A stretch of DNA of 64,000 nucleotides from a virus, in the IMG/VR virus record IMGVR_UViG_3300027917_000039. One strand, written 5' to 3'. Every line of letters begins with the position of its first letter. Within the stretch, counting starts at the first letter, position 1. The notes under the pieces were generated by a model. That model was not told the DNA's origin, searched no databases, and saw only the letters and a program-made list of their open reading frames with translations. The position numbers and the translations under genes were made by a program. This document shows, one piece after another, positions 1 through 64,000 of the stretch.

Positions 1-83
1 CCAGGTTGATGTTGTCCGGCGGATCGGCGAACACCATCCTGTACCTATTGGTAGTATACTGTAGAAACTCGGCGAAGTCAACA

Positions 84-329
84 TTAACCAGTTCGATTCG
101 GCTCATCGGGAAGCACCTTCCTCACTACAAACCAGAACTCCGGAACCCACGTACCTTCCTCGAACTCGTCATCAGCCTCGATGAACGGCATACAGACTTG
201 TCCGACCGTGTTGCCAAACCCTTCAGCCTCTCGTGCCAGGGCTTTGAACACTGACATCAGCCCGTTCGCATCAGGCTGCTCTTCAATCCGGGGTATCGCT
301 GGCTGATGCAGCTTGATGTCGTCTTCCAT
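84..329 (-). CDS. hypothetical small acidic protein (start uncertain, alternative start at 257)
   Basis: Minus-strand ORF with stop at 84 and internal Met starts. Its 5' end overlaps the 3' end of the GNAT gene. Confidence 0.3.
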   Translation of the reverse strand: MEDDIKLHQPAIPRIEEQPDANGLMSVFKALAREAEGFGNTVGQVCMPFIEADDEFEEGTWVPEFWFVVRKVLPDEPNRTG

Positions 330-798
330 GTGACGTGATCCTCTCGAAGATGTACCAATCGTAATTGCGTCCGTACCGCCAACAACCTTCCTGAACACCT
401 ACCGCTTTGAAGTTGTTCTTCCACAGCCAGTGCTCTATGTTCCAGGGGTCTTCCTTGTCTTCGATCGTGTAGCTTGGAGCCAGCAGCCTGACGGCACCGA
501 AGCTATCCGCGTTTGCTTCCATGCAGACCTTGGTGATGATTCTTTTTCCAATCCCTGCCATTCGGAACTTTGGCATCACTCCGATACTGTCGACGGTGAC
601 GAAGTCGTTTCTTTGGTCGAAGGTGCATAGGGCGTACCCAACGAAACGTCCAGAAATTTTCGCAAGGTAGCCCTCTCGTTCTTTCTCCATGACATACGGC
701 TTCACCTCATCAGTCAGCATCGGGTACTCTTGGCAGGCTATCTCACCGTTCACGAGATGCCCTAAGTCTTTGAATAACCCTCGCTCAATCTTGATCAT
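283..798 (-). CDS. GNAT family N-acetyltransferase
   Basis: 171 aa with the acetyl-CoA binding motif RMAGIGKRIITKV (R/Q-x-x-G-x-G/A type). It lies in an operon with the sulfotransferase and nuclease. Confidence 0.6.
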   Translation of the reverse strand: MIKIERGLFKDLGHLVNGEIACQEYPMLTDEVKPYVMEKEREGYLAKISGRFVGYALCTFDQRNDFVTVDSIGVMPKFRMAGIGKRIITKVCMEANADSFGAVRLLAPSYTIEDKEDPWNIEHWLWKNNFKAVGVQEGCWRYGRNYDWYIFERITSHGRRHQAASASDTPD

Positions 799-1793
799 CC
801 TTTGTATTGCCTTTCCTGTAACGAAGCCCAGAAGTCCTCATCTTCGTACACCTCTGTCACTTCCATGTCGAGTACCTCACAACGAGCGTCGCTCGCTTCT
901 CGTGTGAGATCGTCGAAGACGTGCCCAGTTTGAAGCTGCGCCCAGCAATGCTGCAACCGTCCGAGCAGCGTGGTCTGCCACTCTTCACACAGACAGCATC
1001 GGTGCTGAGCGACCCGGATCAACGGGAAGCGTTCGACTTCGGGATTGGGCGAAGGCTTACAAGCCAACTGATCCAGCCCAACCACGACAGGCTCACCCAC
1101 CTCAACACCTGACAACCAGGAATAGATTGTCAACTGATCAGCCCATGATTTGTCAACATCGTGGATGAAGTGCTTGCCGACCTTATGCCCGTGGAAGTCG
1201 ATCTCTTCGTACTTCGGGTGAGGCTTCGGGTCGCCGCCGCCACGAGTGGGTTTCGCGCGATCAACTCCCCAGCAGTCGCGACAGGATTTGTAGAACTTCT
1301 TGGGCGATTGAGGATGCCGGGAACAAAAGCCCATGACCTTCCAGTCGTAGAGAACTTGCACGTTCCGGACATACCAAAGGTCAGGCTTGCCAACAACCGG
1401 GACTCCACAGATATTTCCCTCCAACTCGAACTCGAACTTCGGGGCTTCCTCGGATTGCTGCAACTCGGCGAGCAGTTCGTCGTAGCAGCCCCAGGTACGA
1501 TAGCAGTCGAAGGCATACTTGCCAGCGTCCCACGCCCACTGCCTGATTTCGTGGTTCTGCACTTGGTGCTCGAACAAGGTTTGCAAATCGTAGACGCCGT
1601 CACCATCGTTGCCGAACAGATGCTGATGCAAGTTGCATTTAACGAACGCATCGAACGCACTACCAACAGCCATCGCGTCAGATTGCGGCTCCCACTGCGG
1701 GCGTGCTTCGGACAGGTACTTCCGGTAGAACTCTTCCCGGTCCTTCTCCCAGATATGCAGGCTTGTCGTCGACAGTCTCTTGAGCGTTCTCAT
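795..1793 (-). CDS. PD-(D/E)xK nuclease, RecB/Cas4-like exonuclease with Cys cluster
   Basis: GKPDLWYV...VLYDWKV fits the D...(D/E)xK core. C-terminal cysteines (CRDCW, CCLCEE...C) suggest a Cas4-like Fe-S/Zn site. Start overlaps the GNAT stop (ATGA-type overlap). Confidence 0.5.
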   Translation of the reverse strand: MRTLKRLSTTSLHIWEKDREEFYRKYLSEARPQWEPQSDAMAVGSAFDAFVKCNLHQHLFGNDGDGVYDLQTLFEHQVQNHEIRQWAWDAGKYAFDCYRTWGCYDELLAELQQSEEAPKFEFELEGNICGVPVVGKPDLWYVRNVQVLYDWKVMGFCSRHPQSPKKFYKSCRDCWGVDRAKPTRGGGDPKPHPKYEEIDFHGHKVGKHFIHDVDKSWADQLTIYSWLSGVEVGEPVVVGLDQLACKPSPNPEVERFPLIRVAQHRCCLCEEWQTTLLGRLQHCWAQLQTGHVFDDLTREASDARCEVLDMEVTEVYEDEDFWASLQERQYKG

Positions 1794-2608
1794 TCAATTT
1801 CTCCAAGGATGTAAGAGCGAAAGTCGCGAACAGCCGCCACGTTTCGATGATCAGCTTGACGCTTGACCGTTGTCACAGGGAAAGACTTTCTTAGTGGTTT
1901 GCCAAAGAACCCCATCACTTCATTGTACAGGGGATGTTCAGGATTCTTGAAATCTTCATAAGCAGCCATCGTGTCGATGTACTGTTTCAAGTAGGTGCGA
2001 GCGAAATGATCGAACTTGCAAAGATTATTGATGGCGCTTCCGATGATTGCTCGATTCATGTTGTAGTTGTCGGAATTCTCTTCCTCGGTCGACCGGAAGC
2101 AGTCAGTTGTCACCGCTTTCACCATCGACACTGCTTGGGCGATCTTGTCGCGGCGATACAGGTAGATGATCCTCGCGAAGTCCATCGACTCGATACCCAG
2201 GTGAAAGTCCTGGTTCATGGCTATCAGTTGCCCGACGTGCCATTTTAGCATCCACACTCCAGTGTTTCGGGACGACTTGTTGAACACCCACTCGCAGTAT
2301 TTCTTCAGGTTGAAAAGACTGGCGCCCACCACCTGCTGCCATGCGACAAAGTATTCGTAGTTCAGCCATTCCTCTGCGATGCCAAGGGCGCCGGTCTCGT
2401 TCAGGGCTTCACAGAACAAGGTAGAGCCGCAGCGGGGAGTGCAGAGAATCAATCCAGCGGTCTGCACAGGGCGTTCGGAGTCGGGGCTGGCTGCCAGTCT
2501 CTCGAACAACTCAACGTGGGTGGGCTTGCACCGCGTTTTGATCTCGTACTCGTCATCGCTCACCTTGATGACGTAGTCCATTTCCTTGTCGTTGATGTCG
2601 TTGCTCAT
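1790..2608 (-). CDS. Stf0-like sulfotransferase (PAPS-dependent)
   Basis: LILCTPRCGSTLFCEALN matches the Stf0 5'-PSB motif C(T/A)(Q/P)R(S/C)GSTLLCE, and YLYRRDKIAQAVS matches the Stf0 3'-PB region. Start taken at MSNDIND, whose ATG overlaps the upstream gene stop (ATGA). Confidence 0.55.
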   Translation of the reverse strand: MSNDINDKEMDYVIKVSDDEYEIKTRCKPTHVELFERLAASPDSERPVQTAGLILCTPRCGSTLFCEALNETGALGIAEEWLNYEYFVAWQQVVGASLFNLKKYCEWVFNKSSRNTGVWMLKWHVGQLIAMNQDFHLGIESMDFARIIYLYRRDKIAQAVSMVKAVTTDCFRSTEEENSDNYNMNRAIIGSAINNLCKFDHFARTYLKQYIDTMAAYEDFKNPEHPLYNEVMGFFGKPLRKSFPVTTVKRQADHRNVAAVRDFRSYILGEIE

Positions 2609-2880
2609 ATCAATCCTCCAAGGAACGCCAGCGTGCAAGCCATTACCGCAGCACAGACCACACTGTAGGCGATGTGTAAGTACCGTAGCCACTCGGTGAC
2701 GATCCAGGTGCCGACCACCTTCGCACCCACCAGACTCCATACACCCCACTTCCACAGGATGAACTGAGCGACCGGGTTCAACTCATCGTTCACGGTCAGA
2801 AACTGGCAGCACCAGATGTCGACCGCCGTGGCGAGCCAGATGAAACCGATCAAATGGATGCGAACTATTGAATGTCTCAT
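2605..2880 (-). CDS. small integral membrane protein (2-3 TM)
   Basis: 91 aa, hydrophobic. First gene after the conserved promoter. ATG sits 5 nt downstream of the -10 hexamer. Confidence 0.5.
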   Translation of the reverse strand: MRHSIVRIHLIGFIWLATAVDIWCCQFLTVNDELNPVAQFILWKWGVWSLVGAKVVGTWIVTEWLRYLHIAYSVVCAAVMACTLAFLGGLI

Positions 2881-2885
2881 ACTAA

Positions 2886-2914
2886 AGTCTACCACACAAA
2901 CGAGTTCAGGTCAA
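2886..2914 (-). promoter_or_regulatory. phage early promoter copy 1: TTGACC-N17-TGGTAGACT (extended -10)
   Basis: Minus-strand read TTTCGCTTGACC-TGAACTCGTTTGTGTGG-TAGACT-TTAGT-ATG. One of 5 near-identical copies in the window. Confidence 0.55.
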
Positions 2915-2920
2915 GCGAAA

Positions 2921-3220
2921 TCACAGGCAAAAGTCGGAATTTGCCTCACCTTCATCCAGCCCTTCCTGGTAGCCTTCAGCATAGCCGTCGTCGAAGCCAC
3001 GATCGTAATCGCCGGACAGATCGGACTCGGTTTCCTCCACACCAGCGTCAAAGCCTTCGTCCCACGCGCGGGTACGTTCGGCTTCAGCGTGATCGAGGCA
3101 TAGATCGTACAAGCTGTCGACCAAAGTCGACAATCGCTTCGGTGTACACGGGGTGCTGCCGAACGCCGCCTTGCACAGTCGCGATACCTTGTCTTTCAGG
3201 TCGGGTGTTGAATCGGACAT
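2921..3220 (-). CDS. hypothetical acidic protein (D/E/G-rich C-terminus)
   Basis: ORF with protein-like composition. Overlaps the 3' end of the upstream paralog gene by about 137 nt, so one of the two models may be wrong. Confidence 0.35.
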   Translation of the reverse strand: MSDSTPDLKDKVSRLCKAAFGSTPCTPKRLSTLVDSLYDLCLDHAEAERTRAWDEGFDAGVEETESDLSGDYDRGFDDGYAEGYQEGLDEGEANSDFCL

Positions 3221-3458
3221 TTCGTTTTCCCTTATCAAGTTCTCGTTGGATGATCTCAGTAATCTCGTAACCCAGCCACGCATCGCGCGGAAACTTTGTA
3301 AGCCACTTTTGTGCAGCGTCCATCGTAGCGAATGGCTTTTCTAGCGGTTCGTCGCCGTCCCTGGCTGGCGTATCCTTGAAATACTCCACGGTCGCCAGAA
3401 AGGTTCCATCGCCCTCCAGCGTGATGCGCTTGTCTTTGACAACTTTGTCATGCCGCAT
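3084..3458 (-). CDS. hypothetical protein, DGTFL-motif family (paralog 1)
   Basis: N-terminus KRITLEGDGTFLATVEYFKD resembles the neighbouring ORF (SIHLQEDGTFLLVIRKDD). The C-terminal third looks low-quality. Confidence 0.4.
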   Translation of the reverse strand: MRHDKVVKDKRITLEGDGTFLATVEYFKDTPARDGDEPLEKPFATMDAAQKWLTKFPRDAWLGYEITEIIQRELDKGKRNVRFNTRPERQGIATVQGGVRQHPVYTEAIVDFGRQLVRSMPRSR

Positions 3459-3676
3459 CAGACGCCTTTCGTAGTTGGATTGAACACAGACCGTGGGGTC
3501 TCACCAAAGTATCCATCGTCGTTCGGAAGCATTGCCGCCGTCTCTTGCGCTTCGACAAACGTCTTCATTGGGATGTTCAGCACCTCGTCATCCTTTCGGA
3601 TGACCAGCAAGAAGGTTCCATCTTCTTGCAGGTGGATGCTCTTGTCGAAGGCGACAGGCTTACACTCGGCGGTCAT
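3458..3676 (-). CDS. hypothetical protein, DGTFL-motif family (paralog 2)
   Basis: 81-aa ORF. Stop overlaps the start of paralog 1 (ATGA). Start chosen at MTAECKP to limit overlap with the ligase. Confidence 0.45.
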   Translation of the reverse strand: MTAECKPVAFDKSIHLQEDGTFLLVIRKDDEVLNIPMKTFVEAQETAAMLPNDDGYFGETPRSVFNPTTKGV

Positions 3677-4751
3677 ATCGGGCTTCCTTGGGGATGCCAT
3701 CATCGGACAACTCCCGGTAGCGGAACTCGATCGTGTCCCCTACCTTGAAATACTTGCCCTGGAAATCGCTTGGCATATCCACGCCTGGATTCTCGTAGGC
3801 GTAACTCTGCATCGCGTCCGTTGCGAACAGTCTTTCCTCGTTGGTGAAGCCTGCCAACTCCAGCCGCTTCCCCTTGTACTCGGTGACGACCGCGCCGATC
3901 AACCCACGCAGCTTCGAGCCCTTGTCAGTCTCGCGACCGGAGACGAAGCCGGTGACGACGCTTTGATCGTCGGTGAAGGGCTTCATCTTCAGGAGCGTGC
4001 CGACCCGCTTGGGCGTCCAGATCGAGCCCGGCTTGCGGAGCATGATGCCCTCGCCGCCCTCATTCAGAACCACGTCCATGAACGCGCCAAGCTGATCCTC
4101 TGCCTCGCTGGCATCGTCGGACAGCCTGTGGTGCTGATGCAGGTAGCACAAGTCACCACCGATGAGACTGCCTTGCAGGTAGTTGATCTCTTGCTCGAAG
4201 GTCAACCCACCAGGGACGTGGACGAACTCTTCCAGCACTCCAGAGTCCGCGCGGCTCTGCACGAACTTCATGATCTCCATTTGGTTGACGTTCAGATGGA
4301 AGTTGGTGTTCTTGATCTCGCCCGGAGCGAAGACTTGTGTCGGGGTGGGTGCCCCGAAGCACGCGAACTGCACGTCTCGCCAGCGGTCGTCTTCGGGCAC
4401 GTCCTTGGCCACAATGGAGCGGAGAGTCTGGAAATTCCCGCGACCGGCAAAGAGTTCGCCGTCCAGAAACATGGCGGGCAGTTGGTTCAGCCACCAGTCG
4501 GGAGCGATGATCGGGTTGCCGTAGCGGCTCCACAGACCAGAAGCAACGGGCTTGATCTTCGCCTTGCGGTCGCCGGTCTTCGGGTCGATCAGGTTTGCCC
4601 ACGGCACGGTGTCTGTCGGGAGCCCACGGCTGACGCCGCCGTCCCAGAAGCACCTCGTGCCGTCCAGCTTTTCACTCACCCACATGCCCGCCGGGCTGTC
4701 TTTGCCCGGCTTGAACGTCTTCGCCAGTTGAAGGAACTCACGCCTCGCCAT
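3660..4751 (-). CDS. lig: ATP-dependent DNA ligase
   Basis: Motif I KLDGTR (adenylation lysine), DGELF motif III, EGIMLRKPGS motif IV, LLKMK motif V. Start taken at MARREFLQ. Confidence 0.8.
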   Translation of the reverse strand: MARREFLQLAKTFKPGKDSPAGMWVSEKLDGTRCFWDGGVSRGLPTDTVPWANLIDPKTGDRKAKIKPVASGLWSRYGNPIIAPDWWLNQLPAMFLDGELFAGRGNFQTLRSIVAKDVPEDDRWRDVQFACFGAPTPTQVFAPGEIKNTNFHLNVNQMEIMKFVQSRADSGVLEEFVHVPGGLTFEQEINYLQGSLIGGDLCYLHQHHRLSDDASEAEDQLGAFMDVVLNEGGEGIMLRKPGSIWTPKRVGTLLKMKPFTDDQSVVTGFVSGRETDKGSKLRGLIGAVVTEYKGKRLELAGFTNEERLFATDAMQSYAYENPGVDMPSDFQGKYFKVGDTIEFRYRELSDDGIPKEARYDRRV

Positions 4752-5127
4752 CTTCGGTCTCCGGTTGTACAAGTGCATGGATCAGAATTTGGTGGCGATC
4801 AGGGTTCGTCCGCCTCACGACTCGGATCGTCACAGGGATGCGACCCTTTTCGCACAGGAAGACGAGTTCTCTCTTCGAGAAACGGTCGAGCGGGATCGCC
4901 GCCGTCCGTACGTTTCCCAGTTTGTTGATCTTCTCCGCCAACGCCTTCACCATCGGACGCAGGTAGAGGGTCTCAATCTCTTCCCCGGTCATCTGTGCGA
5001 TGTCGTTAGACGGGAACGACACAGTGACCGACTGGAGGTGGTCGATGTTGGTCGGTCGACCTTCTACCACCTCTACAGTTAAGTGTACATCCAAAAGCCG
5101 CGAAAGGGAAGGAACTTCTCGAAACAT
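4738..5127 (-). CDS. hypothetical protein
   Basis: 129-aa minus ORF between the ligase and the membrane coiled-coil gene. Confidence 0.4.
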   Translation of the reverse strand: MFREVPSLSRLLDVHLTVEVVEGRPTNIDHLQSVTVSFPSNDIAQMTGEEIETLYLRPMVKALAEKINKLGNVRTAAIPLDRFSKRELVFLCEKGRIPVTIRVVRRTNPDRHQILIHALVQPETEDGEA

Positions 5128-5139
5128 TTCTGTCCTTTC

Positions 5140-5667
5140 TTAGAGCAGGAACGGCATAATCGTTGTTATGACTCTTGCCCGATCCTTCAGTTCAATCAGT
5201 TGATCGAGAAAGTTGTCGGTGGCGCTCTTCAGTGCCTCTTTCTTTTGTCCGGTCTCGATCAATTCCAACGCACGTTCCAATGTGTCGACACGCCACGTCA
5301 GAGACTCATTCTCGTCAATCAACTCGTTGATCTGTTCAACCTGCTCTTCCAGCCGGTCAACCGCTTCGTCGAGCGAGTTCTTCAGGGAGCGATTCTCTTC
5401 CTCAATTATGCTGTACGCTTGCACCACCTTCCTCTCTCGCTCCACCAGCAGCCCGTTCTCAACCGCGAGCATCTTGGTAGCTTCCATTGAGATGTAGGAA
5501 TAGTCCAGGGCTTGCAGAACCTGACGATTCAACTCTTGGACGTGCTCTATGGCGTTCACCCGGCGGTTCCACCTTTCGGCGTTCATCTCAGTTTGCCCGA
5601 CGATGCTGATCAACCCAACACAGAGACCGATCAAGAGCAAGCAAATGAAACCCAGCAATCCACGCAT
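5140..5667 (-). CDS. membrane-anchored coiled-coil protein
   Basis: N-terminal TM (LLGFICLLLIGLCVGLISIV) followed by heptad-rich, E/L-rich sequence. Sits immediately downstream of the sigma factor gene. Confidence 0.45.
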   Translation of the reverse strand: MRGLLGFICLLLIGLCVGLISIVGQTEMNAERWNRRVNAIEHVQELNRQVLQALDYSYISMEATKMLAVENGLLVERERKVVQAYSIIEEENRSLKNSLDEAVDRLEEQVEQINELIDENESLTWRVDTLERALELIETGQKKEALKSATDNFLDQLIELKDRARVITTIMPFLL

Positions 5668-5670
5668 CGT

Positions 5671-6351
5671 TCACCTCGTCAAATCTAAATACTGTTGATA
5701 GAGTCTTTGCTTTCTGCGATGCACCGTGGCGACTCCAATACCAAGGTCATCTGCGAGTTCCTGATAGCCTCTTCCCCAGTTGGCGGGGTCCATCAGTGCG
5801 ATGTCGATCTCGTCTTCCGGTTGAATCTTCGAGAACGCATCGAGTATGTCGCGAACAGCTTCATCGCCAACGTCTTCCGGCATCGTCTGTTCACTGTATT
5901 CGTTTGTCTCGGTGGTTTTATACACGGGCTCTTTATCGTCTCTTATCCTCTGCAACTGAATCGTGTGAGAGGGAGCCATCACGCTGCGATTCTTGTTGAG
6001 CATTTTCTCGATGCTCCACTGCGCACGCGACGTTGCCAGCTTCAAGATACCCCGCTCGCGAAACTTTTCATCTGGGATAGCAGCACAGAGAGCAGTTATC
6101 GCGAGCAAGCCTTCCGCCACCATGTCGTCAATGTACGGCTCTAGCCCGCCGAAGTTCCCAAGATAACGCCCGACCAACAAACTCACACAGCCGCGAAGAG
6201 AGCAGATCAAGTCGTCAGGCTTCTCACCAGCAATGACACACACAGCCTTTTCGTTCAGGTCTTCCTCGCTGAAGCTGATCGCCCCATCGAGCAACTCGTG
6301 ATCGAAGCGTGCGGTGTTTGTGTGGTAGTGCTTCAGGTGGATGTAGTTCAT
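5671..6351 (-). CDS. sigma-70 family RNA polymerase sigma factor
   Basis: Region 2-like DDMVAEGLLAITALCAA...ATSRAQWSIEK and a region 4 HTH YQELADDLGIGVATVHRRKQRLYQQY. Confidence 0.6.
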   Translation of the reverse strand: MNYIHLKHYHTNTARFDHELLDGAISFSEEDLNEKAVCVIAGEKPDDLICSLRGCVSLLVGRYLGNFGGLEPYIDDMVAEGLLAITALCAAIPDEKFRERGILKLATSRAQWSIEKMLNKNRSVMAPSHTIQLQRIRDDKEPVYKTTETNEYSEQTMPEDVGDEAVRDILDAFSKIQPEDEIDIALMDPANWGRGYQELADDLGIGVATVHRRKQRLYQQYLDLTR

Positions 6352-6827
6352 TTCGTGCTCACTACCAGCCAGAATCGGCGAGGCTCAAAGTTGAATTTGT
6401 CTGCCACGTTCATTGAATAGCAGTAGCCGCGAGGGTCGTACACGACGTTGCCATCCCATGCAACCATGTGCCCGCGCCCGTTGGTCGTGTTGATCCCTTC
6501 GATCAGTCCGCGACCCCAAGCAAGCTGCCCAAGAAACTTTGCTTGTGGTTCCTTCCACACGCTGACAGGTTTGCAGCTTTCGTGCGGAGAGGCTTTCGGA
6601 TCGAGAGGGAACGGGACGAACGCGGTATGGCAATGCCGAAAGGCTAGGTCGCAAATCTCTTCCATGCTTGGCACTCGCGGTACATCTTTCCATTCTCCCT
6701 CGAACGGTAGGTTTTCCTCAAACTTCCAATGCTTGAAAATCGAATACACCGCAGCAGGTTCGAGGTTCAACACCATCGCGAGCGACGCATACACACAGCC
6801 GTTGGTCTCTTGCAGTTTCAGTTTCAT
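6348..6827 (-). CDS. papain-like cysteine peptidase (C39-like)
   Basis: QETNGCVYASLAMVL gives the catalytic Cys context of C39 peptidases. GHMVAWDGNVVYDP provides the His and Asp/Asn. Confidence 0.5.
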   Translation of the reverse strand: MKLKLQETNGCVYASLAMVLNLEPAAVYSIFKHWKFEENLPFEGEWKDVPRVPSMEEICDLAFRHCHTAFVPFPLDPKASPHESCKPVSVWKEPQAKFLGQLAWGRGLIEGINTTNGRGHMVAWDGNVVYDPRGYCYSMNVADKFNFEPRRFWLVVSTK

Positions 6828-7501
6828 TGTCCTGTCTCCATGTGTCCGTAGTAGCCCTCAGCCTTGCACACGTCGCAGGTGTACGAACTGTCTCGCTCGT
6901 GGCAGGTACAGCGGGGCGTCATCTGCCCTATCAGGGTTGAGACCACGTTGTCGTAAGGATGCCGTGGAAGCTGGCAATGACCCGCCCGGTTCCAGGGGCG
7001 AGGGATCAGGAACGCCTGCCCGCCAGCCTCGCGAAACTCATCCACGTTCTTGTCTCGGTCGTCGATTAGGATCGCGCCCGGACCGGCGAACACACTCTTG
7101 TCCGCACCGATGAAGAACTTCCTGATCATGTGTCGGAAGTTGGATTTGATCCAATCGAACTTTCCAGCCACACACTCGCTACTGAGGGTCGGGCTAGTGG
7201 CGAAGTAGACATCGCCGACCGATTCCAAGACTTGCAGAAACTGAGGGGCGAGTGGGTAGCACCGGAGGCTTCGCCAGAACTCGTACCCCAGACCGTCCCA
7301 GAAGGTGGTAGCCGAGATAGCTTCCAGCCCTCTATTCTGTCGAACCAAGTTGGTAGCACCAAGAACATCCCAGCCGAATCCGATCGGATAGAACTGCTCG
7401 CCTTCGATCTCGGCTTCATGGAACGCCATCGCGGGCATCACGAAGTCGGTAATGACACCGTCAAGGTCAACAAATATCTTCGGCTTCGTCTTCAAACTCA
7501 T
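6824..7501 (-). CDS. HAD-superfamily 5'(3')-deoxyribonucleotidase-like phosphatase
   Basis: IFVDLDGVITDF (DxDxV/T motif I), ATSPT (motif II), K motif and ILIDDRD (motif IV). The C-terminus carries a Cys/His cluster CTCHERDSSYTCDVC. Confidence 0.55.
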   Translation of the reverse strand: MSLKTKPKIFVDLDGVITDFVMPAMAFHEAEIEGEQFYPIGFGWDVLGATNLVRQNRGLEAISATTFWDGLGYEFWRSLRCYPLAPQFLQVLESVGDVYFATSPTLSSECVAGKFDWIKSNFRHMIRKFFIGADKSVFAGPGAILIDDRDKNVDEFREAGGQAFLIPRPWNRAGHCQLPRHPYDNVVSTLIGQMTPRCTCHERDSSYTCDVCKAEGYYGHMETGQ

Positions 7502-7889
7502 CGAATAAGTCCTGTAGGTCTTGTTCTAGTTCGAGTTGCTCTTCGTCGTATCTCGGCTTCCAGTAGTCCCGCCAGTTCGGTGGAGCGAACAACTTGTCAT
7601 AATCGTCGTCCGACCAGCCGGTGATGATCCAGATGCCCGTCCCGGCGGCTTCCCACTTTGGCCACTTTATCCGTTGAGCACGGGTGAACTCGTAGTCCAA
7701 CGGGTTCTTCAAATCCACCCACCGCTGTCCATGCTTCGGGTGCATGATGTAAATGTCAGGGATTCCCTTCTGAAGTTGGTTGCCGATCATCCTTTCGACA
7801 GTCCAACCCCTCTGTATCAAGTACACAATGAACTTCCGCTGGATGATGGCTTCCGGTCCATTCTTCGAGCGGAATTTCTTCGGGTCCAT
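7467..7889 (-). CDS. VRR-NUC domain nuclease
   Basis: EAIIQRKFIVYLIQRGW...GIPDIYIMH...WVDLKNP...TRAQR fits the VRR-NUC PD-(D/E)xK pattern. Confidence 0.6.
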   Translation of the reverse strand: MDPKKFRSKNGPEAIIQRKFIVYLIQRGWTVERMIGNQLQKGIPDIYIMHPKHGQRWVDLKNPLDYEFTRAQRIKWPKWEAAGTGIWIITGWSDDDYDKLFAPPNWRDYWKPRYDEEQLELEQDLQDLFDEFEDEAEDIC

Positions 7890-8311
7890 CAGACGCCCTC
7901 GTCCATCTCGACCTGCGACGGGTCACAACACTGGTCGTGCCCTGCTGGCTCGGCTGGCGTGTGGGGCACACCGAAATCGGATTGATAGTAATCGCCGATG
8001 ACTCCGAGAACTGACAGCGGCTTCTGTGCGTATTCCTTCTGGAAGCACGTCATGTCGCCGTTCTTCAGAATCGCAGTGTCTTCGTACGGTCCGAGCAGAC
8101 GACGCTGAATCTCGTCAGCCGCGTCCCTTAAAACCGCCACGCACCCACTGAGGGAATGATAGCTGTCCTTGTTCAGCGTCTCCAGAACGATCCTGGTGAT
8201 CGTGTAGTTCACGTCGCCCTGCGTCGCGTCGATCTGGCTGAGCCGTTTCACCAGCCCGTCGATGATCGTGTCCAGTGCCATTCGGTTCGCTATCTTGATA
8301 TAAGGCATCGA
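7889..8311 (-). CDS. hypothetical protein
   Basis: Start set at MPYIKIA, preceded by GGAGAA 7 nt upstream. No recognisable motif. Confidence 0.45.
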   Translation of the reverse strand, partial: SMPYIKIANRMALDTIIDGLVKRLSQIDATQGDVNYTITRIVLETLNKDSYHSLSGCVAVLRDAADEIQRRLLGPYEDTAILKNGDMTCFQKEYAQKPLSVLGVIGDYYQSDFGVPHTPAEPAGHDQCCDPSQVEMDEGV

Positions 8312-8355
8312 GTTTTCTCCAAGTGTCATTGTCAGGTGTGGAAACGAACGGGTTC

Positions 8356-8684
8356 TTAATGTACTCTGGCTCGCCTCCACTTACCGTCGGTGCAGAGTAC
8401 ATAGGGTTCCAGTTTGCCGGTGTGCCAGTTGAGCACCCAGCAGATGGTGGGCTGACCCTCAATGCCGGGGAGTGCCATCGCGTGGGGCTGTCGAAGATCG
8501 GGTTGTACGGAGGTTTGTTGATCCCCGTCAGCCCGCTCGACCTGATCGGTCGTGGTGTCACATCCACCGCATAGACTTGCCCGCGATAGTTCCGCAGGAC
8601 ATACGTTCGCGGGTGATCGGCTAAGACGCTTGCACACCCAGCAAACAAGAACAAACAACCAACGAACCACGGTGGAACCCTCAT
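8356..8684 (-). CDS. putative lipoprotein, frame ambiguous (possible frameshift)
   Basis: MRVPPWFVGCLFLFAGC looks like a signal peptide with lipobox. Downstream, protein-like sequence continues in another frame (…PTICWVLNWHTGKLEPYVLCTDGKWRRARVH, stop at 8356) while the original frame turns P/S-rich and junk-like. Confidence 0.3.
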
Positions 8685-8863
8685 GCTTGCTCCGGCTTCA
8701 GGATGCCCTCAACGGGCAGACATGCTTCGACCAAGGCGTCCTTGTCCTTGCTCTTGGCTTCACGGTACGGCAACACATTCTTCTGCGTCGCCAACGAGAT
8801 CAGTTGGGCTCGCGTGAGTTTCTCCAACTGATGTTTCAGGTTCTTGCGTGCCTTGGCGGTCAT
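8681..8863 (-). CDS. hypothetical small protein
   Basis: 60-aa ORF, tightly packed and stop-start coupled with its neighbours. Confidence 0.35.
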   Translation of the reverse strand: MTAKARKNLKHQLEKLTRAQLISLATQKNVLPYREAKSKDKDALVEACLPVEGILKPEQA

Positions 8864-9255
8864 CGCCCGTTCTCCAGTGCTACGAATTTGGCTTGCTGGT
8901 AGGACGTTGGGATGAACAACACGTCACCCAACGGATGCCCCTCACCAGCAGGACGCCATGAAAGTGTAATCTCTTTGTCATCCCACAACCCGCCGATCGA
9001 CAGCCTCACGCCCGCCGATTCGATCTCCAGTCGGTCGCAGTCGAAGTAGCGAATCACCTCGGTCGGACCTTTACGCTCTCCAAGCGACTCGAAGTCAGAC
9101 TCCCAAACCTTGGTTGGCGTCTGGTCGTCTTCCAGTTTCCTCATCACCTTGAGGGCTGTCTCGCGCTCCCGCTCCAGGTCTCGAATGTATTCCTGTGCGT
9201 ACTTCGGGAGTCGCTTGAACTGCTCTTCGGTTATCTGTGTGTTTGGTGTTCCCAT
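8860..9255 (-). CDS. hypothetical protein
   Basis: 131-aa ORF upstream-coupled to the exonuclease gene. Confidence 0.45.
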   Translation of the reverse strand: MGTPNTQITEEQFKRLPKYAQEYIRDLERERETALKVMRKLEDDQTPTKVWESDFESLGERKGPTEVIRYFDCDRLEIESAGVRLSIGGLWDDKEITLSWRPAGEGHPLGDVLFIPTSYQQAKFVALENGR

Positions 9256-9256
9256 T

Positions 9257-9829
9257 TCAAGTTCCCAGGAATGAAGCCCCTTCCAATCCCCACGCCGCGC
9301 GAGCCAGAGCTAGAGTCACACGGGCGTCGTACAACGCATTGTGTGCTCTACCAGGGATGCCGTGAAACCCCGCCAGCTTATCGCATACGTCTCCATACCC
9401 GCTCATCCCATCAGGAGTCGCCAGCAGAGAGTTGACATCCAGCATCCGATGATGAAACCGCTGGATCGGGAAACAGTCGAGCCGCTTCAGGAATTGCATA
9501 TCGAAGCTGCCGACGTTCTTCCCCATCGCGTGCAGCGGACCTGTCGGAGCGTTCTGATCCAACCAGATGATGAATCGCTCACACGGGCTGCCGAAGACCG
9601 GAGTCGACCAGCTATGAGCCTGACTTTCGGCGATCTGTAACAACAAATCGGCGTTCATGTGCAAGGCGTAGGCGTCGCCGACGATTTTCTTGCCAGGGTC
9701 GAGGACACAAGACCAGTAAGGGCAATCCATGATAGACTTGTCTCTCACGTCCATCACGAAAGCCACTTCCAGAATCTGGTGCTTCTCAGGGTCCAAGCCG
9801 GTTGTCTCAATGTCGAGCGAGCAGTACAT
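9257..9829 (-). CDS. DEDDh 3'-5' exonuclease (DnaQ-like)
   Basis: Exo I LDIETTGLD, Exo II GKNVGSFDMQFL, Exo III HNALYDARV. Confidence 0.75.
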   Translation of the reverse strand: MYCSLDIETTGLDPEKHQILEVAFVMDVRDKSIMDCPYWSCVLDPGKKIVGDAYALHMNADLLLQIAESQAHSWSTPVFGSPCERFIIWLDQNAPTGPLHAMGKNVGSFDMQFLKRLDCFPIQRFHHRMLDVNSLLATPDGMSGYGDVCDKLAGFHGIPGRAHNALYDARVTLALARAAWGLEGASFLGT

Positions 9830-9936
9830 TAGGATCTCCAGTGTGCGTGTGTGTTTAGTTATCAGGAGTCAGCGGGTCTGCAAACACCGCCTCGCCGCAT
9901 TGCAGTACGACCGGGCTGACTTGCCCGCTCCCGAAG

Positions 9937-10008
9937 CTGTGGAGGCTGGACTCGAACCAGCAACAGTCCGGTTAACAGCCGGATACTCTACCATTGAGTT
10001 ACTCCACA
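9937..10008 (-). tRNA. tRNA-Asn (anticodon GTT)
   Basis: Hand-folded cloverleaf: acceptor TGTGGAG/CTCCACA, D-arm ACTC-AATGGTA-GAGT, anticodon arm TCCGG-CTGTTAA-CCGGA, T-arm GCTGG-TTCGAGT-CCAGC, discriminator G, U8 A14 G18G19 U33 A37 present. No encoded CCA. Confidence 0.85.
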
Positions 10009-10067
10009 GTAACCGAGGGGGTGGGAAATCAACCCAGCTTTATCTGACCTTGCATCAGCCTCGGTAA

Positions 10068-10135
10068 GCTGCCCGCCCGGAGTCGAACCGGCGTCCCCGC
10101 TAGGGGTAGGATTATTGCCTGTCACCCGCGAGCAG
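10068..10135 (-). other. degenerate tRNA-like element (good T-arm and acceptor, no canonical anticodon arm)
   Basis: GCCGG-TTCGACT-CCGGG T-arm consensus plus a 7-bp acceptor pairing CTGCTCG/CGGGCAG, but only about 38 nt between them. D and anticodon arms cannot both be formed. Confidence 0.25.
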
Positions 10136-10157
10136 CGTGTTGGGTTTTACCAACGCT

Positions 10158-10331
10158 TCATGATGTCACCTCATCTTCTGAGTCCCAGCGTTTCTTGATG
10201 TTGACAAGCCTCGTGACTTGAGACTCAGTTAGGTCGACCACTTTCATGTTGCCGATCAATTCGGTGGCGAGGTTCTCTGCTTCAAAGTCGCCTTCGACAA
10301 CTGCCGCGATCAAGATTTCATTGAGCCTCAT
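10158..10331 (-). CDS. hypothetical small protein
   Basis: Start at MRLNE with GAAAGGG 7 nt upstream. The GTG at 10346 lies inside the promoter -10. Confidence 0.4.
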   Translation of the reverse strand: MRLNEILIAAVVEGDFEAENLATELIGNMKVVDLTESQVTRLVNIKKRWDSEDEVTS

Positions 10332-10351
10332 CGTCAACCCTTTCACTATTA

Positions 10352-10380
10352 AGTCTACCCCACAACCAGGGTCAGGTCAA
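10352..10380 (-). promoter_or_regulatory. phage early promoter copy 2: TTGACC-N17-GGGTAGACT
   Basis: Minus-strand read CCTTGACC-TGACCCTGGTTGTGGGG-TAGACT-TAATAGTGAAAGGGTTGACG-ATG. Confidence 0.5.
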
Positions 10381-10390
10381 GGAAATTCTC

Positions 10391-10780
10391 TCAGATCAGT
10401 CGGATATTCCTCAGAATTTCCCCGATTTCCTCACGCACCCGCCCGACACGCGCTTCATGTGCTGTCAGCATTTCGAGCAGGACTTCCAGCTTCCGCTGGC
10501 TGAACTTCCGGTAGATTTCCGGCTTGCCTTCCTTGGTGTTCAGTAGCTCATCCAATCTGAGCAGGGCGGTGTTGACATCGCTCGCCTGCTTAGTCACGTC
10601 CGCGTGCCCGTCAGACATCAGGTCGATAACGGCTTTCAGGTTCTTTCGGTTCACTGAGTTCGGCACTTTTGGTCCCCTTTCAACATAGTGGTCGTCGCCA
10701 TGACCAGCGAGGCAGTTAAAGTCGTACTGGTAGTTTGCGCAGGTCTCACATGGACCTGAGCACGAACTGAACATCTTCAT
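10391..10780 (-). CDS. hypothetical protein with N-terminal Cys cluster
   Basis: CSGPCETCANYQYDFNC followed by a helical region. Confidence 0.45.
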   Translation of the reverse strand: MKMFSSCSGPCETCANYQYDFNCLAGHGDDHYVERGPKVPNSVNRKNLKAVIDLMSDGHADVTKQASDVNTALLRLDELLNTKEGKPEIYRKFSQRKLEVLLEMLTAHEARVGRVREEIGEILRNIRLI

Positions 10781-11046
10781 TCCAAGTGCTTCCCCAGGCA
10801 GCGGCGGACCAACTCCATCGCCCCGTCGTCCCGCCAGTGTTTCAATTTCACCGTCTTATGCGGCGGCTCCGGTCCGTTCTGGTCGGTCTTGATCCTGCTC
10901 ACGTAATTGCCGACGTTGCCGGTCTCCACCTTCTTCAAGCCGATCTCAATGGTTCCGATGACACGCTTGCAATCTTCCATGCCGTGCGGCACAAGTTCAA
11001 CAGTCACTCGCAACATCAGGCGGCGTCCTTTCCGTAGTTCTCCCAC
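10777..11046 (-). CDS. hypothetical protein
   Basis: 89-aa ORF, stop-start coupled. Confidence 0.4.
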   Translation of the reverse strand: MGELRKGRRLMLRVTVELVPHGMEDCKRVIGTIEIGLKKVETGNVGNYVSRIKTDQNGPEPPHKTVKLKHWRDDGAMELVRRCLGKHLE

Positions 11047-11636
11047 CAGAGGGGCTCCTTCTTGAAGTCTTCAATGTCCACGAAGTCGGTGATCCGGACC
11101 TGTTCCTTGCTGCTGTGCAGCACGTTCTTCCGGTTGCAAATCACGAACTCGCTGCACGTCGCCAGCCCGTTGTAGAAGTCAAACCCCTTCTGCGTGACGT
11201 AGTAGTGCGACTCAGGCTTGCCCTCCGGACGCCCAAGCAGCCCGAAGTGAACGAGGTAGCTGTAGTTCGTGGAGAACCCACGAGCACCCCGCTTGGGCGT
11301 CACCTTTGGGAAGTCGTCAGGGTACTTGAACTCGTGCTTGTGCTTGACCATTGTGAGTTGGCACAGGGAGATCAGAAGGATCACGCTCGCCGTCTCCAGC
11401 GTGTGTCTGTTGGAGCCCTCTGGACGGCGGGTGAGTGGGTCAAAGAACTTGTCGCGGGAACGGAGAACGACGTTTACGAATCGCAACATCTCTTGCACGT
11501 CGTTGCCAAGGTACTCCCACACGGTGTACTGTTTGCCTTCCTCTTTGATGCGGACGAGTTCCTTCGGGATTCCCGCCGTCACAAAGTCCGCGATGCTCAG
11601 CCGTTCCAAGATGTTCATGTTGCTGCCTTTCTGCAA
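11016..11636 (-). CDS. hypothetical protein
   Basis: 206-aa ORF. Upstream intergenic region has TTGACA-N16/17-CATACT and GAAAGG before the ATG. Confidence 0.45.
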   Translation of the reverse strand: MQKGSNMNILERLSIADFVTAGIPKELVRIKEEGKQYTVWEYLGNDVQEMLRFVNVVLRSRDKFFDPLTRRPEGSNRHTLETASVILLISLCQLTMVKHKHEFKYPDDFPKVTPKRGARGFSTNYSYLVHFGLLGRPEGKPESHYYVTQKGFDFYNGLATCSEFVICNRKNVLHSSKEQVRITDFVDIEDFKKEPLWWENYGKDAA

Positions 11637-11681
11637 ATCGAGTTTCGTTCTATCTCAAGTATGACACCAATCTCCACATTG

Positions 11682-11921
11682 TCAAACCATTTTCTCAATT
11701 TCGTGGCATTTCGATGATCCACGTTCAAATTCTCCAAACATTACTTCTACCGGATAACCCTCTTCCCTGGACAATTCCCACCAAACATCCAGACATTCCG
11801 GATGGCACTTGACAGTCATCAGTTCCCCGTCTTCCCAAGTCCCCTTCTCAATCCGTTCACCACACCACCAGCACCTGTGGTCCTTGCGGCATTTCTTGAT
11901 AGTAACGGTGCTCTCTTGCAT
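11682..11921 (-). CDS. small zinc-ribbon protein
   Basis: CRKDHRCWWCGER...VKCHPEC. Start at MQESTV overlaps the polymerase stop (TGATG). Confidence 0.45.
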   Translation of the reverse strand: MQESTVTIKKCRKDHRCWWCGERIEKGTWEDGELMTVKCHPECLDVWWELSREEGYPVEVMFGEFERGSSKCHEIEKMV

Positions 11922-14521
11922 CAGATCAAATCCTCCAGGGAAGACACGTCCGGGCACGGGTCCGGCTCTTCGTCAAGTTCTTCGAGTTCGCTGATGTCGA
12001 TTGGCTCAACGTACGGGGAGTCCTTGTCATCAGCGTTCCAGCCCTCGATGCCGTGCGGGCTGATCTTCACGTCTAGGTCAGAACCGCCGCCCTTCTTGCC
12101 CGCCCAATCCAACATGGACTTGACCCAATCCATTCCAATCAGCGGCACTTTGTCACGAAACGATTCAACTACCTCCACGACCACAGCGGTGACAGCGTCG
12201 ATCATCCACTTGGCGGTGACACTGAGCACTTCGTCGTGGACATTCATCGGGGCGACCAACCACTCGTGGACACCAGCAGGCTGCAAGTCCCATATCTTCC
12301 TCTGCAACTGCTTCGTGATCATTGCTCCAGGGGATTGGATGAGATGGTTGTTGGCAGCCCGGATGGTTGAGGCTTGGATTTGGAAGGCAGCACCGTAAAG
12401 GGCAGAAGAGACCGCTCCGGCGGGAGTCTGCGTTCGATCGCGTCGCACAACCTCAAAGTCGAGACGACGCCAAGGCTTTGGCACGTTGGTAGCCAGATCA
12501 TACAGTGCCTTGGCTATCCGGTTTTCGAGTGTGAAATACCGGCGGAAGCCCAGGAAGGTCTCGACATACTCGGCGGGTTCCTTGTAGGTAATGTGTCCGG
12601 TCCCGACTTCCCCGTGCTGCTTGAGAGCAGAGAAGTCTTCGGCGATCTTCTCGCGGGTTTCCTTGATGCCGGGGTACTCGTTCTGGAAATCGTCGAACGC
12701 CTTCTCAGCGATCTTCTTGGGGATGGACAACTTCTTGTTGATCGTGTTGGCGTCGCCTCCGTACAGCGTGGCAAACACAGCCTGCTTGCCACGAGTGTAC
12801 ATATCAATGTCGCCGCCGTCGGCGAATCCCTTCGACGCCTTGATCTGGTCGCGTGTCTTCTCCGGGTAAATCTTCTCAGCCATCAGGGTGTGGATCGAGA
12901 TGCCCGCCAGCAAGTTCTCGTGCAGCTTCTTGTCACCGAACACCGCGTCGGCGATCGTCACCTCGAACCCGTCGAAGTCCCCGCCGCATAGTTCCATGTC
13001 ACCCCACTTGAGCGGGAACGACCCACGCACTTCCTTGCTGCCTTTGATCCCTTGAGCGTTCAGTCCCTCACCACCCGCCATTCTGCTGGACAGAGTCCCG
13101 ATGACTTTGAACGCCGCGTGGAACCTGCCCGCGATGATGAGTTTCTCATACAGTTCAACTTCCTTTGCAGCAGCCTTGCATTTAAGGATTTCGTCTGCCC
13201 GTCTGGAAGCAAGAGTCGGACCTTCGGGTAGGAATCCTCTTCCTTCGCAACGGGGGCACTGTCCCGTCGTCTCTTCGCCAGTACCCAAGCAACGTATACA
13301 CATCTCGCCGCCAAGGTCGTGATCAAAATCGTCACTCCCGCTGTCCACAACGAATTCTGCACGTATCTTCTCCAGGTTGGCTTTCTTGGTTGACTTGTCG
13401 ATGAGCGTGGCTTCTGACTCATCCATCACTTCACGAATGTATGCCTTCACCTGAGAAGGCTTGTTGATGTTTACTGGGGATGCCTCAAGCACCGACTTGG
13501 ATTCTCGCAGAAGCCCGGTGACTTTCTCAGTATCAACGACAAATCCATGCCAGCGTACGGCTGCCACCATGCAGGAGAGCACCGAGTCGTTATCATCGGC
13601 TTCAGGGAATCCGAAGTATTCGTCGAGCAGTCGTGTATATGTAACGTCGTCTCGTGCGTATCGTCGCGCCTCTTCATTCGTTCTCCAATGCTCAATGTCG
13701 TAGTGAATCAGGGCTGGCCACGCAAAGCCCTTGAGTTTGTGGTTCTTGTCATAGACTTTCCAATCTTGCGCCCTCGTGGCGACGGCGAGAGCGAACGGAG
13801 CAAAGCCCAACTCAGCCAGCTTCATCCCTTCGCGCGTAGGGTACACGTCCTTGAACGAGTGGAACTCAGGGTCCAATCCAAGGCAGTTCTCGGCAAGATA
13901 CTTCAACCCGCGAGCGGGTTTGAACTTCAGAACAACGTCCTTGAAGTTCGGATCGACTTGGTCTTCCTTGCCCTTCTTGATTCGATCGTAGACACCCCAC
14001 TTCGGGGCGTTTGGGTTCTTCCGCCCTGCGAACAGGATGCCGTCGAACTCGATCAGTCCTTCCAGGTGCCGCTGCAATGGTGCTGCCAGAGCGGTCGGAA
14101 CCTTGGTGACGCGGACATCGTGCCGCGACATCAGGGTCTGGAACTGCCCCTTCCGGCTGTGCATCATGAGGCACATCACGCTCTTCGGCTTCACGCAAGG
14201 ACCGTCACGCGCATCCCTCTCGGCTTCTGCCAGTTGACAGGGTGACAGGGTGGACGGGACGACGTTGCCGTGCCGCTCCAGTATGACTCGCCACATCGTG
14301 TAAATCTTGCAGATGTGAAACCAGTCATACGTCGCGTTGAAGAACACGCACGTCCCGGTGCAGAAACGCTCGATCAGGTCGAGCGTCTCTTGCACGGGGA
14401 CATCCCAGAGATTGTGTAGGTGCTCTTCCCCATCTTCGTACGCCCACTGGATCAGGGTAGCCAACCCGTGGTATCCGCACGTCTCGGTGTCGATGTAGAA
14501 AGCGCTCTTACGAAATCTCAA
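11921..14521 (-). CDS. family A DNA polymerase with N-terminal 3'-5' exonuclease and an inserted DnaJ-type zinc finger
   Basis: Exo YIDTETCG. Pol motif A DFDGFEVTI, motif B RGKQAVFATLYGG, motif C VHDEVLSV. Insertion CIRCLGTGEETTGQCPRCEGRG. Confidence 0.85.
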   Translation of the reverse strand: MRFRKSAFYIDTETCGYHGLATLIQWAYEDGEEHLHNLWDVPVQETLDLIERFCTGTCVFFNATYDWFHICKIYTMWRVILERHGNVVPSTLSPCQLAEAERDARDGPCVKPKSVMCLMMHSRKGQFQTLMSRHDVRVTKVPTALAAPLQRHLEGLIEFDGILFAGRKNPNAPKWGVYDRIKKGKEDQVDPNFKDVVLKFKPARGLKYLAENCLGLDPEFHSFKDVYPTREGMKLAELGFAPFALAVATRAQDWKVYDKNHKLKGFAWPALIHYDIEHWRTNEEARRYARDDVTYTRLLDEYFGFPEADDNDSVLSCMVAAVRWHGFVVDTEKVTGLLRESKSVLEASPVNINKPSQVKAYIREVMDESEATLIDKSTKKANLEKIRAEFVVDSGSDDFDHDLGGEMCIRCLGTGEETTGQCPRCEGRGFLPEGPTLASRRADEILKCKAAAKEVELYEKLIIAGRFHAAFKVIGTLSSRMAGGEGLNAQGIKGSKEVRGSFPLKWGDMELCGGDFDGFEVTIADAVFGDKKLHENLLAGISIHTLMAEKIYPEKTRDQIKASKGFADGGDIDMYTRGKQAVFATLYGGDANTINKKLSIPKKIAEKAFDDFQNEYPGIKETREKIAEDFSALKQHGEVGTGHITYKEPAEYVETFLGFRRYFTLENRIAKALYDLATNVPKPWRRLDFEVVRRDRTQTPAGAVSSALYGAAFQIQASTIRAANNHLIQSPGAMITKQLQRKIWDLQPAGVHEWLVAPMNVHDEVLSVTAKWMIDAVTAVVVEVVESFRDKVPLIGMDWVKSMLDWAGKKGGGSDLDVKISPHGIEGWNADDKDSPYVEPIDISELEELDEEPDPCPDVSSLEDLI

Positions 14522-14712
14522 AACGACGCTCCTATCTTTGCTTCTCGGATGACACGTCGGATCATGGCAGCCCGCATACCCACAGGCACCTCTCTACCAG
14601 TGCCAGCGAAGCGTTGCAGCAGGATGGCATCCATCTTCTGCACAACAGCAGTCGCACCACCGTAGATGTAGGCATTGATGAGTGAGTCGAGTTGTCGCGA
14701 TCCAGTGTCCAT
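14518..14712 (-). CDS. hypothetical small protein
   Basis: ORF starting MDTGSRQ, coupled to the polymerase start. Confidence 0.35.
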   Translation of the reverse strand: MDTGSRQLDSLINAYIYGGATAVVQKMDAILLQRFAGTGREVPVGMRAAMIRRVIREAKIGASF

Positions 14713-14716
14713 GTTA

Positions 14717-15280
14717 CTACCAGTCCATCGAGTCGAAGTAGGCGTCTTCGTAGGCGTCAAGTTCTTCGATCGTCTTGAAGTTTTCATTCCACTTCAGGCG
14801 ACCCAACTTGAGACGCCTCTTGTCACGTTTCTTCTGTGCTCGCTTCGCACACTTCTCGCAGGGTTGGGGCGGTTCGGGCTGCGGGGTGGCGTCAATGCCG
14901 CGAACCTCCAGCGTTTGACTTACCGGGCAATACCCGACTTCAGAGACCATAACCTTGAAGGTTCTGACGACGGTCTTCCCTTTCTCTTCCGACCTGATGT
15001 ACGCAGTGTACTCAGCGGAGGGGTAAGGCTGAGCCAGTTCAGGCGGCACAGGGTAAAACGAGAAAGTAAACTCGTCTGGTCCGGTGCGTTGAAAAGCGCT
15101 CAACTCGCCTCTCGCTGTTAGCATCTGGTGAGGCACCTCAATCGTCAGATCGACGTGCTCGACGAAGTAATCAACATACGTCAAGCATCGGACCAAGTCC
15201 ACCTCTACCTTTCCGCTTTTCCACTCGCTGCCGAAAAGCCCGGAAGCAGCCATCTCAAATCGAACAATAGGTTTCGTCAT
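14717..15280 (-). CDS. hypothetical protein
   Basis: 187-aa ORF with GGAGGG before the ATG. Downstream of promoter copy 3. Confidence 0.45.
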   Translation of the reverse strand: MTKPIVRFEMAASGLFGSEWKSGKVEVDLVRCLTYVDYFVEHVDLTIEVPHQMLTARGELSAFQRTGPDEFTFSFYPVPPELAQPYPSAEYTAYIRSEEKGKTVVRTFKVMVSEVGYCPVSQTLEVRGIDATPQPEPPQPCEKCAKRAQKKRDKRRLKLGRLKWNENFKTIEELDAYEDAYFDSMDW

Positions 15281-15295
15281 TGTCCCTCCAGTAAA

Positions 15296-15324
15296 AGTCT
15301 AACTCACAGATCGCTCATAGTCAA
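15296..15324 (-). promoter_or_regulatory. phage early promoter copy 3: TTGACT-N17-TAGACT
   Basis: Minus-strand read GTGTTGACT-ATGAGCGATCTGTGAGT-TAGACT-TTTACTGGAGGGACA-ATG. The -35 lies within the 3' end of the upstream gene. Confidence 0.45.
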
Positions 15325-15972
15325 CACAGTTTCTCCGAGATAGTACACGTATGGCATCACGAAGCGGTAGCGATGCCGCGTGATGATGCGCTCGAACTGA
15401 GGGTCCAACCCTGGCCACTTCACTTCGTTGTCCGTATCAGGGTCGTAGAACAGAACGAAATCGTGACGGGGTTCGAGATGGTAGTCGAACGTGAACTCAT
15501 CGCCGTCGTCCAGCGTCTTGACGAACGGAAACAGCATCCCGTGCATCGGACCGTTGATGATCGGGTAGAAGACGTTGCCGTCCATCGCCATCAGCATGTC
15601 GACAGTTATCCTGGTTCCCTGACGAATTGCGTCGTACTGTGCAGTGAAGCGAGCCGACAGGTTGTCGTAGGTATAAAGTTTCTGAACGGCACCCCACACA
15701 GCATAGATCGGCAGTTCCCGACACTGCATGATCGGAGTCTCGTTCAGTTGCTGTGCCATCGCAATCATCGAGGGCATTAGGTGCATGTCCACAATCTCTT
15801 CCAACGACGGCAATTCAACATTGTCCGCTATCATGCACGAGCAGTAGAAATGGTTGTGGAACGGTTTTCGGGAGTCCCATTGCTCCGGGTCCGCCGGTCG
15901 AATCTCACTTGTCACCTCGTTACATAGCGAGGCGAACCCCTCCAAGAAGGCTAATTTCAAAGTGTCGATCAT
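15304..15972 (-). CDS. hypothetical protein
   Basis: 222-aa ORF with no recognised motif. Confidence 0.45.
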   Translation of the reverse strand: MIDTLKLAFLEGFASLCNEVTSEIRPADPEQWDSRKPFHNHFYCSCMIADNVELPSLEEIVDMHLMPSMIAMAQQLNETPIMQCRELPIYAVWGAVQKLYTYDNLSARFTAQYDAIRQGTRITVDMLMAMDGNVFYPIINGPMHGMLFPFVKTLDDGDEFTFDYHLEPRHDFVLFYDPDTDNEVKWPGLDPQFERIITRHRYRFVMPYVYYLGETVLTMSDL

Positions 15973-16702
15973 TGAAGAATCTCCTGGTTCGAGTGCGTAA
16001 ATGGTAACGACCAGACAGGTCGTACGGCGTGGGAACGATCACGTCGGCTGGCTCTGGTCTCAGCAGCCTTTTGTCCACCGCAATCTTCAGAACAATCGTC
16101 ACAGGTGTGAAGTAAGTGCTCCCTTCTACCGATCCCCATAGTGTACCTGCGTACCACCCACTGGCGTCGAGGATCGGTCCGCCGGAGTCTCCGCTCCGGG
16201 CTTGCGCGCCATCTACTGAGTTCCACTTGTAGCCGCCACTACCCCAACGCTTCGGTGAGAGCGTGCCCCAAGACTGTTTGAAGATTCCGTATCCGTAGCC
16301 GTTCACTGACAACTCGGCTTTTGACTCCCGCTCGAACCCCATGCGACTGAACACGAGAGGCTTGGTTGTGCGTGGGTCGTTCTCCAGCTTAATGAATGCC
16401 AAGTCATGCTCTTTGTCGGTGTGGACGACATCGCCTTTGATCACTTCCCACGACGGGAACAGAATCTCCACAGTGCGGCTCTGGCGATCCTTCACAACAT
16501 GGGCGGCAGTCACGATCAGTTGCTGCCCAAGGTACGCGCCGCTGCCTGCGCTTCGGGCTCCCTCTCCGCCTTTGTCTTTCACATGCACACGCACACACGC
16601 CGCCGGAGGGACCGACAGGTGGGGCTGCTCAATCGGCTCGCTCGCTATCGACGGCAGGCACAACACGAATCCCAGGATTGTGGCGGTCAACAGACTCCGC
16701 AT
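15920..16702 (-). CDS. secreted trypsin-like (S1) serine protease
   Basis: Signal peptide MRSLLTATILGFVLCLPSIASEP. Catalytic triad contexts TAAHVV (His), DLAFIKL (Asp), GDSGGPI (Ser). Confidence 0.65.
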   Translation of the reverse strand: MRSLLTATILGFVLCLPSIASEPIEQPHLSVPPAACVRVHVKDKGGEGARSAGSGAYLGQQLIVTAAHVVKDRQSRTVEILFPSWEVIKGDVVHTDKEHDLAFIKLENDPRTTKPLVFSRMGFERESKAELSVNGYGYGIFKQSWGTLSPKRWGSGGYKWNSVDGAQARSGDSGGPILDASGWYAGTLWGSVEGSTYFTPVTIVLKIAVDKRLLRPEPADVIVPTPYDLSGRYHLRTRTRRFFNDRHFEISLLGGVRLAM

Positions 16703-16704
16703 AA

Positions 16705-17058
16705 TTAGGTCTCCATTAACTTGTTGATGATGGTACGAAGATCACAAAGGTTTTCATCCTTGGCTTGGACGACGGCGTCCAAGTTGAGTTCTTCCTTCGG
16801 CGGGCGATACCCGGCAGCCCACAATGCCTCGAACAGATGTTGCAACGGTTTGCCGTGGCTGCGAACATCGAATCTCATGCACGGCTCGATCCTGACGCTT
16901 GGGTCATGCACCTGCATGATCACAGGCTGAGCAACGGAGACGATGTCCCCGCGACGCTCAATGATTCGCAAGTCAAATGTATCCCACGAGATGTCATAGT
17001 CGATGTGGAACGCGAAACCGTCACGGCGATCGCTGGGGTGCCACGGGCTATACGACAT
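16705..17058 (-). CDS. hypothetical protein
   Basis: Start set at MSYSPW to avoid overlap. Confidence 0.4.
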   Translation of the reverse strand: MSYSPWHPSDRRDGFAFHIDYDISWDTFDLRIIERRGDIVSVAQPVIMQVHDPSVRIEPCMRFDVRSHGKPLQHLFEALWAAGYRPPKEELNLDAVVQAKDENLCDLRTIINKLMET

Positions 17059-17368
17059 ACCGAACCTCAACTTTCGTTGTGTCTGGAGGGGCGGGGCGAG
17101 GGATACCGGGCATCGGGATGAGAGTCTCATCCTTCAATCGGATCGCGTTGTGCCAGTTCTTGTCGGTGTATTTCTTCGGGTGCGTCCGCATTTCCCGCTT
17201 CTGCTCTTTGGTCAGAAAGTCCGGGCGAAAGGTGAACGCGCGGATCGTCTCGTGCGTGTGCCCGGTGAACTCTTCTGCGTGAGCCCACAGCCCAAGCACC
17301 TCAAGGTCGAACCGCTGCTGCTCGCGGAGAGCCTCGATCTTCGTCAGTGTTCTTTGAATTTCGTTCAT
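17048..17368 (-). CDS. hypothetical protein (first gene of operon, leaderless-type start)
   Basis: ATG of MNEIQRTL lies 5 nt after the TAGACT -10. Confidence 0.45.
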   Translation of the reverse strand: MNEIQRTLTKIEALREQQRFDLEVLGLWAHAEEFTGHTHETIRAFTFRPDFLTKEQKREMRTHPKKYTDKNWHNAIRLKDETLIPMPGIPRPAPPDTTKVEVRYVV

Positions 17369-17373
17369 ACTAA

Positions 17374-17402
17374 AGTCTACCACACAGACTGGCTGAAGTC
17401 AA
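17374..17402 (-). promoter_or_regulatory. phage early promoter copy 4: TTGACT-N17-TGGTAGACT
   Basis: Minus-strand read TTTCGACTTGACT-TCAGCCAGTCTGTGTGG-TAGACT-TTAGT-ATG. Confidence 0.55.
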
Positions 17403-17410
17403 GTCGAAAT

Positions 17411-17445
17411 GTGAAAAAGCGGCGGTCCCCATGAGAGACCGCCGC
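17411..17445 (-). terminator. rho-independent terminator (minus strand) directly upstream of promoter copy 4
   Basis: Perfect 9-bp GC stem GCGGCGGTC/GACCGCCGC with a 9-nt loop, followed on the minus strand by TTTTTCACATTT. Confidence 0.55.
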
Positions 17446-17505
17446 CGCACACCAGAGAGGAACTATCGTTACACGCAGCCAACCATACACACCCTCCAAA
17501 GGAAG

Positions 17506-18774
17506 CTAGATAGAAATGTCGTCCATGTCAACGAGCCGATAACGTCTCGGACCCTTCAGTTCGTAGTCACAGCGTAGCTTCACAGGAAGCCGCCATGTGA
17601 TGCCATACTTCTTGTTGACACCGTGAATGAGTTGGGACGGCTCAGTGAACCCGCCCAGCGAATTGTACGAGTACGCATCGCTTGCTGGCCACGCTCCGTT
17701 GATGAGCATTTCACCGTTCATCTCTGTTGTGCTGCCAGGGCGATGGAAGTGACCGCAGCAGTAATACCGCACGGGCACGCCCTGCCTGACATTCTCCAGC
17801 GCCATCATTCGGTGACGCCGCTTCTCCAGTCCGTACCAGGGAATGCCCAGGCTGGACCGAACATCATCGCCGTGGAAGATGTGGAAACCCACGCCGTCGA
17901 TGTCTACGTTGCAAGAGAAGGCGTTGGGGATGCAGAAGTTGATGTTGGGGATGTCTCTGCAATACATCCGAGCCGTCGTGGCAATCAGGTAGTCCCAGTT
18001 GTCGTGGGCACCGTGGTAATCCTTCTTGTTGCTCCGGCGACCGTGGTTGCCCGGCACGCAGACCACATTGATCTGTTCAAAGTACGGGGCAAGATCGCGG
18101 AACATCAGGGCTTGCAACTGCCCGATCGCGTGGCAGTTCTTGAAGCAGTTGCGGAAGTAGGACCGCTGTGCTGCCCCGTGAATCTCACCGCTCGTGTGGT
18201 CGCCGTAGGACAGCACGGTGAGTGAGGGGAACCGGAACTGCGGAGCCAGCGTCTGCTGGGTCCACTTGAGCGTCACGTCGATCAGCCGCTCGGCACGCGC
18301 CATCGCGATGGGGAAGTTGTACATCTCCAACCCACCAGTATCATCGTGCGTGATTACTTGATCGAAGTGACCGTCGGACAGGTGCATGACAAGGTGCTCG
18401 GACATCGTGTCGTCGCCTGGGACGAAGTTCTTGCGAGCGGCTGGCAAAGCTGGAATCGGTTTGATTCGCTCTTCCATCTCATCTTCGATCGCCTTGAACA
18501 AGCCGTGCGTCTTCGCTGCTTGCTGCAACTGACGCTTGGCTAGGTTCCGCTCTTCGCGAAGATGCGCGACTTCGGCTTGCAGCGAGAAGATTTGTCGGTC
18601 TTCATCGCTCACCTCGCACGGGGCTTTCACGTCCCGATGGACCCGCCCACACGCGATGTCGCTGATAACAGAGCGGCTGACTCCAAACTTCTCGCCGATC
18701 TGTTTCTGTGTCAATTCCTTTCGAGCGAGCGCGTCCTTGATGTGCCCGACTTGATCCTTTGCCAGCTTGGTCAT
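17506..18774 (-). CDS. HTH domain fused to calcineurin-like metallophosphoesterase
   Basis: N-terminal HTH LTQKQIGEKFGVSRSVISDIACGR, a coiled-coil linker, then phosphoesterase motifs HLSDGHFD, GDH, GNHGRR, HIFHGDD, GHFH. Confidence 0.6.
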   Translation of the reverse strand: MTKLAKDQVGHIKDALARKELTQKQIGEKFGVSRSVISDIACGRVHRDVKAPCEVSDEDRQIFSLQAEVAHLREERNLAKRQLQQAAKTHGLFKAIEDEMEERIKPIPALPAARKNFVPGDDTMSEHLVMHLSDGHFDQVITHDDTGGLEMYNFPIAMARAERLIDVTLKWTQQTLAPQFRFPSLTVLSYGDHTSGEIHGAAQRSYFRNCFKNCHAIGQLQALMFRDLAPYFEQINVVCVPGNHGRRSNKKDYHGAHDNWDYLIATTARMYCRDIPNINFCIPNAFSCNVDIDGVGFHIFHGDDVRSSLGIPWYGLEKRRHRMMALENVRQGVPVRYYCCGHFHRPGSTTEMNGEMLINGAWPASDAYSYNSLGGFTEPSQLIHGVNKKYGITWRLPVKLRCDYELKGPRRYRLVDMDDISI

Positions 18775-20646
18775 TTAGTCCTCTCCAATGCTCACGGTGT
18801 TGTAGAATGGATGGTTCTCGATGATATAGTCGATAGCATCCTTGAAGTACGTGCCCTCCAGCGTGAAGAGCCTTTCCTTGAGATTGATGTCGGCGAGGTG
18901 TGCTCTCTGCCGTTTCAACTCATCAGGGTTCGTAATCAACTCGACCGACTTGGCAATCAATGCCTGCGGGTCTTCAAAGTTGTTGTACGACATATCAACG
19001 CGGTCGTTGAGGTACATTCCCGCGCGATTGTAGAAGCGATCACCCACCAGCGTCAGGAATGGAATGCCCATCCACAGGGACTCCACTAGGACGTTGTAGC
19101 AACCGAACGGGAATGAGTTGAGAGCAAAGTCATGCTTCTCAGCCTCCCGCATGTAGTCGACATACTCCCACTGCGAATGAACGTACGCATTGGGAAGCAG
19201 GCGGGTCACTTCTCGAATGAACGGAGGCAACGCAGCGTAGCGGTTCAGTCCGGGCGACCCGAAGAGATGAAACTCGTGGGTCGTTTCGGGGTTGACTTGC
19301 AACGCACGCTTGTTGATCTCAGCCAACATGGTGAGCAGCGTGTGGTTGTACTTGTCCGGTCCCCAGACACAGTTGATCCGGACGACGCCGTCGTCAACGT
19401 AGTTGTGCTGTCGCTCGACACTTGGCCACGCAGGCTCTTGTGCCAAGCCGGGGATGAGCACCCGTGTCTCTGAGTAGGCGGCATCGGCATCCTTCTCCAC
19501 CTGTCCGCAGATGAAGTAGTCAATCTCGTTGCCGTCACCCGTCGTGTCTGGGTGCCCGTATCCCACGACTTGTATCGGAGCCATGCGAAAGTTCGACATC
19601 CAGATCGACTCGTCCGACATTCCGATGTCGGGGAAGTAGACCAGTTGGTAGTCGTTCTTCAGCACTTCGTCTGGAATCCGCAACTGCCCTTCACGGGTGA
19701 AGTAGGCGTGGTGAACTTCATCGAAGTAATCTGTCACCATCGTTGACGGCACCAAGTCTGGCGGGTTTGTCCAGATCAGGGTCAACTTGTAGTGCTCGCG
19801 AAGCTGTTCGAGCAACGGACCCTGCGACTTGTACACCGCGTGGTTGCGATGCCACCGCTCGGTGACGATCGCGATCGACTTCGGGTTGGGGTTATTCTCG
19901 AACGGCGGTGCAGTGCCCTTGGATTTGATCCCCTTGTTGATGATGCTCTTTACTCGCCGGACGGCGTTCTGATTGTGGTACGTGCATCCAAAGTACAGAC
20001 CGGACAGGCTCTGATGCGGCGGGACAAACCGCTCGTCCATCAGTTCCAAGTGCCGATAGAAATTCTTCTGGATGTTGAACGTCGGTGACGACAGACCGAG
20101 CATGTAGCTCATGTACCAGAGCGAAGCGAGAGCGGGATCGCAGTCGAACAGTTTCTTCTGGTCGATTTGAATCTCGCAACGCGGGTTGAGCAGTGACATC
20201 ATCTTGCCGACGTTGTTCTCGATGCCAAGCGAGGCGTCGAGTGCGGCATCGGTAGTCCGCATCGAACTGGACGCGAAGATGCTCTGTAAGACGTGCCCCA
20301 ACTGGATCAACTGAATTGCCGATTTTCCAACCGGGTAGAAATCTACGCGCGAGACAGCCATCGAATACGTGAAGCAAAAGTCATTCAGCTTCACGATCGC
20401 AGAGTTGCCGAATCGCATGTAGTGGTGCATCTCGAAGTAATGCAAGAAGTGAACGAAGTCATCCCACAGAGTGACATCGAGGTCCGCGATCTTGCGCATC
20501 GCCTTCCTGACATCGAGGGTCGGGATGTCTTGCTGCGGGTCTTTTGGCCACGCAACACAACACCCGTCGACCTTCTTGGACTTCACTACCTGCCGCTTGC
20601 GGCGGTTACGAGCTAACTCTTTCTCACGCTTCTTCGTTCTTGCCAA
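18775..20646 (-). CDS. GT41-family (OGT-like) glycosyltransferase
   Basis: RMAPIQVVGYGHPDTTGDGNEIDYFICGQVE...YSETRVLIP aligns with the OGT catalytic-region signature RPAPIQ..LGYPGTSG..MDYIITD...YSEKL. Has a basic N-terminal tail. Confidence 0.6.
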   Translation of the reverse strand: MARTKKREKELARNRRKRQVVKSKKVDGCCVAWPKDPQQDIPTLDVRKAMRKIADLDVTLWDDFVHFLHYFEMHHYMRFGNSAIVKLNDFCFTYSMAVSRVDFYPVGKSAIQLIQLGHVLQSIFASSSMRTTDAALDASLGIENNVGKMMSLLNPRCEIQIDQKKLFDCDPALASLWYMSYMLGLSSPTFNIQKNFYRHLELMDERFVPPHQSLSGLYFGCTYHNQNAVRRVKSIINKGIKSKGTAPPFENNPNPKSIAIVTERWHRNHAVYKSQGPLLEQLREHYKLTLIWTNPPDLVPSTMVTDYFDEVHHAYFTREGQLRIPDEVLKNDYQLVYFPDIGMSDESIWMSNFRMAPIQVVGYGHPDTTGDGNEIDYFICGQVEKDADAAYSETRVLIPGLAQEPAWPSVERQHNYVDDGVVRINCVWGPDKYNHTLLTMLAEINKRALQVNPETTHEFHLFGSPGLNRYAALPPFIREVTRLLPNAYVHSQWEYVDYMREAEKHDFALNSFPFGCYNVLVESLWMGIPFLTLVGDRFYNRAGMYLNDRVDMSYNNFEDPQALIAKSVELITNPDELKRQRAHLADINLKERLFTLEGTYFKDAIDYIIENHPFYNTVSIGED

Positions 20647-21808
20647 GAGGCACCTCCACGAGTTTGCCGAACTCGAATTTCAAGAGACCTTTGCATTCAA
20701 TCCCCAGCTTGATGATTTCGTCTCGGATGTCGAGCGATCGCCAGGACGTGGTGCATATGATATAGTCAACGGGGAATTTCTTCAACGCTGTCGGAGAGAC
20801 CATCGGAATCTTCGTGCCGGGCACGCAGAATCCCCATTTCTCTTCGTGGCTGTCAACCACGAGAGTGGTATCCGGCAGCTTGAACTTGTTGATGAACATG
20901 GCGGACTTTCCACCGCCGCCCCACAGCGCGACCCTGTCGGTCGTGTTCACCAACCAGCTACGCACTTCGTCGATCTTGGCTTGAGCCCGCTTGTACTTGA
21001 ACAGGATTTGATCAACCGTCAAACCCTTGGTCCGCTTGGGCTCCAGCTTCGCCATCGCGACGATCACTTCACCACCATACGTGGTGGCTGCGTGAGAGAA
21101 CTCAATCCCGCACGCGCGGAACAGCTTCATCATGCTGAGCACAGTGAAGTGTTGTGGGTGCTCGTACGTCCAGTCTTCGATGCGGCATTTCTTCAATGCC
21201 TCTTGACAGCACGGGACTTCGATGAGCAGGATTGTGTCTTGGGCTCGCTTCTCAGCCATCCGGACAATCGGCTCGATGAACTCGCGCGGATTCTCCATGT
21301 GCTCCAGAAGGTGCCGCATGATGATCACCAACTTACCGCCGTCCAGCGGGATGTGCTGCTTCGGGTCGAAGTGCTCGCGGTAGTATTGGATGCCCAACTC
21401 TTCCGCTCGCTCGACTGCCTCGCACGGGTCGATCGCGATCTTGATCGCGTCGGTGTTGATCCGGTTGAGGAACTCGCAGTCGCCCGCACCGACTTCGATG
21501 ATCAATTCAACGTCTTCGATTTCTTCGACTTGCTTGACCGTTACCTCAACGTGCCTCTGCCAGCCGCTCCCACTATTGTACATGCGACAGCCAGCGGCTG
21601 CGTACGATACGTGGTTCGGATTGAAGTCGATGTTGTGGACGTGCCCGCAGTTTCGGCAGATCGCCAATCGGATTCGGTGGCGTTCCAACGATGCAGACTG
21701 CAACGGGTCGCGCTGCAATGCCACAAGAGACATCGGCTGGCTGCCCATGTCGAACAACACTTCTTGGTCTGTCGATTGACAGGCAGGGCAACATTGGATA
21801 TAACTCAT
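20624..21808 (-). CDS. SAM-dependent C-methyltransferase, TcaB9/TylCIII-like (Zn-ribbon + class I MTase + C-terminal domain)
   Basis: N-terminal CPAC...CRNC zinc ribbon, motif I LIIEVGAGDCEFL, about 390 aa with a three-domain architecture typical of sugar C-methyltransferases. Confidence 0.55.
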   Translation of the reverse strand: MSYIQCCPACQSTDQEVLFDMGSQPMSLVALQRDPLQSASLERHRIRLAICRNCGHVHNIDFNPNHVSYAAAGCRMYNSGSGWQRHVEVTVKQVEEIEDVELIIEVGAGDCEFLNRINTDAIKIAIDPCEAVERAEELGIQYYREHFDPKQHIPLDGGKLVIIMRHLLEHMENPREFIEPIVRMAEKRAQDTILLIEVPCCQEALKKCRIEDWTYEHPQHFTVLSMMKLFRACGIEFSHAATTYGGEVIVAMAKLEPKRTKGLTVDQILFKYKRAQAKIDEVRSWLVNTTDRVALWGGGGKSAMFINKFKLPDTTLVVDSHEEKWGFCVPGTKIPMVSPTALKKFPVDYIICTTSWRSLDIRDEIIKLGIECKGLLKFEFGKLVEVPLGKNEEA

Positions 21809-21969
21809 CGCATCTCCCGGTCTTCAAGTTCAGTGTCAACAATCAGGATCGGTCCCTGACTTGTGTCTTGTACTTCGACGATTGCGTGTTGTACGCCGTC
21901 GATCTCGACGACCACCTCACCGTCATCGCGGCAGAGTTCCAGGTCGTCGAGCAGTTCGCTAAGTAGCAT
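21805..21969 (-). CDS. hypothetical small acidic protein
   Basis: Starts MLLSELLDDL, coupled to the methyltransferase start. Confidence 0.35.
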   Translation of the reverse strand: MLLSELLDDLELCRDDGEVVVEIDGVQHAIVEVQDTSQGPILIVDTELEDREMR

Positions 21970-22342
21970 TTTCCAATTCTCCAAATAATGGGATGACGTA
22001 TACGCCGTAGTCTTCGTGATCACACCACTCTTTGATGTCGATCTCATCTTCCGGACCATGCACCAACAGCTTAGGCAACTTCAAACCATCCAAGGCTGAC
22101 ACCAGCCTGCGAACGTAAAAGAAGCCAAGCGACTTCTCATTCAGCTTGACATCGACAAGTTCACCGGCTTCGGTCGCCAGCACCTGGACTTCGATCGCTT
22201 CGATTCCGTACTCCCGATCCGCCTTCACGGTCAGGTTTTCCAGAATCCACTGAATGCCTTCGTTTGCCGGACACGTCCCGACAGTGTACAAGTCGAGACC
22301 TTCGGGGACCGACAACACACCAACCACTCGCGCGTCACTCAT
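21959..22342 (-). CDS. hypothetical protein
   Basis: Starts MSDARVVGV and overlaps the SNF2 gene stop. Confidence 0.4.
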   Translation of the reverse strand: MSDARVVGVLSVPEGLDLYTVGTCPANEGIQWILENLTVKADREYGIEAIEVQVLATEAGELVDVKLNEKSLGFFYVRRLVSALDGLKLPKLLVHGPEDEIDIKEWCDHEDYGVYVIPLFGELENAT

Positions 22343-24257
22343 CGCACATCTCCTGAAATTCACCAAGCGTCATTTGTTCAAGCCGACGGTTGTCACGCAA
22401 CACGCCGAGAACCTTACGGTCAGTACCAAGATGGAACAGGTCGACAATCGTCGCTCCCTTGTTCTCATCCATTCCCGGTCGGTGGATTCGGTCTTCAGCT
22501 TGCGAGCGAGACTCAGGCATGAAATCGTTCGAGTAGAACACCGCCATGCGAGCCTCAGTCAAGGTCAGTCCCATTCCTCCAGACGCCGGGTGCGCTACAA
22601 ACGCCACCCGCTCTTTCGTCATATCTGCCCAGTAGTCAAGGGGCTTGCACTGCTTCGCAGTGATCTTTGTGCCGTCGGCTGGCATCACTTTCCAGCCGCG
22701 ACCGTCAACCTTCACCACGTCCCAATGCTGCTTGTGGCAGAGGCTGATGATTCTGTCTACCGATCCCTGGAAGCCAGCGAAGATCACGAGACGCCCCTGG
22801 TCTTCGTTCTCTTCCAGCAGATCGCGTATAGCCTGATCCTTCGGCGTGTTGATCTGTTTCGTTTCCCGAACCATGTTCGGAACTTCACCCACACCGTCAC
22901 AATAACTGCACGGTCCGAGCCGCTTCTCGTAATGGTCCAGGTCATCTTGAGCGTCTACGTCGACCTTCTCACCATCGAAGTACCAGTCTTCCTTTTGTCC
23001 TTTTCCCTTGCAGACGGGGCACGAGATGGTGGGTTTCTTCTCGTCCTGCTTCTCGCGATACTGGAACCCGTCGCTCAGTTCACGCAGCCACGTCAATCCT
23101 TGAATCGCGGATATGGCGGATTTGGCCAGCGCTTTAGCCACTCGTTTAAGCGTGGATGTGGGTTCAAGTTCGACGACTCGATAGTTCTTGTCCGGTATGT
23201 CGAGGCAGTCTTTCTTCTTGAGGGTGACGACCAAACCTTCGAGTCGATCGTGAAGGAAGGCGACCTCGTTCTTTGAGGGTACGAAGTCGTGGTTTCCTTC
23301 GCCTCCGCCGAACAGAATAGCGTCTTCATCCATGACATGATTCGCATGATCGGCGTACTCACCGCATATATCACATTTGTTCTCGTCATCTCTCCACGTC
23401 TTTCGTTTCCAGAACTCTCCGGCATCGGTCATCTGCTTCTCGAAGATGGCGAGCCGGAACTCAAATGCCTTGTCGCTTCCTTCCTTGATGAAGCCTGGGT
23501 ATGCGATCTCACACTGTGCCCACCAGTCGACGGGCGATTTGGGCGAGGGCGTGCCGGACATGAGAATCACGTATCCATCCCAGCCATGCTCCCTCCGGAT
23601 CGAATCCGCCAGATGGGCAGCCGCGCGGGTCCGCTTGGCGTTCCACGTCTTGAGCCGGGACGACTCGTCGAAGATCACACCAACGGGCGCAGGTCGTCCC
23701 TTCTCCCACTTCTCGATCTCGATCCTCAGACGGTCGTACGTCATGAGGTTGGGCATTACCTTCAAGCCCCATTTGACAAACTCCCGTTCAACTGCGGCGA
23801 GACCTGACTTGGGGGCAACCCACCACCAGTCAGTGACGCCAGACTTTTCCATGAGTTCGATGGCTGCCAGGGTCTTACCGACGCCCATTTCAGCAGCCCA
23901 GATTTGGTAGTGGTAGGTGAGCCCTTGGTCGGCGAGCATCTTCTGGTGGTCGAACAGCGGGCGGGTGTAGCCGAAGTTTCTCAGCGGCTGCTCCCAATTC
24001 TCGTAGGGGTTGCCGCCCTGCATGTAGTCAAGCTGGAAGTTGTTCCGGCAGCAGTCTTCGACCGACCATATCTTTCGGTTGTCATCAGGTATGAAGCCGT
24101 GCCAGCGGGAGCCTCGCATCGCCTTGATCTCACCCTTCAACGCGAACGGTGACTTCAGGAAGTAGATGCGACTGCCGTCACGCTCTATCGTGGCGGGAAC
24201 CTTGAGCAAGGTTCCTTTCTTTGTCTCTGTGATCAGTTTGATTTCTTCAATCGTCAT
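22335..24257 (-). CDS. SNF2/Rad54-family ATPase (helicase-like) with an inserted DnaJ-type zinc finger
   Basis: Walker A AAEMGVGKT, DExx IFDESSRL, SGTP, helicase C GGMGLTLTEARMAVF...QAEDRIHRPGM. Insertions CDICGE...H..H and CPVCKGKG...CSYCDGVG. Confidence 0.8.
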   Translation of the reverse strand: MTIEEIKLITETKKGTLLKVPATIERDGSRIYFLKSPFALKGEIKAMRGSRWHGFIPDDNRKIWSVEDCCRNNFQLDYMQGGNPYENWEQPLRNFGYTRPLFDHQKMLADQGLTYHYQIWAAEMGVGKTLAAIELMEKSGVTDWWWVAPKSGLAAVEREFVKWGLKVMPNLMTYDRLRIEIEKWEKGRPAPVGVIFDESSRLKTWNAKRTRAAAHLADSIRREHGWDGYVILMSGTPSPKSPVDWWAQCEIAYPGFIKEGSDKAFEFRLAIFEKQMTDAGEFWKRKTWRDDENKCDICGEYADHANHVMDEDAILFGGGEGNHDFVPSKNEVAFLHDRLEGLVVTLKKKDCLDIPDKNYRVVELEPTSTLKRVAKALAKSAISAIQGLTWLRELSDGFQYREKQDEKKPTISCPVCKGKGQKEDWYFDGEKVDVDAQDDLDHYEKRLGPCSYCDGVGEVPNMVRETKQINTPKDQAIRDLLEENEDQGRLVIFAGFQGSVDRIISLCHKQHWDVVKVDGRGWKVMPADGTKITAKQCKPLDYWADMTKERVAFVAHPASGGMGLTLTEARMAVFYSNDFMPESRSQAEDRIHRPGMDENKGATIVDLFHLGTDRKVLGVLRDNRRLEQMTLGEFQEMCDE

Positions 24258-24263
24258 ATCTAA

Positions 24264-24292
24264 AGTCTACCACATTATGCTGTGCAAGTCAA
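24264..24292 (-). promoter_or_regulatory. phage early promoter copy 5: TTGACT-N17-TGGTAGACT
   Basis: Minus-strand read GCATTTGACT-TGCACAGCATAATGTGG-TAGACT-TTAGAT-ATG (SNF2 start). Confidence 0.55.
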
Positions 24293-24296
24293 ATGC

Positions 24297-24809
24297 TTAC
24301 GGATGATATTCCAGAAGAAATGTGTGGTCGCGGTTGTGAGGTTTGGATTTGAAATCGAAAGCCGACGCCAATCCGATGTTCTTGAACTCGGTAAAGATCA
24401 GGTTGTACGTGTGCCGAACCTCCCGGCTGACTTCCTTCTGGCACCCACGCAGAATCGCGGCGTGCCACTGTAGGAGTGTGCCAGCAATGAACCCGACGAA
24501 GATGCCCCGCTCGATGGACTCCACCATGACGGTTGGCATCCCTGCCACCTCCAGAATCTCAGCCCAGTCCCGCTCGTCAGCGGCGATGATGAAGCCCGCA
24601 TGGAATAGCCCAAGGATGGGCTTGATGTCGTTCGCCGACTTTGCGTTCGGGTTCTTCATCGCCGCGATACACAGCATGTGATGCAACGGAGGTTCGTGAC
24701 CGGCAGAGTCAGCCGCATCAGCGAGATTTCGATCAAGCGACTGCCGACCAAGAGGCAGGAACTTCCGCGTATCGAGACTGGAAAACTGGACGAGAGCAAC
24801 TCCGCTCAT
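24297..24809 (-). CDS. hypothetical protein
   Basis: 170-aa ORF whose stop lies 4 nt before the promoter -35. Confidence 0.45.
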   Translation of the reverse strand: MSGVALVQFSSLDTRKFLPLGRQSLDRNLADAADSAGHEPPLHHMLCIAAMKNPNAKSANDIKPILGLFHAGFIIAADERDWAEILEVAGMPTVMVESIERGIFVGFIAGTLLQWHAAILRGCQKEVSREVRHTYNLIFTEFKNIGLASAFDFKSKPHNRDHTFLLEYHP

Positions 24810-25108
24810 TACTCACCTTTGATCCCTAGCCACTGGTTGCTGAAATCCATTAGAGCCGCGTTCGGACAAGCACCACGACCCACCAGCTTCGAGCCGTCAT
24901 GGAACTCAGCCACGGCGACCCATTCGAGCCCGTCATGGGACATCCGGGGGATATAGTGGCGGTGCGGGAGTGTCTGCATTTGGTAGATAGCCCTGCGGGC
25001 TTCCGCTTCCTCCAACTCCACCTTGGCTGTCTGCGCCTTCAGGCTCTCCGCTTCCTCTCTGAACCGGAGGATAGTGTCCGAATCTTTCATGGAACTGGGA
25101 GCCATGCT
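24809..25108 (-). CDS. hypothetical protein, C-terminal half of a possible frameshifted gene
   Basis: Good coding quality begins at MAPSSMKDSDTILRF. Its upstream part in this frame is junk-like. Confidence 0.35.
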   Translation of the reverse strand, partial: SMAPSSMKDSDTILRFREEAESLKAQTAKVELEEAEARRAIYQMQTLPHRHYIPRMSHDGLEWVAVAEFHDGSKLVGRGACPNAALMDFSNQWLGIKGE

Positions 25109-25307
25109 TGACAGCAAAGAGAGCAGCCCAGACAGCGTTTCCCACTGCTGCGGCGTCAAATGGTGGGTTGATAACGTAGTTGGACATGATGTTGTCCCGC
25201 CGCGCGACCAGGGAGAGGACGCCACTTTCATCAGCGATTTCAAAAGTCGTACCATTTTGCGCACACCACCTTAACGTCTTTTCCAGGTCGTAGTCGAGTT
25301 CACTCAT
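24933..25307 (-). CDS. hypothetical protein, N-terminal half of a possible frameshifted gene
   Basis: Good coding quality from MSELDYD to ...FHERFGHYPP, then a P/G-rich junk-like tail reading through the other ORF. Confidence 0.35.
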   Translation of the reverse strand: MSELDYDLEKTLRWCAQNGTTFEIADESGVLSLVARRDNIMSNYVINPPFDAAAVGNAVWAALFAVKHGSQFHERFGHYPPVQRGSGEPEGADSQGGVGGSGSPQGYLPNADTPAPPLYPPDVP

Positions 25308-25379
25308 TTGGGTCTCACAAAGGAACCTCCCGGCGGGCGACCGAGGAAATGCGCCCACCGGGAGGGAAGAGGCTGACGG

Positions 25380-26069
25380 TTAGCGAGCACGCTTGCTGCG
25401 TGTCTCGGTGGCTTCCTCGTCTACCTTCTCGGCACCCTTCTCAGGGTTGCGGAACTTCTCAACCTCTTGGTTGATCTGCTCCACCGTTACCTTCATCGCG
25501 TCTTCCGCGAAAGGCTCCGAGCACTTGGTGATGACGGGGACATGCCAGCCGTAGTCGGGCATCTTCTTGTATCGGATGCCGAGCGACGCGGGCTCACGGT
25601 TGTAGAGGAACGGACGCAGCTTGGCAGCTTCGTTCCGCCCGCTCTTGTTGCCGAAGAACAACTCGAACAACTTGCCAGTCGTCCGTTCAAGCACGAGGAA
25701 CGACGGTCCCCACATGCAGCCGGTGTTCTTCGGGGCGGTCTTGATCCGCTGGAACTCTGGATCGTTAGTATCATAACTCGCGATGATCGCGTCCTTGTCG
25801 GACACGTCCAGAGCCTTTGGGCGGTAGTCCAGAACGATCACGTCGATCTTGTCGCCAAGGTCTTCAATGTCATCGCCGCCGGGCTGAGGCACGCCCCATC
25901 GACCAGGGCTGATCTTGCCCTCATCGACGTACTTGCCTTTGGTGATAAGTTGGATACGAGGCAGGAAGTCCGTACCCTTTGCGACTTCGTCGAGGGTCTC
26001 GACAACGTCTTCGCGGACGGCGGGAAGCATGTTCAGTTTGTTGGCGAAAGGAACCAGTTCGTTCGACAT
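25380..26069 (-). CDS. hypothetical protein (second gene of the first early operon)
   Basis: 229-aa ORF immediately downstream of the ParB-like gene. Confidence 0.45.
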   Translation of the reverse strand: MSNELVPFANKLNMLPAVREDVVETLDEVAKGTDFLPRIQLITKGKYVDEGKISPGRWGVPQPGGDDIEDLGDKIDVIVLDYRPKALDVSDKDAIIASYDTNDPEFQRIKTAPKNTGCMWGPSFLVLERTTGKLFELFFGNKSGRNEAAKLRPFLYNREPASLGIRYKKMPDYGWHVPVITKCSEPFAEDAMKVTVEQINQEVEKFRNPEKGAEKVDEEATETRSKRAR

Positions 26070-26071
26070 AG

Positions 26072-27004
26072 TTAGTCTCCAGTTTTGGAATGGTCAAATA
26101 CAAATTTCTTAATCAGGTCACGATTGAGTTTCATCCACTCGTCTCTTGTTGCTCTTACTTCACTGTCTTTCTCTTTCTCCTGTCTTCCGGCACGTTTCGC
26201 TTCAAGGGTAATGGGATCGAGACGCAACAACCACTGCAAGCACGCCACCCAGCCGTCTCGTGGCGTCTTTGCTCCGAGAGCTTCACACACACCCTTCCAC
26301 TTCGTAGGCTTTAGAGCCTCACGCTTCAGGACATTGATCGCTCTCGGTTTGGGGTTGGTATCGACCCCGAACTTTCGGTCTTCCTGTTGCAGCCGCATCA
26401 GGTACGCTTTGTAATCCCGATTGGCTAACTTAGCTCGTTCGATGAACTCGCTGGCGCCCATACCGATGGCGTCGTCAACGAACTTCTCCTGCAAGTCGGC
26501 GGGCAAGTTTGCTAACGCAAGTGCCGCCTTCATACTTATCTCGCCTCGCTCGAAAGCCGGGATGGCACTCTCGCAAAGGCGGTTCAACTGCAACTGGTCT
26601 TTGACCCACTGCGGGGTCTTGTCAATCAACACGCACAACTCTAAAAGAGATCGCCCACTCTCCATGAGCATCTTCAATCGTCGTGCGTATTCAAATGTGT
26701 GAGTCTTCGGTCGGATCGCATTGCACTTCAACTGGAAGATCAAGACTTCATCGTCTGTCATCTCCCTGATGAGACAAGGAATAGCCACCAACCCGGCTTC
26801 CTTCGCCGCCTCAAACCGATGCCAACCTTCAACGATCTCGTATCGCCCATCCTTGGGACGAACCAAGATGGGTTGCAACAACCCGTCCTTGGCGATCGAC
26901 TCGACCAACTCGGTGTACTCTGGCGATCTGCGCCGCACTGGTCTGAGACTAATGCGTGGGCGGTCGATCTCGGAAAGTGGTAGGAATCGTTGTTCGTGCG
27001 TCAT
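26072..27004 (-). CDS. ParB/Srx-like nuclease-domain DNA-binding protein
   Basis: LRPVRRRSPEYTELVESIAKDGLLQPILVRPKDGRYEIVEGWHRFEAAKEAG matches the ParB N-terminal domain. Start at MTHEQ. Adjacent to the iteron region. Confidence 0.6.
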   Translation of the reverse strand: MTHEQRFLPLSEIDRPRISLRPVRRRSPEYTELVESIAKDGLLQPILVRPKDGRYEIVEGWHRFEAAKEAGLVAIPCLIREMTDDEVLIFQLKCNAIRPKTHTFEYARRLKMLMESGRSLLELCVLIDKTPQWVKDQLQLNRLCESAIPAFERGEISMKAALALANLPADLQEKFVDDAIGMGASEFIERAKLANRDYKAYLMRLQQEDRKFGVDTNPKPRAINVLKREALKPTKWKGVCEALGAKTPRDGWVACLQWLLRLDPITLEAKRAGRQEKEKDSEVRATRDEWMKLNRDLIKKFVFDHSKTGD

Positions 27005-27016
27005 TGCTCTACATCT

Positions 27017-27025
27017 ATTGTAGCA
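27017..27025 (-). promoter_or_regulatory. extended -10 promoter TGCTACAAT (leftward) within the inverted repeat AAAGTTGCTACAATAG
   Basis: Minus-strand read AAAGTTGCTACAATAGATGTAGAGCA-ATG (ParB-like start). Leader only about 6 nt. Confidence 0.4.
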
Positions 27026-27075
27026 ACTTTGATCCGTATTTTCCGCGCGTTCTCGGTTTTCTCGGCACTTTCTCG

Positions 27076-27404
27076 GCGGCGGAGTTTTGGCGGAGGCGGA
27101 GTTCGGAAAACACTCCCTATGCAAAACTTGTCATGGTTGCACGATTTTCCTTGGGACTTGTTTTTGAACTCCGCCTCTCCGCCTTTCGATGACGGCTTTC
27201 TCTAAGTCCTTTGAAGCTAGTGGGTTATGAGTTACCTACCACCCCGGAGAGGGGGCGGAGTTTTTAGGCGATTTCGACGAAACTCCGTCCCCTCTATCGG
27301 GTGGTGTGGTGATTTGGCAACACCCTGTAGAGGGGTTTCCACCCGTTAGAGGGGGCGGAGTTTTCGTCGCCGACGGCGAAACTCCGCCAATTCTCCGCCC
27401 CCGC
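27076..27404. repeat. iteron array: GGCGGAGTT(T) direct and inverted copies, two near-palindromes
   Basis: Direct copies at 27078, 27095, 27254 and 27354. Inverted copies AACTCCGCC at 27167 and 27380, with a variant at 27281. A 17-nt unit AGAGGGGGCGGAGTTTT occurs twice. Palindrome GGCGGAGTTTTCGTCGCCGACGGCGAAACTCCGCC at 27354-27388. Confidence 0.6.
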
Positions 27405-27470
27405 TGCCGGGTGGTTTGATGAGCAATCACGGCACCCATCTGGGAATGCGCGGAAAATTCCCAGCAAAGT

Positions 27471-27479
27471 TGCTACAAT
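27471..27479 (+). promoter_or_regulatory. extended -10 promoter TGCTACAAT (rightward) within the mirrored copy of the inverted repeat
   Basis: AAAGTTGCTACAATAGGGGTAGACG...GGAGGAAGAC-ATG (primase start). Confidence 0.4.
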
Positions 27480-27513
27480 AGGGGTAGACGATTTTGAGAT
27501 TTCGGAGGAAGAC

Positions 27514-30264
27514 ATGCAACGCAACCCTTCTGTTACGTCTGCGTTCCAGACGTACTTTGAGAACGTCCTCAAACAGAACCACAACAATCCGGCGCTTATA
27601 TCCAGGTGGGGCGCCGAACCCGCCCGCTTCGAGACACAGATCATGTGCAAGAAGATGGGCACGCCGATCCCAGATTCACAGAAGTGGACCTGCGATGGCG
27701 AGACGTTCGGACCACAACGCTGGCCATACGACTCTGACACTGAGCCCAACTACAGCGACCCACCCATCCAGTACAACATCGGTGAGAGACTCCTGGCGAT
27801 CGGAACAAGCTGGTGGGATTGGAAGAACAAGCGATCCATCGGGCTAGGCTTCGACTTCGACTCGCTCATCGACCACGATGAGGGCGTCGGTGTCGATCAG
27901 TCTACCATCGCCAAGTTGGACAGACTGGACTTGCCGTGGGTGGAGGTGATCCGCTCGACGCGGGGCAACGGACGACACATCTATATCTGGTTCGATCCAG
28001 ACAACGCCCCGATCGCAAACAACCATCTTGAGCACGCCGCGATCGCTCGCTCATTCCTCCCGCTGCTGGCGACCCACTCAGGACTTGACATCGACACGAG
28101 CGTCGACTGCAAGGGTCTGATCATGTGGATTCACCATGTGAACGCGACGAAGGAAAACCGTGGCTACGAACTCGTCAAACCAGCAACGCAAATTCTGACT
28201 GCCGATCATGTTCCTCCGAACTGGAAGGATCATCTCGAAGTCGTCTCCGGCAGCAGAACCAAAGTGCGCGTCCAAGGATGGACGCCCAATGGTACAACAT
28301 CGGGTGATGAACTCGATGAAATGACCCAGGCGTACTCTCGTACCGAACTGGACGAAGTTCACCTGAAGATTCTGGAAGAACTGGAAGGTACGGGGCACAC
28401 GTCGGTGTGGGTCCACGACCACCATCTGTGGCAAGGTCATACCGGAGCATTGAAGCAGGTGTATGACGATTTCGCCGAACGCGGCACGCCGCTGCGCGGG
28501 CTGTTCGACACGAACTCATCAGATACTGACCCTGGCAAGCCCAACTGCTTCGCGCGACCCAAGCCCGGAGGTGCTTGGGACGTGTATCGTTTCGGTGAAG
28601 GCACGGCAGAGCACCCTCTGTGGGATCAGCAAGGCAAGTGGACCCACATCGGATTCAACACCCAACCCACACTGAAACAGGTATGCTTGGCGAGCGGAGG
28701 CTATGAAGGACCGGACCAACGAAAAGGATTCCTGTTCGACTCAAAGGATGACTTCCTGGCTGCCTTGGAGTTGTTGGGCTCGAAGGTGAAGCTGCCCAAG
28801 AAGGCAGACGGCAGGGAGTTGTCGCTGAGAATGATCGACGGGAGGATCGTGGCGACGGTCGAGAAGAAACGCGGGGATGAGAAAGAAGACTTCCCGCGAT
28901 GGGTGAAGGGCTCCGGCGTCTGGGAGCGACTCATCGACGACGCTGATGAGACTGCTGATACGGAAATGGAGGAAGAGACTCTCTGGTCCGAACTGGACGG
29001 GAAGTTCCGAGCCCTGCGGGTTGCGGGTGTGTGCGGTGGGCAATTCCACTCGTGGGTCATCTACGACAACACTGAGTCGTGGACCACCCACCCTCGCGAG
29101 AATATCAAATCGTATCTCGCCTCCATTGGCTACAAGCAGGCAGATGGGCTGCTTGGAGGCGCCATCTACAAATGCTGGACCCTCGTGAATGAACCGTTTG
29201 GACCTGAGTACCCTGGAGGACGTATGTGGAATCGTGATGCCCCGCAGTTTGTTTACCCACCCGTCGATTTGAAGGAAGGCGAAGAACCGAAACACCCGAC
29301 ATGGAACAGATTGCTTGAGCACTGCGGTGTCGAACTGAACGAATACATCCCAGAGTTGAAATGGTGCAAAGACTGGGGCATCACCACTGGCGGCGATTAC
29401 CTGCTCGCGTGGATTGCCTGCATGTTTCAGAACCCTTGGTGCAAGCTGCCGTACCTCTTCATGTACGGTCCGCAGAACAGCGGGAAGTCATCGTTCCATG
29501 AGGCTATCGGCTTCTTGCTGACAAAGGGAGTGGAGAAAGCCGACCGGGCGTTGACATCGAAGCAAGGCTACAACGGCGAACTGGAGGGAGCGATCCTGGC
29601 AGTTGTCGATGAAGTTGACATCACGAAGGCAGGGTCGGAAGTCTACAACAAGCTGAAGGAATGGGTGACGGCGGGGACGATCTCGATACACGCCAAGTAC
29701 AAGCAAGTTGTGGACATGCCCTCTACTCTGCACTTCGTACAGATGTCCAACGACCGCCGCAGCTTGCCAGTGTTCCCAGGCGACACGCGGATCACGGCGA
29801 TGAACGTGCCGTTCCTTGAAGCCGAGATTCCCCGTGATGAGTTCCATCGCAGGCTCAAGGAAGAGGCGTCTCACTTCATGCGGTCGGTAGTGGACTACCA
29901 TATGCCGCCGCCGATCGGACGCCTCGCGTTACCGATCATCGAGACGCAGGGCAAGATCGACGCCGCTGACGCGAACACTGACGATCTGGAATTGTTCCTT
30001 GAAGAGAAGTGCTTCCCGGTTCCGGGGGCGTTTATCAAGATCACCGACTTCATGGAGAAGCTGCACGCCTACTTGCCAGAGCATCTTATCTCAGATTACC
30101 CCAGGCGGGTGGTGGAGCCAAGACTGAAGGAACGCTACGTTGTTGGAATGGGATCAGGAAAGAACAACCAAGTATTGATCGGAAACCTATCATTTAACCC
30201 TAACGCGAAGCCCAGCACACCGTACACAAGAGAGGGTGCGAAGGTACGAAAGGAAGAACTATGA
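27514..30264 (+). CDS. bifunctional AEP primase-polymerase / D5-like SF3 helicase
   Basis: AEP motifs GLGFDFDS (DxD) and TRGNGRHIYIWF (sGxGxH). SF3 Walker A YLFMYGPQNSGKSSF and Walker B LAVVDEVD. Confidence 0.8.
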   Translation: MQRNPSVTSAFQTYFENVLKQNHNNPALISRWGAEPARFETQIMCKKMGTPIPDSQKWTCDGETFGPQRWPYDSDTEPNYSDPPIQYNIGERLLAIGTSWWDWKNKRSIGLGFDFDSLIDHDEGVGVDQSTIAKLDRLDLPWVEVIRSTRGNGRHIYIWFDPDNAPIANNHLEHAAIARSFLPLLATHSGLDIDTSVDCKGLIMWIHHVNATKENRGYELVKPATQILTADHVPPNWKDHLEVVSGSRTKVRVQGWTPNGTTSGDELDEMTQAYSRTELDEVHLKILEELEGTGHTSVWVHDHHLWQGHTGALKQVYDDFAERGTPLRGLFDTNSSDTDPGKPNCFARPKPGGAWDVYRFGEGTAEHPLWDQQGKWTHIGFNTQPTLKQVCLASGGYEGPDQRKGFLFDSKDDFLAALELLGSKVKLPKKADGRELSLRMIDGRIVATVEKKRGDEKEDFPRWVKGSGVWERLIDDADETADTEMEEETLWSELDGKFRALRVAGVCGGQFHSWVIYDNTESWTTHPRENIKSYLASIGYKQADGLLGGAIYKCWTLVNEPFGPEYPGGRMWNRDAPQFVYPPVDLKEGEEPKHPTWNRLLEHCGVELNEYIPELKWCKDWGITTGGDYLLAWIACMFQNPWCKLPYLFMYGPQNSGKSSFHEAIGFLLTKGVEKADRALTSKQGYNGELEGAILAVVDEVDITKAGSEVYNKLKEWVTAGTISIHAKYKQVVDMPSTLHFVQMSNDRRSLPVFPGDTRITAMNVPFLEAEIPRDEFHRRLKEEASHFMRSVVDYHMPPPIGRLALPIIETQGKIDAADANTDDLELFLEEKCFPVPGAFIKITDFMEKLHAYLPEHLISDYPRRVVEPRLKERYVVGMGSGKNNQVLIGNLSFNPNAKPSTPYTREGAKVRKEEL

Positions 30265-30899
30265 ACGACATGAAACCAACGAATCCGAAAGACGCGATAG
30301 GCTCGACGAAAGTCCCGTACGATCTCGTCCCTGAGAGTGCGATCGCCGAACTGGCGACGGGCTTCTTGGAAGGGGCATTGAAGTACGGAAGGTACAACTG
30401 GCGTGCGAAAGGCGTGAGGGCGTCGATCTATTACTCGGCGATGCGACGCCACATGGCGAAGTGGTACAACGGAGAGGATGCCGATGAGAAAACGCGGGTC
30501 AAACATCTCGCCTCTGTCATGGCGTGCTGTGCGATCATCCTAGACGCGGATTTGTGTGGAAAGCTGAATGATGATCGCCCACCAAAGGCTCCGGTCAGCA
30601 AGAGGATCGACGAACTGTTTGAGGTGATTGCCCATCTGAAAGGACTGTTCAAGGACGAGCACCCACACCAGTACACGATCGCCGACAGCGAAGAGTTCGG
30701 TCCCGACTGCCCTGGAGGGTGCGGGGCGACCGGGCTCGACAGATGTGACGACTGTGGGTTCACGCCAGAGGTGCCTATTGTCTTCGAGATCAAGGACGCC
30801 GAACGCTCGAAAGAGTTCGATGAGTTGGTCGCCAAGCTAATGAACGACCATCGCGAGGCTCTTGGCATTCACCCGCGAGCAGTCAAGGGGGAAGCATGA
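30261..30899 (+). CDS. dATP/dGTP pyrophosphohydrolase-like (MazG-related N-domain family)
   Basis: KVPYDLVPESAIAELATGFLEGALKYGRYNWRAKG...RRHMAKWYNGEDADEKTRVKHLASVMACCAIIL matches the conserved K.PYDLiP...A.KYG..NW..G...RH...GED.D..HLA pattern. Confidence 0.45.
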   Translation: MNDMKPTNPKDAIGSTKVPYDLVPESAIAELATGFLEGALKYGRYNWRAKGVRASIYYSAMRRHMAKWYNGEDADEKTRVKHLASVMACCAIILDADLCGKLNDDRPPKAPVSKRIDELFEVIAHLKGLFKDEHPHQYTIADSEEFGPDCPGGCGATGLDRCDDCGFTPEVPIVFEIKDAERSKEFDELVAKLMNDHREALGIHPRAVKGEA

Positions 30900-31498
30900 G
30901 CCTGCAATCACTGAACGGGCACCTGCTCTGCGCGGTCGACGTGGAGACAACCGGAGTGCTGGCGGGATACCACGAGATCATTCAGATCGCGGCAGTACCC
31001 CTAGACCAGCACTTCGAGCCCCACAAAGAACATCGACCCTTTTACATGAACGTGTGCCCGGACCACTTCGACCGGATCAGCCAGGAAGCCACAAAGAAGC
31101 ACGGCATCTCAACAGAGTCTCTGCGGGAGTGCCCTTCTCAGGACCAAGCTGTGGAGATGTTCGCCGAGTGGTTCCGCAAACTCGATCTGCCCTTTGGAAA
31201 GCGACTGGTTCCGCTCGCTCACAACTGGGGCTTCGAGCGCGGCTTCCTGACCTACTGGTACGGAGTGGATGGGATGTACAACTTCTGGCAGTCCCACCCA
31301 CGCGACACAATGGCTCTGGCTGGCATGGTCAACGACCTGTATGCTTGGCACGGTCGCAACCCACCGTTCAAGTACCTAAGCCTCACTTCGATGTGCAGTA
31401 TGTTCGACATTGAACTCGACAACGCTCACGATGCTCTGGCTGATTGTCTTGCCACCGCTAAGCTGTACGCCGCCTTCATGCGGTTCATGGGTGGCTGA
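30896..31498 (+). CDS. DEDDh 3'-5' exonuclease (DnaQ-like)
   Basis: Exo I VDVETTG, Exo II HNWGFERGFL, Exo III AHDALADC. Confidence 0.75.
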   Translation: MSLQSLNGHLLCAVDVETTGVLAGYHEIIQIAAVPLDQHFEPHKEHRPFYMNVCPDHFDRISQEATKKHGISTESLRECPSQDQAVEMFAEWFRKLDLPFGKRLVPLAHNWGFERGFLTYWYGVDGMYNFWQSHPRDTMALAGMVNDLYAWHGRNPPFKYLSLTSMCSMFDIELDNAHDALADCLATAKLYAAFMRFMGG

Positions 31499-31505
31499 TG
31501 GAACT

Positions 31506-31566
31506 GGGGAGGGGGTGCTGTTGGTTCCTTCAGCACCCACCCTCCCCATACGTTCCTTCTTTTGTC
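31506..31566 (+). terminator. rho-independent terminator of the rightward operon
   Basis: GGGGAGGGGGTGCTG-(10 nt loop)-CAGCACCCACCCTCCCC followed by ATACGTTCCTTCTTTTGTC. Confidence 0.55.
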
Positions 31567-31667
31567 GCCGCTGCTCGTCCCGTTTCGCCTTGCGGAGTGA
31601 CCCGCGAGGCGGACGCTTTGGGCTGAAGTCCTTGTTGGCTTTCTTCTCGCGGCACTTGCGGCATTTC

Positions 31668-32225
31668 TTAGCCATGAGTGTTGTTCACTTCTATGTTGAT
31701 GCCTGAGTGGTTGATTGCTCGTACCGTTGAGAAGTCAGTCAGGGCGGCACGATTCACATAGATGCCATACTGACGCAGTTGCTTCCTGCATTTGGCGGTC
31801 AGTTCTTCCTCCACCTCGCCGCTGATGTTCTCTAGCAATCCTTGCAAAGTCCACTTGGAAACCACCTCCACGATAGCGGCTTGCGCGATGTCGCCAGCCG
31901 TATCTTCTGGCGACCAGTTCTGCTTCCCGATCGCCTGAACAATGTCATTGATCTTGTAGACCACCACCCCACCCGCAACAACCTCTTTGCCATCTCTGGT
32001 CATCAGGGATTGTGTGCGTGTATTGATCGTTTGACGCGCCACCACGGCAATCTCCATGTCGCTTATGAGTGGCCAGAAGAATCTGATCCCAGGTCTCAGT
32101 TCCTTGGGCTCAAACCACAAGGTCCACACCACTGCGCTTTCGGTCGCCCGAATGATGACGCGACGGGGGATGAACTCCAACAACGCCTCGAAGATTTGAC
32201 CGAGCCAAGCGAAGGCGGTCTCCAT
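31668..32225 (-). CDS. SPFH/band-7 domain protein
   Basis: RVIIRATESAVVWTLWFEPKELRPGIRFFWPLISDMEIAVVARQTINTRTQSLMTRDGKEVVAGGVVVYKINDIVQAI follows the SPFH consensus (rfG...pGlhf.iP...v...TkD...v.vd.vv.yrv.d). Start at METAFAWLG. Confidence 0.5.
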   Translation of the reverse strand: METAFAWLGQIFEALLEFIPRRVIIRATESAVVWTLWFEPKELRPGIRFFWPLISDMEIAVVARQTINTRTQSLMTRDGKEVVAGGVVVYKINDIVQAIGKQNWSPEDTAGDIAQAAIVEVVSKWTLQGLLENISGEVEEELTAKCRKQLRQYGIYVNRAALTDFSTVRAINHSGINIEVNNTHG

Positions 32226-32842
32226 TAGAACTTTTCCTTTGGGCAATGTTCTGTCGCCATCTTCAGCTTGTTGAAGACAGCGATAGCACCAACCGTAACA
32301 CGGCAGCCACACCCCTTGCAGCGTTTCTGCTCAGGGTCATACCACTCACACGGCGGTAGGTGGTTGTCGGGATCACCCGCACAAATCTTGTGCAACCTTT
32401 CTACTTCGTCCTCGGAGCGAGTGGGTCTTCCTGCTTTGCTCCAGCGAATGAGGGCTTCCTTGTAAGTCCACGCCTGAACAGAGAGAGGCGGGTACTTGGG
32501 CGGCAGTGTGTTGGCGGCGATAGGCTCAGCCATCTGAACTTCGGCTGGGTCGATGCCCGCTGCCTTGATCATCTCGTAGAACTCTTCGTCAGTCACGTCG
32601 ACCATTTCTTTCGTCGTGACATGATCTTGAATAGCCGCAGACTGATCTTCATTACGGACTTGCTTCACATAGTCCTTGCAGGGTCGCTGGTGAATCAACT
32701 CTCGAACCGGACATCGCGAACAGATGTCTTCGTCTACCTCTTGAGAGTAAACGCCACTTTGTTTGTTCAAGCAGCGATAGCGGGTGAGGCTCCCGCTGTT
32801 ATCGCGCTTGACAACTTTCTGTCGTTGAGTACATTCATCCAT
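32225..32842 (-). CDS. Cys-rich hypothetical protein
   Basis: 205 aa with about 14 Cys including CKGCGCRV and CSRCPVRE. Confidence 0.45.
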   Translation of the reverse strand: MDECTQRQKVVKRDNSGSLTRYRCLNKQSGVYSQEVDEDICSRCPVRELIHQRPCKDYVKQVRNEDQSAAIQDHVTTKEMVDVTDEEFYEMIKAAGIDPAEVQMAEPIAANTLPPKYPPLSVQAWTYKEALIRWSKAGRPTRSEDEVERLHKICAGDPDNHLPPCEWYDPEQKRCKGCGCRVTVGAIAVFNKLKMATEHCPKEKF

Positions 32843-35800
32843 TATGCAAGCCCTTCGTCCTCCAATACTTGTTGATAATCAGCCTCGTGCTGTTCACGTT
32901 CTTCCTCAGTCGGCTCGTTGCCAGTCGTGCCGGTCGCTGTTCCGTTTTCGCCTCCAGCTTGTCCGGCTGGAGCCTGCCCGTCTGAATCAGCGATGTCTTC
33001 GCACTGCTCAGGTTGTGGACCTGAGTGCGTACCATTCTGAGCCCCTGCGCTTAACACGCGAGTCTCTCGACATTGCCACCAACCGTTCGATCGTTTGCCG
33101 TACACATTGTTCATGTAGTCTGCAAAAGATTTGGCAGCCCACGCGGCACCAAACGTGTGGCACACAGTCCAGATAGGACCGTAGCAAGACGGGCAGCCGC
33201 CAGAGCAACCGCAAGGTCCGCCGCAAGGTCCGCCCGGTTTCGAGCCACCAAGCACGTTGGCTTTTCCTTGAGCGTGAGAAGTATGCCACTGCACATTGAC
33301 TTTGTAGTTGCAGCCACCGGGTGCTTTTCCACACTCGTCAATGGAATCCTTTTCACTCTTACTGCCCCCTGCGTTTCCTCCGCCTGACATTCCATTCTCC
33401 ATGCTCTGTCGAGCAGCCGACTGAGCGATCTGCTTCGCTAGAATCTCAGGCTCGATTTCATCGAAGTTCAGGTAATCTGAGAGTTCGCAAGAGATCGTCG
33501 GAGCGATGTCACACAAGTCACTTGGTTTACGGTCTCCGGAAGTGATTACCCGCTGGTCATCCCGATGAGCACCTCCAAGCAGAATGTGCCCGAACGGCGG
33601 GGTGACAGAGAAACCGTAGCCTCCGCCGCCGTTGGTGTCACCAGCTAATGGCCACACGGCAGCACACGCCTTCTGACTTGGCCACGCCCAGTAGAACTCG
33701 CTGGTTTCGCCGGTTCGGATCGGGGACCACACCACCACGTCGATAGTGTAGTCGTCCGGATTGAACTGCATGGATTCGATGACACATTTGACTGGATCGG
33801 CAAACTGCTCGAAATCCAGAGTGATGGCGTCGCCTACATCCAGGTCCAAATGTTTGAACGGTAGTTTGAAGCTGGCTTTCTTCCACGAGTTCGCTTTCCG
33901 AATCAGCCAGAAGGTGCTTGTCTTCAGAACGAGGGAGTAGTGATTCAGGCAGTAGTAACTCCAATCGGCTTCCACTGTCCCATACTTCTTGACATTGTAC
34001 TTCAGCACAACTTCACGTTCGTTATCAAGATCACCTCGCACCGCTGCGCCACCCTTCTGCCACGTTATGTTGTGGGTGGTGTACACATCCTCGGTCTCCG
34101 AAAGAAACTCAGTGAACGAGTCAGATAAGATGTCGCTTTCGGTTATCGTTCGCACACTGGTTGGTTCGTACGGAAGATATTTGATGTAGACCTTGTCGTT
34201 GCGAATGTAGATAGCACATCTCGACTGGTATGCGATGTCTTTAATGACTTCATACACATCCGGACGTGAGGTGAGATAGAAGTTGGTTGGGTAGTTGACC
34301 AGCAAACTGTGAGCAACAGCAAACGACGTGGAGTCTATCGTCAAGTCAGTGTACTTGTTGACAAGCCACTCGATGATGTCGCACGGGTTAGGTCCGACCG
34401 ACGAAGTGAACGACACGTAGATTTGGTCTTCCCATTGGTCGTTGTACAGCTTCAGGTCTTTGTTCATACCGACTTCTACAACCTGATACCCATCGTAGTC
34501 GGTCTCGTAGACGGTGTAGTACGAAGCTGGAACAGCCGTCAAGTAACGGAAGCCGTTCGGAGCGACTCGGTACGCAGCAACCCCATCCACCGTGCCCGGC
34601 AGAAGCGAGACGATGTACAGAATTTCCGATTCCGATTCCATGTATACTTCGGACCCGGCGGGAGCCCAGAAGAACGAGGATTCCTCCATTTCATCGTAGT
34701 ACGCCCATGAGTCCTTCGGACCGCCGATCATACCGGGCGTCGAGACAAGGGCTTCGTCGCACGACTGGAACGCTTGCTCCTGACTCTGGTTCGGATAGAA
34801 CGAAGTAGAGTTGTCGGCTGGAATCCACGTCGCGGATTGCAACCCTGAGCCTGGATGCTGTCCCTGGCTGATCGCCCAGTGACCACCAGCAGAAGTGCAG
34901 CCGGTTCCGCCAATCTGAGCAGAAAACTCTTTCCAGCCATAAGTCGTGGTGGTCGGAACAGACCGACATGCCTGATGGTTGAAGGTTGCCCACTCCGGGT
35001 GCTGTCGGGAGATAACTGTAAATGTGTTCCCGTTAAACGTACCGTCGAAGGTGGCGTTGTCAATGAAGATAGTGATCCGCTGGTTCTGCGGGAAGGCAGT
35101 CCCATTGTAGACTTGAAACGAATCGTATTCGTACGCCAACTGCTGCTGAAGCAGGTCTCGGAGTCGACAGATTTCGCCGAACCTCCGGTTTACACATTCA
35201 AGGTCTGGACCAATCGTGTCCTGCGAACAAGCTGTCCAAGAGTTGTTTGCACCTTGGGTGTAACCAGTCTGGACGCCAGTTGATTGGCTTGGACATTGAA
35301 TCTGCAACGCTTGGCAGATGCGAGGCTCCAGAGTGAAGTCGTGGATGCCCACACCTCCTAGCAAATAACCTCGGCGTGGCGCCCGCACTTTGACGGCGGG
35401 CAGGTGGCAAACCTGCCCAAATGCGAGCGGCCACGCCTTCCCCAGCGCCTCATCTGGGATGTTCGGAAAGTCACCTTCCTCCATAGAGAACCCGACTTGC
35501 ACCGAGTCCAGCTTGGAGAGGATGTTGAATGACGCTGACCGCTGTCTCTCGTTCCATTCGATCGGGGTGACTATCTCTCCCTTGAAGACGAGAATCTTGT
35601 CTGTGAGGGAGAGAGACTTCTCGACCATGTAGACGCGAGCCGGTCTCTTGTGAACGTCCATTGTATTGTAGATAGTCTTCAACGACCCGTCGGTGTCGTC
35701 GAGAACGATGCTCAATTCCTGAGAATCGCCAGATCCTTCCAACTGCATGGATGTATCGAAGCCAGCCATATCGAGAATCTTGGCTTGGCATCTGTTGAAT

Positions 35801-35919
35801 GTTTGGTCAGTGTAGTAGACGCTCCCGCCGTCAGCCCACTCGACTTCGAGCACGACAAGCCATTCAGTCCCAGTGTTCTGAGACAGCTTTGCGGAGGCGT
35901 TGGCTGTTAGTGTTCTCAT
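32842..35919 (-). CDS. large tail fibre / host-specificity structural protein with Cys/Gly-rich C-terminus
   Basis: 1025 aa. C-terminal region GGPCGGPCGCSGGCPSCYGP. Position at the distal end of the tail module. Confidence 0.55.
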   Translation of the reverse strand: MRTLTANASAKLSQNTGTEWLVVLEVEWADGGSVYYTDQTFNRCQAKILDMAGFDTSMQLEGSGDSQELSIVLDDTDGSLKTIYNTMDVHKRPARVYMVEKSLSLTDKILVFKGEIVTPIEWNERQRSASFNILSKLDSVQVGFSMEEGDFPNIPDEALGKAWPLAFGQVCHLPAVKVRAPRRGYLLGGVGIHDFTLEPRICQALQIQCPSQSTGVQTGYTQGANNSWTACSQDTIGPDLECVNRRFGEICRLRDLLQQQLAYEYDSFQVYNGTAFPQNQRITIFIDNATFDGTFNGNTFTVISRQHPEWATFNHQACRSVPTTTTYGWKEFSAQIGGTGCTSAGGHWAISQGQHPGSGLQSATWIPADNSTSFYPNQSQEQAFQSCDEALVSTPGMIGGPKDSWAYYDEMEESSFFWAPAGSEVYMESESEILYIVSLLPGTVDGVAAYRVAPNGFRYLTAVPASYYTVYETDYDGYQVVEVGMNKDLKLYNDQWEDQIYVSFTSSVGPNPCDIIEWLVNKYTDLTIDSTSFAVAHSLLVNYPTNFYLTSRPDVYEVIKDIAYQSRCAIYIRNDKVYIKYLPYEPTSVRTITESDILSDSFTEFLSETEDVYTTHNITWQKGGAAVRGDLDNEREVVLKYNVKKYGTVEADWSYYCLNHYSLVLKTSTFWLIRKANSWKKASFKLPFKHLDLDVGDAITLDFEQFADPVKCVIESMQFNPDDYTIDVVVWSPIRTGETSEFYWAWPSQKACAAVWPLAGDTNGGGGYGFSVTPPFGHILLGGAHRDDQRVITSGDRKPSDLCDIAPTISCELSDYLNFDEIEPEILAKQIAQSAARQSMENGMSGGGNAGGSKSEKDSIDECGKAPGGCNYKVNVQWHTSHAQGKANVLGGSKPGGPCGGPCGCSGGCPSCYGPIWTVCHTFGAAWAAKSFADYMNNVYGKRSNGWWQCRETRVLSAGAQNGTHSGPQPEQCEDIADSDGQAPAGQAGGENGTATGTTGNEPTEEEREQHEADYQQVLEDEGLA

Positions 35920-36302
35920 CGTTCTTCAAACTCCAGCATGACTTGCATTGTTTCGTTCCCTGGCCAATTCGGACCCGCCCGCCCGGCTCCAGTGAACTCG
36001 AATGGATTGTTCCGCAGGTAGCCGATCCACACATCGCCGTCGTGGTCAATGACTTGTACCAAGGCACCACGATAAGCATTGATGAATGCCCGCAACTCCA
36101 AAGCCTTGTGACGGGCTATCTCGAACTCCCATTGGAACTTCTTTCTGCCGTTGCGTGCCTTGACGTAGGTGTATAGGGTGCCGTCAACAGCCCGCATCGT
36201 CTGCACCGTTGCCGCCAAAGACTTTGAGTCTCCCCACTTCGGGGCGGGGAGCAAAGTTGTTGTCGCCACTCCGGGGTACGGAGCCTTCAGTATGAAACTC
36301 AT
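35916..36302 (-). CDS. hypothetical structural protein
   Basis: 128 aa, coupled between two large structural genes. Confidence 0.45.
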   Translation of the reverse strand: MSFILKAPYPGVATTTLLPAPKWGDSKSLAATVQTMRAVDGTLYTYVKARNGRKKFQWEFEIARHKALELRAFINAYRGALVQVIDHDGDVWIGYLRNNPFEFTGAGRAGPNWPGNETMQVMLEFEER

Positions 36303-38494
36303 ACGATCACCGCCGTCACTGATTGTGAAAGGTTCATCGGTTGACCGCTGCCATTGTTGTACTCAGGCTGCTCGACATCGAGCATCTCGCCCTCGAACTC
36401 GAACGTAACGGTCCATCTGCTTTTGCCGTCCTGCGTCGCTGCTTCATTCGGATTGGTGATAACACCTTTCCAGAGGCGCCCTTCCCAGTCAGTCAATCCA
36501 ATCTCTTGACCGAGAGTGTCTTCCATGAAGTCGTGGAACTCATCTACTTGTGCTTCGGTGAGCCCGACGATTGTCACAGCGAGCGTGCGGACGTGTGGCC
36601 ACTTCGGGTCTGAATAGACGATCAGCTTGCCGCCACGAGTTTCGCTGTTGACTCTCGTGTAAGCGTTACGATCCCGGTTGTCCAGTTCCGGTTTCCGCAG
36701 TGTCACTTTGTTCGTTGCCAGTCCCAGGTATGGAGTGTACAACGAGAAGTTCCCTGTGTCACCTTGTGGGTCTTGCAGGGTTGTACGAGGCGGCGTGTAG
36801 GACGTGGAAGCCGCCGGGATCGTGTTCTCACCTTGGAACGGTGTGTAATTCTTCCGGTCACACGGCGAGTCTTCATACCACGTCAGAGAGTGACCAAGGA
36901 AGTTGTTGTGAGTGACCGACCGAACCCACAAGCCTTCGACATCCACTGAGTCAGTGATGCCAAGGTTGTTGCTTGCCGTCAGAGAGAACGCGAAGGTGAC
37001 GGTCTGAGTAAAGTTGAGCGTGCTCAACGTCCTACCGATGGGTGAGTCTTGCACAAAGTTGAGCGTGCTGGTTACATGCTGAGTCGGCAGAACCAAGTTG
37101 ATTTTCTGTCTGAGCGTAATGTCATCTTCAACCCACAACCTCCAGGGAGTGCTGGTGCGTGACACAAGATTCAGGGGATGTGTAATCGACTCACGGTGTG
37201 GGTACTGCACTGAAACTGAGTGGGTCAACCCCAGATCATGGGTCACATCCCGACCGCCGACATACTCGACAAGCTGCGAGAAGTTCAACGTGTTGCCAAC
37301 TGGCTGCCGATCAGCGACGTAGTTGAATTCGTTCTGCGTGCTGGTGATGCCAAGATTTTGGCTGACTTCCAGCGTCAGGGTCCGCCCGCCGAGAGACACG
37401 AACGAGATCGTGTGGCTCAGACTGAACGGTCTATCCCTCACCGCAGACGCCGAGCCAGTTAGGTTCAGAGTGTGCTCGATCTCTTGCCGGTCGAACGCAC
37501 CGTTCGCCGTTCCCTGCAAGTTCATCGTGTTGCTGGCAGACACGTTGAAAGCACGAATCAATCCAACAGACTGGTTTAGCGTCATCACACTGTTGACGCT
37601 CTCATTGAACGTGGAGGTTTCTGAGGTTCCTGAAATCAGGACTTCAGCCCACATACGCCGGACTTCCAGGTTTCCGGTCTGAGCAGGTTGCTTGACGACT
37701 TGCCCATACAACTGAGCAATCTTCAAACCTTGAGTGGCGGCGGTTCCAGCCACCTCTGTGTCGAGAGGCAGATACAGTCGCGAGTTCACTTGTTGCAACT
37801 GAGGACCGTCGTACACTGTGGTGGCGACGTTTGTGCTAGTGACGCTGTGCTGAGCTATCCACTCTTCGTCTGCCCGATCGCCGAGCATCGGGATGTTCCA
37901 CTCACAGTCTGGGAACCTGAACGCTCTACCACCGTGAACAAACCCGTGGAAGGTGTTGATGTCCATGAAGGTGCCGGGCAGGTACGCAAACTCGGCGAGA
38001 TCACCAACGAATCGAGTGGCATTGTTACCAGACTGCTCTGCCCCGATGTAGAATCCTTGGGCAATGTTTATCGACCCACAGTTATGAGCCGCGCCGTTGC
38101 TGTAGTAGTTTCCATTGGCTCTATCAAGAACGCGCAGCACCGTGTAGTTGTTGGCACTGTTGTGAGAAAGCGTCCAGGCGATCCACTCATCGTAGTGAGA
38201 AGAGACATCGAAGGACGGGCTGTACAGAACCCCTGAGTCGTTCGCGCTGCTGTCGAGGACTCTTGCGCTGACGTGGTCGTTGTTTGACGCCCCCAAGCCG
38301 GTGCCGGGAAGGAAGACTTGGACGTGTGGGGTGCCTCCCATCGTGCCCCAGCCGATGATCCGCTTGTAATTCGAGTCGCTATTGTCAGACACACGAAACC
38401 AGCCAGTGAATGACCAGTCGTCGTTTGGTATGTCTAGGTGCGAACCATCAGCAATGAGGGTCTGCGACCCGGTTCCGTTAAATGTCCAAGCCAT
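36299..38494 (-). CDS. tail fibre-like protein with N-terminal lectin/LamG-like domain and internal repeats
   Basis: 731 aa. N-terminal region resembles concanavalin-like laminin G domains. The middle has repeated T/S/N-rich units (LNLTGS, LNFSQ, LNFVQ, LNFTQ). Confidence 0.5.
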   Translation of the reverse strand: MAWTFNGTGSQTLIADGSHLDIPNDDWSFTGWFRVSDNSDSNYKRIIGWGTMGGTPHVQVFLPGTGLGASNNDHVSARVLDSSANDSGVLYSPSFDVSSHYDEWIAWTLSHNSANNYTVLRVLDRANGNYYSNGAAHNCGSINIAQGFYIGAEQSGNNATRFVGDLAEFAYLPGTFMDINTFHGFVHGGRAFRFPDCEWNIPMLGDRADEEWIAQHSVTSTNVATTVYDGPQLQQVNSRLYLPLDTEVAGTAATQGLKIAQLYGQVVKQPAQTGNLEVRRMWAEVLISGTSETSTFNESVNSVMTLNQSVGLIRAFNVSASNTMNLQGTANGAFDRQEIEHTLNLTGSASAVRDRPFSLSHTISFVSLGGRTLTLEVSQNLGITSTQNEFNYVADRQPVGNTLNFSQLVEYVGGRDVTHDLGLTHSVSVQYPHRESITHPLNLVSRTSTPWRLWVEDDITLRQKINLVLPTQHVTSTLNFVQDSPIGRTLSTLNFTQTVTFAFSLTASNNLGITDSVDVEGLWVRSVTHNNFLGHSLTWYEDSPCDRKNYTPFQGENTIPAASTSYTPPRTTLQDPQGDTGNFSLYTPYLGLATNKVTLRKPELDNRDRNAYTRVNSETRGGKLIVYSDPKWPHVRTLAVTIVGLTEAQVDEFHDFMEDTLGQEIGLTDWEGRLWKGVITNPNEAATQDGKSRWTVTFEFEGEMLDVEQPEYNNGSGQPMNLSQSVTAVIV

Positions 38495-38515
38495 TGAACT
38501 TCCCCGTCAAGAAAG

Positions 38516-39004
38516 TTATTCCCAAAGGATAGAAGCGATCCAGACAGATCGCTGATTGAGAGTCCAGTTTGCTGACACAAGAGCAAGTCGCAGCATCACG
38601 AACTCATCTGCCGTAAGAGTGTCGGCATCGAGATTGATTGTCGAGAGTTTCCATTCGTGGGCGTCGGCTCCGTATGTCCAAGACAGCGTGGACTCGCCTT
38701 CAGCGTTAAGGCTTCCGACAGCCAAGTCCATGTCTTCACCGTAGTCGATAGACTTCCACTTTGGATTGAATGCCGCGTCGCCCCCAGCGTTATAAGAGAG
38801 ACCGCGAAGTTCAAACTTCCCTGTACCTGTGGGCAGGCTCTTCGGCACCTGGAATAGATAGTGAATTTCGGCATCGCCGTCAAGCGACGCCATCACACCC
38901 ATACCGTCAATCCAGAACGCATTGTTGCTTGTCCGGAAGCAGTCCGGGTACACCTTACCAGCGGTAGCCGGGAAGACAGAGATCGGGGCTATTCGCAAAG
39001 CCAT
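38516..39004 (-). CDS. hypothetical structural protein
   Basis: 162-aa ORF in the tail region. Confidence 0.45.
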   Translation of the reverse strand: MALRIAPISVFPATAGKVYPDCFRTSNNAFWIDGMGVMASLDGDAEIHYLFQVPKSLPTGTGKFELRGLSYNAGGDAAFNPKWKSIDYGEDMDLAVGSLNAEGESTLSWTYGADAHEWKLSTINLDADTLTADEFVMLRLALVSANWTLNQRSVWIASILWE

Positions 39005-39014
39005 GAGAAGTCTC

Positions 39015-40082
39015 CTATGGTACTTGAACCCCGATGGACATGGAGTTCACTGTTGATTGATTCCACGAGTTGCTTGTGCCGGGGACAGTTTCAAACGCAT
39101 ACCCGTTGAGCAAGACGGCGGTTGTGGTGGCGATGTTGCCTGAGTCTGCTGTGTTTGCCCCGACTTTGCATAGCAGCTTGGCACCAGTGTTCAACGTATC
39201 GTACCACATGGCTGCCCACACAAACACCCCATGTACTGTGCCTGTGCCGTCGCTGATATTGTCTGTCGTGAATAGGTCTTTCTTGCCGCTTGTGTCTTCC
39301 ATGATGTAATCGGTAGACCCGTCGCGCTGCTCGCGGTAGACTTGTTGATAGTGATTCGAGTAGTTGGCGTTCCCGGTGGCGGTCCACTCTTTCACAGCGT
39401 CGCTCGCTGGCCACAACGTCACTACATCGACTTCTCCCAGGAAGTCGTTGTTCGTGTTGCCTGAACCATCACACACGTAGAAGCTGTCGACTCGGCAGAA
39501 ATCCATAGGGTACGCTTGACCAAGGTCGCCGAGACCACAACGAGAAATGTCCCCTGTGCCTGGAGCCGTGTTGACAGTTCCACTGAACACTGTCGCTCCA
39601 TTTATTCGCACTTCGACGTTCGCCGTTGTCCCTGACTCGGCTTTCATTTCGATGTAGTTCCAAACCTGATCTCGCAACGCTGTGCGTATCCCTGCAACGT
39701 AATTACCAGAGGCATCGAACAAATGGAAGCATCCTTGAGCGCAGATCAATTCGACGCAAACAACGGCAGATGAGTTCTTGAAGACAATGATTGGCCAGGA
39801 GAAGTTTGAGGCGTAGTCTGACCAGTCTTGCTGATACAGAGATACCCCGGCGATACCAACCCCATCAGAGATCACATCCTTGGTAGTCAACACCATGTTG
39901 TAGATGGCGTTTGATAACCGCAAAAACCAGCCTGCACCGGAGGGTGTATCGGTATTGCGTATCAAGAATCTGGATTCATCGTTGACGTACAGATACTTGT
40001 CCGCAAGCACTCCAGTTGGAGCCGGAGCAGCGGAATCAGTATCACCGTATCCTTCAAAGCCATCACACCATACAAGAGCCAT
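39015..40082 (-). CDS. tail fibre/structural protein, paralog A (MALVWCDGFEGYG)
   Basis: N-terminus shared with the next gene (MALLWTEGFEKWG). Confidence 0.5.
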   Translation of the reverse strand: MALVWCDGFEGYGDTDSAAPAPTGVLADKYLYVNDESRFLIRNTDTPSGAGWFLRLSNAIYNMVLTTKDVISDGVGIAGVSLYQQDWSDYASNFSWPIIVFKNSSAVVCVELICAQGCFHLFDASGNYVAGIRTALRDQVWNYIEMKAESGTTANVEVRINGATVFSGTVNTAPGTGDISRCGLGDLGQAYPMDFCRVDSFYVCDGSGNTNNDFLGEVDVVTLWPASDAVKEWTATGNANYSNHYQQVYREQRDGSTDYIMEDTSGKKDLFTTDNISDGTGTVHGVFVWAAMWYDTLNTGAKLLCKVGANTADSGNIATTTAVLLNGYAFETVPGTSNSWNQSTVNSMSIGVQVP

Positions 40083-41161
40083 TATTTCACCTCGATGCCC
40101 AACCGGAAGGTGTTGACAGTATTAGCCGTCCAGGCGTTGCCGTCAGGGTCAGTTTCCATAACCTCTGTCATGCAGTGCGGGGTGGCGGTCGCTCTGCCCA
40201 TCACAATGTCGACGCCATCTTGAATGGTTCCTCCGGAGCCATTCTGCGTGACAAACTTCGGCACTTTGGCATACCTGTTTCTGCTGTACCCTTCGCAATG
40301 AATCATCACGCCTCTTATCGTCCCTGTGGCTCCATTGGCGGTCAGATTGTCCATCTCGAACAACGCCCTGTTACCTGATGTCGTCTCTGTAATGAAAGTG
40401 TCGTTGTTCGCGGTGTCCTCGTTCACCATTGCGTACATATCTACCCCGGTGTTTGGGGTCCAGTTTCCAGAAGCGTCAGAAGCTGGATTGAGAGTCTCGA
40501 TTCTCCAGTTGTCAAGAATCGGGGCGTTGTTTGTGTTGCCGGTGTCGTCCATGACGTAGACATCATCATAGATGTGGGCTGGAATCACATGCGTCCGAAG
40601 CATGACTTTAGAGTATCGGTCGGTTCCGTTCCCCGATCGGTGCTTCGTATCACCTGAGAAGTTGGCGACAGGAGACCCGTCGACCCACAAGTTTGCCGTG
40701 CCCAAGGTGTCATGACAATACACCTTCATCTCCACAGCATACCATGTGTTAATGCTCATGTTGACATTGGCTGAAACCAGTGCAGTCCCTCCACGATCCA
40801 TCCGGAGGTAGTAGGTATTGGCGTCAACATATATGGCGCGGAGAGTGAACTGGTTGTAACCGATCGTCTCACCATCGTTGTATGGATGTCTCAAATCCCA
40901 CACCCATGCTCCGTTGGTTATGTTTGTGATCTTGAAGTTCGCCCCAACGATTAGCGTGCGGCTTTGTGGGTTCAGATCAGGAGTCAACAAAACTGACGAC
41001 GTACTGCTTAAACGCATGGCGTAGCCGTGATACCTTCCCTCCACGACGGTCATGACGTTGTCGAACTCAGACATAAACTTCGACTTGGTCACGTTGGCGG
41101 GGCTAGGCGCAGCAGACGACGGTCCCCACTTTTCAAAACCCTCTGTCCAAAGCAGTGCCAT
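40082..41161 (-). CDS. tail fibre/structural protein, paralog B
   Basis: Start set at MALLWTEGFEKWG. Tandem duplicate of the previous gene. Confidence 0.5.
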   Translation of the reverse strand: MALLWTEGFEKWGPSSAAPSPANVTKSKFMSEFDNVMTVVEGRYHGYAMRLSSTSSVLLTPDLNPQSRTLIVGANFKITNITNGAWVWDLRHPYNDGETIGYNQFTLRAIYVDANTYYLRMDRGGTALVSANVNMSINTWYAVEMKVYCHDTLGTANLWVDGSPVANFSGDTKHRSGNGTDRYSKVMLRTHVIPAHIYDDVYVMDDTGNTNNAPILDNWRIETLNPASDASGNWTPNTGVDMYAMVNEDTANNDTFITETTSGNRALFEMDNLTANGATGTIRGVMIHCEGYSRNRYAKVPKFVTQNGSGGTIQDGVDIVMGRATATPHCMTEVMETDPDGNAWTANTVNTFRLGIEVK

Positions 41162-41218
41162 GTTGAGTCTCCCAAATCCGGGGAGGCAGCCCAGCGGCTG
41201 CCTCCCCACTGATCAAAC

Positions 41219-41716
41219 CTAGCCGCTGACCGTGTAGGTCACTTTCAGCGTGTCGCCGTTCGCCGTGGCGACCACCGACGAAAAGGCAGCCGTGCTCCAC
41301 AGCGTTCCCGTGTTGCCCGTGGACTTCACGTTGTTGCTGGACACGAAGATGCCCTTGAGGTTTCCGCTCGCGTTGATCGAGAAGTCAGCAGTCGTGCTGT
41401 TGCTGACGGCTCGCGACGATGCGGCATCGGATGACCAAGTCACACGGTTGGCTTCGGTGTAACTGGTGAACTCGCTCCACCCCGCGTGACTTGACAGTGT
41501 GTCTGCGTCAGCGAACGCCGAGAAGCCAGAGTTGTTGACCAGTCCGATATACCAAGTCGTGACTTGGGAACCGGAATTGAACTCGGTATCGAGGATGTGG
41601 TTCAAACCGACATCCACGATCCCGTTCGGGAAATCGTACATCGCTTTGAGATTGTCGTCGCAGTCCCGGTGCTCTACGACGTAGCGACCAGACAGTCTGG
41701 CTTTGTGCTCGAACAT
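41219..41716 (-). CDS. hypothetical structural protein (S/T/N-rich)
   Basis: 165-aa ORF downstream of the tape-measure-like gene. Confidence 0.45.
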   Translation of the reverse strand: MFEHKARLSGRYVVEHRDCDDNLKAMYDFPNGIVDVGLNHILDTEFNSGSQVTTWYIGLVNNSGFSAFADADTLSSHAGWSEFTSYTEANRVTWSSDAASSRAVSNSTTADFSINASGNLKGIFVSSNNVKSTGNTGTLWSTAAFSSVVATANGDTLKVTYTVSG

Positions 41717-41742
41717 GCTAGATGCTCCTTGGGTGAGAAAGG

Positions 41743-44700
41743 CTAACGAAGTTTAATGTTCCCACGCTGTACTTCACGGCGAAGGGCGTGGGCGATCTCG
41801 CGCACCGTCTGCTGCGAGGAATCTCCACCGTTTACCGAGACGTTGATGTCACCTACGTTGGTGACGGGACCACCCTGCTCTCGGTAAACAGGTTGGTTCC
41901 CTTGGTTCATGGCATTCAGTTCTGAGAAGAACCGACGCGAGTTCTTGGAGTTGATGACGGTCTCACCAGCGGACAAAGCTGTGAAAATCTTGTCCTGCCC
42001 GCGAGTCAACTGTCCAAGGTTTCCGCCAGCAGCAAAGTATCGACGCATCGGACCGCCGTGGTAAGCCACCGCACCGCCGCCGACCGACACTTGCTGTGAC
42101 GCGACGGCGGCTCGCTCCAACTGAGCAGCCAACTGGCTGGCAGCCGACGCAGCCGCGACAAGGTTCGGTAACGTCTGACCAGATGCTTGAGCGGTAGCTT
42201 CAGCACCTTGCCCTGCGTTCTGCAAACCTTGTCCAACTTGCTGTGCTGGCGTAACCGTAGCAGAAGTCTTCTGCTGAGTCTCGCCAGCTTTGGTGGCGGC
42301 TTCTTCCTCTGCTTTCACCTTGCGATCCAAAGCATCGTTCAAGCGTTGGGCAGCGTTGACTTCCTCTTGTGGAGTTTCAGCTTTGAGCTTGTTGATCGTC
42401 CGTTGACGTTCTTGAATTTGAGTCAACAGATCAAGTTGCTTCTGTGCGTTGCCCTTTTGGGTCTCGTCAAGCTGCCCTTGCTTTACAGCCTCATCGAATA
42501 ATTGCTGAGCCTTCGTCAGTTCGTCCTGGCTGATGTACTCATTTCGACTGGCTTGCTCTTTCAGATTTCCAAGCTGCTCCATGAGAGCAATCTCTGCTCC
42601 CATTCGCTGCTCGACAAGACGCTCAGCTTGCTCAGTTTGCTCAGCCTGCGTCGTTCGGCTTAACCCAAGCGTGACCAAAGCCCGGAAACCCGAAGTCATC
42701 GTTTGGACGCCTTGGATTCCGCGAAGCACAGTCTCGCCTTGCTGATTCAGAATGTTGTTGCCTTCAGTGTAGGCAGCATTCAACTGCTGTACAGCACCTT
42801 GTCGAAGAATGTCCTCGCTGCGAAGTTGTCGAACTGTTTCGATGTTGTCCTTGAGGATGTCTTGGGCTTTACCAAGAGCCCTCTCGCCAAACGATGAAGC
42901 AGACTCACCAGGAAGCTGCCCGCCAGTGACAGTGTCAGCGTCGGCTGCTGTTTGACCTTCTAATCCGACCTGCGCCTTGAGTTGGAACGTCTTTGATGCA
43001 AGTTCTGCTTCAAGTCGCTCAACCTCTACTGCCCAGTTAAAATGGGCTGCGTCCATCGCGCGCTGGAAACCTTGCGAGGCTTCAGCAAAGTCCTTGTCAA
43101 TGCCGGTAGTAGCCGCTTTAGCAGCGTCAGACGCCAGCTTCGATCGAATCTCTTCAACAACGTCGATCAGTTGCTTGTCGATGTCAGCAATGGCTGCTGG
43201 GTCTGTAGTCTTGGCACGCTCTTTCAGCAAGTCCTGCTCGCGCTTAAACAGGTCTTCCAGTGCTGCCTTTTCTTCCTCGCGAGTTTGCAGTTCGTCCTTG
43301 ACCTTGCTTACGCTCTCTTGGACCTTTTGATTGTACTGCTCGACTACGCCAATCTTTCCTTTGATTAGCTTTTGAATCTCGTCTTCGTAACGAGACGCCA
43401 TGAAGTTTTGCTTATTCGACTCAGCCAGTTGCTTATTCTGCTCGGCATAAGCGATAGCACGATCGTAAGCATTTAAGGCTGCTTCCTTGGAACCTTCATC
43501 TGTTGGATCGAGAGCCTTTGCTGCTTGTTCGGCGGCTCTCGTGGCTTTCTGAGTTGCGTCTTCAAGAATCCTTGACTGCTGTGCGTAGTTTCCTTCCCAT
43601 CGGTCAAGCTGCTGTTGCAACTGGCGATCTTGAATCTCAGATTGTAGATCGGCGACTTCCTCAGCGGAATCTTTTGCAAGATTTTTGGCGTCGTCTAAGA
43701 ATTTCTTCAGCTTGGTGATGCTGTCACTGTAGTAGCCAACAATACCGTCGGCGGCAACCTTGAGTCGTTTGTTGGCGGCTTTGACACTTTCCTCAAACGA
43801 CTTGCGTACTTGCCCTTCCTTCTTTCGCACGTCCGACACCCAGTCAGCATAGGCTTTCTTTGTGTCGTCAAACGCTTGTGGCATGTCCTTGCCATACGCC
43901 GCAGCGACCCGCTTCGCCGTCTCTTCGAGAGCAGCTTGGGCTTTCGCAGTATCATCAGTTATTCCAAGCAACTTTGAGAGACCAGGGTAAATCTTGTCAA
44001 GTTCTACCTTGAAATCAGTCATACCAAACGTGACAAGATTCAAGGTGCCTTGGAGCAACTCCAATGCACCCTTGAAGCCGTAGGCAGCCCCTGTCGCGAT
44101 CGGCAGAAGGGTCATGCCGATCTCGGTCCAGGCATTCTTCATGTCTTCGACGGCTTGCCTGTTGCGGAAGGCGTCGGTGTTCTCGAACTCTTCGATGGCT
44201 TGCTTGGCGGCGCCTCCTGCGTCTCCAATTTCTCTTAGGGCTTCGGCGTAAGTCTTACCGCCGTCGGTAGCAGCCGCCATATAGCCAGTGATCGAACGAA
44301 CTCGTTGGAACAGTTCGCCGATGGCTTTCGCGTCGTTGCCGGTTTCTTTGGCGATCGCTTTGAAGACGCCTTCCAAGCCGCCAAACTTCTGGATCGCTTG
44401 AGGTGCGGTCTCGACATTCCATTTCTCAAACAGAGCCTGCATCTCTTCACCAGGACGCAACAGCTTCTGCAACACTGATCGCATTTGCGTGACGGCTGTG
44501 GAGACATTGACGCCCTGACGAGTCATAACTGCGAGAGCGGCAGCCACTTCATTCCAGCTTACGCCCATCTGAGCGGCAAGCGGAGTCACACGACCGATAG
44601 CGTTCGCCATGTCTCCCATTCTGATACGACCGATTTCGATCGTCTTGAACAGGGAGTCCATGACGGCGTCAGTGTCTTCAAACGCCAAGTTGTATGAGTT

Positions 44701-45252
44701 CATGACCGACGACAGAGCGTTTACGGTGTCGGCTGACTCGGCGTTGGTGACGTTGGCAAGACGTGCAGCCTTTTCGTAGAACTCCATTGCGTGCGTGGCA
44801 TCGACGACTTGGTTCGACAACGTCTGATAGACACCTTCTGCTACTTCCTGGCTGGCTTGACCGAGAGCAGAAGATAAAGCGAGAACTTCGTTGGTCAGAT
44901 CGCCAACGGGAAGAGTACCGCTGATCGTCTTGATTTCGGCGATCGCGGTGCCAAGGTCACGCGCTGATTGAATGGCTTGAGAGACCTGACTCACAAAGCC
45001 AGCGAACAGGCGGACAGTGATTTGGGTTGAGACAATACGGGCGAGCGTCTGCCAGGAGACCGTCAGCCTGCCGACAGCCCCTTGGGCTTTCTTGGCGCCG
45101 CCGACTATGCTGTTTAAGCCTTTGGCGTTGTTCGCCGCGTTGTTCAAGTTGTTCAACGCATTGGTGGCGTTGTTGAATCCCTTCGTGATGTTGGTAAGGG
45201 ACCGCGAAACGCCGGAGGCGTCGAAGCTGAACTTCTGGCTTATGTTGGGCAT
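41743..45252 (-). CDS. tape measure-like protein (A/Q/E-rich coiled coil, 1169 aa)
   Basis: Very long alpha-helical, low-complexity protein located after the tube and chaperone-like genes. Alternatively an internal/ejection protein. Confidence 0.5.
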   Translation of the reverse strand: MPNISQKFSFDASGVSRSLTNITKGFNNATNALNNLNNAANNAKGLNSIVGGAKKAQGAVGRLTVSWQTLARIVSTQITVRLFAGFVSQVSQAIQSARDLGTAIAEIKTISGTLPVGDLTNEVLALSSALGQASQEVAEGVYQTLSNQVVDATHAMEFYEKAARLANVTNAESADTVNALSSVMNSYNLAFEDTDAVMDSLFKTIEIGRIRMGDMANAIGRVTPLAAQMGVSWNEVAAALAVMTRQGVNVSTAVTQMRSVLQKLLRPGEEMQALFEKWNVETAPQAIQKFGGLEGVFKAIAKETGNDAKAIGELFQRVRSITGYMAAATDGGKTYAEALREIGDAGGAAKQAIEEFENTDAFRNRQAVEDMKNAWTEIGMTLLPIATGAAYGFKGALELLQGTLNLVTFGMTDFKVELDKIYPGLSKLLGITDDTAKAQAALEETAKRVAAAYGKDMPQAFDDTKKAYADWVSDVRKKEGQVRKSFEESVKAANKRLKVAADGIVGYYSDSITKLKKFLDDAKNLAKDSAEEVADLQSEIQDRQLQQQLDRWEGNYAQQSRILEDATQKATRAAEQAAKALDPTDEGSKEAALNAYDRAIAYAEQNKQLAESNKQNFMASRYEDEIQKLIKGKIGVVEQYNQKVQESVSKVKDELQTREEEKAALEDLFKREQDLLKERAKTTDPAAIADIDKQLIDVVEEIRSKLASDAAKAATTGIDKDFAEASQGFQRAMDAAHFNWAVEVERLEAELASKTFQLKAQVGLEGQTAADADTVTGGQLPGESASSFGERALGKAQDILKDNIETVRQLRSEDILRQGAVQQLNAAYTEGNNILNQQGETVLRGIQGVQTMTSGFRALVTLGLSRTTQAEQTEQAERLVEQRMGAEIALMEQLGNLKEQASRNEYISQDELTKAQQLFDEAVKQGQLDETQKGNAQKQLDLLTQIQERQRTINKLKAETPQEEVNAAQRLNDALDRKVKAEEEAATKAGETQQKTSATVTPAQQVGQGLQNAGQGAEATAQASGQTLPNLVAAASAASQLAAQLERAAVASQQVSVGGGAVAYHGGPMRRYFAAGGNLGQLTRGQDKIFTALSAGETVINSKNSRRFFSELNAMNQGNQPVYREQGGPVTNVGDINVSVNGGDSSQQTVREIAHALRREVQRGNIKLR

Positions 45253-45770
45253 TACAGCTTCCTCGTTCTGATGTAGTTGGTCGGATCAGGGAGTTTGGCT
45301 CTTGATGCCTCGAACTCCCACGCCGCCTGAGCCCTACCCTGGAAATTGTAGGGAGTAAACCTCACATTGTTGCTGTACGGTTGTGGAGGCGGTCCCGCCA
45401 CAGCAGCATTGTATTCATTGTAAGCCAGATACTGCAACGTGGTCTCATAGATGAAACCGACGATCAGATTCTTTCGGTCTTCAAATTTCCCGCTCGCGCC
45501 AGCGTTCGCTCTGCCGAGAGCGATGCGATTCTTCTTTGCCCTGATTGGACCGATTGGCACAGCAGTCCCAAGGTCACTGGCAAGTTTCTGAAAGGTTGAC
45601 CGGGACGCCCCCGACCAAGTCGGAATGGGCGTCTCGTCAACCGCTGCTTTTAGCCATGCACGCCCAGCGACTTCGTTTATGTGTCGGAGTGCATTCAACA
45701 GAGCCTCTTCGTAAGAGCCTCTGTCAAACCACATCCCGACGAAGTCGCATTTGAAAGGCGAGCCGACCAT
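45252..45770 (-). CDS. hypothetical protein (tail assembly region)
   Basis: 172-aa ORF coupled to the tape-measure start. Confidence 0.45.
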   Translation of the reverse strand: MVGSPFKCDFVGMWFDRGSYEEALLNALRHINEVAGRAWLKAAVDETPIPTWSGASRSTFQKLASDLGTAVPIGPIRAKKNRIALGRANAGASGKFEDRKNLIVGFIYETTLQYLAYNEYNAAVAGPPPQPYSNNVRFTPYNFQGRAQAAWEFEASRAKLPDPTNYIRTRKL

Positions 45771-45984
45771 TACTTAATCCCTGCGCTTAGTTTGAGTTTC
45801 TCAAACTCATCGTGCCCGGAGGTTTGACTGAATCCGATCAGCATAGCCCGTTCAGGCGTTTCAAGAGAATCCCAGCAAACGTAGTTGGGATGTTCGATGC
45901 CTGGAGGCATGATTCCGAATCGCTCACAGGCTTGCCAGATCGTGTATTCAGTCGTACGATGACTTGGCCAGAGTATCTTCCGAG

Positions 45985-46521
45985 CTACTCCACCTGACCA
46001 AGTAGAAAAGCCCGTCGTGCCGCTTCAATCTTCTCTTCATCGAGAGCGTTTGCAGCCATGACCGCGTTGACGATCCGGTTGCACTCGACTTCGGAAAGAC
46101 CGGCAGCCATCAGTTCATCCTGCCACTTGATCCATGTTCCGGGCTTCTCAGGGTGAACTTCTTGCCACTCGATGTTGCTCGGCTCCAGCGAGCGGATCAC
46201 CATGTAGGCGAACCGCTGCTCACCACGACGTTCGAGGGCGATCTTGTAATCCTTGTCGTTCAGGTCGGGGAACTTCCCGCCTTTCTTCTGGATCATTGGA
46301 GGCACCGGCATCGGCACCATCTTGTCAAACTCTTTGTTGATTGCGACGGCTTTCGCCTTGATGGGTATGTCCTGACCGTCGGGTCGTGGAAGCACCAAGG
46401 TCTCTTCGCAAGGGGTAACGTCTACGCCACCGATTCTCATGTTGTTTCTCCATTTGAGGCTAGGAATGAGGTCTGCACAGGGGGACAGAAACTGTCCCCC
46501 TATGCAGAAAGGGTTTAGCAC
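45985..46521 (-). CDS. possible tail assembly chaperone
   Basis: Position between the putative tube and tape measure. A 214-nt gap downstream may hold a frameshift extension. GTG start, or alternative start MRIGG at 46440. Confidence 0.3.
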   Translation of the reverse strand: MLNPFCIGGQFLSPCADLIPSLKWRNNMRIGGVDVTPCEETLVLPRPDGQDIPIKAKAVAINKEFDKMVPMPVPPMIQKKGGKFPDLNDKDYKIALERRGEQRFAYMVIRSLEPSNIEWQEVHPEKPGTWIKWQDELMAAGLSEVECNRIVNAVMAANALDEEKIEAARRAFLLGQVE

Positions 46522-47267
46522 TCGGCGTCGTCAGACCGAGTGACAGTAGGTTCGCTCACATTGCAGCGTCCGCTGACGGCGATCGTGGCTTCGCCCATGT
46601 CGAAGTCCAGCGACTCGTAACGGAAGTCCACAAACAGAACGTCTTCGTCCTGGTCGGTGCCGCAAGGCACGCAGTGCTTCGCCAGGATGTCAACCGCGTA
46701 AGGCTCGCACAAGTCCGTCGAACTCGACACCCACTCGGCTGCCTCGCCAGCGTTCTTGAGAGCGTCGACCGGGGTGATCGTCTGACCGGATTCGGTCTTG
46801 ACGTACTCGTAGACGAACTCAAGGCTCATCTCGACCGGCTGCTCGTCACCTTCCTTGACCGTGTCCAAGTCACCACGCTCGCGAAGGTACTCATATTCCT
46901 TCGCCTCGGTCCAGGTCAAGTTGCCTTCGCCAATCGCCACCTCGATTCGCTGAGACTGGAAGGTCACAGCGTTGTTGCTGTTCGCACTGTTGTACGTGCC
47001 AGCACCGAGAGCCGGGGTGAACGTGATGTTCTGAGTGTTGCCACTCGTGGGTCCGCGAGCCGTCACGGTATGCACCGTGGTGGCGGTCTCGCCAGCGACC
47101 GTAAACCGGGCGCCAACGGGAACTTGAGCGGGCACAGTCGTGTTAAGAACAACCGTGCCAACATTGAACGTGGTGTCGTTCTGAGAGGCGTTGTTCGTCA
47201 TGAGACCCGTGCCGCTGAGACCATCCTGAATGTAGATGGTCACGTCACGCATTTCGATTCGTGCCAT
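46515..47267 (-). CDS. putative major tail (tube) protein
   Basis: 250 aa, T/G/N-rich, located upstream of the chaperone and tape measure. Confidence 0.4.
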   Translation of the reverse strand: MARIEMRDVTIYIQDGLSGTGLMTNNASQNDTTFNVGTVVLNTTVPAQVPVGARFTVAGETATTVHTVTARGPTSGNTQNITFTPALGAGTYNSANSNNAVTFQSQRIEVAIGEGNLTWTEAKEYEYLRERGDLDTVKEGDEQPVEMSLEFVYEYVKTESGQTITPVDALKNAGEAAEWVSSSTDLCEPYAVDILAKHCVPCGTDQDEDVLFVDFRYESLDFDMGEATIAVSGRCNVSEPTVTRSDDAEC

Positions 47268-47280
47268 TATGGTATCTCCC

Positions 47281-47766
47281 TTATGGGTTTGAGTAGTCTA
47301 GTCCGTACACAGCATCTACTTCGGACTGCCGGACACGGGTGTCCTTATCAAGCTGCCCGAAATGCCATATCCTTACAGCCTCGTTCCTCCCTCGGTGAAC
47401 TCGGAGACACCCTATTAGTGACCCGTCGTCCTCTGCACCTGTGCCCTTCTTGTAAATCGGAATGGGCTCTTGCATCGCGTTGGCGAATACTCCCGTCCAC
47501 TGAATCAGGTCGAAAACGTCCGCGCTCGCTTCGTCCATGTTCTTTGTGAACAGGAAGTTGATTCCCAATTTGAGTTCATAGTACCCATTGCTGACTTCTT
47601 TGGACTCTGGTCCAGTCACACGAAGTTCAACGTGGCTAACCCGCATCGTGTCATCGGATCGTTCGTCGATCCCTTCCACGAAATACGGTAGAGAAATCCC
47701 ATTGGCGGTAGCTTTGAAATGCTTCGCTACGGACTGGAAAATCCACCGCGATAGATTACTGTCCAT
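47281..47766 (-). CDS. hypothetical protein (head-tail joining region)
   Basis: 161-aa ORF. Confidence 0.45.
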   Translation of the reverse strand: MDSNLSRWIFQSVAKHFKATANGISLPYFVEGIDERSDDTMRVSHVELRVTGPESKEVSNGYYELKLGINFLFTKNMDEASADVFDLIQWTGVFANAMQEPIPIYKKGTGAEDDGSLIGCLRVHRGRNEAVRIWHFGQLDKDTRVRQSEVDAVYGLDYSNP

Positions 47767-47779
47767 TGCGTGCCTCCGG

Positions 47780-48289
47780 TCAAGTAATTACTGCTGTCGC
47801 AGAATGTGTCAGGGTGAGAAGATAGTCGTTCGTCTTCTCATGATGGTGCTGGTAGACTGGGTTGCCTTCGACCAGCTTTGCTTGGATGTACCAAGCTGTT
47901 TTGTACTCGTACTCTTCGACGTACTTCACATCGTAACGCTTGTTGTCGTAGACAATCCAGTCGTCTTTCTTAATCGTCCAGGCTGGGGTAACATCGGTGC
48001 GGTCGATGATGAAATCTCGAAGCCCAGGATCGAATGTGCCGCCTTGCACCATCTTCTTGTTGGCGGAGATGACCGAGATAGTCTGAATGATGTCACGAGT
48101 CAACTTGACCGGCAGAACCACCGCTCGCCGAATGTACACAGAGTTGGCTGTGGTGGCTCGCACCCCTGTGTCATAGTTGGTGGTCGTCGTACCCAACTGG
48201 TAGACGGTGATCTCGTTTCCATACTCTTTCTTCATTTGTCGGATGCACCGACGAATGAAGCGAATCAGGTTGTAGTTCGGTCTAGCCAT
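47780..48289 (-). CDS. hypothetical protein (head-tail joining region)
   Basis: 169-aa ORF. Confidence 0.45.
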   Translation of the reverse strand: MARPNYNLIRFIRRCIRQMKKEYGNEITVYQLGTTTTNYDTGVRATTANSVYIRRAVVLPVKLTRDIIQTISVISANKKMVQGGTFDPGLRDFIIDRTDVTPAWTIKKDDWIVYDNKRYDVKYVEEYEYKTAWYIQAKLVEGNPVYQHHHEKTNDYLLTLTHSATAVIT

Positions 48290-48554
48290 CTTGCTGCTGC
48301 CTCACTTTGCAGTACATCGCGTTCTCATTCAGTTGGTGAATCTGCTCGGTGTTTGCCTTGATGACTTCAGTGTTGGTGGCTATGACCGCAGCCTGCTCTT
48401 TCACCATGTTCGATAGAACTTCGGTGTTGAAGTCTTCCAACTTTTGGACTCTCTCCACTAGGTTCTCTTCGCGCTTCCAGTCGCGCCAAATGAAGAACAA
48501 CACCACTCCTACAAGCGGTCCGAAATCTTTCAAGAGCGATGTTAATTCCATCAT
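48282..48554 (-). CDS. small single-TM coiled-coil protein
   Basis: TM segment GPLVGVVLFFIW followed by a coiled coil. Confidence 0.4.
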   Translation of the reverse strand: MMELTSLLKDFGPLVGVVLFFIWRDWKREENLVERVQKLEDFNTEVLSNMVKEQAAVIATNTEVIKANTEQIHQLNENAMYCKVRQQQDG

Positions 48555-49756
48555 AGCCCTGCGGCTCCTATCGCAAAGTTGTTGTTGAGTTTGGCGTCTA
48601 CCGACGCGGCTCCGCCAGTGGAAGTTAGCCCCATCGCGTCACGCACTTGCTGAGCGGTGAGCGGGGCGGCGGAAATAGTCAATTTGTGCAAGTCAGTTGT
48701 CACGACGTTACACGATCCAGTTGAGTCATCAGTTAGTCCGGAGATCCCCCTAGCATAAATCAATCCGTTGTTGCAAGTAGAATCAATGTAAATGTGTCCA
48801 GACAAAGAGTCTATTTGAACAACGGAGTCTGCTTGAGTCAAATTTGTAATTTTGATGCTACCCGACCAACCTCTGACAACTAGCGTGGCGTTTGCCGTGC
48901 CCGCCATATTGAACGTGGGAGAAGACTCTTCTGAATTAAGGTCGGTGCAAAAGTCAAGCACATGATGTGCGCCATCATTACTGGTTATTCGTATTTCTCC
49001 AGAGATGCCACAACTCTTCAAGTACCCTTCAAAATCTACCAACCCTGTGCAAATGGCGGAGTCGGCACACAATGCTCCGTTGCCTGTCCCGTTGAAGACC
49101 AGTTTTTCCAGCGTCGTCCCTTCTGTGATACACCCTGCATTGAGAGTCAAAACAGTGTGACAAGACGCACCAATTACAGTGTAAGAGGTCAAATCGTCGG
49201 AGGCATCGACGTACGTGTCGTCAATGATGACTATCTTCTTTGGCATTTTTCTTGCTGCAACTATAGCGGTAGCGTTTGCAATGCTACTTGTTGGTCTGGT
49301 GTTTGTTCCGACTGGATATTGAGAGCTGTCTTCTCCGTTGGCGGTGTCTACCCACACACTGGAATTGGCAAACGATAGATTTTCCATTTGAGTTGAATAA
49401 GTCAACCCAGCAGAGTTTGAGGCTCGCACTGAAACTTGATTCACGTTAGTATTGTCAGCGATGTTGCTGTTTGCACCTACTAGATTCACAGCATACTGAC
49501 CGTCCTCAAATGTCACCGTGTAGCCATTGATGAGTTCCACAACACGCGCTAGTGTGACGCCTCCCACCGTGATCGGAGCCACATGGGAATGGGTAGTTAG
49601 GAAAGGCATCCCTTCCTCGTCATCTTCTAGGTCTTTCAAAGTCAATCGAAAGGTGTCCAAGTTCAACTCGTATATCTCAGGAGATACAGAGACGACAGCC
49701 ATGTCCGCCTTGTTGACTGTGATGACCTTTGTTGACCAGTCGATGGAAATTGCCAT
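48551..49756 (-). CDS. beta-helix (pectate-lyase-like) virion protein
   Basis: Repetitive G/N/T/S-rich strands with many Cys, typical of right-handed beta-helix tailspike-like proteins. Confidence 0.5.
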   Translation of the reverse strand: MAISIDWSTKVITVNKADMAVVSVSPEIYELNLDTFRLTLKDLEDDEEGMPFLTTHSHVAPITVGGVTLARVVELINGYTVTFEDGQYAVNLVGANSNIADNTNVNQVSVRASNSAGLTYSTQMENLSFANSSVWVDTANGEDSSQYPVGTNTRPTSSIANATAIVAARKMPKKIVIIDDTYVDASDDLTSYTVIGASCHTVLTLNAGCITEGTTLEKLVFNGTGNGALCADSAICTGLVDFEGYLKSCGISGEIRITSNDGAHHVLDFCTDLNSEESSPTFNMAGTANATLVVRGWSGSIKITNLTQADSVVQIDSLSGHIYIDSTCNNGLIYARGISGLTDDSTGSCNVVTTDLHKLTISAAPLTAQQVRDAMGLTSTGGAASVDAKLNNNFAIGAAGL

Positions 49757-49765
49757 CCTTCACCT

Positions 49766-49972
49766 CTATTCAGGCTGAGTTGACCCGTGCCCGTATCGCT
49801 GTTGCAAAGCGGTGACGATGAGCCCACGATTTTCTTGAGTCGCAGCCTGAAGCGTGTTTAGGCGCATTTCCAAGGCGTTGAGTTTGTCAAACAACTCTTT
49901 CATCACTGCCCCGTGATGAACGAGTGTCTCAGCAATCGCTATTGCGTTTTGTTCATTGATTTCTGCCGTCAT
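49766..49972 (-). CDS. hypothetical small protein
   Basis: 68-aa helical ORF. Confidence 0.35.
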   Translation of the reverse strand: MTAEINEQNAIAIAETLVHHGAVMKELFDKLNALEMRLNTLQAATQENRGLIVTALQQRYGHGSTQPE

Positions 49973-49974
49973 GT

Positions 49975-51834
49975 TTATTCATCCGGAACTAAGAGGGCTG
50001 TCAACTCCAACCCGGAACTACTACTGATAGACCCGGTGAGAGGCGACGTTTTGTAATATGGAGACGAAGACGATTTTCTCACTCTGCCTGTTACTGGCTG
50101 GCTGGCTGAGAACGATCGAGTATCGCTTACGTTTCCAGAGGCGTTTGTCAAACTGTTGAAGATTACTCCAGTTGAGACAGGAGACCCGGTCGCTGGAGAC
50201 GATCCAATAGTTTCAGTTGTTGTGTACGTGTAGTTGCTTGCACCAGTGACGGTGATTTGGTATGCTCCGTTGTAGACTTCCTCTGTCGCACCGGAGATGT
50301 AAACCCAGTCGCCGGTAGTCAACCCATGAGAGGAATGGGTGACATTTGCCGTTGTCCCAGACCCTGTGATGCTGACAGCCACTTCGTAGTGCAAATCGCC
50401 AGTGGCATCCGATGCTCTAAGAAACACTCTGGCGTTCTCAATGACATTCAACGTGTTCACATCTCGCACAACGACTTTTGTTGTGACCGGGTTCTGGATG
50501 AAATCCACAGTGTTTCCAGTGTAGCTGTTGGCGTACCCTGTCGCATTGTTGACAAGATAAATGGTCGCTGTTCCAGATGATGTGTTGTTTACATCGTAGT
50601 TGCCAACTTCGTTGTCAAACACGAAGTTGTTAAATGTGGTAGTCGTCGCGTCACTTGTTGAAGCGTACTCCACTCCAATGTCACAGTTGATGAATGTGAG
50701 GTCTGAGATGTTGGCGTCGTTCGACGGGTGAAGAAGAGCCCCTGATGTCCCTGTATAATTTCGGAACGTACAGGTGTTGAATGACCCTGTACTCGGATCG
50801 ACTTGCTGACAGTCAGTGAAACTTGTTCCGACGACGGTTGAGTTTGCCGAGAAGTTTACAGTGCTCGCACGAATCAAAGTGCAGCCGTCAAAATTCACCG
50901 TGGCGTTCGCATCAGAAGAGTCAATATCAAAACGAGTGGTATTAGTTGTGCCTGCCGCTTTGACGACCAGCCTGTCGACATTAGCAGTCAAACCAGAGCC
51001 ATTAAACGTCATGTTGTAAAAAGCACTGGCGACAATACCAGAACCGTTTGCATCGCGATCCTTGAAAACAACCGTCTCGTCAGCAGACTCAAAAGATGTG
51101 GTCGTGGCTCCGTTGCCAATGTTCAACTGACCTTGACAAAACAGAACACCATCTTTGACTTCGAGAATACCATAGCGATTTGCTGTGGCTTCATCGTGAG
51201 CGGCGGCATCAGCTAAATCCCAAGAGGTTCCAGTAAGAGTCAACCCTGTTCCGAAACGGACGGCGTCGTTCCACTGGTTGTCAATGATACGAATGTTGCC
51301 AGAGTTGCTGATGTCGACAAACCAAGTGATTACTTTCACATCTGTCAAATCAAGAGTGCCACTGGTGGCGTAGATGTCGCGAGTCGAGTTCACATCGAGA
51401 ACAAAACATCTCCACTCCCCGCCCCATGTATCGGAACCGGCTATGTGCCACTCAACATAGTTTCCAGTGCTATCAGTCAGGCGGACCATATAACCACTTG
51501 TGTTGACTGCCCCAGTGGTTTTGGCTTCCATGAAAGACGCAACAGAGTTTTGTGCCCACCAGTAAAGATGAGTGTTGGTGGCGCTCATATCCTGAGCCGT
51601 CGTCAACGTGAAATTCGCAGACGATCGGGAGTTCTTCGCTGCTTGCCATGTGTACGAAGCAGTACCTTGAATGAAAACTTCTGTGTCTGTTCCACCAGAA
51701 GGTCCATTCCAGGTGCCGTTGTCGTTCGTACCATTGCTGGTGAGCGTCAGATTGGCGGTAGTAGTTAGAGCCATGTAAGTCTCGCTTGAGGCGAAGGCTG
51801 GCAGCGTGAAGCTGCCAGCCCAACCGAGAATCAA
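49975..51834 (-). CDS. S/T/N-rich beta-helix-like virion protein
   Basis: 619 aa with extreme T/S/N content and repetitive strands. Confidence 0.5.
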   Translation of the reverse strand: MILGWAGSFTLPAFASSETYMALTTTANLTLTSNGTNDNGTWNGPSGGTDTEVFIQGTASYTWQAAKNSRSSANFTLTTAQDMSATNTHLYWWAQNSVASFMEAKTTGAVNTSGYMVRLTDSTGNYVEWHIAGSDTWGGEWRCFVLDVNSTRDIYATSGTLDLTDVKVITWFVDISNSGNIRIIDNQWNDAVRFGTGLTLTGTSWDLADAAAHDEATANRYGILEVKDGVLFCQGQLNIGNGATTTSFESADETVVFKDRDANGSGIVASAFYNMTFNGSGLTANVDRLVVKAAGTTNTTRFDIDSSDANATVNFDGCTLIRASTVNFSANSTVVGTSFTDCQQVDPSTGSFNTCTFRNYTGTSGALLHPSNDANISDLTFINCDIGVEYASTSDATTTTFNNFVFDNEVGNYDVNNTSSGTATIYLVNNATGYANSYTGNTVDFIQNPVTTKVVVRDVNTLNVIENARVFLRASDATGDLHYEVAVSITGSGTTANVTHSSHGLTTGDWVYISGATEEVYNGAYQITVTGASNYTYTTTETIGSSPATGSPVSTGVIFNSLTNASGNVSDTRSFSASQPVTGRVRKSSSSPYYKTSPLTGSISSSSGLELTALLVPDE

Positions 51835-53544
51835 CTATTCATCAGACGTTCGGATCGCTGTGGATGACCCTCCGCTGCTTCCCAATGTGCCAGTGGTCTC
51901 GAACGTCTTTATTGGAGTGCCTCCACCGTCGCGAACACGAATGAACAGAGTTCTGTCCGCATCGTACACCGTAGTGAATTGAGACGTGTTAGACGTGGCA
52001 GCCTCGTCAATGTAGCTGATGAACACGTTGTTCGTGGCAGCAGCCACGTTTACCCCGCTGAAATCCTGAGACGAATTGAACGTGAAGTGCGAAGTATTGT
52101 ACGAATCGTACGCGACCCGCAGATAACGTCCAGCATCTGTTTCGATTCGGATTGTGCCAGAACTAGGAGTGTCTGCTGGAATGTTGCCAGTGCCGACGTT
52201 TGCAGTTGTTTCGGCAGCACCATTCAAAGCTGCTTGCAACGTCATCTGGTCATAGTCGATCCCACTGGACTGATCATTTGTCACCAGTACCCTGTCTCCA
52301 GAAACCAACCCAAGCACTTGGAATGTGACGTTGTTTGGAGGTGTGATCACATTGGCGGTCAGATCGGTCAGTTTGTCGCTTGACGTAAGCTGAGAGGCTA
52401 TGATACCGAGACCATATGCACCGATGATAGCTGATCCAGTCGAAGCTCCACAGAAGGGAGTATCCACTGGCTCGCGCGACGTTACTGTACCAGAATCGGC
52501 TGTAGAAGAGCTGGAACCTCCCGTAATCACTGTGCCGCTGGTCGGAGCAGTGCCAGTGAGAATTTGAATCCACATCTTCGTTGGCGCAGATGTGCTGTCG
52601 ATAGCAAGCATCTGTCCGGACCCTGTGTTCCATGTTACGGACTCTGGCTCAGTCCACGAGTTCACTGTGTTAGGTGTCACAGCGATCTCATGAGTAATAC
52701 CTCGGAACAACTCTCCACTAAGACCATAGATGGTCTCTGCTGAGCCATCCTGTGACAGATACTTCATCCTTTCGTAGAAGTCATTTATGTCATGGTTTGC
52801 TGTGTCGATGTCCCATTCGGAGTAGTAGTGCTCATCGGAGCCGTCGGCGTCAACGTCAAGAGCTGTGTAGCCCTCGTTGTTGTTGGTGATTGTTGTCCAT
52901 GCTGACACGGTCGCGTTTGCCGTGATATTGTTCAAGTCGTCAGCTTGTGTCAAAGCCAAGACATTGTTACCACGGGATGTGCCGTTGATCTTGAACTCTG
53001 AAAAGGTTTTGCCATACGTTCGGCTAATACCAATCAATCGACGACCGTCAACGTCAGCACCAGCCGTTCGGGTTTTCACCATAAAACGATGGCTGATACC
53101 GTTGTTTGTGTCTGCATTAACGCCACCGCCGCCAGAAAGATTCCACCAGTCGTCAGTGATCACAGTACCATTCTGAATGAGCTGGATAAGCACGGTGGAG
53201 TCACCGAAGTTCACGATTCCATCATAATACTCTTCGGTTCCACCTGACCCTTGGATGATTGAGCCGTCGTACAGATGCTCAGCATCGTTGGCAGTGATAT
53301 TGAAGCCGTTCTTCAGAGTGATGATGTTGTCCGTAGACCGTTCTGAAGGGGTTAGGTCAGTGATGTCTAGCTCGTCGTCACCAGAACTCACTTCCTGATC
53401 TGCAAAATCTTGAAGCCAACGGTGAAATTCGATGACGGTGGCGTAACTTGGAGTTGTTCCGCCGAACCGTACATGGTCGTCACCTATGTAGCGAATGTCA
53501 CCTGTTGCTCGGTCGATGGTCCAGTCGCCGTCTACCATAGCCAT
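51835..53544 (-). CDS. S/T/N-rich structural protein
   Basis: 569-aa ORF with GGAGGAAC before the ATG. Confidence 0.5.
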   Translation of the reverse strand: MAMVDGDWTIDRATGDIRYIGDDHVRFGGTTPSYATVIEFHRWLQDFADQEVSSGDDELDITDLTPSERSTDNIITLKNGFNITANDAEHLYDGSIIQGSGGTEEYYDGIVNFGDSTVLIQLIQNGTVITDDWWNLSGGGGVNADTNNGISHRFMVKTRTAGADVDGRRLIGISRTYGKTFSEFKINGTSRGNNVLALTQADDLNNITANATVSAWTTITNNNEGYTALDVDADGSDEHYYSEWDIDTANHDINDFYERMKYLSQDGSAETIYGLSGELFRGITHEIAVTPNTVNSWTEPESVTWNTGSGQMLAIDSTSAPTKMWIQILTGTAPTSGTVITGGSSSSTADSGTVTSREPVDTPFCGASTGSAIIGAYGLGIIASQLTSSDKLTDLTANVITPPNNVTFQVLGLVSGDRVLVTNDQSSGIDYDQMTLQAALNGAAETTANVGTGNIPADTPSSGTIRIETDAGRYLRVAYDSYNTSHFTFNSSQDFSGVNVAAATNNVFISYIDEAATSNTSQFTTVYDADRTLFIRVRDGGGTPIKTFETTGTLGSSGGSSTAIRTSDE

Positions 53545-53559
53545 GCGAAGTTCCTCCAG

Positions 53560-53817
53560 TTAGGAAATAGTGATGGCGCTGAGCGAGTCTCCATTGTAGG
53601 TAAACGTCGCTGTTTTGCCGGTCTTGGTGTCATAAACAGTGGCGAGTTTTCCGCCATTGTACGTTAGTGTGATCGTCCCTGTCGGAGTGCTGACCTGAGT
53701 CAGCTCGCTTCCATTGTAAGTGAATGACTGATCTTCAGGATTCTTTAACGTGTCACCAGACGGCAGGTTAGCCACTACGCCGATTGAAGTGAGCACTAGA
53801 GGCTGCTGTATCGTCAT
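53560..53817 (-). CDS. hypothetical small protein
   Basis: 85 aa, T/G-rich. Confidence 0.4.
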   Translation of the reverse strand: MTIQQPLVLTSIGVVANLPSGDTLKNPEDQSFTYNGSELTQVSTPTGTITLTYNGGKLATVYDTKTGKTATFTYNGDSLSAITIS

Positions 53818-54557
53818 AGCACAACACCCTCACCAATCTCAATGTCCAGCTTCTTTGTGGTCAGTGCTCTTCCAAGTCTGATAACTACGTGCCCGTCAGT
53901 CGTCGGTGCAATGTGAGTGATTTTTCCTTCAGTGGAAGCAAGGAAGTAAAATAACCCCACTTGCAAGTTTGTCGTGCCTGTGATTCCAGTCCAATCTGCA
54001 AGTTCAACGTGTCCTTCAGTAAGAATCTCTATGTCTTGGTTGCTGCCTCCGGTTGAGGAATTGGCAAATCCAACAGGATAGCATTGAAGATAAAGCGGAA
54101 CCGGGGCACCAGGATCAGCGTTCGCTGAATCCACTGTGTTGCTGGACAGGACATAAACTGGAGACCCCTTCAAGATCGCACCAGATGATTTCATCGTGTG
54201 CTTATTTAGATCGACATCCCCGCTGCCAGTTCCAGGTGGATGGTAGCCGTCCAACGCGACGTGGGCGAAATCGTTCAAGGTCATCGCGCTCTCAAGGCTG
54301 CGGACTCTGTCCATGTTGAATCCGACAGAGTGAGCGATGGCTAGATTGTCTGAAGCGGGGTCGTTCGCGTTGTTTCGATGGTAGGCTAGGTAGTCTTCGA
54401 GCGTCAGTTCATTGTCCGCTCCGCGTTCCCAGACGCTGCCAACAACAGAAGCACTGTGATCCAGGTCGAGGGACGAGACTGCAAGCAGCCTTTTCTCTAG
54501 GAGTCCGACCGTGCCGTCGGACACCCACATCGGATGTCGCCCTGGAAAATTGATCAT
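53814..54557 (-). CDS. structural protein sharing a C-terminal domain with ORF 62676-63134
   Basis: C-terminus FYFLASTEGKITHIAPTTDGHVVIRLGRALTTKKLDIEIGEGVVL resembles the other ORF (YYLDPNTAGRITTTAPTIDGDFVVPVGTALSATEFEIEIGAPIKL). Confidence 0.45.
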   Translation of the reverse strand: MINFPGRHPMWVSDGTVGLLEKRLLAVSSLDLDHSASVVGSVWERGADNELTLEDYLAYHRNNANDPASDNLAIAHSVGFNMDRVRSLESAMTLNDFAHVALDGYHPPGTGSGDVDLNKHTMKSSGAILKGSPVYVLSSNTVDSANADPGAPVPLYLQCYPVGFANSSTGGSNQDIEILTEGHVELADWTGITGTTNLQVGLFYFLASTEGKITHIAPTTDGHVVIRLGRALTTKKLDIEIGEGVVL

Positions 54558-54844
54558 TACTTGTACGCCAGAATGTTGATTTCGGAACCGGCGGCTTCCC
54601 CAATCATACGCAAAGCCTTCATGTCTCCGATGTACCAAATTGACTGCCCGGCGTGAAGACGATAACCTACGGTGGTGGTGGGGTCGGTGCCGTCGTCACG
54701 AATCCGCACGTTTTGATTCAAGGCTTGAATGAGAGCCACGCGGGCGTTGCCGATGCTTACTCCCACGACAGTGTCGCCAGAGAGTTGTCGATACCCGGCA
54801 GGCTCAATGGCGGCGTCCGCCACGAAGCGATCAGCAAATGCCAT
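54557..54844 (-). CDS. hypothetical protein (head completion region)
   Basis: 95-aa ORF, ATG 18 nt after the coat-gene terminator. Confidence 0.45.
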   Translation of the reverse strand: MAFADRFVADAAIEPAGYRQLSGDTVVGVSIGNARVALIQALNQNVRIRDDGTDPTTTVGYRLHAGQSIWYIGDMKALRMIGEAAGSEINILAYK

Positions 54845-54861
54845 TAGCGTGTCTCCAGAGA

Positions 54862-54903
54862 GTGGAAAGAAACCCGGCGGGGCAGAGAGCCCGCCCCGCC
54901 GGG
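54862..54903 (-). terminator. rho-independent terminator/attenuator downstream of the coat gene
   Basis: 11-bp perfect GC stem CCCGGCGGGGC/GCCCCGCCGGG with a 9-nt loop, followed on the minus strand by TTTCTTTCC. Confidence 0.55.
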
Positions 54904-54935
54904 GCTATCAAGAAACCGGCTGAGCCGGTGGTTGC

Positions 54936-56324
54936 TTATGCGTACAAGCAGCAACCCAGGTTGGTGTCCAGAGTGGCGACGCCCGCCAGCATGTCGAGGG
55001 TCACGATCGTGCCCTGGCTGGAGATGTCGTACTGCATGGCGACTCGCATGGCGAGATCGTTGTAGCTGCCAACCGCAGCCTGAACACCGAGAGCGGCGTT
55101 CGGCAGAGCCAGCGGACGGTTGACGAGTGCCAGCGCGTCCTTGTGGAACGCGAAGCAGATCGAGCCGTGCGGACCGGGAAACGCCAAGTCATCGTCAGCC
55201 AGAGCCGTTTCCAACGGCTTGTCCAACCAGACCTTGACGCTCGTGGTGTTGACCGAGTCCACCTCGATGATGGCGTACTCGTGGCGATCGCCACCATTGC
55301 TGGTGCCGAAGCCGATCAACTGACCCACGACGGGCAGCTTGTTGGCGGTGATGCCGTCAAGCGTGATCGCCTTGTCGTAGCCGACCGCATAGGCGCCGTC
55401 CACGTCACACGGCTGGAAGGCATAGCCCACCGCGTTGGCGGAAACCGCATTGACGTAGGCGTCCACGAGGGTGATGCCCGTGGTCGTGCCGGTGAGGGCT
55501 TTGACCTCGTGCAACTGACCTTCGCCAGCGAACCAGACGAACGAGCCCACCGATACTGCCGAAGCAGCGGTCACGGCTTTGTTGCCCGTGTCGCCAGCAG
55601 CCGCGCCAGCGGTGTGGTTCAGGGTCAGGGTATCCGCGTCGGTCAGCGACCGATACAGCACGTTCTGATCCATGTAGGTGTCGAAGCCCAGGATGCGACC
55701 CAGACGAGCCTCTTCCAGAGCCGTGCCACCGTCGCCACGCTCGTTGGCTTTGATGAAGAGTTCGGTCTTCAACAGTTCGGTCTCAGCCTGCGGGCTGACA
55801 ACCAAGTTGCGACCGTTCGGGTACGCCTTGTTGACGTTCATCTTCTCACGAGCGTCCAGCACCCAATCCTTGGCGTTCGAGGAAGTCATCTCAGCCAAGC
55901 GACCAGCGTTGTTCGTCTGGAAGCGGAAAGCCTGCGAACAGAGGATTCGGTCGATCGACCGAGCCATCTGCATGGCGGCGGGCTCCATGTAGTAGCTGAT
56001 CAGTTCCTTGAAGGACAGGGACGCTTCCTCGTCCTTGATCGTGAACGTCACGTAGATGTGCTGGTTCAGGGGAACCTGCACGTTCGTGGACTGAGCATTC
56101 TGGCTCACGACGCTGTCGCTTTGAGCCTTACGCTTGGTGCTAAACTCGCTCGGTCGACGGGTGTTGACAAAGTCACCGTAGCTCGCGACCAACGGCGAAA
56201 AGTCACGGTGGACCAGATTGGCCATTACCATATTCTCTTCGAGGATTGCGAGAGACTCGTTCGCCCACAGTTCGGGAATCAGGGCGTCGTTGTCGTTGGC
56301 GTAGCAAAGAGGGAACAAGTTCAT
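54936..56324 (-). CDS. major capsid (coat) protein, P22-coat-like
   Basis: 462 aa downstream of portal and scaffold. C-terminal region DISSQGTIVTLDMLAGV resembles the P22 gp5 C-terminus (DISTLSGLCRIALWYGV). Strong SD AAGGAG and a TATAAAAT element upstream. Confidence 0.6.
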   Translation of the reverse strand: MNLFPLCYANDNDALIPELWANESLAILEENMVMANLVHRDFSPLVASYGDFVNTRRPSEFSTKRKAQSDSVVSQNAQSTNVQVPLNQHIYVTFTIKDEEASLSFKELISYYMEPAAMQMARSIDRILCSQAFRFQTNNAGRLAEMTSSNAKDWVLDAREKMNVNKAYPNGRNLVVSPQAETELLKTELFIKANERGDGGTALEEARLGRILGFDTYMDQNVLYRSLTDADTLTLNHTAGAAAGDTGNKAVTAASAVSVGSFVWFAGEGQLHEVKALTGTTTGITLVDAYVNAVSANAVGYAFQPCDVDGAYAVGYDKAITLDGITANKLPVVGQLIGFGTSNGGDRHEYAIIEVDSVNTTSVKVWLDKPLETALADDDLAFPGPHGSICFAFHKDALALVNRPLALPNAALGVQAAVGSYNDLAMRVAMQYDISSQGTIVTLDMLAGVATLDTNLGCCLYA

Positions 56325-56480
56325 TATGAACTCCTTGTTGGTTCGAGTAGGTTTACGAAACTTACTCCCAGGATTTTATACAGCCGTGTGTCCCTGGTCT
56401 ACGTCACGGCAAAGAAACCCGATCTTCTCGGTAGGTCCGGTGCTCCGGGGTCGCGGTCCCGAAGTGGACGGCTGAATCGC

Positions 56481-57251
56481 CTAGCGGGCGAGTCGCTGCT
56501 TGATCGCTGCGCGATGCTTGCGGTACTCTTCCGCCGTCAAGGTGCTGTAGTCCATGTTGTCGTCGCTGACGCTTGCTTGTCCAGCCCCAACACCACTGAC
56601 CACATTACTCTTGAAGAGATTTCCGTACACCTTCGGCAGTTCACGCATACGCTTGACAGCTTCTGCTGGAGTCCGGAGGGTGCGAATCTCTTCGCCTGTC
56701 TTCTCGTCAACGTCGGGGAAGTCGACCATTGGAGTCAACCGCCCCTCAACGTCCTTCAACTCGGTGAAGGGTTTCAACAGACCGACAATCTGATTCGAGT
56801 TGAACGCATCAGCAGCACCGGCAGCATCCTGCAACGATCGAACGACCGTCTCTTGCTTGTAGAGGCTTTCCCAATGAGTGGCGCGCTCTTCGGCGGTCTT
56901 CAACTGGTTCAGGTACTTCTCTTCCGACTGCTTCCGTTCGTACTCGGCTTGCTGTTCCTTCGTTCTGAGGCTCTTCTGAACGTCCTCCAACCGTGCTTCG
57001 AGTTTCTTTCGTTGCTCTTCGCTGATGCCTTGATTCGAGAGCAACTCCTGGTAGCTCGATTCAAGCTGGGAGTACCGTTCCTGATGTTTTCGCTTGTCTT
57101 CCGCCAGAATCTTGTTCAGGTCGGCTTGCGTAAACGTCCGTTCACCGCCGCTGTCACCTTCGCCGCCTTTGGCTGCGGGTTCGCCCGCGTTGCCGCTGTC
57201 GTCGTCGCCGTCGTAACACAAGATGGTAACAGGGTAATTGAACTTCAACAT
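56481..57251 (-). CDS. scaffolding protein
   Basis: 256-aa, highly charged coiled-coil protein between portal and coat. Confidence 0.55.
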   Translation of the reverse strand: MLKFNYPVTILCYDGDDDSGNAGEPAAKGGEGDSGGERTFTQADLNKILAEDKRKHQERYSQLESSYQELLSNQGISEEQRKKLEARLEDVQKSLRTKEQQAEYERKQSEEKYLNQLKTAEERATHWESLYKQETVVRSLQDAAGAADAFNSNQIVGLLKPFTELKDVEGRLTPMVDFPDVDEKTGEEIRTLRTPAEAVKRMRELPKVYGNLFKSNVVSGVGAGQASVSDDNMDYSTLTAEEYRKHRAAIKQRLAR

Positions 57252-57265
57252 ATCCTAACCTTTCG

Positions 57266-57820
57266 TTAGTCAGCCCTACTCATTCTGATCACACGATCGT
57301 CTGTGAGAAATGGCTTGAGCCATCGCCACACACGAGCCGTGGGAATACCATACACAAGGTACTCCATTGCATCACTGCTGTTGTCGTAGGTAGTCCGAAC
57401 AGCAGCATATGATTGCCGGACGACGTTCAGTCTGTCGACTGCGTCTTCCGGGTCAAAGCCTTCAAGCAATGCCAGAGCAATCTCATAGCACGCCCATTCG
57501 ATTTCGGTCGGGACAGATTCATCTTGTCCGCGAGGGAACTCCAACTCTTGATCGGCGTCAGCCGCGATTATCGCATCGCGACTTGGCATGTCGTCGAATA
57601 CGATGATCTTCGAGTAGTTGCCAGTCTTCGCTGGGTCAGCCTCGTACATGACGAGCCAGACGGTGTGCTTCACACCTTTGTAATTCAGCGAGTCGATGAT
57701 GCGAGTGGCTTCGGTCAACGCCTTCGGACGATCAGCCGCAGCACTGTCACTCCAGCCTTCAGAATGAAGCCGGTTGCTGAAGTACGTGTTCGCATCTGAA
57801 AGCGTGCCGTAGTAAGCCAT
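57266..57820 (-). CDS. hypothetical head-morphogenesis protein
   Basis: 184-aa ORF with SD GAGGTG before the ATG. Confidence 0.45.
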   Translation of the reverse strand: MAYYGTLSDANTYFSNRLHSEGWSDSAAADRPKALTEATRIIDSLNYKGVKHTVWLVMYEADPAKTGNYSKIIVFDDMPSRDAIIAADADQELEFPRGQDESVPTEIEWACYEIALALLEGFDPEDAVDRLNVVRQSYAAVRTTYDNSSDAMEYLVYGIPTARVWRWLKPFLTDDRVIRMSRAD

Positions 57821-57833
57821 GTGTCACCTCAAC

Positions 57834-57995
57834 TTAGACGCCAGCGTGAGCCGACTTGCCCGATGCGTTGCCGATTTGCTTTTGCTTGCTGTATCGGCTC
57901 TCGATCTTTTGTGCCTTTTGGCTTGCGGGTTTGCCTGCGGGCTTCGACCCGCCGCCCTTGGGCTGTCCGCCCTTACCGTTAAACTTCGCGACCAT
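57834..57995 (-). CDS. small basic Gly/Lys-rich protein (53 aa)
   Basis: MVAKFNGKGGQPKGGGSKPAGKPASQKAQKIESRYSKQKQIGNASGKSAHAGV. The ATG overlaps the portal stop (TAATG). Not in the ORF track because it is under 60 aa. Confidence 0.3.
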   Translation of the reverse strand: MVAKFNGKGGQPKGGGSKPAGKPASQKAQKIESRYSKQKQIGNASGKSAHAGV

Positions 57996-59896
57996 TATGG
58001 ATTCCTCGCTTTGTCTTTCGACTTGATGTTCTTGCCATCGCCTCTGGTTCCATCCGTACGGTCGTCCTTCATATCCTTCTGCTGTTCTTCCTCGCGTTCC
58101 TTCTCACCCGACTTCTTGTCGTCATCCAAGTCATCTACGCCGCGAGCAGCCATGTCTTCATTCTCGTCTTCCTTCGGCTCCGGTCTGGCGGCTGCTTGTG
58201 CTTCAGCGATGTCCTTCGCGCGTCGGACATGATCCTCACGGGCTTTGAGGTGCTCACCAGGGTTGAATCCGATAGCCAGGGAGCCTGTCTCTTCGCCGCA
58301 CAGCCCAGCTTCGACCGCCCGGATGATGATGTCCGGATCAGACGTAGCGTAACCTGCTTCGTCGATCTGTGAGAAAATCTTGTCGATCGTTGCTCTGTTG
58401 ACCTTTCCGGACAGAAGAACTGTGACGATGTTCTTCGCCAGTTCTTTCTTGACTTCCTTGCCGGGCACGGTGTACATCAGTTCCGCCAGTTCCTTGGCTT
58501 CCTTGATGCGGTCTTCGTCGTTCTTCAGCGAATATCGGTCCGGGTACTTGATGGTCGCGATCTTGCGTTGCGATGGGTCTTTGTTTTCATACGAAGCCCA
58601 TGACGTGGCGATCGCTCTTTCTGCACTCTCAAGCACCAAACCGATGTAGGAGAGCCCCGCTTCTAAACCCTGGTCCGACAGCTTCATGGCTTCTGCTGAC
58701 ATTGCTCGTTGTCCGATCTTGTTCTGGACAGCGAGGTTAACCAGCTTGCGAATGTCGTCCTCCAACTTCTCTTGAAGTTTGATGGACGCCATGAGCGGTT
58801 CTGAACTGGGGTGAATGAAAGCGGGTTGATTCGCCTTCATGTCATACGTGCGTCCATGCGTGACACCGGGTCGTGCTTCCTCACCGACCTTGCTGTTGTC
58901 CGACGTGACTGACGTGCCATCGTCGTCGGTTATTTTCTTCAAGTGCGAGCCAACTGCTCGCAAGTCGCGTTGCTCCACGTAGAACGGGAAGTTCGCTTTG
59001 ATCGCGTACGCCACATCAGACGAGCCCAGATTCAACAGAGCAACCTGATGCTTGTAAACATCCTTCAACAGACTGCCGCCGATGTTCAGCATGTGGAAAG
59101 GGATGCGATCCAATTCCAGATTGATGACGCCTTCGTCGCTGGTCAAAATGCCTTGGGAATCACTGTTGGTGAGTGGGTCGGACAGCGGAGCCCCAGTAAT
59201 GTCAACCAGTCGATCTTCCTCGTCGAACATTCGCATCTTCACTCGTTTCGTGACCGGGTCGATCCAGATGAAACGATACCGAGTGTAACTGCCCTGCGGC
59301 AAGTGAATGCCGCTGGCAAGGAAGCCTTGATTGTAGTCGACTGCTCGATCACGAAGTAGGACCGCGCGAAAGGCACCCGGCTCTTCAGGCTTGTTCATCT
59401 GCCAGGACAGGATGTCTTCAACTCGGTAGAAATAGCAGTACGGACGAGCGCTGCCTTCATCAGCTAACGTAATTGGTCCAGCCAGTTGCGGCATGTCAAC
59501 GTAAACGCCGACGCGACCCATTACGAGCAGTTCGGTGAGCACGTCGATACCAAGGAACGACTGCATCGAGTTTCCATTGTTGTCGACGCCACCGATCTCA
59601 CCGTCGCACGCCCGCATGTAGTTCTCGCTACCGTTGCGGCGAGTCACATCGCGGAGTCGCTGGAAAATCGAGTTGCGAACGTCTTGAATGGCTGACTTGG
59701 CGTAGCTGGCGATTGGGGTGAAGAACTTGCGAAGGGCAAAGTCTTCCGAAGTCTCACGGGTGCTGAACCGCTTGAGGTTTCTGCGCACGAATCGGGGTCC
59801 GCCGTTATAGCAGTCACGCCAGTCGTACCAGTAGAGTTCATCTTCAAGGTACTCTGGGTGCCTTATCGCCGTCAGAAACTTTGCTTCTCGTGACAT
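57995..59896 (-). CDS. portal protein
   Basis: 633 aa directly downstream of the large terminase. Acidic/charged C-terminal tail. Confidence 0.55.
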   Translation of the reverse strand: MSREAKFLTAIRHPEYLEDELYWYDWRDCYNGGPRFVRRNLKRFSTRETSEDFALRKFFTPIASYAKSAIQDVRNSIFQRLRDVTRRNGSENYMRACDGEIGGVDNNGNSMQSFLGIDVLTELLVMGRVGVYVDMPQLAGPITLADEGSARPYCYFYRVEDILSWQMNKPEEPGAFRAVLLRDRAVDYNQGFLASGIHLPQGSYTRYRFIWIDPVTKRVKMRMFDEEDRLVDITGAPLSDPLTNSDSQGILTSDEGVINLELDRIPFHMLNIGGSLLKDVYKHQVALLNLGSSDVAYAIKANFPFYVEQRDLRAVGSHLKKITDDDGTSVTSDNSKVGEEARPGVTHGRTYDMKANQPAFIHPSSEPLMASIKLQEKLEDDIRKLVNLAVQNKIGQRAMSAEAMKLSDQGLEAGLSYIGLVLESAERAIATSWASYENKDPSQRKIATIKYPDRYSLKNDEDRIKEAKELAELMYTVPGKEVKKELAKNIVTVLLSGKVNRATIDKIFSQIDEAGYATSDPDIIIRAVEAGLCGEETGSLAIGFNPGEHLKAREDHVRRAKDIAEAQAAARPEPKEDENEDMAARGVDDLDDDKKSGEKEREEEQQKDMKDDRTDGTRGDGKNIKSKDKARNP

Positions 59897-61555
59897 TTAC
59901 AGCACCTTATCTTCGACATCGCCGCCCGACACGATACCAGCCGCCAATGGCAGTGCGATCTCAGCGTAGTTGAAAGCGTGCCCGAAGTGGTCTGGACCAG
60001 TATTCAGATACACGGCTTTTGGGTTCCCTTGGTCGTCCTTCTCGTACGTCCTGACGAGTGCTTTGATGTGGTCTTTGAACTCAAGAGAGCAGTCCGCAGG
60101 AAGATGTACTCGTTCAGAGTGGAAGCGACCCATCGAAGCGTCCAACCAGTTTGTCCGGTCGACTGTTACGATTGGTGAACTACTTTCTTCCTCGCTCACT
60201 TGCAGTTCTTTCCCGGTGACGCCGCGTCGATAACGGCACAAGTAGACGTAACCGGGGAATCGTCTGGCAAATCGTCGCGCGTCATTCACTTGAGGGTCCG
60301 CGTCAATGACGCACGCTTTGATCTGCCACTCCCGCATCAGCGGGTCAAGTAACTCGAAGTCGTCTCCGGGCAATTTGAACTCAGCCAAGACCTTCGCGTG
60401 TGACATCGCGTTCACGTCACCTCTGCCGGTGAGTTGGTATTCCACCACAACGCAATGGTTCATCTTTCCTTGGTCAACGCCGAGAACTATGCAGCGTTCG
60501 TCTCCAATATCAGGACGCTGATCAGCCTTGAAGTAACGCCTGATCGCTGCTTCGATCTCACTGTCAGTGACTTGCCCACCGTCCGGAATGTAAGGCAAGC
60601 CCTGCTTTGAATTGAAGAACTCAACCATCGCGGCTTCGTCGCCGACACCTCGGAAGTAGGCGGCTGCCAATTCCCAAGGCTTGACCGTGTAGCTGTACAA
60701 CTGATTGATGTAGAAGCTGCGGTGGTCGTCGTCTACCTTGGTGGTCGGTTCCCAAAACGCACGCTGGAGAAATTCTGGCTTCTCTTCGTGCTCAATTCGT
60801 TTCTTGCATTCCTTGCACTTCAAGTGCGATCGCCTGATGTCCTTGTCAGTGATCGTCTCTCCGCAAATCTCCAAGCAGTCAGGGAAGATTAACTCAGTTC
60901 GCCTTGAACACCGTGGACACTTGAAGTAAAAGTGCTCCTGCGTACCTTGCAGAAACAGCTTGTGGATTCCGTAGTTCGGGATCGTCGGCGTGCTCAAGCT
61001 GAACACGAACTTGTGCAACTGACCTGACAGCCGTTCGAGTGCGAGCCAGATAGCTCGCTGGTCCATCTCGTCTGCTTCGTCAAGAATCAGAACAGAGACG
61101 GGAATCGACTTCAGGTTCGAGTCGCCTCGTGACCCACGAATGTACAGGTTCGTGCCGCCCGCTTGCTTCAGTCCTACTGTGTTCGTGTCGGTGAACAGTT
61201 CCTTGAGGTAGTCACTGTACAGCAGAGCAGTATTGAACCTGGACTTGCTGAAGTCTGACGCATTGAGTGCTGTGGGTAGCACGTACAACACGTCGCGCTT
61301 CAGTATGTCGACCGTGTAGAACGCGACATTGATCGCGACCTCGGTCAACCCCAACTGTGCTGCCTTCATTACTGTGTTGAAGCCAGCTTTTGAATCGTGG
61401 ACTTCCCTACACCACGGGTGAAACTTGAATGAATACGGACCGGCTAGTGGTTCGCCCATGACTCGGCGGTGAGTTACCCAGCGAGAGCAAGTGCTCAGTG
61501 TGCGCGAGACTAGCCCCTGATTGAGTACCTCACCGAAGTCAGTAAGCAATCCCAT
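59897..61555 (-). CDS. terL: terminase large subunit (GpA-like ATPase-nuclease)
   Basis: Walker B-like VLILDEADEMD, C4 zinc ribbon CPRCSRR...CKECKK, about 550 aa, at the head of the packaging-head gene order. Confidence 0.7.
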   Translation of the reverse strand: MGLLTDFGEVLNQGLVSRTLSTCSRWVTHRRVMGEPLAGPYSFKFHPWCREVHDSKAGFNTVMKAAQLGLTEVAINVAFYTVDILKRDVLYVLPTALNASDFSKSRFNTALLYSDYLKELFTDTNTVGLKQAGGTNLYIRGSRGDSNLKSIPVSVLILDEADEMDQRAIWLALERLSGQLHKFVFSLSTPTIPNYGIHKLFLQGTQEHFYFKCPRCSRRTELIFPDCLEICGETITDKDIRRSHLKCKECKKRIEHEEKPEFLQRAFWEPTTKVDDDHRSFYINQLYSYTVKPWELAAAYFRGVGDEAAMVEFFNSKQGLPYIPDGGQVTDSEIEAAIRRYFKADQRPDIGDERCIVLGVDQGKMNHCVVVEYQLTGRGDVNAMSHAKVLAEFKLPGDDFELLDPLMREWQIKACVIDADPQVNDARRFARRFPGYVYLCRYRRGVTGKELQVSEEESSSPIVTVDRTNWLDASMGRFHSERVHLPADCSLEFKDHIKALVRTYEKDDQGNPKAVYLNTGPDHFGHAFNYAEIALPLAAGIVSGGDVEDKVL

Positions 61556-61562
61556 GCGGTTC

Positions 61563-61967
61563 TCACAGTTTCAGTGTATCTCCCAACGAGAGAGGCTCGC
61601 TGATCTCTTGACTCACGACGCGGGGCGCCTCATTGTCAACCTTTGGCTCCTGCTTTGTCAACTTTGGCTCACGCTTTGTCAACTTTGCCTTCCGTTTGGC
61701 GAGATCGGCTTCCTCTTTCTCGATGTTCATCTTCTTGAGGTGGTCGCCGATGTCCAACATGCCCCATTTCTTCGACCAGATTCGACCCTCGCCTACCGGC
61801 TCGACTTCGCCGCGCACCTTTCCGTATTTCACTGGCTCAACGAGAACTTCTTCCCCGTCAGATACTTCCAAATACTGACCGCGAGAGGACATGACGCAAA
61901 CAACGTCGCCGGGTTTGACCGTCGCGCGCTTCAAGGCGTGGTACGGAAAAGGATCAGGAATCTTCAC
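61563..61967 (-). CDS. possible terminase small subunit with internal tandem repeats
   Basis: 134 aa immediately upstream of terL. Contains 3 tandem 21-bp DNA repeats encoding KLTKREPKLTKQEPK. Confidence 0.35.
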   Translation of the reverse strand: MKIPDPFPYHALKRATVKPGDVVCVMSSRGQYLEVSDGEEVLVEPVKYGKVRGEVEPVGEGRIWSKKWGMLDIGDHLKKMNIEKEEADLAKRKAKLTKREPKLTKQEPKVDNEAPRVVSQEISEPLSLGDTLKL

Positions 61968-62268
61968 GTTTTGGCTCCAATAACAGTAGTGGGGCGATCG
62001 TCATGATGATCTTGAGAATCTCTGGCCAATTCTCAACGAACCAATCCCAGAGATTTGCCCAGATGCTACTCCAGTCCAGCCCGATCAAGCCGTCGGCACG
62101 GTTCCACGGGTTCACGTCATTCTCGACACGCTCGTTGAGTTCGCTCAACGCCTTCTCATCGTCGCAAACGGCGAGGACGGCGGTGTACTGCTCGGAAGTC
62201 AACCTGCCAGCCGACCGCTCACGTTGGGCTTGGCGAAGCGTTTTGCGTCGTAGTTTTGCGAGTCTCAT
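61954..62268 (-). CDS. hypothetical protein with hydrophobic C-terminus
   Basis: Start at MRLAKL overlaps the stop of the upstream small ORF (ATGA). Confidence 0.35.
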   Translation of the reverse strand: MRLAKLRRKTLRQAQRERSAGRLTSEQYTAVLAVCDDEKALSELNERVENDVNPWNRADGLIGLDWSSIWANLWDWFVENWPEILKIIMTIAPLLLLEPKREDS

Positions 62269-62414
62269 AGGTGAGGCTTTCTGCCCTGTTGACGGGCGAT
62301 TGCGAGTCCTTGTTTGATGGCTTTCTTCTTGGCTTCCTTCCCGACGTAGCACTTGCCAGACTCTCCGTACTTGTAGCCGGACTTGCCTTTACTCTGGCAC
62401 TTCTGGATCGGCAT
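62265..62414 (-). CDS. small basic protein (49 aa)
   Basis: MPIQKCQSKGKSGYKYGESGKCYVGKEAKKKAIKQGLAIARQQGRKPHL. Translationally coupled. Confidence 0.3.
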   Translation of the reverse strand: MPIQKCQSKGKSGYKYGESGKCYVGKEAKKKAIKQGLAIARQQGRKPHL

Positions 62415-62679
62415 CTTTGTAAGTCCTATCAAGTGCTTCGTATGTGTGCAAGATGATTAGCATCCACACGTTTGAGAAGCCGACGACTGAGAAATAGAAC
62501 AAAGGACCGCGTATGAGGGCTGGGGCAGCGATCCAAAACCCCAAACAGATCGGGCAAAACAACACTGACCAACCCAGCCAGTCTCGTACCGGAGCCATGA
62601 TCTTGCTCTCGCTGATGAGGCAGGCTATGACACCTACCGCTGCGGAACAATAGATCGCTGACAACAGTACGTCGCTCAT
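62389..62679 (-). CDS. holin-like 3-TM membrane protein
   Basis: Three hydrophobic segments and a charged C-terminus (YKDADPEVPE). Sits beside the putative peptidase/thioredoxin genes. Confidence 0.4.
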   Translation of the reverse strand: MSDVLLSAIYCSAAVGVIACLISESKIMAPVRDWLGWSVLFCPICLGFWIAAPALIRGPLFYFSVVGFSNVWMLIILHTYEALDRTYKDADPEVPE

Positions 62680-63134
62680 AACTTGATGGGTGCTCCGATC
62701 TCAATTTCAAACTCGGTCGCGGACAACGCCGTTCCCACCGGGACAACAAAATCGCCGTCGATGGTGGGTGCGGTGGTTGTTATACGCCCGGCGGTGTTTG
62801 GATCAAGGTAATAGGCTGCACCTTCAATGAGCCCGCCTGTTCCGCCTGTCACTGCATCCCATTCGGCGGTTGTCGCTACGAACAACCCGTCTGTTTGAAC
62901 CTCTACTGGGTCAGTGTCAGCAACAGTCTCAACAACAAGTCCGGCAACACGCACGGTTGGCTGTGAATCGGCTTGTGCTGGTGTGGCGTTCCCGCCGTTG
63001 ACGTAGACCGGAGTCGCTTTCACGAGGGCTCCGTTCGCCGTCTTGGTTACGCTTCGAGACAAGTCAAGTCGGTCGCCCGGCTGCAACTGCTCAACAATAC
63101 CTGCCGTAATGACAAGTGGTTTCTTCAGCGCCAT
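62676..63134 (-). CDS. structural/fibre-like protein (shares C-terminal domain with ORF 53814-54557)
   Basis: See the paralogy evidence above. T/G/A-rich beta-type sequence. Confidence 0.45.
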   Translation of the reverse strand: MALKKPLVITAGIVEQLQPGDRLDLSRSVTKTANGALVKATPVYVNGGNATPAQADSQPTVRVAGLVVETVADTDPVEVQTDGLFVATTAEWDAVTGGTGGLIEGAAYYLDPNTAGRITTTAPTIDGDFVVPVGTALSATEFEIEIGAPIKL

Positions 63135-63143
63135 ATTTCTGCT

Positions 63144-63617
63144 CTACTTCTTGAGTTTCAACAAACTTTCGACATACTTGTCAAGGTCTTTCGCCTTCCA
63201 GTACACTTCCGTTTTCAACACCTTCGATCCAAAAACGAGTTGGACCGTCGGCAGCATCTTCACTTCCGGCGGGGGATTGTCAGTTTGGTAGTCAAGCACC
63301 TTGACCGTGTAGCCGAATTTCAGTAAAGCCGGTACTTCTTTGGCTTTGTAGGTTCGGCAGGCAGAGCACCAGGAACTTGTCCAGACTTTGATTTCGTACT
63401 TGGACTTGACTGATCGAGCGGTCGTCGAGTCAGAGAAATCCAGTCGTGAATTATCCCATACAGCTTGTCCAAGTGTTCCCACCGTGGGCGGGTTGTCAGC
63501 ACGCTGCGTAAGAGTCGTTTCAGGCGGAGCCAGAGCGACATGAGCCGTAATGAGGGCAAACGCGACATACAGGGCTCCCATCAGGTTGAACAGTTTTCGA
63601 TTCATTGGTTTCCTCAA
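63144..63617 (-). CDS. secreted thioredoxin-like protein (CxxC)
   Basis: Signal anchor LFNLMGALYVAFALITAHVALA, active-site WCSAC, downstream cis-Pro LPTVQLVFG. Confidence 0.55.
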   Translation of the reverse strand: MRKPMNRKLFNLMGALYVAFALITAHVALAPPETTLTQRADNPPTVGTLGQAVWDNSRLDFSDSTTARSVKSKYEIKVWTSSWCSACRTYKAKEVPALLKFGYTVKVLDYQTDNPPPEVKMLPTVQLVFGSKVLKTEVYWKAKDLDKYVESLLKLKK

Positions 63618-64000
63618 TAGAGTATGTACGGCGGGATGTCTACTCGTGGGAAACCTTGGTACGCGCTGAACGCAAACGAGTCGCCCTGACGCAGCATAAC
63701 GTCAACAGTGTTAGCGTCAATCCAAAACGTGCCTGCCGGTTGCGGTCCACGGGTTGGTCCGACCACCCAATTCGGTCCCCAACTGTTGAAGCACAGGGCT
63801 CCAGGGCGGCGGTATTCATCATCATACGCCGGGAACAGCATGGCATGATACCACGGTGCTCGACGACGAGTAAGAAATCCCTCTGAATCCCTTTGGCGAG
63901 TCCCGTTGCCGAACCCGACGTTCGAGCAAACCATTACAGGGCTGCCATTGTAAATGCAGTCGCAAAGGTCGGCGTAGGATCGACAGATTGCCGTCTTCTT
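63614..64000 (-). CDS. papain-like (C1-type) cysteine peptidase, C-terminal part (gene truncated by window edge)
   Basis: YHAMLFPAY...ALCFNSWGPNWVVG...GTFWI matches the papain His region and the NSWG.WG..G.I motif. The N-terminus lies beyond 64000. Confidence 0.5.
   Translation of the reverse strand, partial: KKTAICRSYADLCDCIYNGSPVMVCSNVGFGNGTRQRDSEGFLTRRRAPWYHAMLFPAYDDEYRRPGALCFNSWGPNWVVGPTRGPQPAGTFWIDANTVDVMLRQGDSFAFSAYQGFPRVDIPPYILY

Follow-up and report, generated by a model that had tools for sequence, protein, structure and literature searches.

We analysed a 64,000-nucleotide stretch of DNA from a virus (IMG/VR record IMGVR_UViG_3300027917_000039; hereafter the window), in which a promoter and the four genes behind it are laid out on the minus strand as follows.

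2878..2914, minus strand: sigma-70-type promoter with an extended -10, leaderless, located by a consensus scan (TTGACC-N13-TGTGGTAGACT-TTAGT-ATG)
2605..2880, minus strand: small hydrophobic protein of 91 aa, the first gene of the unit (ORF, hydropathy profile)
1790..2608, minus strand: predicted PAPS-dependent sulfotransferase of the Stf0 family (PF09037), 272 aa (Pfam, fold, invariant residues)
795..1793, minus strand: PD-(D/E)xK nuclease, Cas4/RecB/RecE-like, 332 aa (invariant motifs, fold matches)
283..798, minus strand: GNAT acetyltransferase, 171 aa (PF00583, E 5e-8; PHROG acetyltransferase families match)

The sulfotransferase gene lies in an open reading frame of 1790-2755, and its start was assigned to the ATG at 2608-2606, which is preceded by a GGAGGA Shine-Dalgarno sequence and matches the N-termini of 30 homologs. 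The product matched Pfam PF09037 at E 2.1e-14 with 54.1 bits (cutoff 22), covering profile positions 3-242 of 244, and a precomputed PF09037 match is present in 78 of 79 homologs. An AlphaFold2 model of the product (pLDDT 93.5, pTM 0.90) was compared with the PDB by Foldseek; the chains of 1TEX (Stf0) came out on top (E 1e-7, TM 0.57-0.67), followed by CurM ST, SULTs and TPSTs. A profile of the phage clade also matched 1TEX in the PDB at E 7.5e-12. The significant profile search and the nearest solved fold therefore confirm the assignment to the Stf0 family that had been made in an earlier, sequence-only reading of this DNA.

Both PAPS-binding signatures named in that reading are present, and their key residues are conserved in homologs. 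The first, CTPRCGSTLFCE (residues 56-67, nt 2408-2443), contains the 5'-phosphosulfate-binding (PSB) loop PRCGST at residues 58-63 (P58-R59-C60-G61-S62-T63), and the second, YRRDKIAQAVS (residues 151-161, nt 2126-2158), is the 3'-phosphate-binding (3'PB) motif. In the alignment of clade and near-clade sequences, R59, G61 and S62 were kept in 195-196 of the 197 ungapped ones, and R152 and S161 were invariant in all 203; together with Q158 and E80, these residues form the invariant or near-invariant set. E80, likewise found in 203/203 sequences, is matched in the alignment with 1TEX by the Glu of PQEFF, residue 36 in native numbering (the 20-residue offset was verified). Glu36 is reportedly described as the catalytic base of Stf0 in the 2004 structure paper, and by this alignment E80 is the putative catalytic base of the phage protein. 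Strong conservation is also seen beyond the donor site, at E80-W81-x-N83, H124, Q127, Y217-E218 and an N-terminal helix, the last being part of a clade-specific N-terminal extension of ~50 aa. Judged from these residues and from the modelled fold, the product is very probably an active PF09037 sulfotransferase. The enzyme family is known, and this addition to it stands out by its unusual carrier.

A trehalose-type specificity, which the earlier reading had suggested, is not supported. The NCBIfam equivalog NF047724 scored 44.5 bits, its cutoff being 400, and aligned only with residues 147-264; orthology to trehalose 2-sulfotransferase was rejected on this ground, and the phage protein, going by its sequence, should not be given that name. 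Mycobacterial Stf0 (trehalose 2-sulfotransferase, PDB 1TEX), which sulfates trehalose, nevertheless shares with it the Pfam family PF09037, the fold, a PSB loop with Arg, not Lys (PRCGST in the phage protein, QRSGST in 1TEX), and the conserved Glu of the EEW/QEF segment. The replacement of the PSB-loop Lys by Arg is a hallmark of Stf0 (PMC11625862), and Stf0 R143 and S152, the residues named for 3'PB (PMC10638397), have R152 and S161 of the phage protein as their aligned counterparts. In contrast, identity between the two proteins is ~20% with a TM of ~0.6, the phage protein has the extra conserved N-terminal helix, and its acceptor-side C-terminal half aligns poorly with 1TEX. Furthermore, unlike mycobacterial Stf0, the gene is carried by a phage and has no sulfolipid genes nearby. 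A second point of comparison is LpsS of Sinorhizobium meliloti, an LPS-modifying sulfotransferase annotated as Stf0 family (PMC12445080), whose kinship with the phage protein is one of annotation only and not of sequence comparison. LpsS is cytoplasmic and modifies an envelope glycoconjugate, which is the type of activity proposed here for the phage protein, but its gene is chromosomal and under symbiosis regulators, not phage-borne.

The promoter reads TTGACC-N17-TAGACT-TTAGT-ATG at 2914-2878, and its -10 element stops 5 nt before the ATG of the membrane-protein gene. Four near-identical copies are present in the window (at 24292, 17402, 10380 and 2914), where 0.17 would be expected from shuffled sequence, and all four end exactly at an ORF start codon. 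The motif is also found directly upstream of the membrane gene or of Stf0 in relatives (L001, L007, L009, L011, L013, L017, L019, L020, L023, L024 and L025). With its copies in the window and its recurrence in relatives, the conserved leaderless promoter proposed from the letters alone holds up. The three ATGA overlaps described there are present as well: 2605-2608 joins the stop of the membrane gene to the Stf0 start, 1790-1793 the Stf0 stop to the start of the 332-aa gene, and 795-798 the stop of the latter to the GNAT start. They are not distinctive, because overlaps are common in contig L004 (identical to the window), where 26 of 38 gene junctions overlap, 9 of these by 4 nt. The overlapping chain behind the promoter comprises at least 14 genes, mostly of DNA and nucleotide metabolism, and the unit contains ligase, nuclease, N6/N4 methyltransferase, RNR, dCMP deaminase, MazG and NT5C.

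The identities claimed for the three neighbours of Stf0 were all upheld. The upstream 91-aa product has three hydrophobic segments by hydropathy (approximately residues 4-30, 37-65 and 65-91), giving two to three predicted transmembrane segments. It had no match in Pfam (up to E 10), PHROG or NCBIfam, and a supposed likeness to DUF5658 was dropped because neither Pfam at E 10 nor NCBIfam returned a match. No more than 12 homologs turned up, of which those examined belong to this phage group. In the downstream nuclease, D138, D150-W151-K152 and Q220...Y224 are invariant among 39 homologs, so that the PD-(D/E)xK and QxxxY motifs are both present, in agreement with the fold matches of its AlphaFold2 model (pLDDT 92) to the 3L0A exonuclease, Cas4 SSO0001, ACE1, RecE and the AdnA nuclease domain. 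The window protein itself matched no Pfam family even at E 10 and no PHROG family; PF12705 is precomputed in a few of its homologs. Conserved cysteines are found at C157, C171, C245, C266, C283 and C305 (32-38 of 39 sequences). The Fe-S cluster of Cas4 involves four cysteines, an N-terminal Cys and a C-terminal CxxC...C, and the spacing in the phage nuclease is not the canonical one. "Cas4-like" is used here as a statement on the modelled fold, not on membership. For the 171-aa product, the PF00583 match bears out the GNAT claimed downstream; a relative in the PDB was not found.

To place Stf0 among its relatives, loci extending 10 kb from an anchor gene were compared. Stf0 was present in 12 of the 13 nuclease-anchored loci with nuclease identity of at least 50% and in none of the 38 with lower identity, so that 39 of 51 informative loci have the nuclease without Stf0. 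The nuclease family extends to at least 571 metagenome loci, mostly directly after DNA ligase and without Stf0. The gene serves replication/recombination, is widespread in the phage lineage and is a neighbour of Stf0, not its partner. GNAT, too, lies downstream of the nuclease in loci that have no Stf0 (L026, L031, L034, L035, L047, L060 and L064). All four combinations of presence and absence of the membrane gene and Stf0 were seen among relatives, the membrane gene occurring without Stf0 in L024 and L122, and Stf0 without an upstream membrane gene in L009-L011, L013-L019 and L025. The absence of Stf0 is by loss in L021, L024, L026 and L122. Stf0 also diverges faster than its neighbours, with 35-59% identity among relatives against 51-83% for the nuclease.

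These patterns bear on the proposal that the four genes form a coordinated unit, which in its full form would make membrane protein, Stf0, nuclease and GNAT one pathway with a single target. The genes are indeed contiguous and joined by ATGA overlaps, the promoter at 2914 is common to all, and every relative that has Stf0 keeps the order Stf0-nuclease-GNAT. However, most of the lineage has the nuclease and GNAT but lacks Stf0, the membrane gene and Stf0 are each found alone, PhoH separates Stf0 from the nuclease in L001 and L003, the normal pairing of the nuclease is with DNA ligase, and overlaps are usual in a chain that runs to 14 genes. The presence/absence pattern across relatives largely refutes such a pathway, and we regard it as very improbable; the coordinated unit of the sequence-only reading is not retained. 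Stf0 is instead an optional accessory gene in the promoter-proximal slot of a long replication-module operon, and a single gain in one sub-lineage appears to account for its presence. In the corrected annotation the protein is an Stf0-family enzyme but no trehalose sulfotransferase, and the nuclease and GNAT are taken out of the hypothesis.

The window comes from a tailed phage (the earlier reading had spoken of a phage), and every context examined for the Stf0 clade lay in a single group of uncultured tailed phages. The first search gave 79 representatives of the clade (clustered at 90% identity), more distant members coming in addition, and in the leaf order of a neighbour-joining tree the phage sequences stand together and the cellular ones apart. 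The rarity of such genes in phages, also claimed earlier, agrees with tblastn searches of 50,697 GenBank phage records, which found neither Stf0 nor its Kordiimonas relative, and with the lack of any PHROG family match for the protein. A DNA search with window positions 1-8000 against GenBank phages likewise returned none, and an IMG/VR scan with the Stf0 alignment returned one locus only, a partial one. Sulfotransferases are annotated in Synechococcus phages S-SCSM1 and ACG-2014f, in Xanthomonas phage FoX4 and in giant viruses. These share with phage Stf0 a viral carrier and the sulfotransferase fold, but only 9-15% identity by structural alignment; that tblastn in GenBank phages missed them suggests that they belong to more distant families. 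To our knowledge, the sulfotransferases annotated in other viruses are functionally uncharacterised, and we know of no phage-encoded sulfotransferase with a characterised function.

The nearest cellular relatives of the clade are a Thalassotalea sp. protein (WP_353516966.1) and the metagenomic proteins P0210 and P0218, which had profile scores of 216-240 bits. These three are single-domain proteins of ~250 aa and have their invariant residues in common with the phage clade. Of the four nearest cellular relatives whose surroundings were examined, three belong to NDP-sugar/glycan clusters (L094, L123 and L124) and one, from Kordiimonas (L093), does not. All three clusters have RmlA/B-like genes, L123 and L124 also DegT and WbqC, and methyltransferase and acetyltransferase genes adjoin as well; an HMW1C-like glycosyltransferase lies beside the relatives in L094 and L123, with a faint GT41 match only in L124. 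In contrast, no such glycan-cluster gene adjoins phage Stf0, whose neighbours are DNA and nucleotide metabolism genes. Co-acquisition of the GNAT with Stf0 from a glycan cluster was considered and rejected, as the phage GNAT had no specific BLASTP similarity to the GNAT of the Thalassotalea cluster (E 0.24). Fusion proteins also occur among Stf0 relatives, the partner being a GT2 domain, an ABC-transporter ATPase or additional sulfotransferase domains. From sequence relationships of this kind, we consider the acceptor of the phage enzyme somewhat likely to be a carbohydrate.

In the explanation we prefer, phage Stf0 serves as an accessory carbohydrate O-sulfotransferase that depends on PAPS and has a precursor of a host glycan or glycolipid as its substrate. 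The whole chain, with its carbohydrate or envelope target, is put forward tentatively, at slightly less than an even chance, and modification of the host envelope as the purpose of the gene is a shade more doubtful still. Stf0 would be transcribed by host RNA polymerase as part of the leaderless replication-module operon, and the enzyme, presumably soluble and cytoplasmic, would draw on host-made PAPS during infection. Genes for PAPS synthesis, glycosyltransferases and an integrase were not found among the ~45 phage ORFs scanned, many structural-region ORFs being unannotated. PAPS would be held by the Arg of the PRxGST loop and by the Arg and Ser of the 3'-phosphate motif, and E80 would take the proton from a hydroxyl group on a cytoplasmic, sugar-containing acceptor, which would then receive the sulfate. 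The likeliest acceptor may be a precursor of a glycan or glycolipid of the host envelope, or a unit derived from an NDP-sugar. Since the enzyme is cytoplasmic in this scheme, an effect on the envelope requires host machinery to export the sulfated product. The upstream membrane protein may help Stf0 without being required, and the nuclease and GNAT would act independently.

A sulfated cell surface might, for example, block superinfection or re-adsorption, as with seroconverting phage enzymes. Such enzymes, including the O-antigen acetyltransferase Oac and the Gtr glucosylation systems, are encoded by accessory genes that alter host surface glycans; they are membrane proteins of temperate phages and are expressed in lysogens. 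The resemblance is a functional analogy only, as chemistry and folds differ and Stf0 is a predicted soluble protein encoded in a replication-module operon. If the acceptor is a surface glycan, sulfation would join acetylation and glucosylation as a means by which phages remodel the host surface, and phages would be linked to sulfated-glycan turnover in sediments.

Other roles were weighed against host-envelope modification. Sulfation could serve counter-defence or detoxification by inactivating a host immune signal, an anti-phage small molecule or a host protein. The early, promoter-proximal position, the optional and fast-evolving character of the gene and a variable slot also taken by PhoH would be in line with this, such features being typical, we infer, of genes in phage-host conflict; with a family context of glycan biosynthesis and no precedent known to us for sulfation as anti-defence chemistry, we hold it to be improbable. 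Only marginally less probable is an action on nucleic acid or nucleotides, in which Stf0 would sulfate a hydroxyl group, on a modified base or else on a nucleotide or nucleotide-sugar destined for phage DNA modification, the sulfate acting as a blocking group or, by analogy with the phosphorylation of 5-hmdU, as a leaving group. Stf0 is embedded among DNA and nucleotide genes (ligase, methyltransferase, RNR, dCMP deaminase, MazG, NT5C), in a phage that has an NDP-hexose C-methyltransferase-like gene and a MazZ-like dNTP diphosphohydrolase domain as well, and sulfotransferases have the P-loop kinase fold in common with kinases, which appear low in the fold lists. However, Stf0 is patchy among close relatives with no co-varying partner gene found within the 10-kb loci, the scanned ORFs yielded no hydroxymethylase or DNA glycosyltransferase, and the family members that are characterised or have informative context all point to carbohydrates. 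Sulfation might also be a chemistry of conflict in these phages instead of a decoration of the envelope, with a sulfate ester placed on a signalling nucleotide of a defence system, on an NDP-sugar or on a DNA base that is hydroxylated or modified; it seems comparably improbable that sulfate blocks such a nucleotide-derived target or activates it as a leaving group, and we know of no described precedent for phage conflict chemistry of this type.

There is a slim chance that the substrate of the enzyme is not a host molecule but a phage product, such as the glycans of virion proteins. The HMW1C-type protein glycosyltransferases beside two of the cellular relatives (L094 and L123; L124 has the faint GT41 match only) and the NDP-sugar C-methyltransferase-like gene of the phage are consistent with this, but the scanned phage ORFs include no glycosyltransferase and Stf0 sits in the replication module, not in the late structural module. 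The least probable role, and a very remote one, is that of a metabolic drain, in which the consumption of PAPS and production of PAP would perturb host sulfur assimilation or PAP-sensitive RNases, the acceptor being incidental. The highest conservation in the protein, that of the donor-binding residues, would fit, but E80-W81-x-N83, H124, Q127, Y217-E218 and the N-terminal helix are also conserved, and this conservation outside the donor site argues for a specific acceptor.

The host is uncultured. A scan of GTDB genomes with patterns of the Stf0 clade gave no confirmed relative, so that Stf0 itself provides neither a prophage example nor a host assignment. The nuclease was more informative: of 26 nuclease-bearing GTDB loci, 21 are from Planctomycetota, and several of these lie inside Mb-scale contigs or chromosomes with the synteny exonuclease-PolA-NT5C-ligase-nuclease kept. 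Relatives of the phage group are therefore integrated in Planctomycetota chromosomes as prophages. None of these integrated relatives has Stf0, which leaves a role in lysogenic conversion without an example. Planctomycetota have many sulfatases and close ties to sulfated polysaccharides. The phage Stf0 clade offers intact catalytic residues and a defined promoter-proximal accessory slot together with a plausible host phylum. The "Planctomycetota MAG" records of the Stf0 protein are phage contigs.

The Stf0 gene was called as an ORF at 1790-2755, but its true start is the ATG at 2608-2606, in agreement with the N-termini of 30 homologs. Every gene in this region lies on the minus strand:

2605-2880, minus strand: membrane protein, 91 aa, three hydrophobic segments
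1790-2608, minus strand: Stf0 gene, 272-aa product, start ATG (2608-2606) behind a GGAGGA Shine-Dalgarno
2408-2443, minus strand: CTPRCGSTLFCE, residues 56-67 of the Stf0 protein
2126-2158, minus strand: YRRDKIAQAVS, residues 151-161 of the Stf0 protein
795-1793, minus strand: nuclease ORF, 332 aa, PD-(D/E)xK residues and fold
283-798, minus strand: GNAT, 171 aa, a generic member of PF00583

The two strings that the sequence-only reading had quoted as PAPS signatures were thus found in the Stf0 protein, and the translational ATGA overlaps it claimed were present at 3/3 junctions (membrane protein stop/Stf0 start, Stf0 stop/nuclease start, and nuclease/GNAT).

The proposed family membership was borne out by a profile search. 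The protein matched Pfam PF09037 (Stf0 sulphotransferase) almost from end to end (profile positions 3-242 of 244; E 2.1e-14; 54.1 bits, cutoff 22), and the same domain was found in 78/79 homologs. The AlphaFold2 model, built on 31 homologs (pLDDT 93.5, pTM 0.90), had as its top PDB matches the chains of 1TEX, the structure of mycobacterial Stf0 (E 1e-7, TM 0.57-0.67, ~20% identity), followed by other sulfotransferases only, and a profile of the phage clade matched solely 1TEX in the PDB (E 7.5e-12). P58, R59, G61, S62 and T63, as well as Y149, R152, K155, Q158 and S161, were invariant across the 31-sequence alignment. When the alignment was extended with the nearest cellular relatives, R59 was present in 196/197 ungapped sequences, and E80, R152, Q158 and S161 in 203/203. 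Phage E80 aligned with native Glu36 of Stf0, reportedly the proposed general base. The phmmer alignment to 1TEX, read with the published numbering of the Stf0 3'-phosphate-binding residues (R143, V151, S152 and W154; PMC10638397), implies a 20-residue tag offset, so that phage R152 and S161 correspond to R143 and S152. A 5'-phosphosulfate-binding loop in which Arg replaces the usual Lys is a peculiarity of Stf0 (PMC11625862). With a significant family match and the key PAPS-binding residues kept in homologs, the assignment as a sulfotransferase stands, and the enzyme is very probably active. 1TEX is M. smegmatis Stf0 with trehalose, whose fold the phage protein has in common despite the low identity (~20%). 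Trehalose 2-sulfotransferase proper was ruled out, because the phage protein scored 44.5 bits against an NCBIfam equivalog cutoff of 400.

The rarity of the family in phages was also supported, as tblastn with the Stf0 protein and with a cellular relative gave no match in 50,697 GenBank phages. A few phages (Synechococcus phages S-SCSM1 and ACG-2014f, Xanthomonas phage FoX4) and giant viruses have proteins annotated with a sulfotransferase fold, but these have only 9-15% identity to the Stf0 protein of the window. No paper that describes a sulfotransferase encoded by a phage, and none on phages of Planctomycetota, turned up in the literature searches; among viral genes with high expression, one brine-pool virome preprint names a sulfotransferase. 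The phage Stf0 is a new member of an established enzyme family, unusual in its carrier, and does not represent a new type of system.

Upstream of the membrane protein gene lies TTGACC-N17-TAGACT, which has an extended -10 (TGTGG) and stops 5 nt short of the ATG at 2880. Four instances of TTGACy-N13-TGTGGTAGACTTTAG(T)-ATG/GTG are present in the window, against 0.17 expected from shuffles, and every copy ends exactly at a start codon:

24292-24255, minus strand: promoter copy at the helicase start codon
17402-17366, minus strand: promoter copy at the start codon of a 106-aa ORF
10380-10344, minus strand: promoter copy at the start codon of a 62-aa ORF
2914-2878, minus strand: promoter copy at the membrane protein start codon

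In relatives with a membrane gene, the same element lies just 5' of it; in those that have Stf0 alone, it lies just 5' of Stf0. The leaderless promoter noted earlier, a sigma-70-like one, is therefore real and conserved, and Stf0 stands at the head of a transcription unit. The exact coincidence with start codons points to leaderless mRNAs and to a replication module split into ~7-kb units. A single tRNA-Asn (GTT; 9936-10008, minus strand) lies just downstream of the copy at 10380 and its 62-aa ORF.

The same reading had proposed a coordinated four-gene operon of membrane protein, sulfotransferase, nuclease and GNAT, and this did not hold. In L004, a contig identical to the window, 14 overlapping or abutting genes follow the promoter in a chain that includes a DNA N6/N4 methyltransferase, a class II RNR and a dCMP deaminase. 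Gene overlaps are ordinary in this locus (26/38 junctions, with 4-nt overlaps in 9 of those 26). A metagenome scan anchored on the nuclease confirmed 571 loci. In the 80 that were retained, tblastn served to locate the ligase, membrane protein, Stf0, nuclease and GNAT. Stf0 was present in 12 of the 51 loci that extend 1.3 kb or more upstream of the nuclease, namely in 12/13 with a nuclease of at least 50% identity and in 0/38 below 50%; the nuclease has by far the wider distribution. In most loci, which lack Stf0, the DNA ligase directly precedes the nuclease, and GNAT is still found 3' of the nuclease in Stf0-less L026, L031, L034, L035, L047, L060 and L064. Close relatives showed all four combinations of membrane protein and Stf0.

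Membrane protein and Stf0 in the window and in numbered loci of its relatives
Membrane protein and Stf0: window, L001, L003, L007, L020, L022, L023, L028, L030, L032, L121
Stf0 without membrane protein: L009-L011, L013-L019, L025
Membrane protein without Stf0: L024, L122
Neither: L021, L026

In two close relatives Stf0 and the nuclease are separated by an inserted gene for a PhoH-like ATPase (L001, 10783-11478; L003, 10810-11508), which marks the slot as a hotspot for accessory genes. Stf0 diverges faster than its neighbours, with 35-59% identity among relatives where the ligase keeps 65-80% and the nuclease 51-83%. The locus is a variable, promoter-proximal accessory slot before conserved replication/recombination genes, not a dedicated pathway.

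The membrane protein has 12 homologs only and no family, and the 332-aa nuclease matched neither Pfam nor PHROG. D138, D150-W-K152 and Q220...Y224 were invariant in a 39-sequence nuclease alignment, and its confident model (pLDDT 92) matched the folds of the 3L0A exonuclease, Cas4 SSO0001, Cas4-family ACE1, RecE and the AdnA nuclease domain. "Cas4-like PD-(D/E)xK nuclease" is a fair description of the modelled fold, but the conserved cysteines are spaced differently from those of canonical Cas4.

The window belongs to a tailed phage encoding a tape-measure protein, P22-type coat protein, gpA-type terminase, family-A DNA polymerase, helicase, primase and ATP-dependent ligase, and positions 1-8000 had no nucleotide match among GenBank phages. 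Nuclease-bearing GTDB loci were mostly from Planctomycetota (21/26; Thermoguttaceae, Pirellulales, Planctomicrobium, Aureliella), several within Mb-scale contigs or complete chromosomes. Such integrated relatives are L099 (Thermoguttaceae chromosome OY762224.2), L104, L106, L119, L100 and L102 (Planctomicrobium sp. SH661 chromosome, matching the nuclease alone). All except L102 keep the order exonuclease-PolA-NT5C-ligase-nuclease-RNase T, and this common synteny suggests that these loci are probably prophages of the same lineage, which would give the host phylum of an otherwise uncultured phage lineage. No Stf0 was found in the Planctomycetota nuclease loci of GTDB. In NCBI, the name [quoted passage not shown] is attached to contigs of 11-13 kb that show this phage synteny; two of them, L007 and L008 (JGI Ga0452215_030156 and Ga0452209_024513), carry NT5C, ligase, membrane protein, Stf0, nuclease, GNAT and methyltransferase, and represent phage DNA placed in MAGs by binning.

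When 1.84 billion cluster representatives were searched with the family profile, 5,456 proteins matched at E <=1e-3 and 116 at E <=1e-30. As judged from leaf order in a neighbour-joining tree (203 sequences), the phage sequences fall together, and with them the homologs P0200, P0204 and P0206, which come from contigs as long as phage loci. The nearest cellular relatives are single-domain proteins of ~250 aa (Thalassotalea, Kordiimonas, a Desulfovibrionaceae MAG and other contigs). Three of the four with readable context lie in glycan clusters (L094, L123 and L124), all with RmlA- and RmlB-like genes; L123 and L124 add a DegT aminotransferase, WbqC, and methyl- and acetyltransferases, L123 a second sulfotransferase, and L094 and L123 an HMW1C-like glycosyltransferase, for which L124 shows only a faint GT41 match. 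The fourth, from Kordiimonas, lies outside a glycan cluster. In multi-domain cellular relatives the Stf0 domain is fused to GT2, an ABC-transporter ATPase or further sulfotransferase domains, which suggests dedicated machinery for polysulfated glycans:

P0296 (1332 aa): ABC-transporter ATPase and three sulfotransferase domains
P0220 (749 aa): triple Stf0 domains
P0300 (850 aa): Stf0 and DUF6065
P0306 (524 aa): GT2 and Stf0

One family member by annotation, LpsS of S. meliloti, is described as a sulfotransferase for LPS (PMC12445080).

The donor site and fold of the family are intact in this accessory gene behind a host-type promoter, and the family's contexts are carbohydrate-related. From here we infer a biology that goes beyond the solid annotation, as a hypothesis sharpened by the presence/absence analysis. 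Host PAPS would serve as sulfate donor, since no PAPS-synthesis gene was seen in ~45 scanned phage ORFs, and the reaction would take place in the cytoplasm, at a hydroxyl group on a molecule that contains sugar. The most plausible acceptor is a precursor of glycans or glycolipids in the host envelope. Sulfation would then change the surface of the infected cell, for example excluding superinfecting phages or avoiding re-adsorption. We consider a carbohydrate acceptor reasonably likely; envelope modification as the purpose is more tentative.

Sulfation aimed at nucleotides or DNA would agree with the genomic neighbourhood of the gene but disagrees with both its patchy distribution and the family context, and we regard it as improbable. 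A role in counter-defence or detoxification and sulfation of a phage product are each similarly improbable, and a drain on PAPS is highly improbable.

Several other features of the genome were observed. A 394-aa protein (20624-21808, minus strand) has the zinc-binding and C-terminal domains of NDP-hexose C-methyltransferases (Pfam Methyltransf_13/14/23), and its sole PDB relative is the D-mycarose 3-C-methyltransferase 4RV9 (E 2e-13). Such a gene is unusual for a phage replication module; it is located between the helicase and an SbcCD-like pair, where the related prophages L108 and L114 apparently have no insert. At 30261-30896 (plus strand) there is the N-terminal domain of a MazZ-type dATP/dGTP diphosphohydrolase (PF18909, E 7e-26), followed by an RNase T-like exonuclease gene. 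MazZ-type domains occur in 2-aminoadenine (Z-genome) phages; the scanned ORFs of the window included none that resembled PurZ. The non-structural half also encodes a trypsin-like serine protease (15920-16702), a protein with a ParB N-terminal domain (26072-27124) and an SPFH/Band-7 membrane-scaffold protein (31668-32312), all on the minus strand. GC content is ~0.49-0.50 at 48001-54000 versus ~0.55 elsewhere in the window, and this stretch takes in a pair of large ORFs (619 and 569 aa; 49975-53544) that matched neither Pfam nor PHROG and are possibly recently exchanged tail-fibre or receptor-binding genes.

Follow-up and report, generated by a model that had tools for sequence, protein, structure and literature searches.

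The DNA-replication gene block of an uncultured tailed phage contains at least seven predicted promoters of the sigma-70 type with near-consensus elements, and we consider it probable that they represent phage promoters of the host type, three of them with first genes that are leaderless. A sequence-only reading of the window (the whole stretch of 64,000 nucleotides analysed here) had proposed a family of five leftward promoters. All five proved real, at exactly the positions claimed and all on the minus strand, but two more copies belong to the family (Table 1). The proposed -35 element TTGACY was found as TTGACC in two and TTGACT in three of the five original copies; the 17-nt spacer and the -10 hexamer TAGACT were present in 5/5, and the close ATGs were likewise confirmed, those at 2880, 17368 and 24257 following the -10 by 5, 5 and 6 nt. 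The extended -10 TG (positions -15/-14) and the following TTAG, which had been ascribed to every copy, hold for the three copies with predicted leaderless genes, but not for those at 10380 (GGG/TAAT) and 15324 (AGT/TTTA).

Census of the promoter family and gene context

A pattern search of the window for TTGAC-N18-TAGACT yielded five exact matches, all on the minus strand, and seven matches when one mismatch was allowed, compared with 0.87 expected from shuffled sequences. A chance origin of the sites was rejected, since five exact and two near-consensus copies stand against fewer than one expected. A matrix trained on related phages alone, with the window left out, recovered the noted sites and added the two further ones. 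Scanned with this matrix, the window gave six matches above 14 bits (0.095 in shuffles), and the site at 15324 scored as the weakest family member. All seven promoters lie on the gene strand between positions 53 and 24292, and the matrix scan revealed no family promoter from 27 to 64 kb.

In all seven copies the -35 is TTGACC, TTGACT or TTGACA, thus at or near TTGACA. The -10 hexamer is TAGACT in five copies, TATACT in one and CATACT in one, all with the A at position 2 and the T at position 6 of a TAnnnT element, and the spacer measures 17 nt in six copies and 16 nt in the remaining one, within the 17 +/- 1 bp of such promoters. An extended -10 TG is present at 2914, 11685, 17402 and 24292 and absent at 81, 10380 and 15324. 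The third -10 position is G in all five original copies, a feature that the host-promoter reading leaves unexplained. Most of the promoters are located in tiny intergenic gaps, which measure 39-44 nt for P1, P2 and P5; P1 occupies the whole 40-nt gap behind the stop codon at 2921 and P5 the whole 39-nt gap behind the stop codon at 24297. The -35 of the promoter at 11658-11685 contains the stop codon of the upstream ORF.

Table 1. Predicted promoters of the family, the associated terminator and the downstream genes in the window
Feature	Position	Strand	Elements	Score	Predicted start and leader	First cistron
P0	53..81	-	TTGACT-N17-TATACT	16.7 bits	ATG 37-35, 15 nt past -10; predicted leader ~9 nt (AGGTACAGG)	methyltransferase-like (VFADPPDN), continues beyond left window end
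P1	2886..2914	-	TTGACC-N17(..TGTGG)-TAGACT, TTAGT, then ATG	28.6 bits	ATG 2880, no SD; predicted leaderless	2605..2880 (-), 91-aa hydrophobic protein
P2	10352..10380	-	TTGACC-N17-TAGACT, without true TGn	20.7 bits	GTG 10346, 5 nt past -10; ATG 10331 behind AAAGGG; predicted leader most likely ~15 nt	
Extra promoter	11658..11685	-	TTGACA-N16(TGT)-CATACT, TGAGAT, then A	25.6 bits	predicted leader ~33 nt up to ATG 11618	
P3	15296..15324	-	TTGACT-N17-TAGACT, without TG	10.2 bits	predicted leader ~9 nt, beginning at SD GGAGGG; ATG 15280	187-aa ORF
P4	17374..17402	-	TTGACT-N17(..TGTGG)-TAGACT, TTAGT, then ATG	31.6 bits	predicted leaderless	17048..17368 (-), 106-aa soluble protein
Intrinsic terminator	17414..17448	-	13-bp GC stem + U run	-28.2 kcal/mol, z = -5.4		
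P5	24264..24292	-	TTGACT-N17(..TGTGG)-TAGACT, TTAGAT, then ATG	32.5 bits	predicted leaderless	22335..24257 (-), 640-aa SNF2/DEAD-type helicase

The idea that the copies divide the region into discrete operons was only partly right. The intrinsic terminator directly upstream of P4 is the sole terminator preceding any family member, and no family promoter was found between 24.3 and 27.1 kb. With a terminator before one promoter only, the others probably boost read-through transcripts instead of defining isolated operons. Nor does each unit begin with a small protein, as had been supposed: the first ORFs encode 91, 57-62, 187, 106 and 640 aa. We picture promoters scattered along a leftward block of replication and nucleotide-metabolism genes, presumably an early region, where they would add transcription starts inside an array of genes of the same direction.

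Predicted leaderless first genes and their counterparts in related phages

At P1, P4 and P5 the first T of the -10 lies 11-12 nt before the ATG, a distance that has been published as the computational mark by which bacterial genes are called leaderless genome-wide (PMC3160421). No GGAG-like or other Shine-Dalgarno (SD) motif precedes these three ATGs, whereas 65/77 ORFs in the window carry an SD-like motif; SD-led initiation is therefore normal in this phage and the three promoter-proximal genes are exceptions. For the helicase gene a start further upstream is not possible, because the TAG within the P5 -10 is an in-frame stop. Since the A of each ATG falls six or seven bases past the -10, a normal position for transcription initiation, the mRNA should have AUG at its very 5' end and undergo SD-independent translation. 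Homologues of the three predicted leaderless gene products share their start residues (alignments from residues 1-4). The L001 homologue of the P4 product aligns from residue 1, the L013/L012 homologues of the P1 product from residue 3-10. Among 45 non-redundant core-promoter matches in the window and its relatives, 44 of which are on the sense strand, an ATG stands 5-6 nt past the -10 in 12 and opens ORFs of 59-640 aa, compared with a background of 1.4% for all TAnnnT hexamers (binomial P ~1e-12). Spacing, lack of an SD, conserved N-termini of the homologues and the lineage-wide excess all fit the earlier proposal that these three copies drive leaderless mRNAs. P1, P4 and P5 transcripts would then begin at AUG and be translated by a host that we assume to be capable of leaderless translation. 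The other four promoters would give rise to leaders that carry SD-like motifs and span ~9 to 33 nt.

Transcription starts were placed here by their spacing from the -10. In P1 and P4 the A of the ATG comes as base six behind the -10, one base below the usual optimum, and initiation two bases further on, at the G, would cost the transcript its AUG. It is conceivable that the promoters are real and the three genes are nevertheless translated mainly from read-through transcripts that come from promoters upstream, or from starts a few bases off, by a route that is neither SD-led nor leaderless, for instance through a start region rich in A/U and free of structure. Because P1 and P5 have no terminator in front of them, read-through transcripts with internal ATGs are likely; the 5-nt spacing at P1 and P4 is one below the modal value, and the versions of relatives can work with SD leaders (L013, L001). 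We still regard this explanation as unlikely, because the lineage excess (12/45 versus 1.4%) is hard to explain unless a 5'-terminal AUG matters, and the three ATGs lack the SD-like motif.

Related phages gave a mixed answer to whether the motif recurs upstream of homologous operons: some have kept it, others have lost it or have gained a leader. L004/L064 and L058/L059 have the helicase promoter at the corresponding position; L001-L003, L060 and L071 do not have it. L001/L002 have retained the P4 promoter, leaderless layout included, in front of their homologue. For the P1 gene, a promoter with an SD leader occurs in L013, and orthologues in L011 and L012 have no promoter. None of the seven related loci examined first carried the exact TAGACT pattern; a relaxed TAnnnT -10 revealed the family there. 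For the exact TGGTAGACTTTAG variant, a search of 2.9 million viral contigs gave a single match, L056. Turnover of promoters between close relatives is rapid, and the same gene can apparently switch between a leaderless and an SD-led layout.

Conserved positions and the recognising polymerase

Conservation is confined to positions contacted by RNA polymerase, namely the two hexamers, the TGTGG, the discriminator and the start. Information content was highest in the -35, from -17 to -7 and across the discriminator plus start; the spacer was uninformative. This profile and the seven-copy alignment displayed bipartite conservation around a variable spacer and not one contiguous block, as is typical of promoters. 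Related phages share the consensus TTGACA-N16/17-TGnTATAAT, and a discriminator T-N-A-R-R-T is conserved lineage-wide. The suggested recognition by host sigma-70 agrees well with the complete sigma-70-family anatomy of the predicted promoters, with their intergenic, gene-directed position and with the same promoter type in related phages. The sites would be read by the primary-sigma (sigma-70/sigma-A type) RNA polymerase of the host, whose sigma specificity we assume.

The sequence-only reading had added a phage-specific regulator that binds conserved flanks. As the spacer and the upstream flank vary, they lend no support to such a regulator, and no regulator domain was detected in the scanned ORFs. 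The family scan covered roughly two thirds of the called ORFs and part of the late region; within the ORFs scanned, we detected no sigma, RNA polymerase, HTH or regulator domains and no repressor, integrase or gp39-like gene. A hidden regulator could reside among the many small domain-less ORFs. More generally, the block might be recognised by a factor that the phage encodes (a regulator, sigma or appropriator), which would explain the uniform TGTGG-TAGACT-TTAG. The G at the third -10 position (5/5 originals, with mostly TATACT or TATAAT in relatives), the lineage-wide discriminator and the many early ORFs without assigned function would agree with such a factor. We nevertheless consider it very improbable: all conserved positions coincide with established contacts of polymerase or sigma, the lineage shows no more than the consensus given above, alignment of the seven copies disclosed no shared palindrome, operator or flank outside the polymerase footprint, and no sigma, polymerase or HTH domain was detected in the scanned ORFs.

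Cluster A mycobacteriophages possess stoperators; these asymmetric sites are short, share one orientation, lie in short intergenic gaps and overlap a TTGACA-like sequence. The single orientation of the present sites, their short intergenic gaps and the CTTGACCTGA common to P1 and P2 are reminiscent of such DNA-level repressor sites. That the copies are primarily repressor sites and not promoters is hardly credible, however, as TTGAC never forms a stand-alone conserved block and in each case has a -10 at a distance of 16-17 nt, only seven copies exist, and the scanned ORFs yielded neither a repressor nor an integrase. A T7-like or N4-like phage-polymerase promoter, for which a contiguous conserved block of ~20 bp or a hairpin and a polymerase encoded by the phage would be expected, was rejected on account of the bipartite motif, the variable spacer and the lack of a polymerase domain in the scanned ORFs, which included part of the late region.

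Phage lineage, meaning and comparison with known systems

The phage is uncultured and siphovirus-like and belongs to a lineage without a cultured relative. A 20 kb nucleotide search against cultured phage genomes returned no match, and protein searches, for which helicase, terminase, ligase and polymerase served as queries, brought distant matches only (~23-28% identity); with matches to cultured phages absent or distant, no cultured relative offers a promoter annotation that could be used. The terminase bears a distant similarity to those of Thermus phages. A helicase contig identical to this one is present in the assembly ERZ27275805. A ligase profile matched 19 genome loci, mostly in Planctomycetota MAGs, some of them within Mb-size contigs that carry a syntenic replication module. 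Distant relatives of this uncultured clade reside inside Planctomycetota chromosomes. The GC-rich clade of these Planctomycetota loci is without these promoters, and a closer, promoter-bearing scaffold, L043, was binned as Chloroflexi. There are hints of a Planctomycetota host. The literature search turned up no relevant paper on leaderless transcription in Planctomycetes. An Rfam search detected the tRNA only.

The arrangement as such is already known, and the phage provides a clean example and no new mechanism. A further-reaching idea, to which we give rather little credence, is that the leaderless first cistrons, the fixed -10-to-AUG spacing and the conserved discriminator form a deliberate, lineage-wide strategy of an uncultured clade, or a bypass of host shutoff. 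If the strategy were lineage-wide, the hosts would translate mRNAs with a 5'-terminal AUG efficiently, in a phylum without a described case. Alternatively, leaderless messages may keep key early genes, such as those for the helicase and a small membrane protein, translated during shutdown of SD-dependent host translation. The sites constitute a comparatively validated promoter map for a lineage without cultured relatives; the combined promoter and leaderless signature could help to narrow down the host and could supply portable strong promoters.

T5, lambda PL/PR, T7 A1-A3 and SPP1 PE1-PE5 have near-consensus -35 and -10 elements and a 17-nt spacer in common with the sites described here. As with early host-RNAP promoters of lytic phages, several copies are directed along polycistronic replication genes and no phage polymerase is needed. 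One account of SPP1 describes five early polycistronic units (PMC6316719), and one account of T5 assigns all promoter classes to the sigma-70 holoenzyme (PMC7472727). Unlike in these four phages, the leaders predicted here are absent or extremely short and the -10 TAGACT is uniform. Middle and late promoters of Thermus phage P23-45 are read by the host holoenzyme and depend on an extended -10 TG (PMC3950348). This TG is shared with four of the seven present sites; P23-45 promoters, however, have no -35 and work with gp39 and phage polymerases, whereas here no such gene was detected in the scanned ORFs and the -35 is strong. Phage transcripts have been described as often leaderless (PMC5312081). 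In leaderless systems such as lambda cI and the transcriptomes, rich in leaderless mRNAs, of Actinobacteria, Deinococcus-Thermus and their phages, as predicted here, the -10 lies ~12 nt before the start, an SD is lacking and the AUG is 5'-terminal. The cI mRNA transcribed from PRM is leaderless, and mycobacteriophages offer similar examples. Unlike those systems, the phage studied here combines the predicted leaderless layout with a consensus -35, confines it to promoter-proximal cistrons and equips most of its genes with SD motifs.

Predicted promoter family and gene layout

The window holds a tailed-phage genome that encodes terminase, portal and tape measure proteins as well as replication-type genes (family A DNA polymerase, SNF2-type helicase, SbcD-like exonuclease, primase and ATP-dependent ligase). 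No close cultured phage was found; there was no nucleotide match, and the helicase, terminase, ligase and polymerase proteins were ~23–28% identical at best. Nearly all genes point leftward, apart from a small rightward island (27514–31498), with a replication and nucleotide-metabolism block from 27.1 kb down to 1 and a structural block at 31.6–64 kb.

The five leftward promoters proposed by the sequence-only reading (P1–P5) were all recovered where they had been placed, each combining TTGACC or TTGACT with a 17-nt spacer and TAGACT. A search for TTGAC-N18-TAGACT returned five exact matches in the window and seven with ≤1 mismatch, compared with 0.87 expected from dinucleotide shuffles, none of which reached seven; the five sites are thus real and not due to chance. 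Two further predicted promoters, P0 and the 11685 site, extended the family to seven. The TG at –15/–14 and the TTAG block, supposedly shared by all five, were confirmed where an ATG adjoins the promoter (P1, P4 and P5), but not for P2 and P3.

Predicted promoters and other features of the window
Feature	Coordinates	Strand	Remarks
P0 (new)	81-53	minus	TTGACT-N17-TATACT
P1	2914-2886	minus	TTGACC-N17-TAGACT-TTAGT-ATG
P2	10380-10352	minus	TTGACC-N17-TAGACT-TAATA-GTG
11685 site (new)	11685-11658	minus	TTGACA-N16-CATACT with TG
P3	15324-15296	minus	TTGACT-N17-TAGACT-TTTACTGGAGGGACA-ATG
P4	17402-17374	minus	TTGACT-N17-TAGACT-TTAGT-ATG
P5	24292-24264	minus	TTGACT-N17-TAGACT-TTAGAT-ATG
Intrinsic terminator before P4	17448-17414	minus	-28.2 kcal/mol, z = -5.4
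GNAT acetyltransferase	283-798	minus	downstream of P1
332-aa ORF, widely conserved	795-1793	minus	downstream of P1
Stf0-type sulfotransferase-like protein	1790-2755	minus	downstream of P1
tRNA-Asn(GTT)	9936-10008	minus	inside P2 transcription unit
Very strong intrinsic terminator	54860-54915	minus	-32 kcal/mol, z = -5.0

The copies had also been thought to divide the early region into discrete operons, each headed by a small protein. This was not borne out: P4 is the only family member behind an intrinsic terminator. P1, P2 and P5 occupy gaps of 39–44 nt immediately past the upstream stop codon; P3 has the upstream stop within its spacer, and the 11685 site has it within its –35. The family promoters look like internal boosters on a read-through background rather than boundaries of insulated operons. 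The small-protein claim fails at least for P5, since the first cistrons (91 aa and hydrophobic, 57–62, 187, 106 and 640 aa) include the 640-aa helicase.

Several other elements were observed. Downstream of P1, positions 1–2755 (minus strand) carry a possible modification module, and a methyltransferase-like ORF (VFADPPDN) behind P0 extends past the window end. Upstream of tRNA-Asn(GTT), a tRNA-like element (~10068–10134, minus strand) with a canonical T-arm, GGTTCGACTCCGG, and a 9-bp closing stem received no call from ARAGORN or Rfam. The very strong terminator of the structural block comes after a 462-aa ORF (54936–56324). A divergent gap (27080–27514) separates the leftward ParB-like gene (26072–27124) from the rightward primase (27514–30264) and contains long palindromes formed by GGCGGAGTTT...AAACTCCGCC. 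Complete copies at ~27245–27300 and ~27340–27395 have fold z-scores of –4.1 and –3.4, and extra copies of the palindrome arm GGCGGAGTT lie at ~27080–27110 and ~27170–27180. The palindromes may serve as parS-like sites, as operators or as an origin. The promoter of the rightward primase operon appears to be an extended –10 lacking a –35 (TGcTACAAT, ~27470–27478).

Predicted leaderless starts

At three promoters, the ATG begins at the sixth (P1, P4) or seventh (P5) base after the –10. E. coli polymerase favours starts ~7 bases past the –10 at a purine following a pyrimidine, and P1, P4 and P5 present T then A at the predicted start position. No SD-like motif was found before these three ATGs, although 65 of the 77 window ORFs have one near a candidate start. 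The helicase ORF cannot begin further upstream because the TAG of the P5 –10 is an in-frame stop, and helicase N-termini agree (MTIEEIKLI in the window, MTIENIRLI in L003, MEELKLI in L004, MIESIKLV in L058). The P4 and P1 proteins align with their homologues in L001 and L013 from residues 1 and 3, respectively.

For enrichment, core promoters were scored on the –35 and extended –10 only, excluding downstream positions. This yielded 45 non-redundant hits in the window and relatives, 44 of them on the sense strand; in 12 of the 45, an ATG 5–6 nt past the –10 opens an ORF of 59–640 codons, against a background of 1.4% for any sense-strand TAnnnT (binomial P ~1e-12). The missing SD, the in-frame TAG, the matching homologue starts and the lineage-wide enrichment thus favour leaderless P1, P4 and P5 transcripts, as the sequence-only reading had predicted. 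All sequence-level defining features of a leaderless gene were present, and the –10 has its first T 11–12 nt ahead of the ATG, which is the in-silico signature published for leaderless genes in bacteria (PMC3160421).

The remaining sites have short predicted leaders with SD-like motifs: ~9 nt at P0, ~9 nt at P3 (beginning at GGAGGG), ~33 nt at the 11685 site and ~15 nt at P2, to an ATG at 10331. At P2, a leaderless start at the GUG at position 10346, close behind the –10, is less likely than one at this SD-led ATG.

Conservation among relatives and host

Related contigs were retrieved via helicase, polymerase and ligase. In many of them, promoters of this type are present on the gene strand (TTGACA, 16–17 nt ending in TGG/TGTGG, TATACT/TATAAT, T-N-A-R-R-T, then A). 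A two-block weight matrix trained on relatives only found six window sites above 14 bits (P5, P4, P1, the 11685 site, P2 and P0), compared with 0.095 per shuffled window; P3 scored 10.2 bits. All seven are minus-strand sites and fall within positions 53–24292. The matrix gave no scoring site in 27–64 kb; late transcription must therefore rely on another signal. The early family was also absent from 27.1–24.3 kb (ParB-like gene and three ORFs).

Absence of the motif upstream of homologous operons, named beforehand as counter-evidence, applied to part of the relatives only, since promoters at matching positions were kept in some and lost in others. The helicase promoter is present in L004/L064 (TTGACA-N16-TATAAT-TGAAGT-ATG) and L058/L059 (TTGACA-N17-TATACT-TGAGATA-ATG), but replaced by a short leader or overlapping upstream gene in L001/L002, L003, L060 and L071. 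P4 is kept, with its leaderless layout, in L001/L002; P1 is kept in L013/L014, there with a 14-nt SD leader, and absent in L011 and L012. The promoter type is a stable lineage feature; single sites come and go, and they change from leaderless to SD-led or back. The exact TGGTAGACTTTAG variant occurs in one other viral contig (L056, 9952–9990), also in a leaderless layout (TTGACA-N17-TAGACT-TTAGTC-ATG). The helicase genes of L003 (10001–12676) and L004 (10001–12512) span 2.5–2.7 kb versus 1.9 kb in the window, which suggests an inserted element, perhaps an intein or homing endonuclease.

The ligase profile matched loci in Planctomycetota MAGs (Pirellulales, Thermoguttaceae), and syntenic ligase, polymerase, exonuclease and helicase homologues were found on a 2.6-Mb planctomycete contig and a 4.2-Mb chromosome, which points to Planctomycetota as hosts for the wider group. 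Syntenic modules ~50% identical to the window phage occur in Planctomycetota MAG contigs of 1–4 Mb (L038, L041, L052, L053), with two copies of the ligase–polymerase–exonuclease–helicase module on the 4.2-Mb chromosome. The modules appear to belong to integrated relatives. The GC-rich Planctomycetota clade showed no promoters of the early-family type; a closer promoter-bearing relative (L043), a scaffold of 15.8 kb, has been binned as Chloroflexi. For Planctomycetes, our literature search turned up no account of leaderless transcripts.

Polymerase and known systems

A bipartite –35/–10 pattern is the target of a sigma-70-family holoenzyme, not of a single-subunit phage polymerase or a typical operator, and at the sequence level, every feature that defines a primary-sigma promoter was present. 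Information content was high at the –35 and from –17 to –7, moderate in the discriminator and start, and near zero in the spacer. The suggestion that a phage-specific regulator also binds conserved flanks is unsupported: conservation is bipartite and the seven aligned copies share no block upstream of the –35, so there is nothing to bind beyond the polymerase contacts. Nor did the scanned ORFs (most early-region and the larger late-region ones) contain sigma, RNA polymerase or HTH domains. Sequence and comparative evidence gives good support to sigma-70-type promoters with predicted leaderless starts.

The arrangement is of a known kind. Lambda cI transcribed from PRM has a layout comparable to the leaderless genes of the window. 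The layout is also similar to that of genes from actinobacteria and of the Deinococcus type (PMC3160421), and a remark in one paper has it that leaderless transcripts are frequent in phages (PMC5312081). Functionally, the promoters of the window are similar to the strong promoters that host polymerase uses in the early regions of lytic phages, such as those of the five SPP1 early units (PMC6316719) and the T5 promoter classes (PMC7472727). They have the extended –10 in common with P23-45 promoters, but differ in possessing a –35, which the P23-45 promoters, dependent on phage factors, lack (PMC3950348).

Follow-up and report, generated by a model that had tools for sequence, protein, structure and literature searches.

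The DNA polymerase of phage T7 carries a thioredoxin-binding domain (TBD) between thumb helices H and H1, where it binds thioredoxin and serves processivity. The loops of this domain are basic and bind acidic tails. Anti-TRAP (RtpA) of Bacillus (2bx9, 3lcz, 3ld0) is a free protein of 53 aa in which two DnaJ-like knuckles, joined by a 6-residue hairpin, form one Zn(Cys)4 centre. It binds TRAP, and its C-terminal helix drives assembly into trimers and dodecamers. The cysteine-rich domain of DnaJ/Hsp40 (PF00684, 1exk) has four CxxCxGxG repeats forming two zinc centres, with a strand after each knuckle. Phage polymerases with part of a DnaJ domain have been described before: HMO-2011-type marine podophages, among them SAR116 phage HMO-2011 and RCA phages CRP-1 through CRP-3, encode a polymerase with a 'partial DnaJ central domain' that contains two CXXCXGXG motifs (Kang et al. 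2013 PNAS, as relayed in PMC6918029 and PMC9038755). The published description puts this segment between the exonuclease and polymerase domains.

We analysed a window of 64,000 nucleotides of viral DNA (IMG/VR record IMGVR_UViG_3300027917_000039). Genes for a large terminase, a portal, a tape measure protein, a primase (27514-30264) and an exonuclease (17506-18774) confirm that the context is that of a phage. The features discussed here are listed in Table 1. The 866-aa protein is a family A polymerase with the PolI fold. It matches Pfam DNA_pol_A (PF00476) at 60.5 bits (E=1.8e-16; gathering cutoff 34.3) and PHROG 17, DNA polymerase. An AF2 model of the whole polymerase has a pLDDT of 87.3, and its best Foldseek matches are phage G20c PolI, Bst and Klenow, with E-values of about 1e-14. 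Residues D11, E13, D66, Y288 and D292 of the exonuclease domain are conserved, as are D515, K579, Y587 and H762-D763-E764 of the polymerase domain. Catalytic motifs A (D515, in DFDGFEV), B (K579/F583/Y587, in RGKQAVFATLYGG) and C (H762-D763-E764) are all present and invariant. The acidic C-terminus is a constant feature of the clade, with a net charge of -6 to -15 over the last 30 residues in 58/58 members. No close relative was found among the cultured phages of the collection, where identity is at most 28%.

Table 1. Positions in the window of the polymerase, its thumb-tip insertion and the SNF2-like ATPase.
Feature	Residues (aa)	Window position	Strand	Basis or remark
Family A DNA polymerase gene, 866 aa, TTG start		11921..14521	-	ORF; 3'-5' exonuclease and polymerase domains
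Thumb-tip helices H1 (NINKPSQVKAYIRE) and H2 (KSTKKANLEKIRAEF)	H1, 355-363 helical; H2, 380-389	13355..13459	-	AF2 secondary structure; directly upstream of insertion
Whole insertion, ~43 aa: acidic linker and predicted zinc ribbon	392-434	13220..13348	-	Family alignment, in-silico deletion
Predicted zinc knuckle 1, CIRCLGTG (C408, C411)	408-415	13277..13300	-	ORF translation
Distal hairpin/spacer EETTGQ	416-421	13259..13276	-	Between the two knuckles
Predicted zinc knuckle 2, CPRCEGRG (C422, R424, C425, G429, all invariant)	422-429	13235..13258	-	ORF translation
Long thumb helix I, running into GRFH	437-464	13130..13213	-	AF2 secondary structure
C-terminal tail, highly acidic, conserved, net -12	836-866	11924..12016	-	Charge count
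SNF2-like ATPase, 640 aa		22335..24257	-	Pfam Helicase_C, SNF2-rel_dom; PHROG 62
SNF2 knuckle CPVCKGKG	413	22998-23021	-	Between two RecA-like lobes
SNF2 knuckle CSYCDGVG	450	22887-22910	-	Between two RecA-like lobes

An earlier note on this DNA had read a pair of CxxCxGxG motifs in the polymerase, and both are present exactly where it placed them; the spacer that separates them is 6 aa long, not 5 aa as the note had counted. Five CxxCxGxG motifs occur in the six-frame translation of the whole window, four of them in the polymerase and the SNF2-like ATPase. A chance occurrence of cysteines and glycines devoid of structural meaning has the shortness of the motif, and nothing else, in its favour. 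Shuffling the polymerase protein 200,000 times produced at least one CxxCxGxG at a frequency of 0.0015 and never produced a pair within 40 aa, which excludes chance as the origin of the pair. We then have the conservation of the motifs in an alignment of 58 homologs, 56-87% identical to the window protein. C408, C411, C422 and C425 are invariant in 58/58 of these sequences, as are the non-ligand residues E406, R424, G429 and G434, and G413 and G415 are at least 90% conserved. The Cys4 unit is found in 120/120 homolog clusters of the window's clade, with a spacer of 0-14 aa between the knuckles. These conservation data already refute chance occurrence, and together with the significant profile and fold matches given below they reduce its probability to practically nothing.

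The module had been described as foreign to canonical PolA and as lying between the exonuclease and polymerase domains. The first statement is borne out by an alignment of homologs. The module is absent from E. coli PolI, T7 gp5 and phage Molly, and 75/146 family representatives have a loop of fewer than 20 aa at the insertion site (typically 4-8 aa, with no Cys), while 51/146 have 2-6 CxxC there. Maribacter phage Molly had been considered as a carrier of the module and was rejected: the tblastn alignment spans the module, but the Molly polymerase has no CxxC. The second statement gives way to a different location. Aligned by hhalign, the clade profile matched E. coli PolI no earlier than residue 463 (query 463-807 to template 651-925, probability 97.6), and its match to T7 gp5 was not significant (probability 3.3). 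The thumb was thus not mappable by profile alignment alone, and in-silico deletion with Pfam was used together with local MAFFT alignment. Deletion of aa 392-434 moved the start of the DNA_pol_A match from residue 460 (profile position 98) to residue 342 (profile position 23) and raised the score from 60.5 to 72.8 bits. By MAFFT, H1 and H2 align on FNLSSTKQLQTILFE and PSTSEEVLEEL of E. coli and on FNPSSRDHIQKKL and VVDDEVLEGV of T7, and GRFH aligns with the GRVH of E. coli PolI (residues 653-656). These results place the module within the polymerase domain, in the loop that joins H2 to helix I at the thumb tip. The assignment draws on sequence, Pfam co-linearity and the textbook structures of Klenow, Taq and T7.

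The two repeats had also been proposed to form one DnaJ-like zinc centre, and structure prediction and profile searches agree with this proposal. Searched against the PDB, the module profile matches Anti-TRAP best (3lcz, E=2.3e-4; 2bx9, E=5.4e-4) and then the DnaJ cysteine-rich domain (1exk, E=1.6e-3). The Anti-TRAP alignment is gapless, with an identical 6-aa spacer. An AF2 model of the module alone has a pLDDT of 81, and Anti-TRAP is again its best Foldseek match (probability 0.95-0.99, TM 0.64-0.66, rmsd 2.7 Å), with E-values of only 0.03-0.1 for this 40-aa model. In the full AF2 model the module region has a pLDDT of 85-92 and the order strand-knuckle-hairpin-knuckle-strand. Pfam Anti-TRAP (PF15777) scores 17.3 bits in the window protein, under its gathering cutoff of 32 bits, and DnaJ_CXXCXGXG (PF00684) scores 12.6 bits (E=0.17; cutoff 32.7). 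Neither family exceeds its Pfam threshold in nine relatives, including HMO-2011 (29 bits). On the evidence of the invariant cysteines and of the profile and AF2 matches to Anti-TRAP and then DnaJ, the two knuckles most likely form together a single Zn(Cys)4 ribbon of the Anti-TRAP/DnaJ cysteine-rich type. Motif, conservation and predicted fold suggest zinc as the metal, with iron, as in rubredoxin, the alternative.

The predicted ribbon shares with Anti-TRAP both its sequence pattern and its fold, that is, two knuckles, a short hairpin and one predicted Zn(Cys)4 site. Unlike the free-standing Anti-TRAP protein of ~53 aa, it is internal to a polymerase, continues into thumb helix I and lacks an oligomerisation helix. 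It resembles the DnaJ cysteine-rich domain in the CxxCxGxG signature and in the strand that follows each knuckle. The window protein has only two repeats, where DnaJ has four, and one zinc centre is therefore predicted rather than two; the J domain, G/F region and C-terminal domains of DnaJ are missing.

A similar motif pair had been noted in the SNF2 ATPase of the same phage and taken as a sign of a shared acquired module. The pair itself is real, and C413, C416, C450 and C453 are invariant in 103 homologs. The idea of sharing fares less well. The SNF2 motifs are 29 aa apart, as against 6 aa in the polymerase, and the insert within the SNF2 pair measures 17-45 aa in homologs. An hhalign comparison of the polymerase and SNF2 modules aligned 13 columns only, at knuckle 2, and one relative (L075) has the SNF2 Cys4 and lacks the polymerase module. 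The full polymerase module is missing in only 4 of the 57 loci that have both genes. A shared origin of the two modules has no support other than the generic knuckle signature.

Beyond the window's clade, modules of this sort have been gained, lost and multiplied at two hot spots in the wider polymerase family. A rough NJ tree implies at least 24 state changes at the insertion site (site 1); at a second site, located after motif A, the changes number at least 16. The number of CxxC varies from 2 to 6 across the family, and expanded relatives (P0020, P0137 and others) have 4-6 repeats, resembling the four of DnaJ. Family members that have no Cys at the insertion site retain the conserved polymerase motifs; one relative that lacks the zinc module (P0128) has no relative of its own in IMG/VR. 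The number of changes at site 1 indicates that the polymerase can work in the absence of the module, which could then be a near-neutral structural decoration: a small zinc ribbon that stiffens a surface loop, binds no specific ligand, and is of a kind that drifts in and out of permissive loops in this polymerase family. This patchy distribution, the varying copy number and the intact motifs of Cys-less members all fit such a staple. Constancy within the clade speaks against it, in that all 120 clusters keep the Cys4 unit and the 58 sequences keep not only the four cysteines but also the non-ligand residues E406, R424, G429 and G434. In some relatives, moreover, the module displays a J domain that is predicted to be functional. 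We regard a near-neutral staple as unlikely.

We favour, with moderate confidence, a reading in which the predicted Anti-TRAP/DnaJ-type ribbon serves as a protein-docking knob at the tip of the thumb. The module would be a zinc-stapled, solvent-exposed projection on which a second protein docks, be it a partner from the replisome or a factor of the host, for instance a chaperone; docking would link the polymerase with its partners or increase its processivity. The module would not be catalytic and would probably make no direct contact with the DNA backbone. Anti-TRAP and the zinc-finger region of DnaJ, its two closest structural relatives, are both protein-binding modules. Protein docking, which the earlier note had suggested, is preferred to DNA contact on three indirect grounds: the insert is acidic, its hairpin varies in length, and a J domain is nested in it in relatives.

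The location of the module does lend some weight to DNA contact, since the thumb-tip region contacts the duplex product in complexes of Klenow, Taq and T7. As an extension of the thumb, the ribbon would wrap further around the primer-template duplex and give more intrinsic processivity with no partner required. R424 is invariant, R or K occupies position 410 in nearly all clade members, and the hairpin of the analogous HMO-2011 module is rich in Lys. The overall charge of the insert argues the other way. Residues 390-433 have a net charge of -7, the insert is net negative in 56/58 clade members and in 43/51 family representatives, and a conserved acidic linker, DFDxEL, precedes the knuckles. 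The knuckles themselves are acidic in other subclades (e.g. CDDCMGMGCEKC), and a Zn(Cys)4 site would add more negative charge. An extension that grips DNA thus seems distinctly improbable, and protein docking remains the reading that we prefer.

The likeness to DnaJ raises the further question of a chaperone. In at least four relatives (L057, L060, L085 and P0438) a complete J domain with an HPD motif lies between the knuckles, in the distal hairpin, and scores 46-49 bits against Pfam DnaJ (cutoff 27.8). Searching the literature for phage DNA polymerases that carry a J domain gave no relevant result. The zinc centres of DnaJ contribute to the DnaK cycle and have thiol-oxidoreductase activity, and published papers on HMO-2011-type polymerases speculate on a link to DnaJ. 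The module might accordingly couple the polymerase to host Hsp70 (DnaK), or act as a thiol or zinc switch that tunes the thumb. The window polymerase has no J domain, and it is the J domain, not the zinc finger, that engages Hsp70; J-bearing forms are also rare (3/80 IMG/VR loci). We consider a chaperone-linked or redox-switch module very unlikely. A further reading holds that the knob recruits or cooperates with host Hsp70 during polymerase loading or replisome remodelling in these polymerases of Planctomycetota phages, with the J-bearing relatives as its explicit form. It is a long shot. If it were true, a J domain would be built into a DNA polymerase for the first time in those relatives, much as the large T antigen helicase of SV40 has a J domain of its own.

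The docking knob that we favour can be compared with both described types of polymerase insertion. Like the HMO-2011 type, the window protein combines a 3'-5' exonuclease domain with a family A polymerase domain and has one CxxCxGxG pair inserted in the thumb-tip region. HMO-2011-type polymerases are delimited by two CXXCXGXG motifs in a partial DnaJ domain and by at least 25% identity over at least 80% of the length (PMC9038755). The window polymerase has the two motifs, but its identity to the HMO-2011 polymerase is 23% over a local BLASTP alignment of 279 columns, and HMO-2011 is neither among the best 40 of 50 tblastn matching records nor among the named organism groups. In HMO-2011 the module appears to lie between H1 (INLNSPEQL) and H2 (FSTSKTNLELLE), with a Lys-rich spacer of 17 aa, and the insertion that contains it is much larger, whereas the window module, which is acidic, follows H2 and has a spacer of 6 aa. 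Deleting the 36-aa knuckle segment of HMO-2011 in silico did not extend its Pfam match, so that the HMO-2011 position rests on motif order and on the start position of the profile. The genomes differ as well: HMO-2011 is a podovirus of ~55 kb, and the window belongs to a tape-measure-bearing phage whose relatives are contigs of ~100 kb and Planctomycetota prophages. By sequence, the window polymerases belong to another clade, and their insertion occupies another loop. For the window clade, the published placement between domains is corrected to a site inside the thumb; for HMO-2011, motif order and the profile start point to a site between thumb helices H1 and H2. Two unrelated clades of phage polymerases now have a predicted zinc-stapled knob at the thumb end where T7 has its TBD, each in a different loop. 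Its presence in two clades, its repeated gain, loss and multiplication, and the fitting of a J domain together suggest a general plug-in site for the recruitment of partners.

The TBD of T7 gene 5 is likewise a lineage-specific insertion at the thumb tip of a phage family A polymerase, and the proposed analogy is that of a docking platform for processivity or replisome partners. The TBD is 76 aa long, has no Cys4 centre and comes before H1; the Pfam match of T7 gp5 resumes at residue 333 (profile position 29), and removing the TBD in silico did not extend it. The window module comes after H2, and it is acidic where the TBD loops are basic. Some polymerases of family A owe processivity or contacts within the replisome to insertions at the thumb tip, and the T7 TBD is the paradigm of these. 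If the window module confers partner-dependent processivity, it could be of use in polymerase engineering.

The window polymerase matches Pfam DNA_pol_A over residues 460-794 (E=1.8e-16) and also PHROG 17. Exonuclease residues D11, E13, D66, Y288 and D292 and polymerase residues D515, K579, Y587 and H762-D763-E764 are conserved. An AF2 model of the full-length protein (58 homologs) has a pLDDT of 87.3 and a pTM of 0.84, and among PDB structures it best matches Thermus phage G20c PolI, Bst and Klenow, with 13-15% identity at E~1e-14. The CxxCxGxG pair that an earlier note located in this protein is correctly placed, with a spacer, EETTGQ, of six residues rather than the five claimed. The polymerase contains 16 Cys and 65 Gly; across 200,000 shuffles of its sequence a single CxxCxGxG arose with a frequency of 0.0015, and a pair no more than 40 residues apart never appeared. 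Six-frame translation of the whole window gives only five such motifs, four of which belong to the polymerase and an SNF2-like ATPase. Coordinates are collected in the table.

Features of the window and of one related contig
Feature	Position	Strand	Detail
Polymerase ORF	11921..14521	minus	866 aa
Knuckle 1, CIRCLGTG	aa 408-415, nt 13277-13300	minus	sequence
Knuckle 2, CPRCEGRG	aa 422-429, nt 13235-13258	minus	sequence
Equivalent of second insertion hot spot	aa ~539-541, nt ~12899-12907	minus	family alignment
Acidic C-terminal tail of polymerase	aa 836-866, 11924-12016	minus	net -12 over last 31 aa; ...ELEELDEEPDPCPDVSSLEDLI
SNF2-like ATPase	22335..24257	minus	640 aa; Pfam Helicase_C + SNF2-rel_dom, PHROG 62
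Cys-rich ORF	11682-11957	minus	91 aa; C..CWWC...CHPEC
Cys-rich ORF	20624-21808	minus	394 aa; N-terminal CPAC...CRNC pair
tRNA-Asn (GTT)	9936-10008	minus	single gene
J-bearing polymerase, contig L057	~nt 10004-12760		IMGVR_UViG_3300035696_002928

Among 1.84 billion representatives searched with a profile, 447 family members fell below 1e-30, and 146 of these were aligned. The segment equivalent to residues 389-437, 49 residues long in the window polymerase, is shorter than 20 residues in 75 of the 146 (typically 4-8 and Cys-free), carries 2-6 CxxC motifs in 51 and is ambiguous in 20. Since so many relatives have only a short loop here, alignment bears out the earlier note's proposal that the segment is a true insertion, and shows its length to be ~43 residues. 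Its placement between the exonuclease and polymerase domains is refuted, as in-silico deletion and alignment both put the module inside the thumb. With residues 392-434 deleted, the DNA_pol_A match starts at residue 342 (profile 23) instead of 460 (profile 98), and its score rises from 60.5 to 72.8 bits; relatives lacking the module have an unbroken match starting at profile position 12-20. Profile positions 3-380 correspond to E. coli PolI 551-925, so the insertion point falls close to PolI residues 618-624. In local alignments, helix H1 (NINKPSQVKAYI) lies opposite E. coli FNLSSTKQLQTI, helix H2 (KSTKKANLEKI) opposite PSTSEEVLEEL, and the long helix I (437-464) opposite VILEYRGLAKLKSTY...GRVH. 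In the Klenow, Taq and T7 structures H1 and H2 form the thumb tip; the module is therefore predicted to project from this tip, where H2 gives way to helix I.

The module has the hallmarks of a zinc centre. Each of the 120 best-matching homolog clusters (54-100% identity) has CxxC or CxxCxGxG motifs at the equivalent position. C408, C411, C422 and C425 are invariant in the 58-sequence clade alignment, together with E406, R424, G429 and G434; the variable element is the inter-knuckle loop (0-14 residues). In Pfam, both Anti-TRAP (17.3 bits) and DnaJ_CXXCXGXG (12.6 bits) score below threshold. A 40-residue module profile run against every PDB sequence had matches below 0.01 only to Anti-TRAP (3lcz, E=2.3e-4; 2bx9, E=5.4e-4) and to 1exk (E=1.6e-3), the cysteine-rich domain of E. 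coli DnaJ. Anti-TRAP aligns without gaps over both knuckles and shares the six-residue spacer. An AF2 model of the module alone (pLDDT 81) also best resembles Anti-TRAP (probability 0.95-0.99, TM 0.64-0.66, rmsd 2.7 Å), with E-values of just 0.03-0.1 owing to the small size of the domain. The full-length model gives this region a pLDDT of 85-92 and the order strand-knuckle-hairpin-knuckle-strand. From the invariant cysteines, profile matches and predicted fold, which support the DnaJ-type centre originally proposed, we conclude that the module is a single Cys4 ribbon of the DnaJ/Anti-TRAP type, with the metal deduced.

Across the family this site (site 1) is evolutionarily labile. State changes number at least 24 on a rough neighbour-joining tree, a count that may be inflated as the tree is approximate, versus 39.8 for shuffled tips; the module is present throughout the window polymerase's own subclade. 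Several homologs 63-73% identical to it (P0020, P0022, P0025, P0050, P0055, P0059 and others) have N-terminal expansions to 4-6 CxxC(xGxG) motifs, reaching 108 residues, with two to three putative zinc centres; these expansions resemble the four-repeat DnaJ domain. Insertions have a second hot spot just past polymerase motif A, at the ...LLxG / KIHxLF boundary, where 32 of the 146 representatives (P0123, P0125, P0131, P0138, P0152, P0157, P0184, P0201 and others) carry Cys-rich inserts of 20-70 residues with 2-6 CxxC; the window polymerase has none there.

The SNF2-like ATPase does contain a motif pair, CPVCKGKG and CSYCDGVG, between its two RecA lobes. None of C413, C416, C450 and C453 varies among 103 homologs, which have an inter-knuckle insert of 17-45 residues and loosely kept GxG residues. 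The further suggestion of a shared acquired module is not supported. Profiles of the two modules align in hhalign over just 13 columns near knuckle 2 (prob 88.6; 32 for the global alignment). All 57 related loci with both genes retain the SNF2 Cys4, and four of their polymerases lack the full module, as at locus L075, where site 1 is an 8-residue Cys-free loop. The two modules are of one class of knuckle, with no evidence of shared acquisition. The ATPase also has an invariant CDIC (C295, C298; residues 295-298) with His residues after it, a possible second metal site, and some homologs (e.g. P0287, P0299, P0303, P0308; 754-1076 residues) contain inteins with HNH domains (PF14890, PF13392). 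The two Cys-rich ORFs may be additional zinc ribbons; the shorter overlaps the polymerase 3' end by 37 nt and extends downstream.

Direct contact of the insert with the DNA backbone is argued against by its acidity, net charge being -7 in the window polymerase and negative in 56/58 clade members and 43/51 module-positive representatives, and by a conserved DFDxEL-type linker just ahead of it. Three IMG/VR contigs (L057, L060, L085) and P0438 have a complete J domain, HPD motif included, inside the inter-knuckle loop; PF00226 scores are 46-49 bits (E~1e-12), the cutoff being 27.8 bits. These polymerases are ~45% identical to that of the window, and their closest relatives have a minimal CGRCEGKPGCARCGGTG. 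No DNA polymerase with an integral J domain turned up in our literature search. Because the loop varies in length and accommodates a whole J domain, the hairpin tip is suggested to be solvent-exposed. One sublineage bears at this tip a domain of a type that binds Hsp70. Anti-TRAP and the DnaJ zinc-finger region, the two closest structural relatives of the module, are protein-binding modules. Protein docking is therefore a plausible role and the one we favour, given the acidic insert, the variable and sometimes J-bearing loop and these relatives: the module would act as a zinc-stapled docking knob on the thumb tip, a functional counterpart of the T7 thioredoxin-binding domain but with reversed polarity, the window knob being acidic. 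The C-terminal tail of the polymerase is likewise strongly acidic, and conserved as such (last 30 residues net -6 to -15 in 58/58 clade members), recalling the acidic C-terminal tails that serve as interaction motifs in T7 gp4 and gp2.5.

Gene content identifies the window as a tailed phage, with large terminase, portal, tape measure protein, primase, exonuclease and ParB-like protein. Cultured phages contain no close homolog of its polymerase (best ~25-28% identity over the polymerase core). Relatives at 44-55% identity occur in Planctomycetota MAG contigs of 0.2-4.2 Mb (L086-L102; Thermoguttaceae, Pirellulales, Planctomycetaceae, Aureliella), a few being binned as Chloroflexi or Cloacimonadota, and one 4.2-Mb Thermoguttaceae chromosome (OY762224.2) has three copies. 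Their location in such large contigs suggests prophages with a planctomycete host range, and the family therefore probably belongs to temperate Planctomycetota phages.

A DnaJ-like CxxCxGxG segment in a phage polymerase is a published architecture, used as a signature of HMO-2011-type podophages (PMC6918029 and PMC9038755, both citing Kang et al. 2013); the literature examined, including these papers, reports no function for it. The GenBank record for the SAR116 phage HMO-2011 polymerase lists PF01612, PF00684 (DnaJ_CXXCXGXG) and PF00476. The window polymerase is not of this type, with 23% identity by local alignment and a different loop. The window module is thus a published kind of feature in a different clade and a different loop. 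Its relatives supply the most interesting by-products, namely a nested J domain, a second insertion hot spot and expansions in copy number. The HMO-2011 module (CATCNGTG-17 aa-CPACHGDG) is Lys-rich and separates H1 (INLNSPEQL) from H2 (FSTSKTNLELLE), with the Pfam match restarting at profile 53, whereas the window module follows H2 (~profile 72-77) and the T7 thioredoxin-binding domain precedes H1 (~profile 29). By these profile positions, three phage polymerase lineages have decorated three adjacent loops of the thumb tip.
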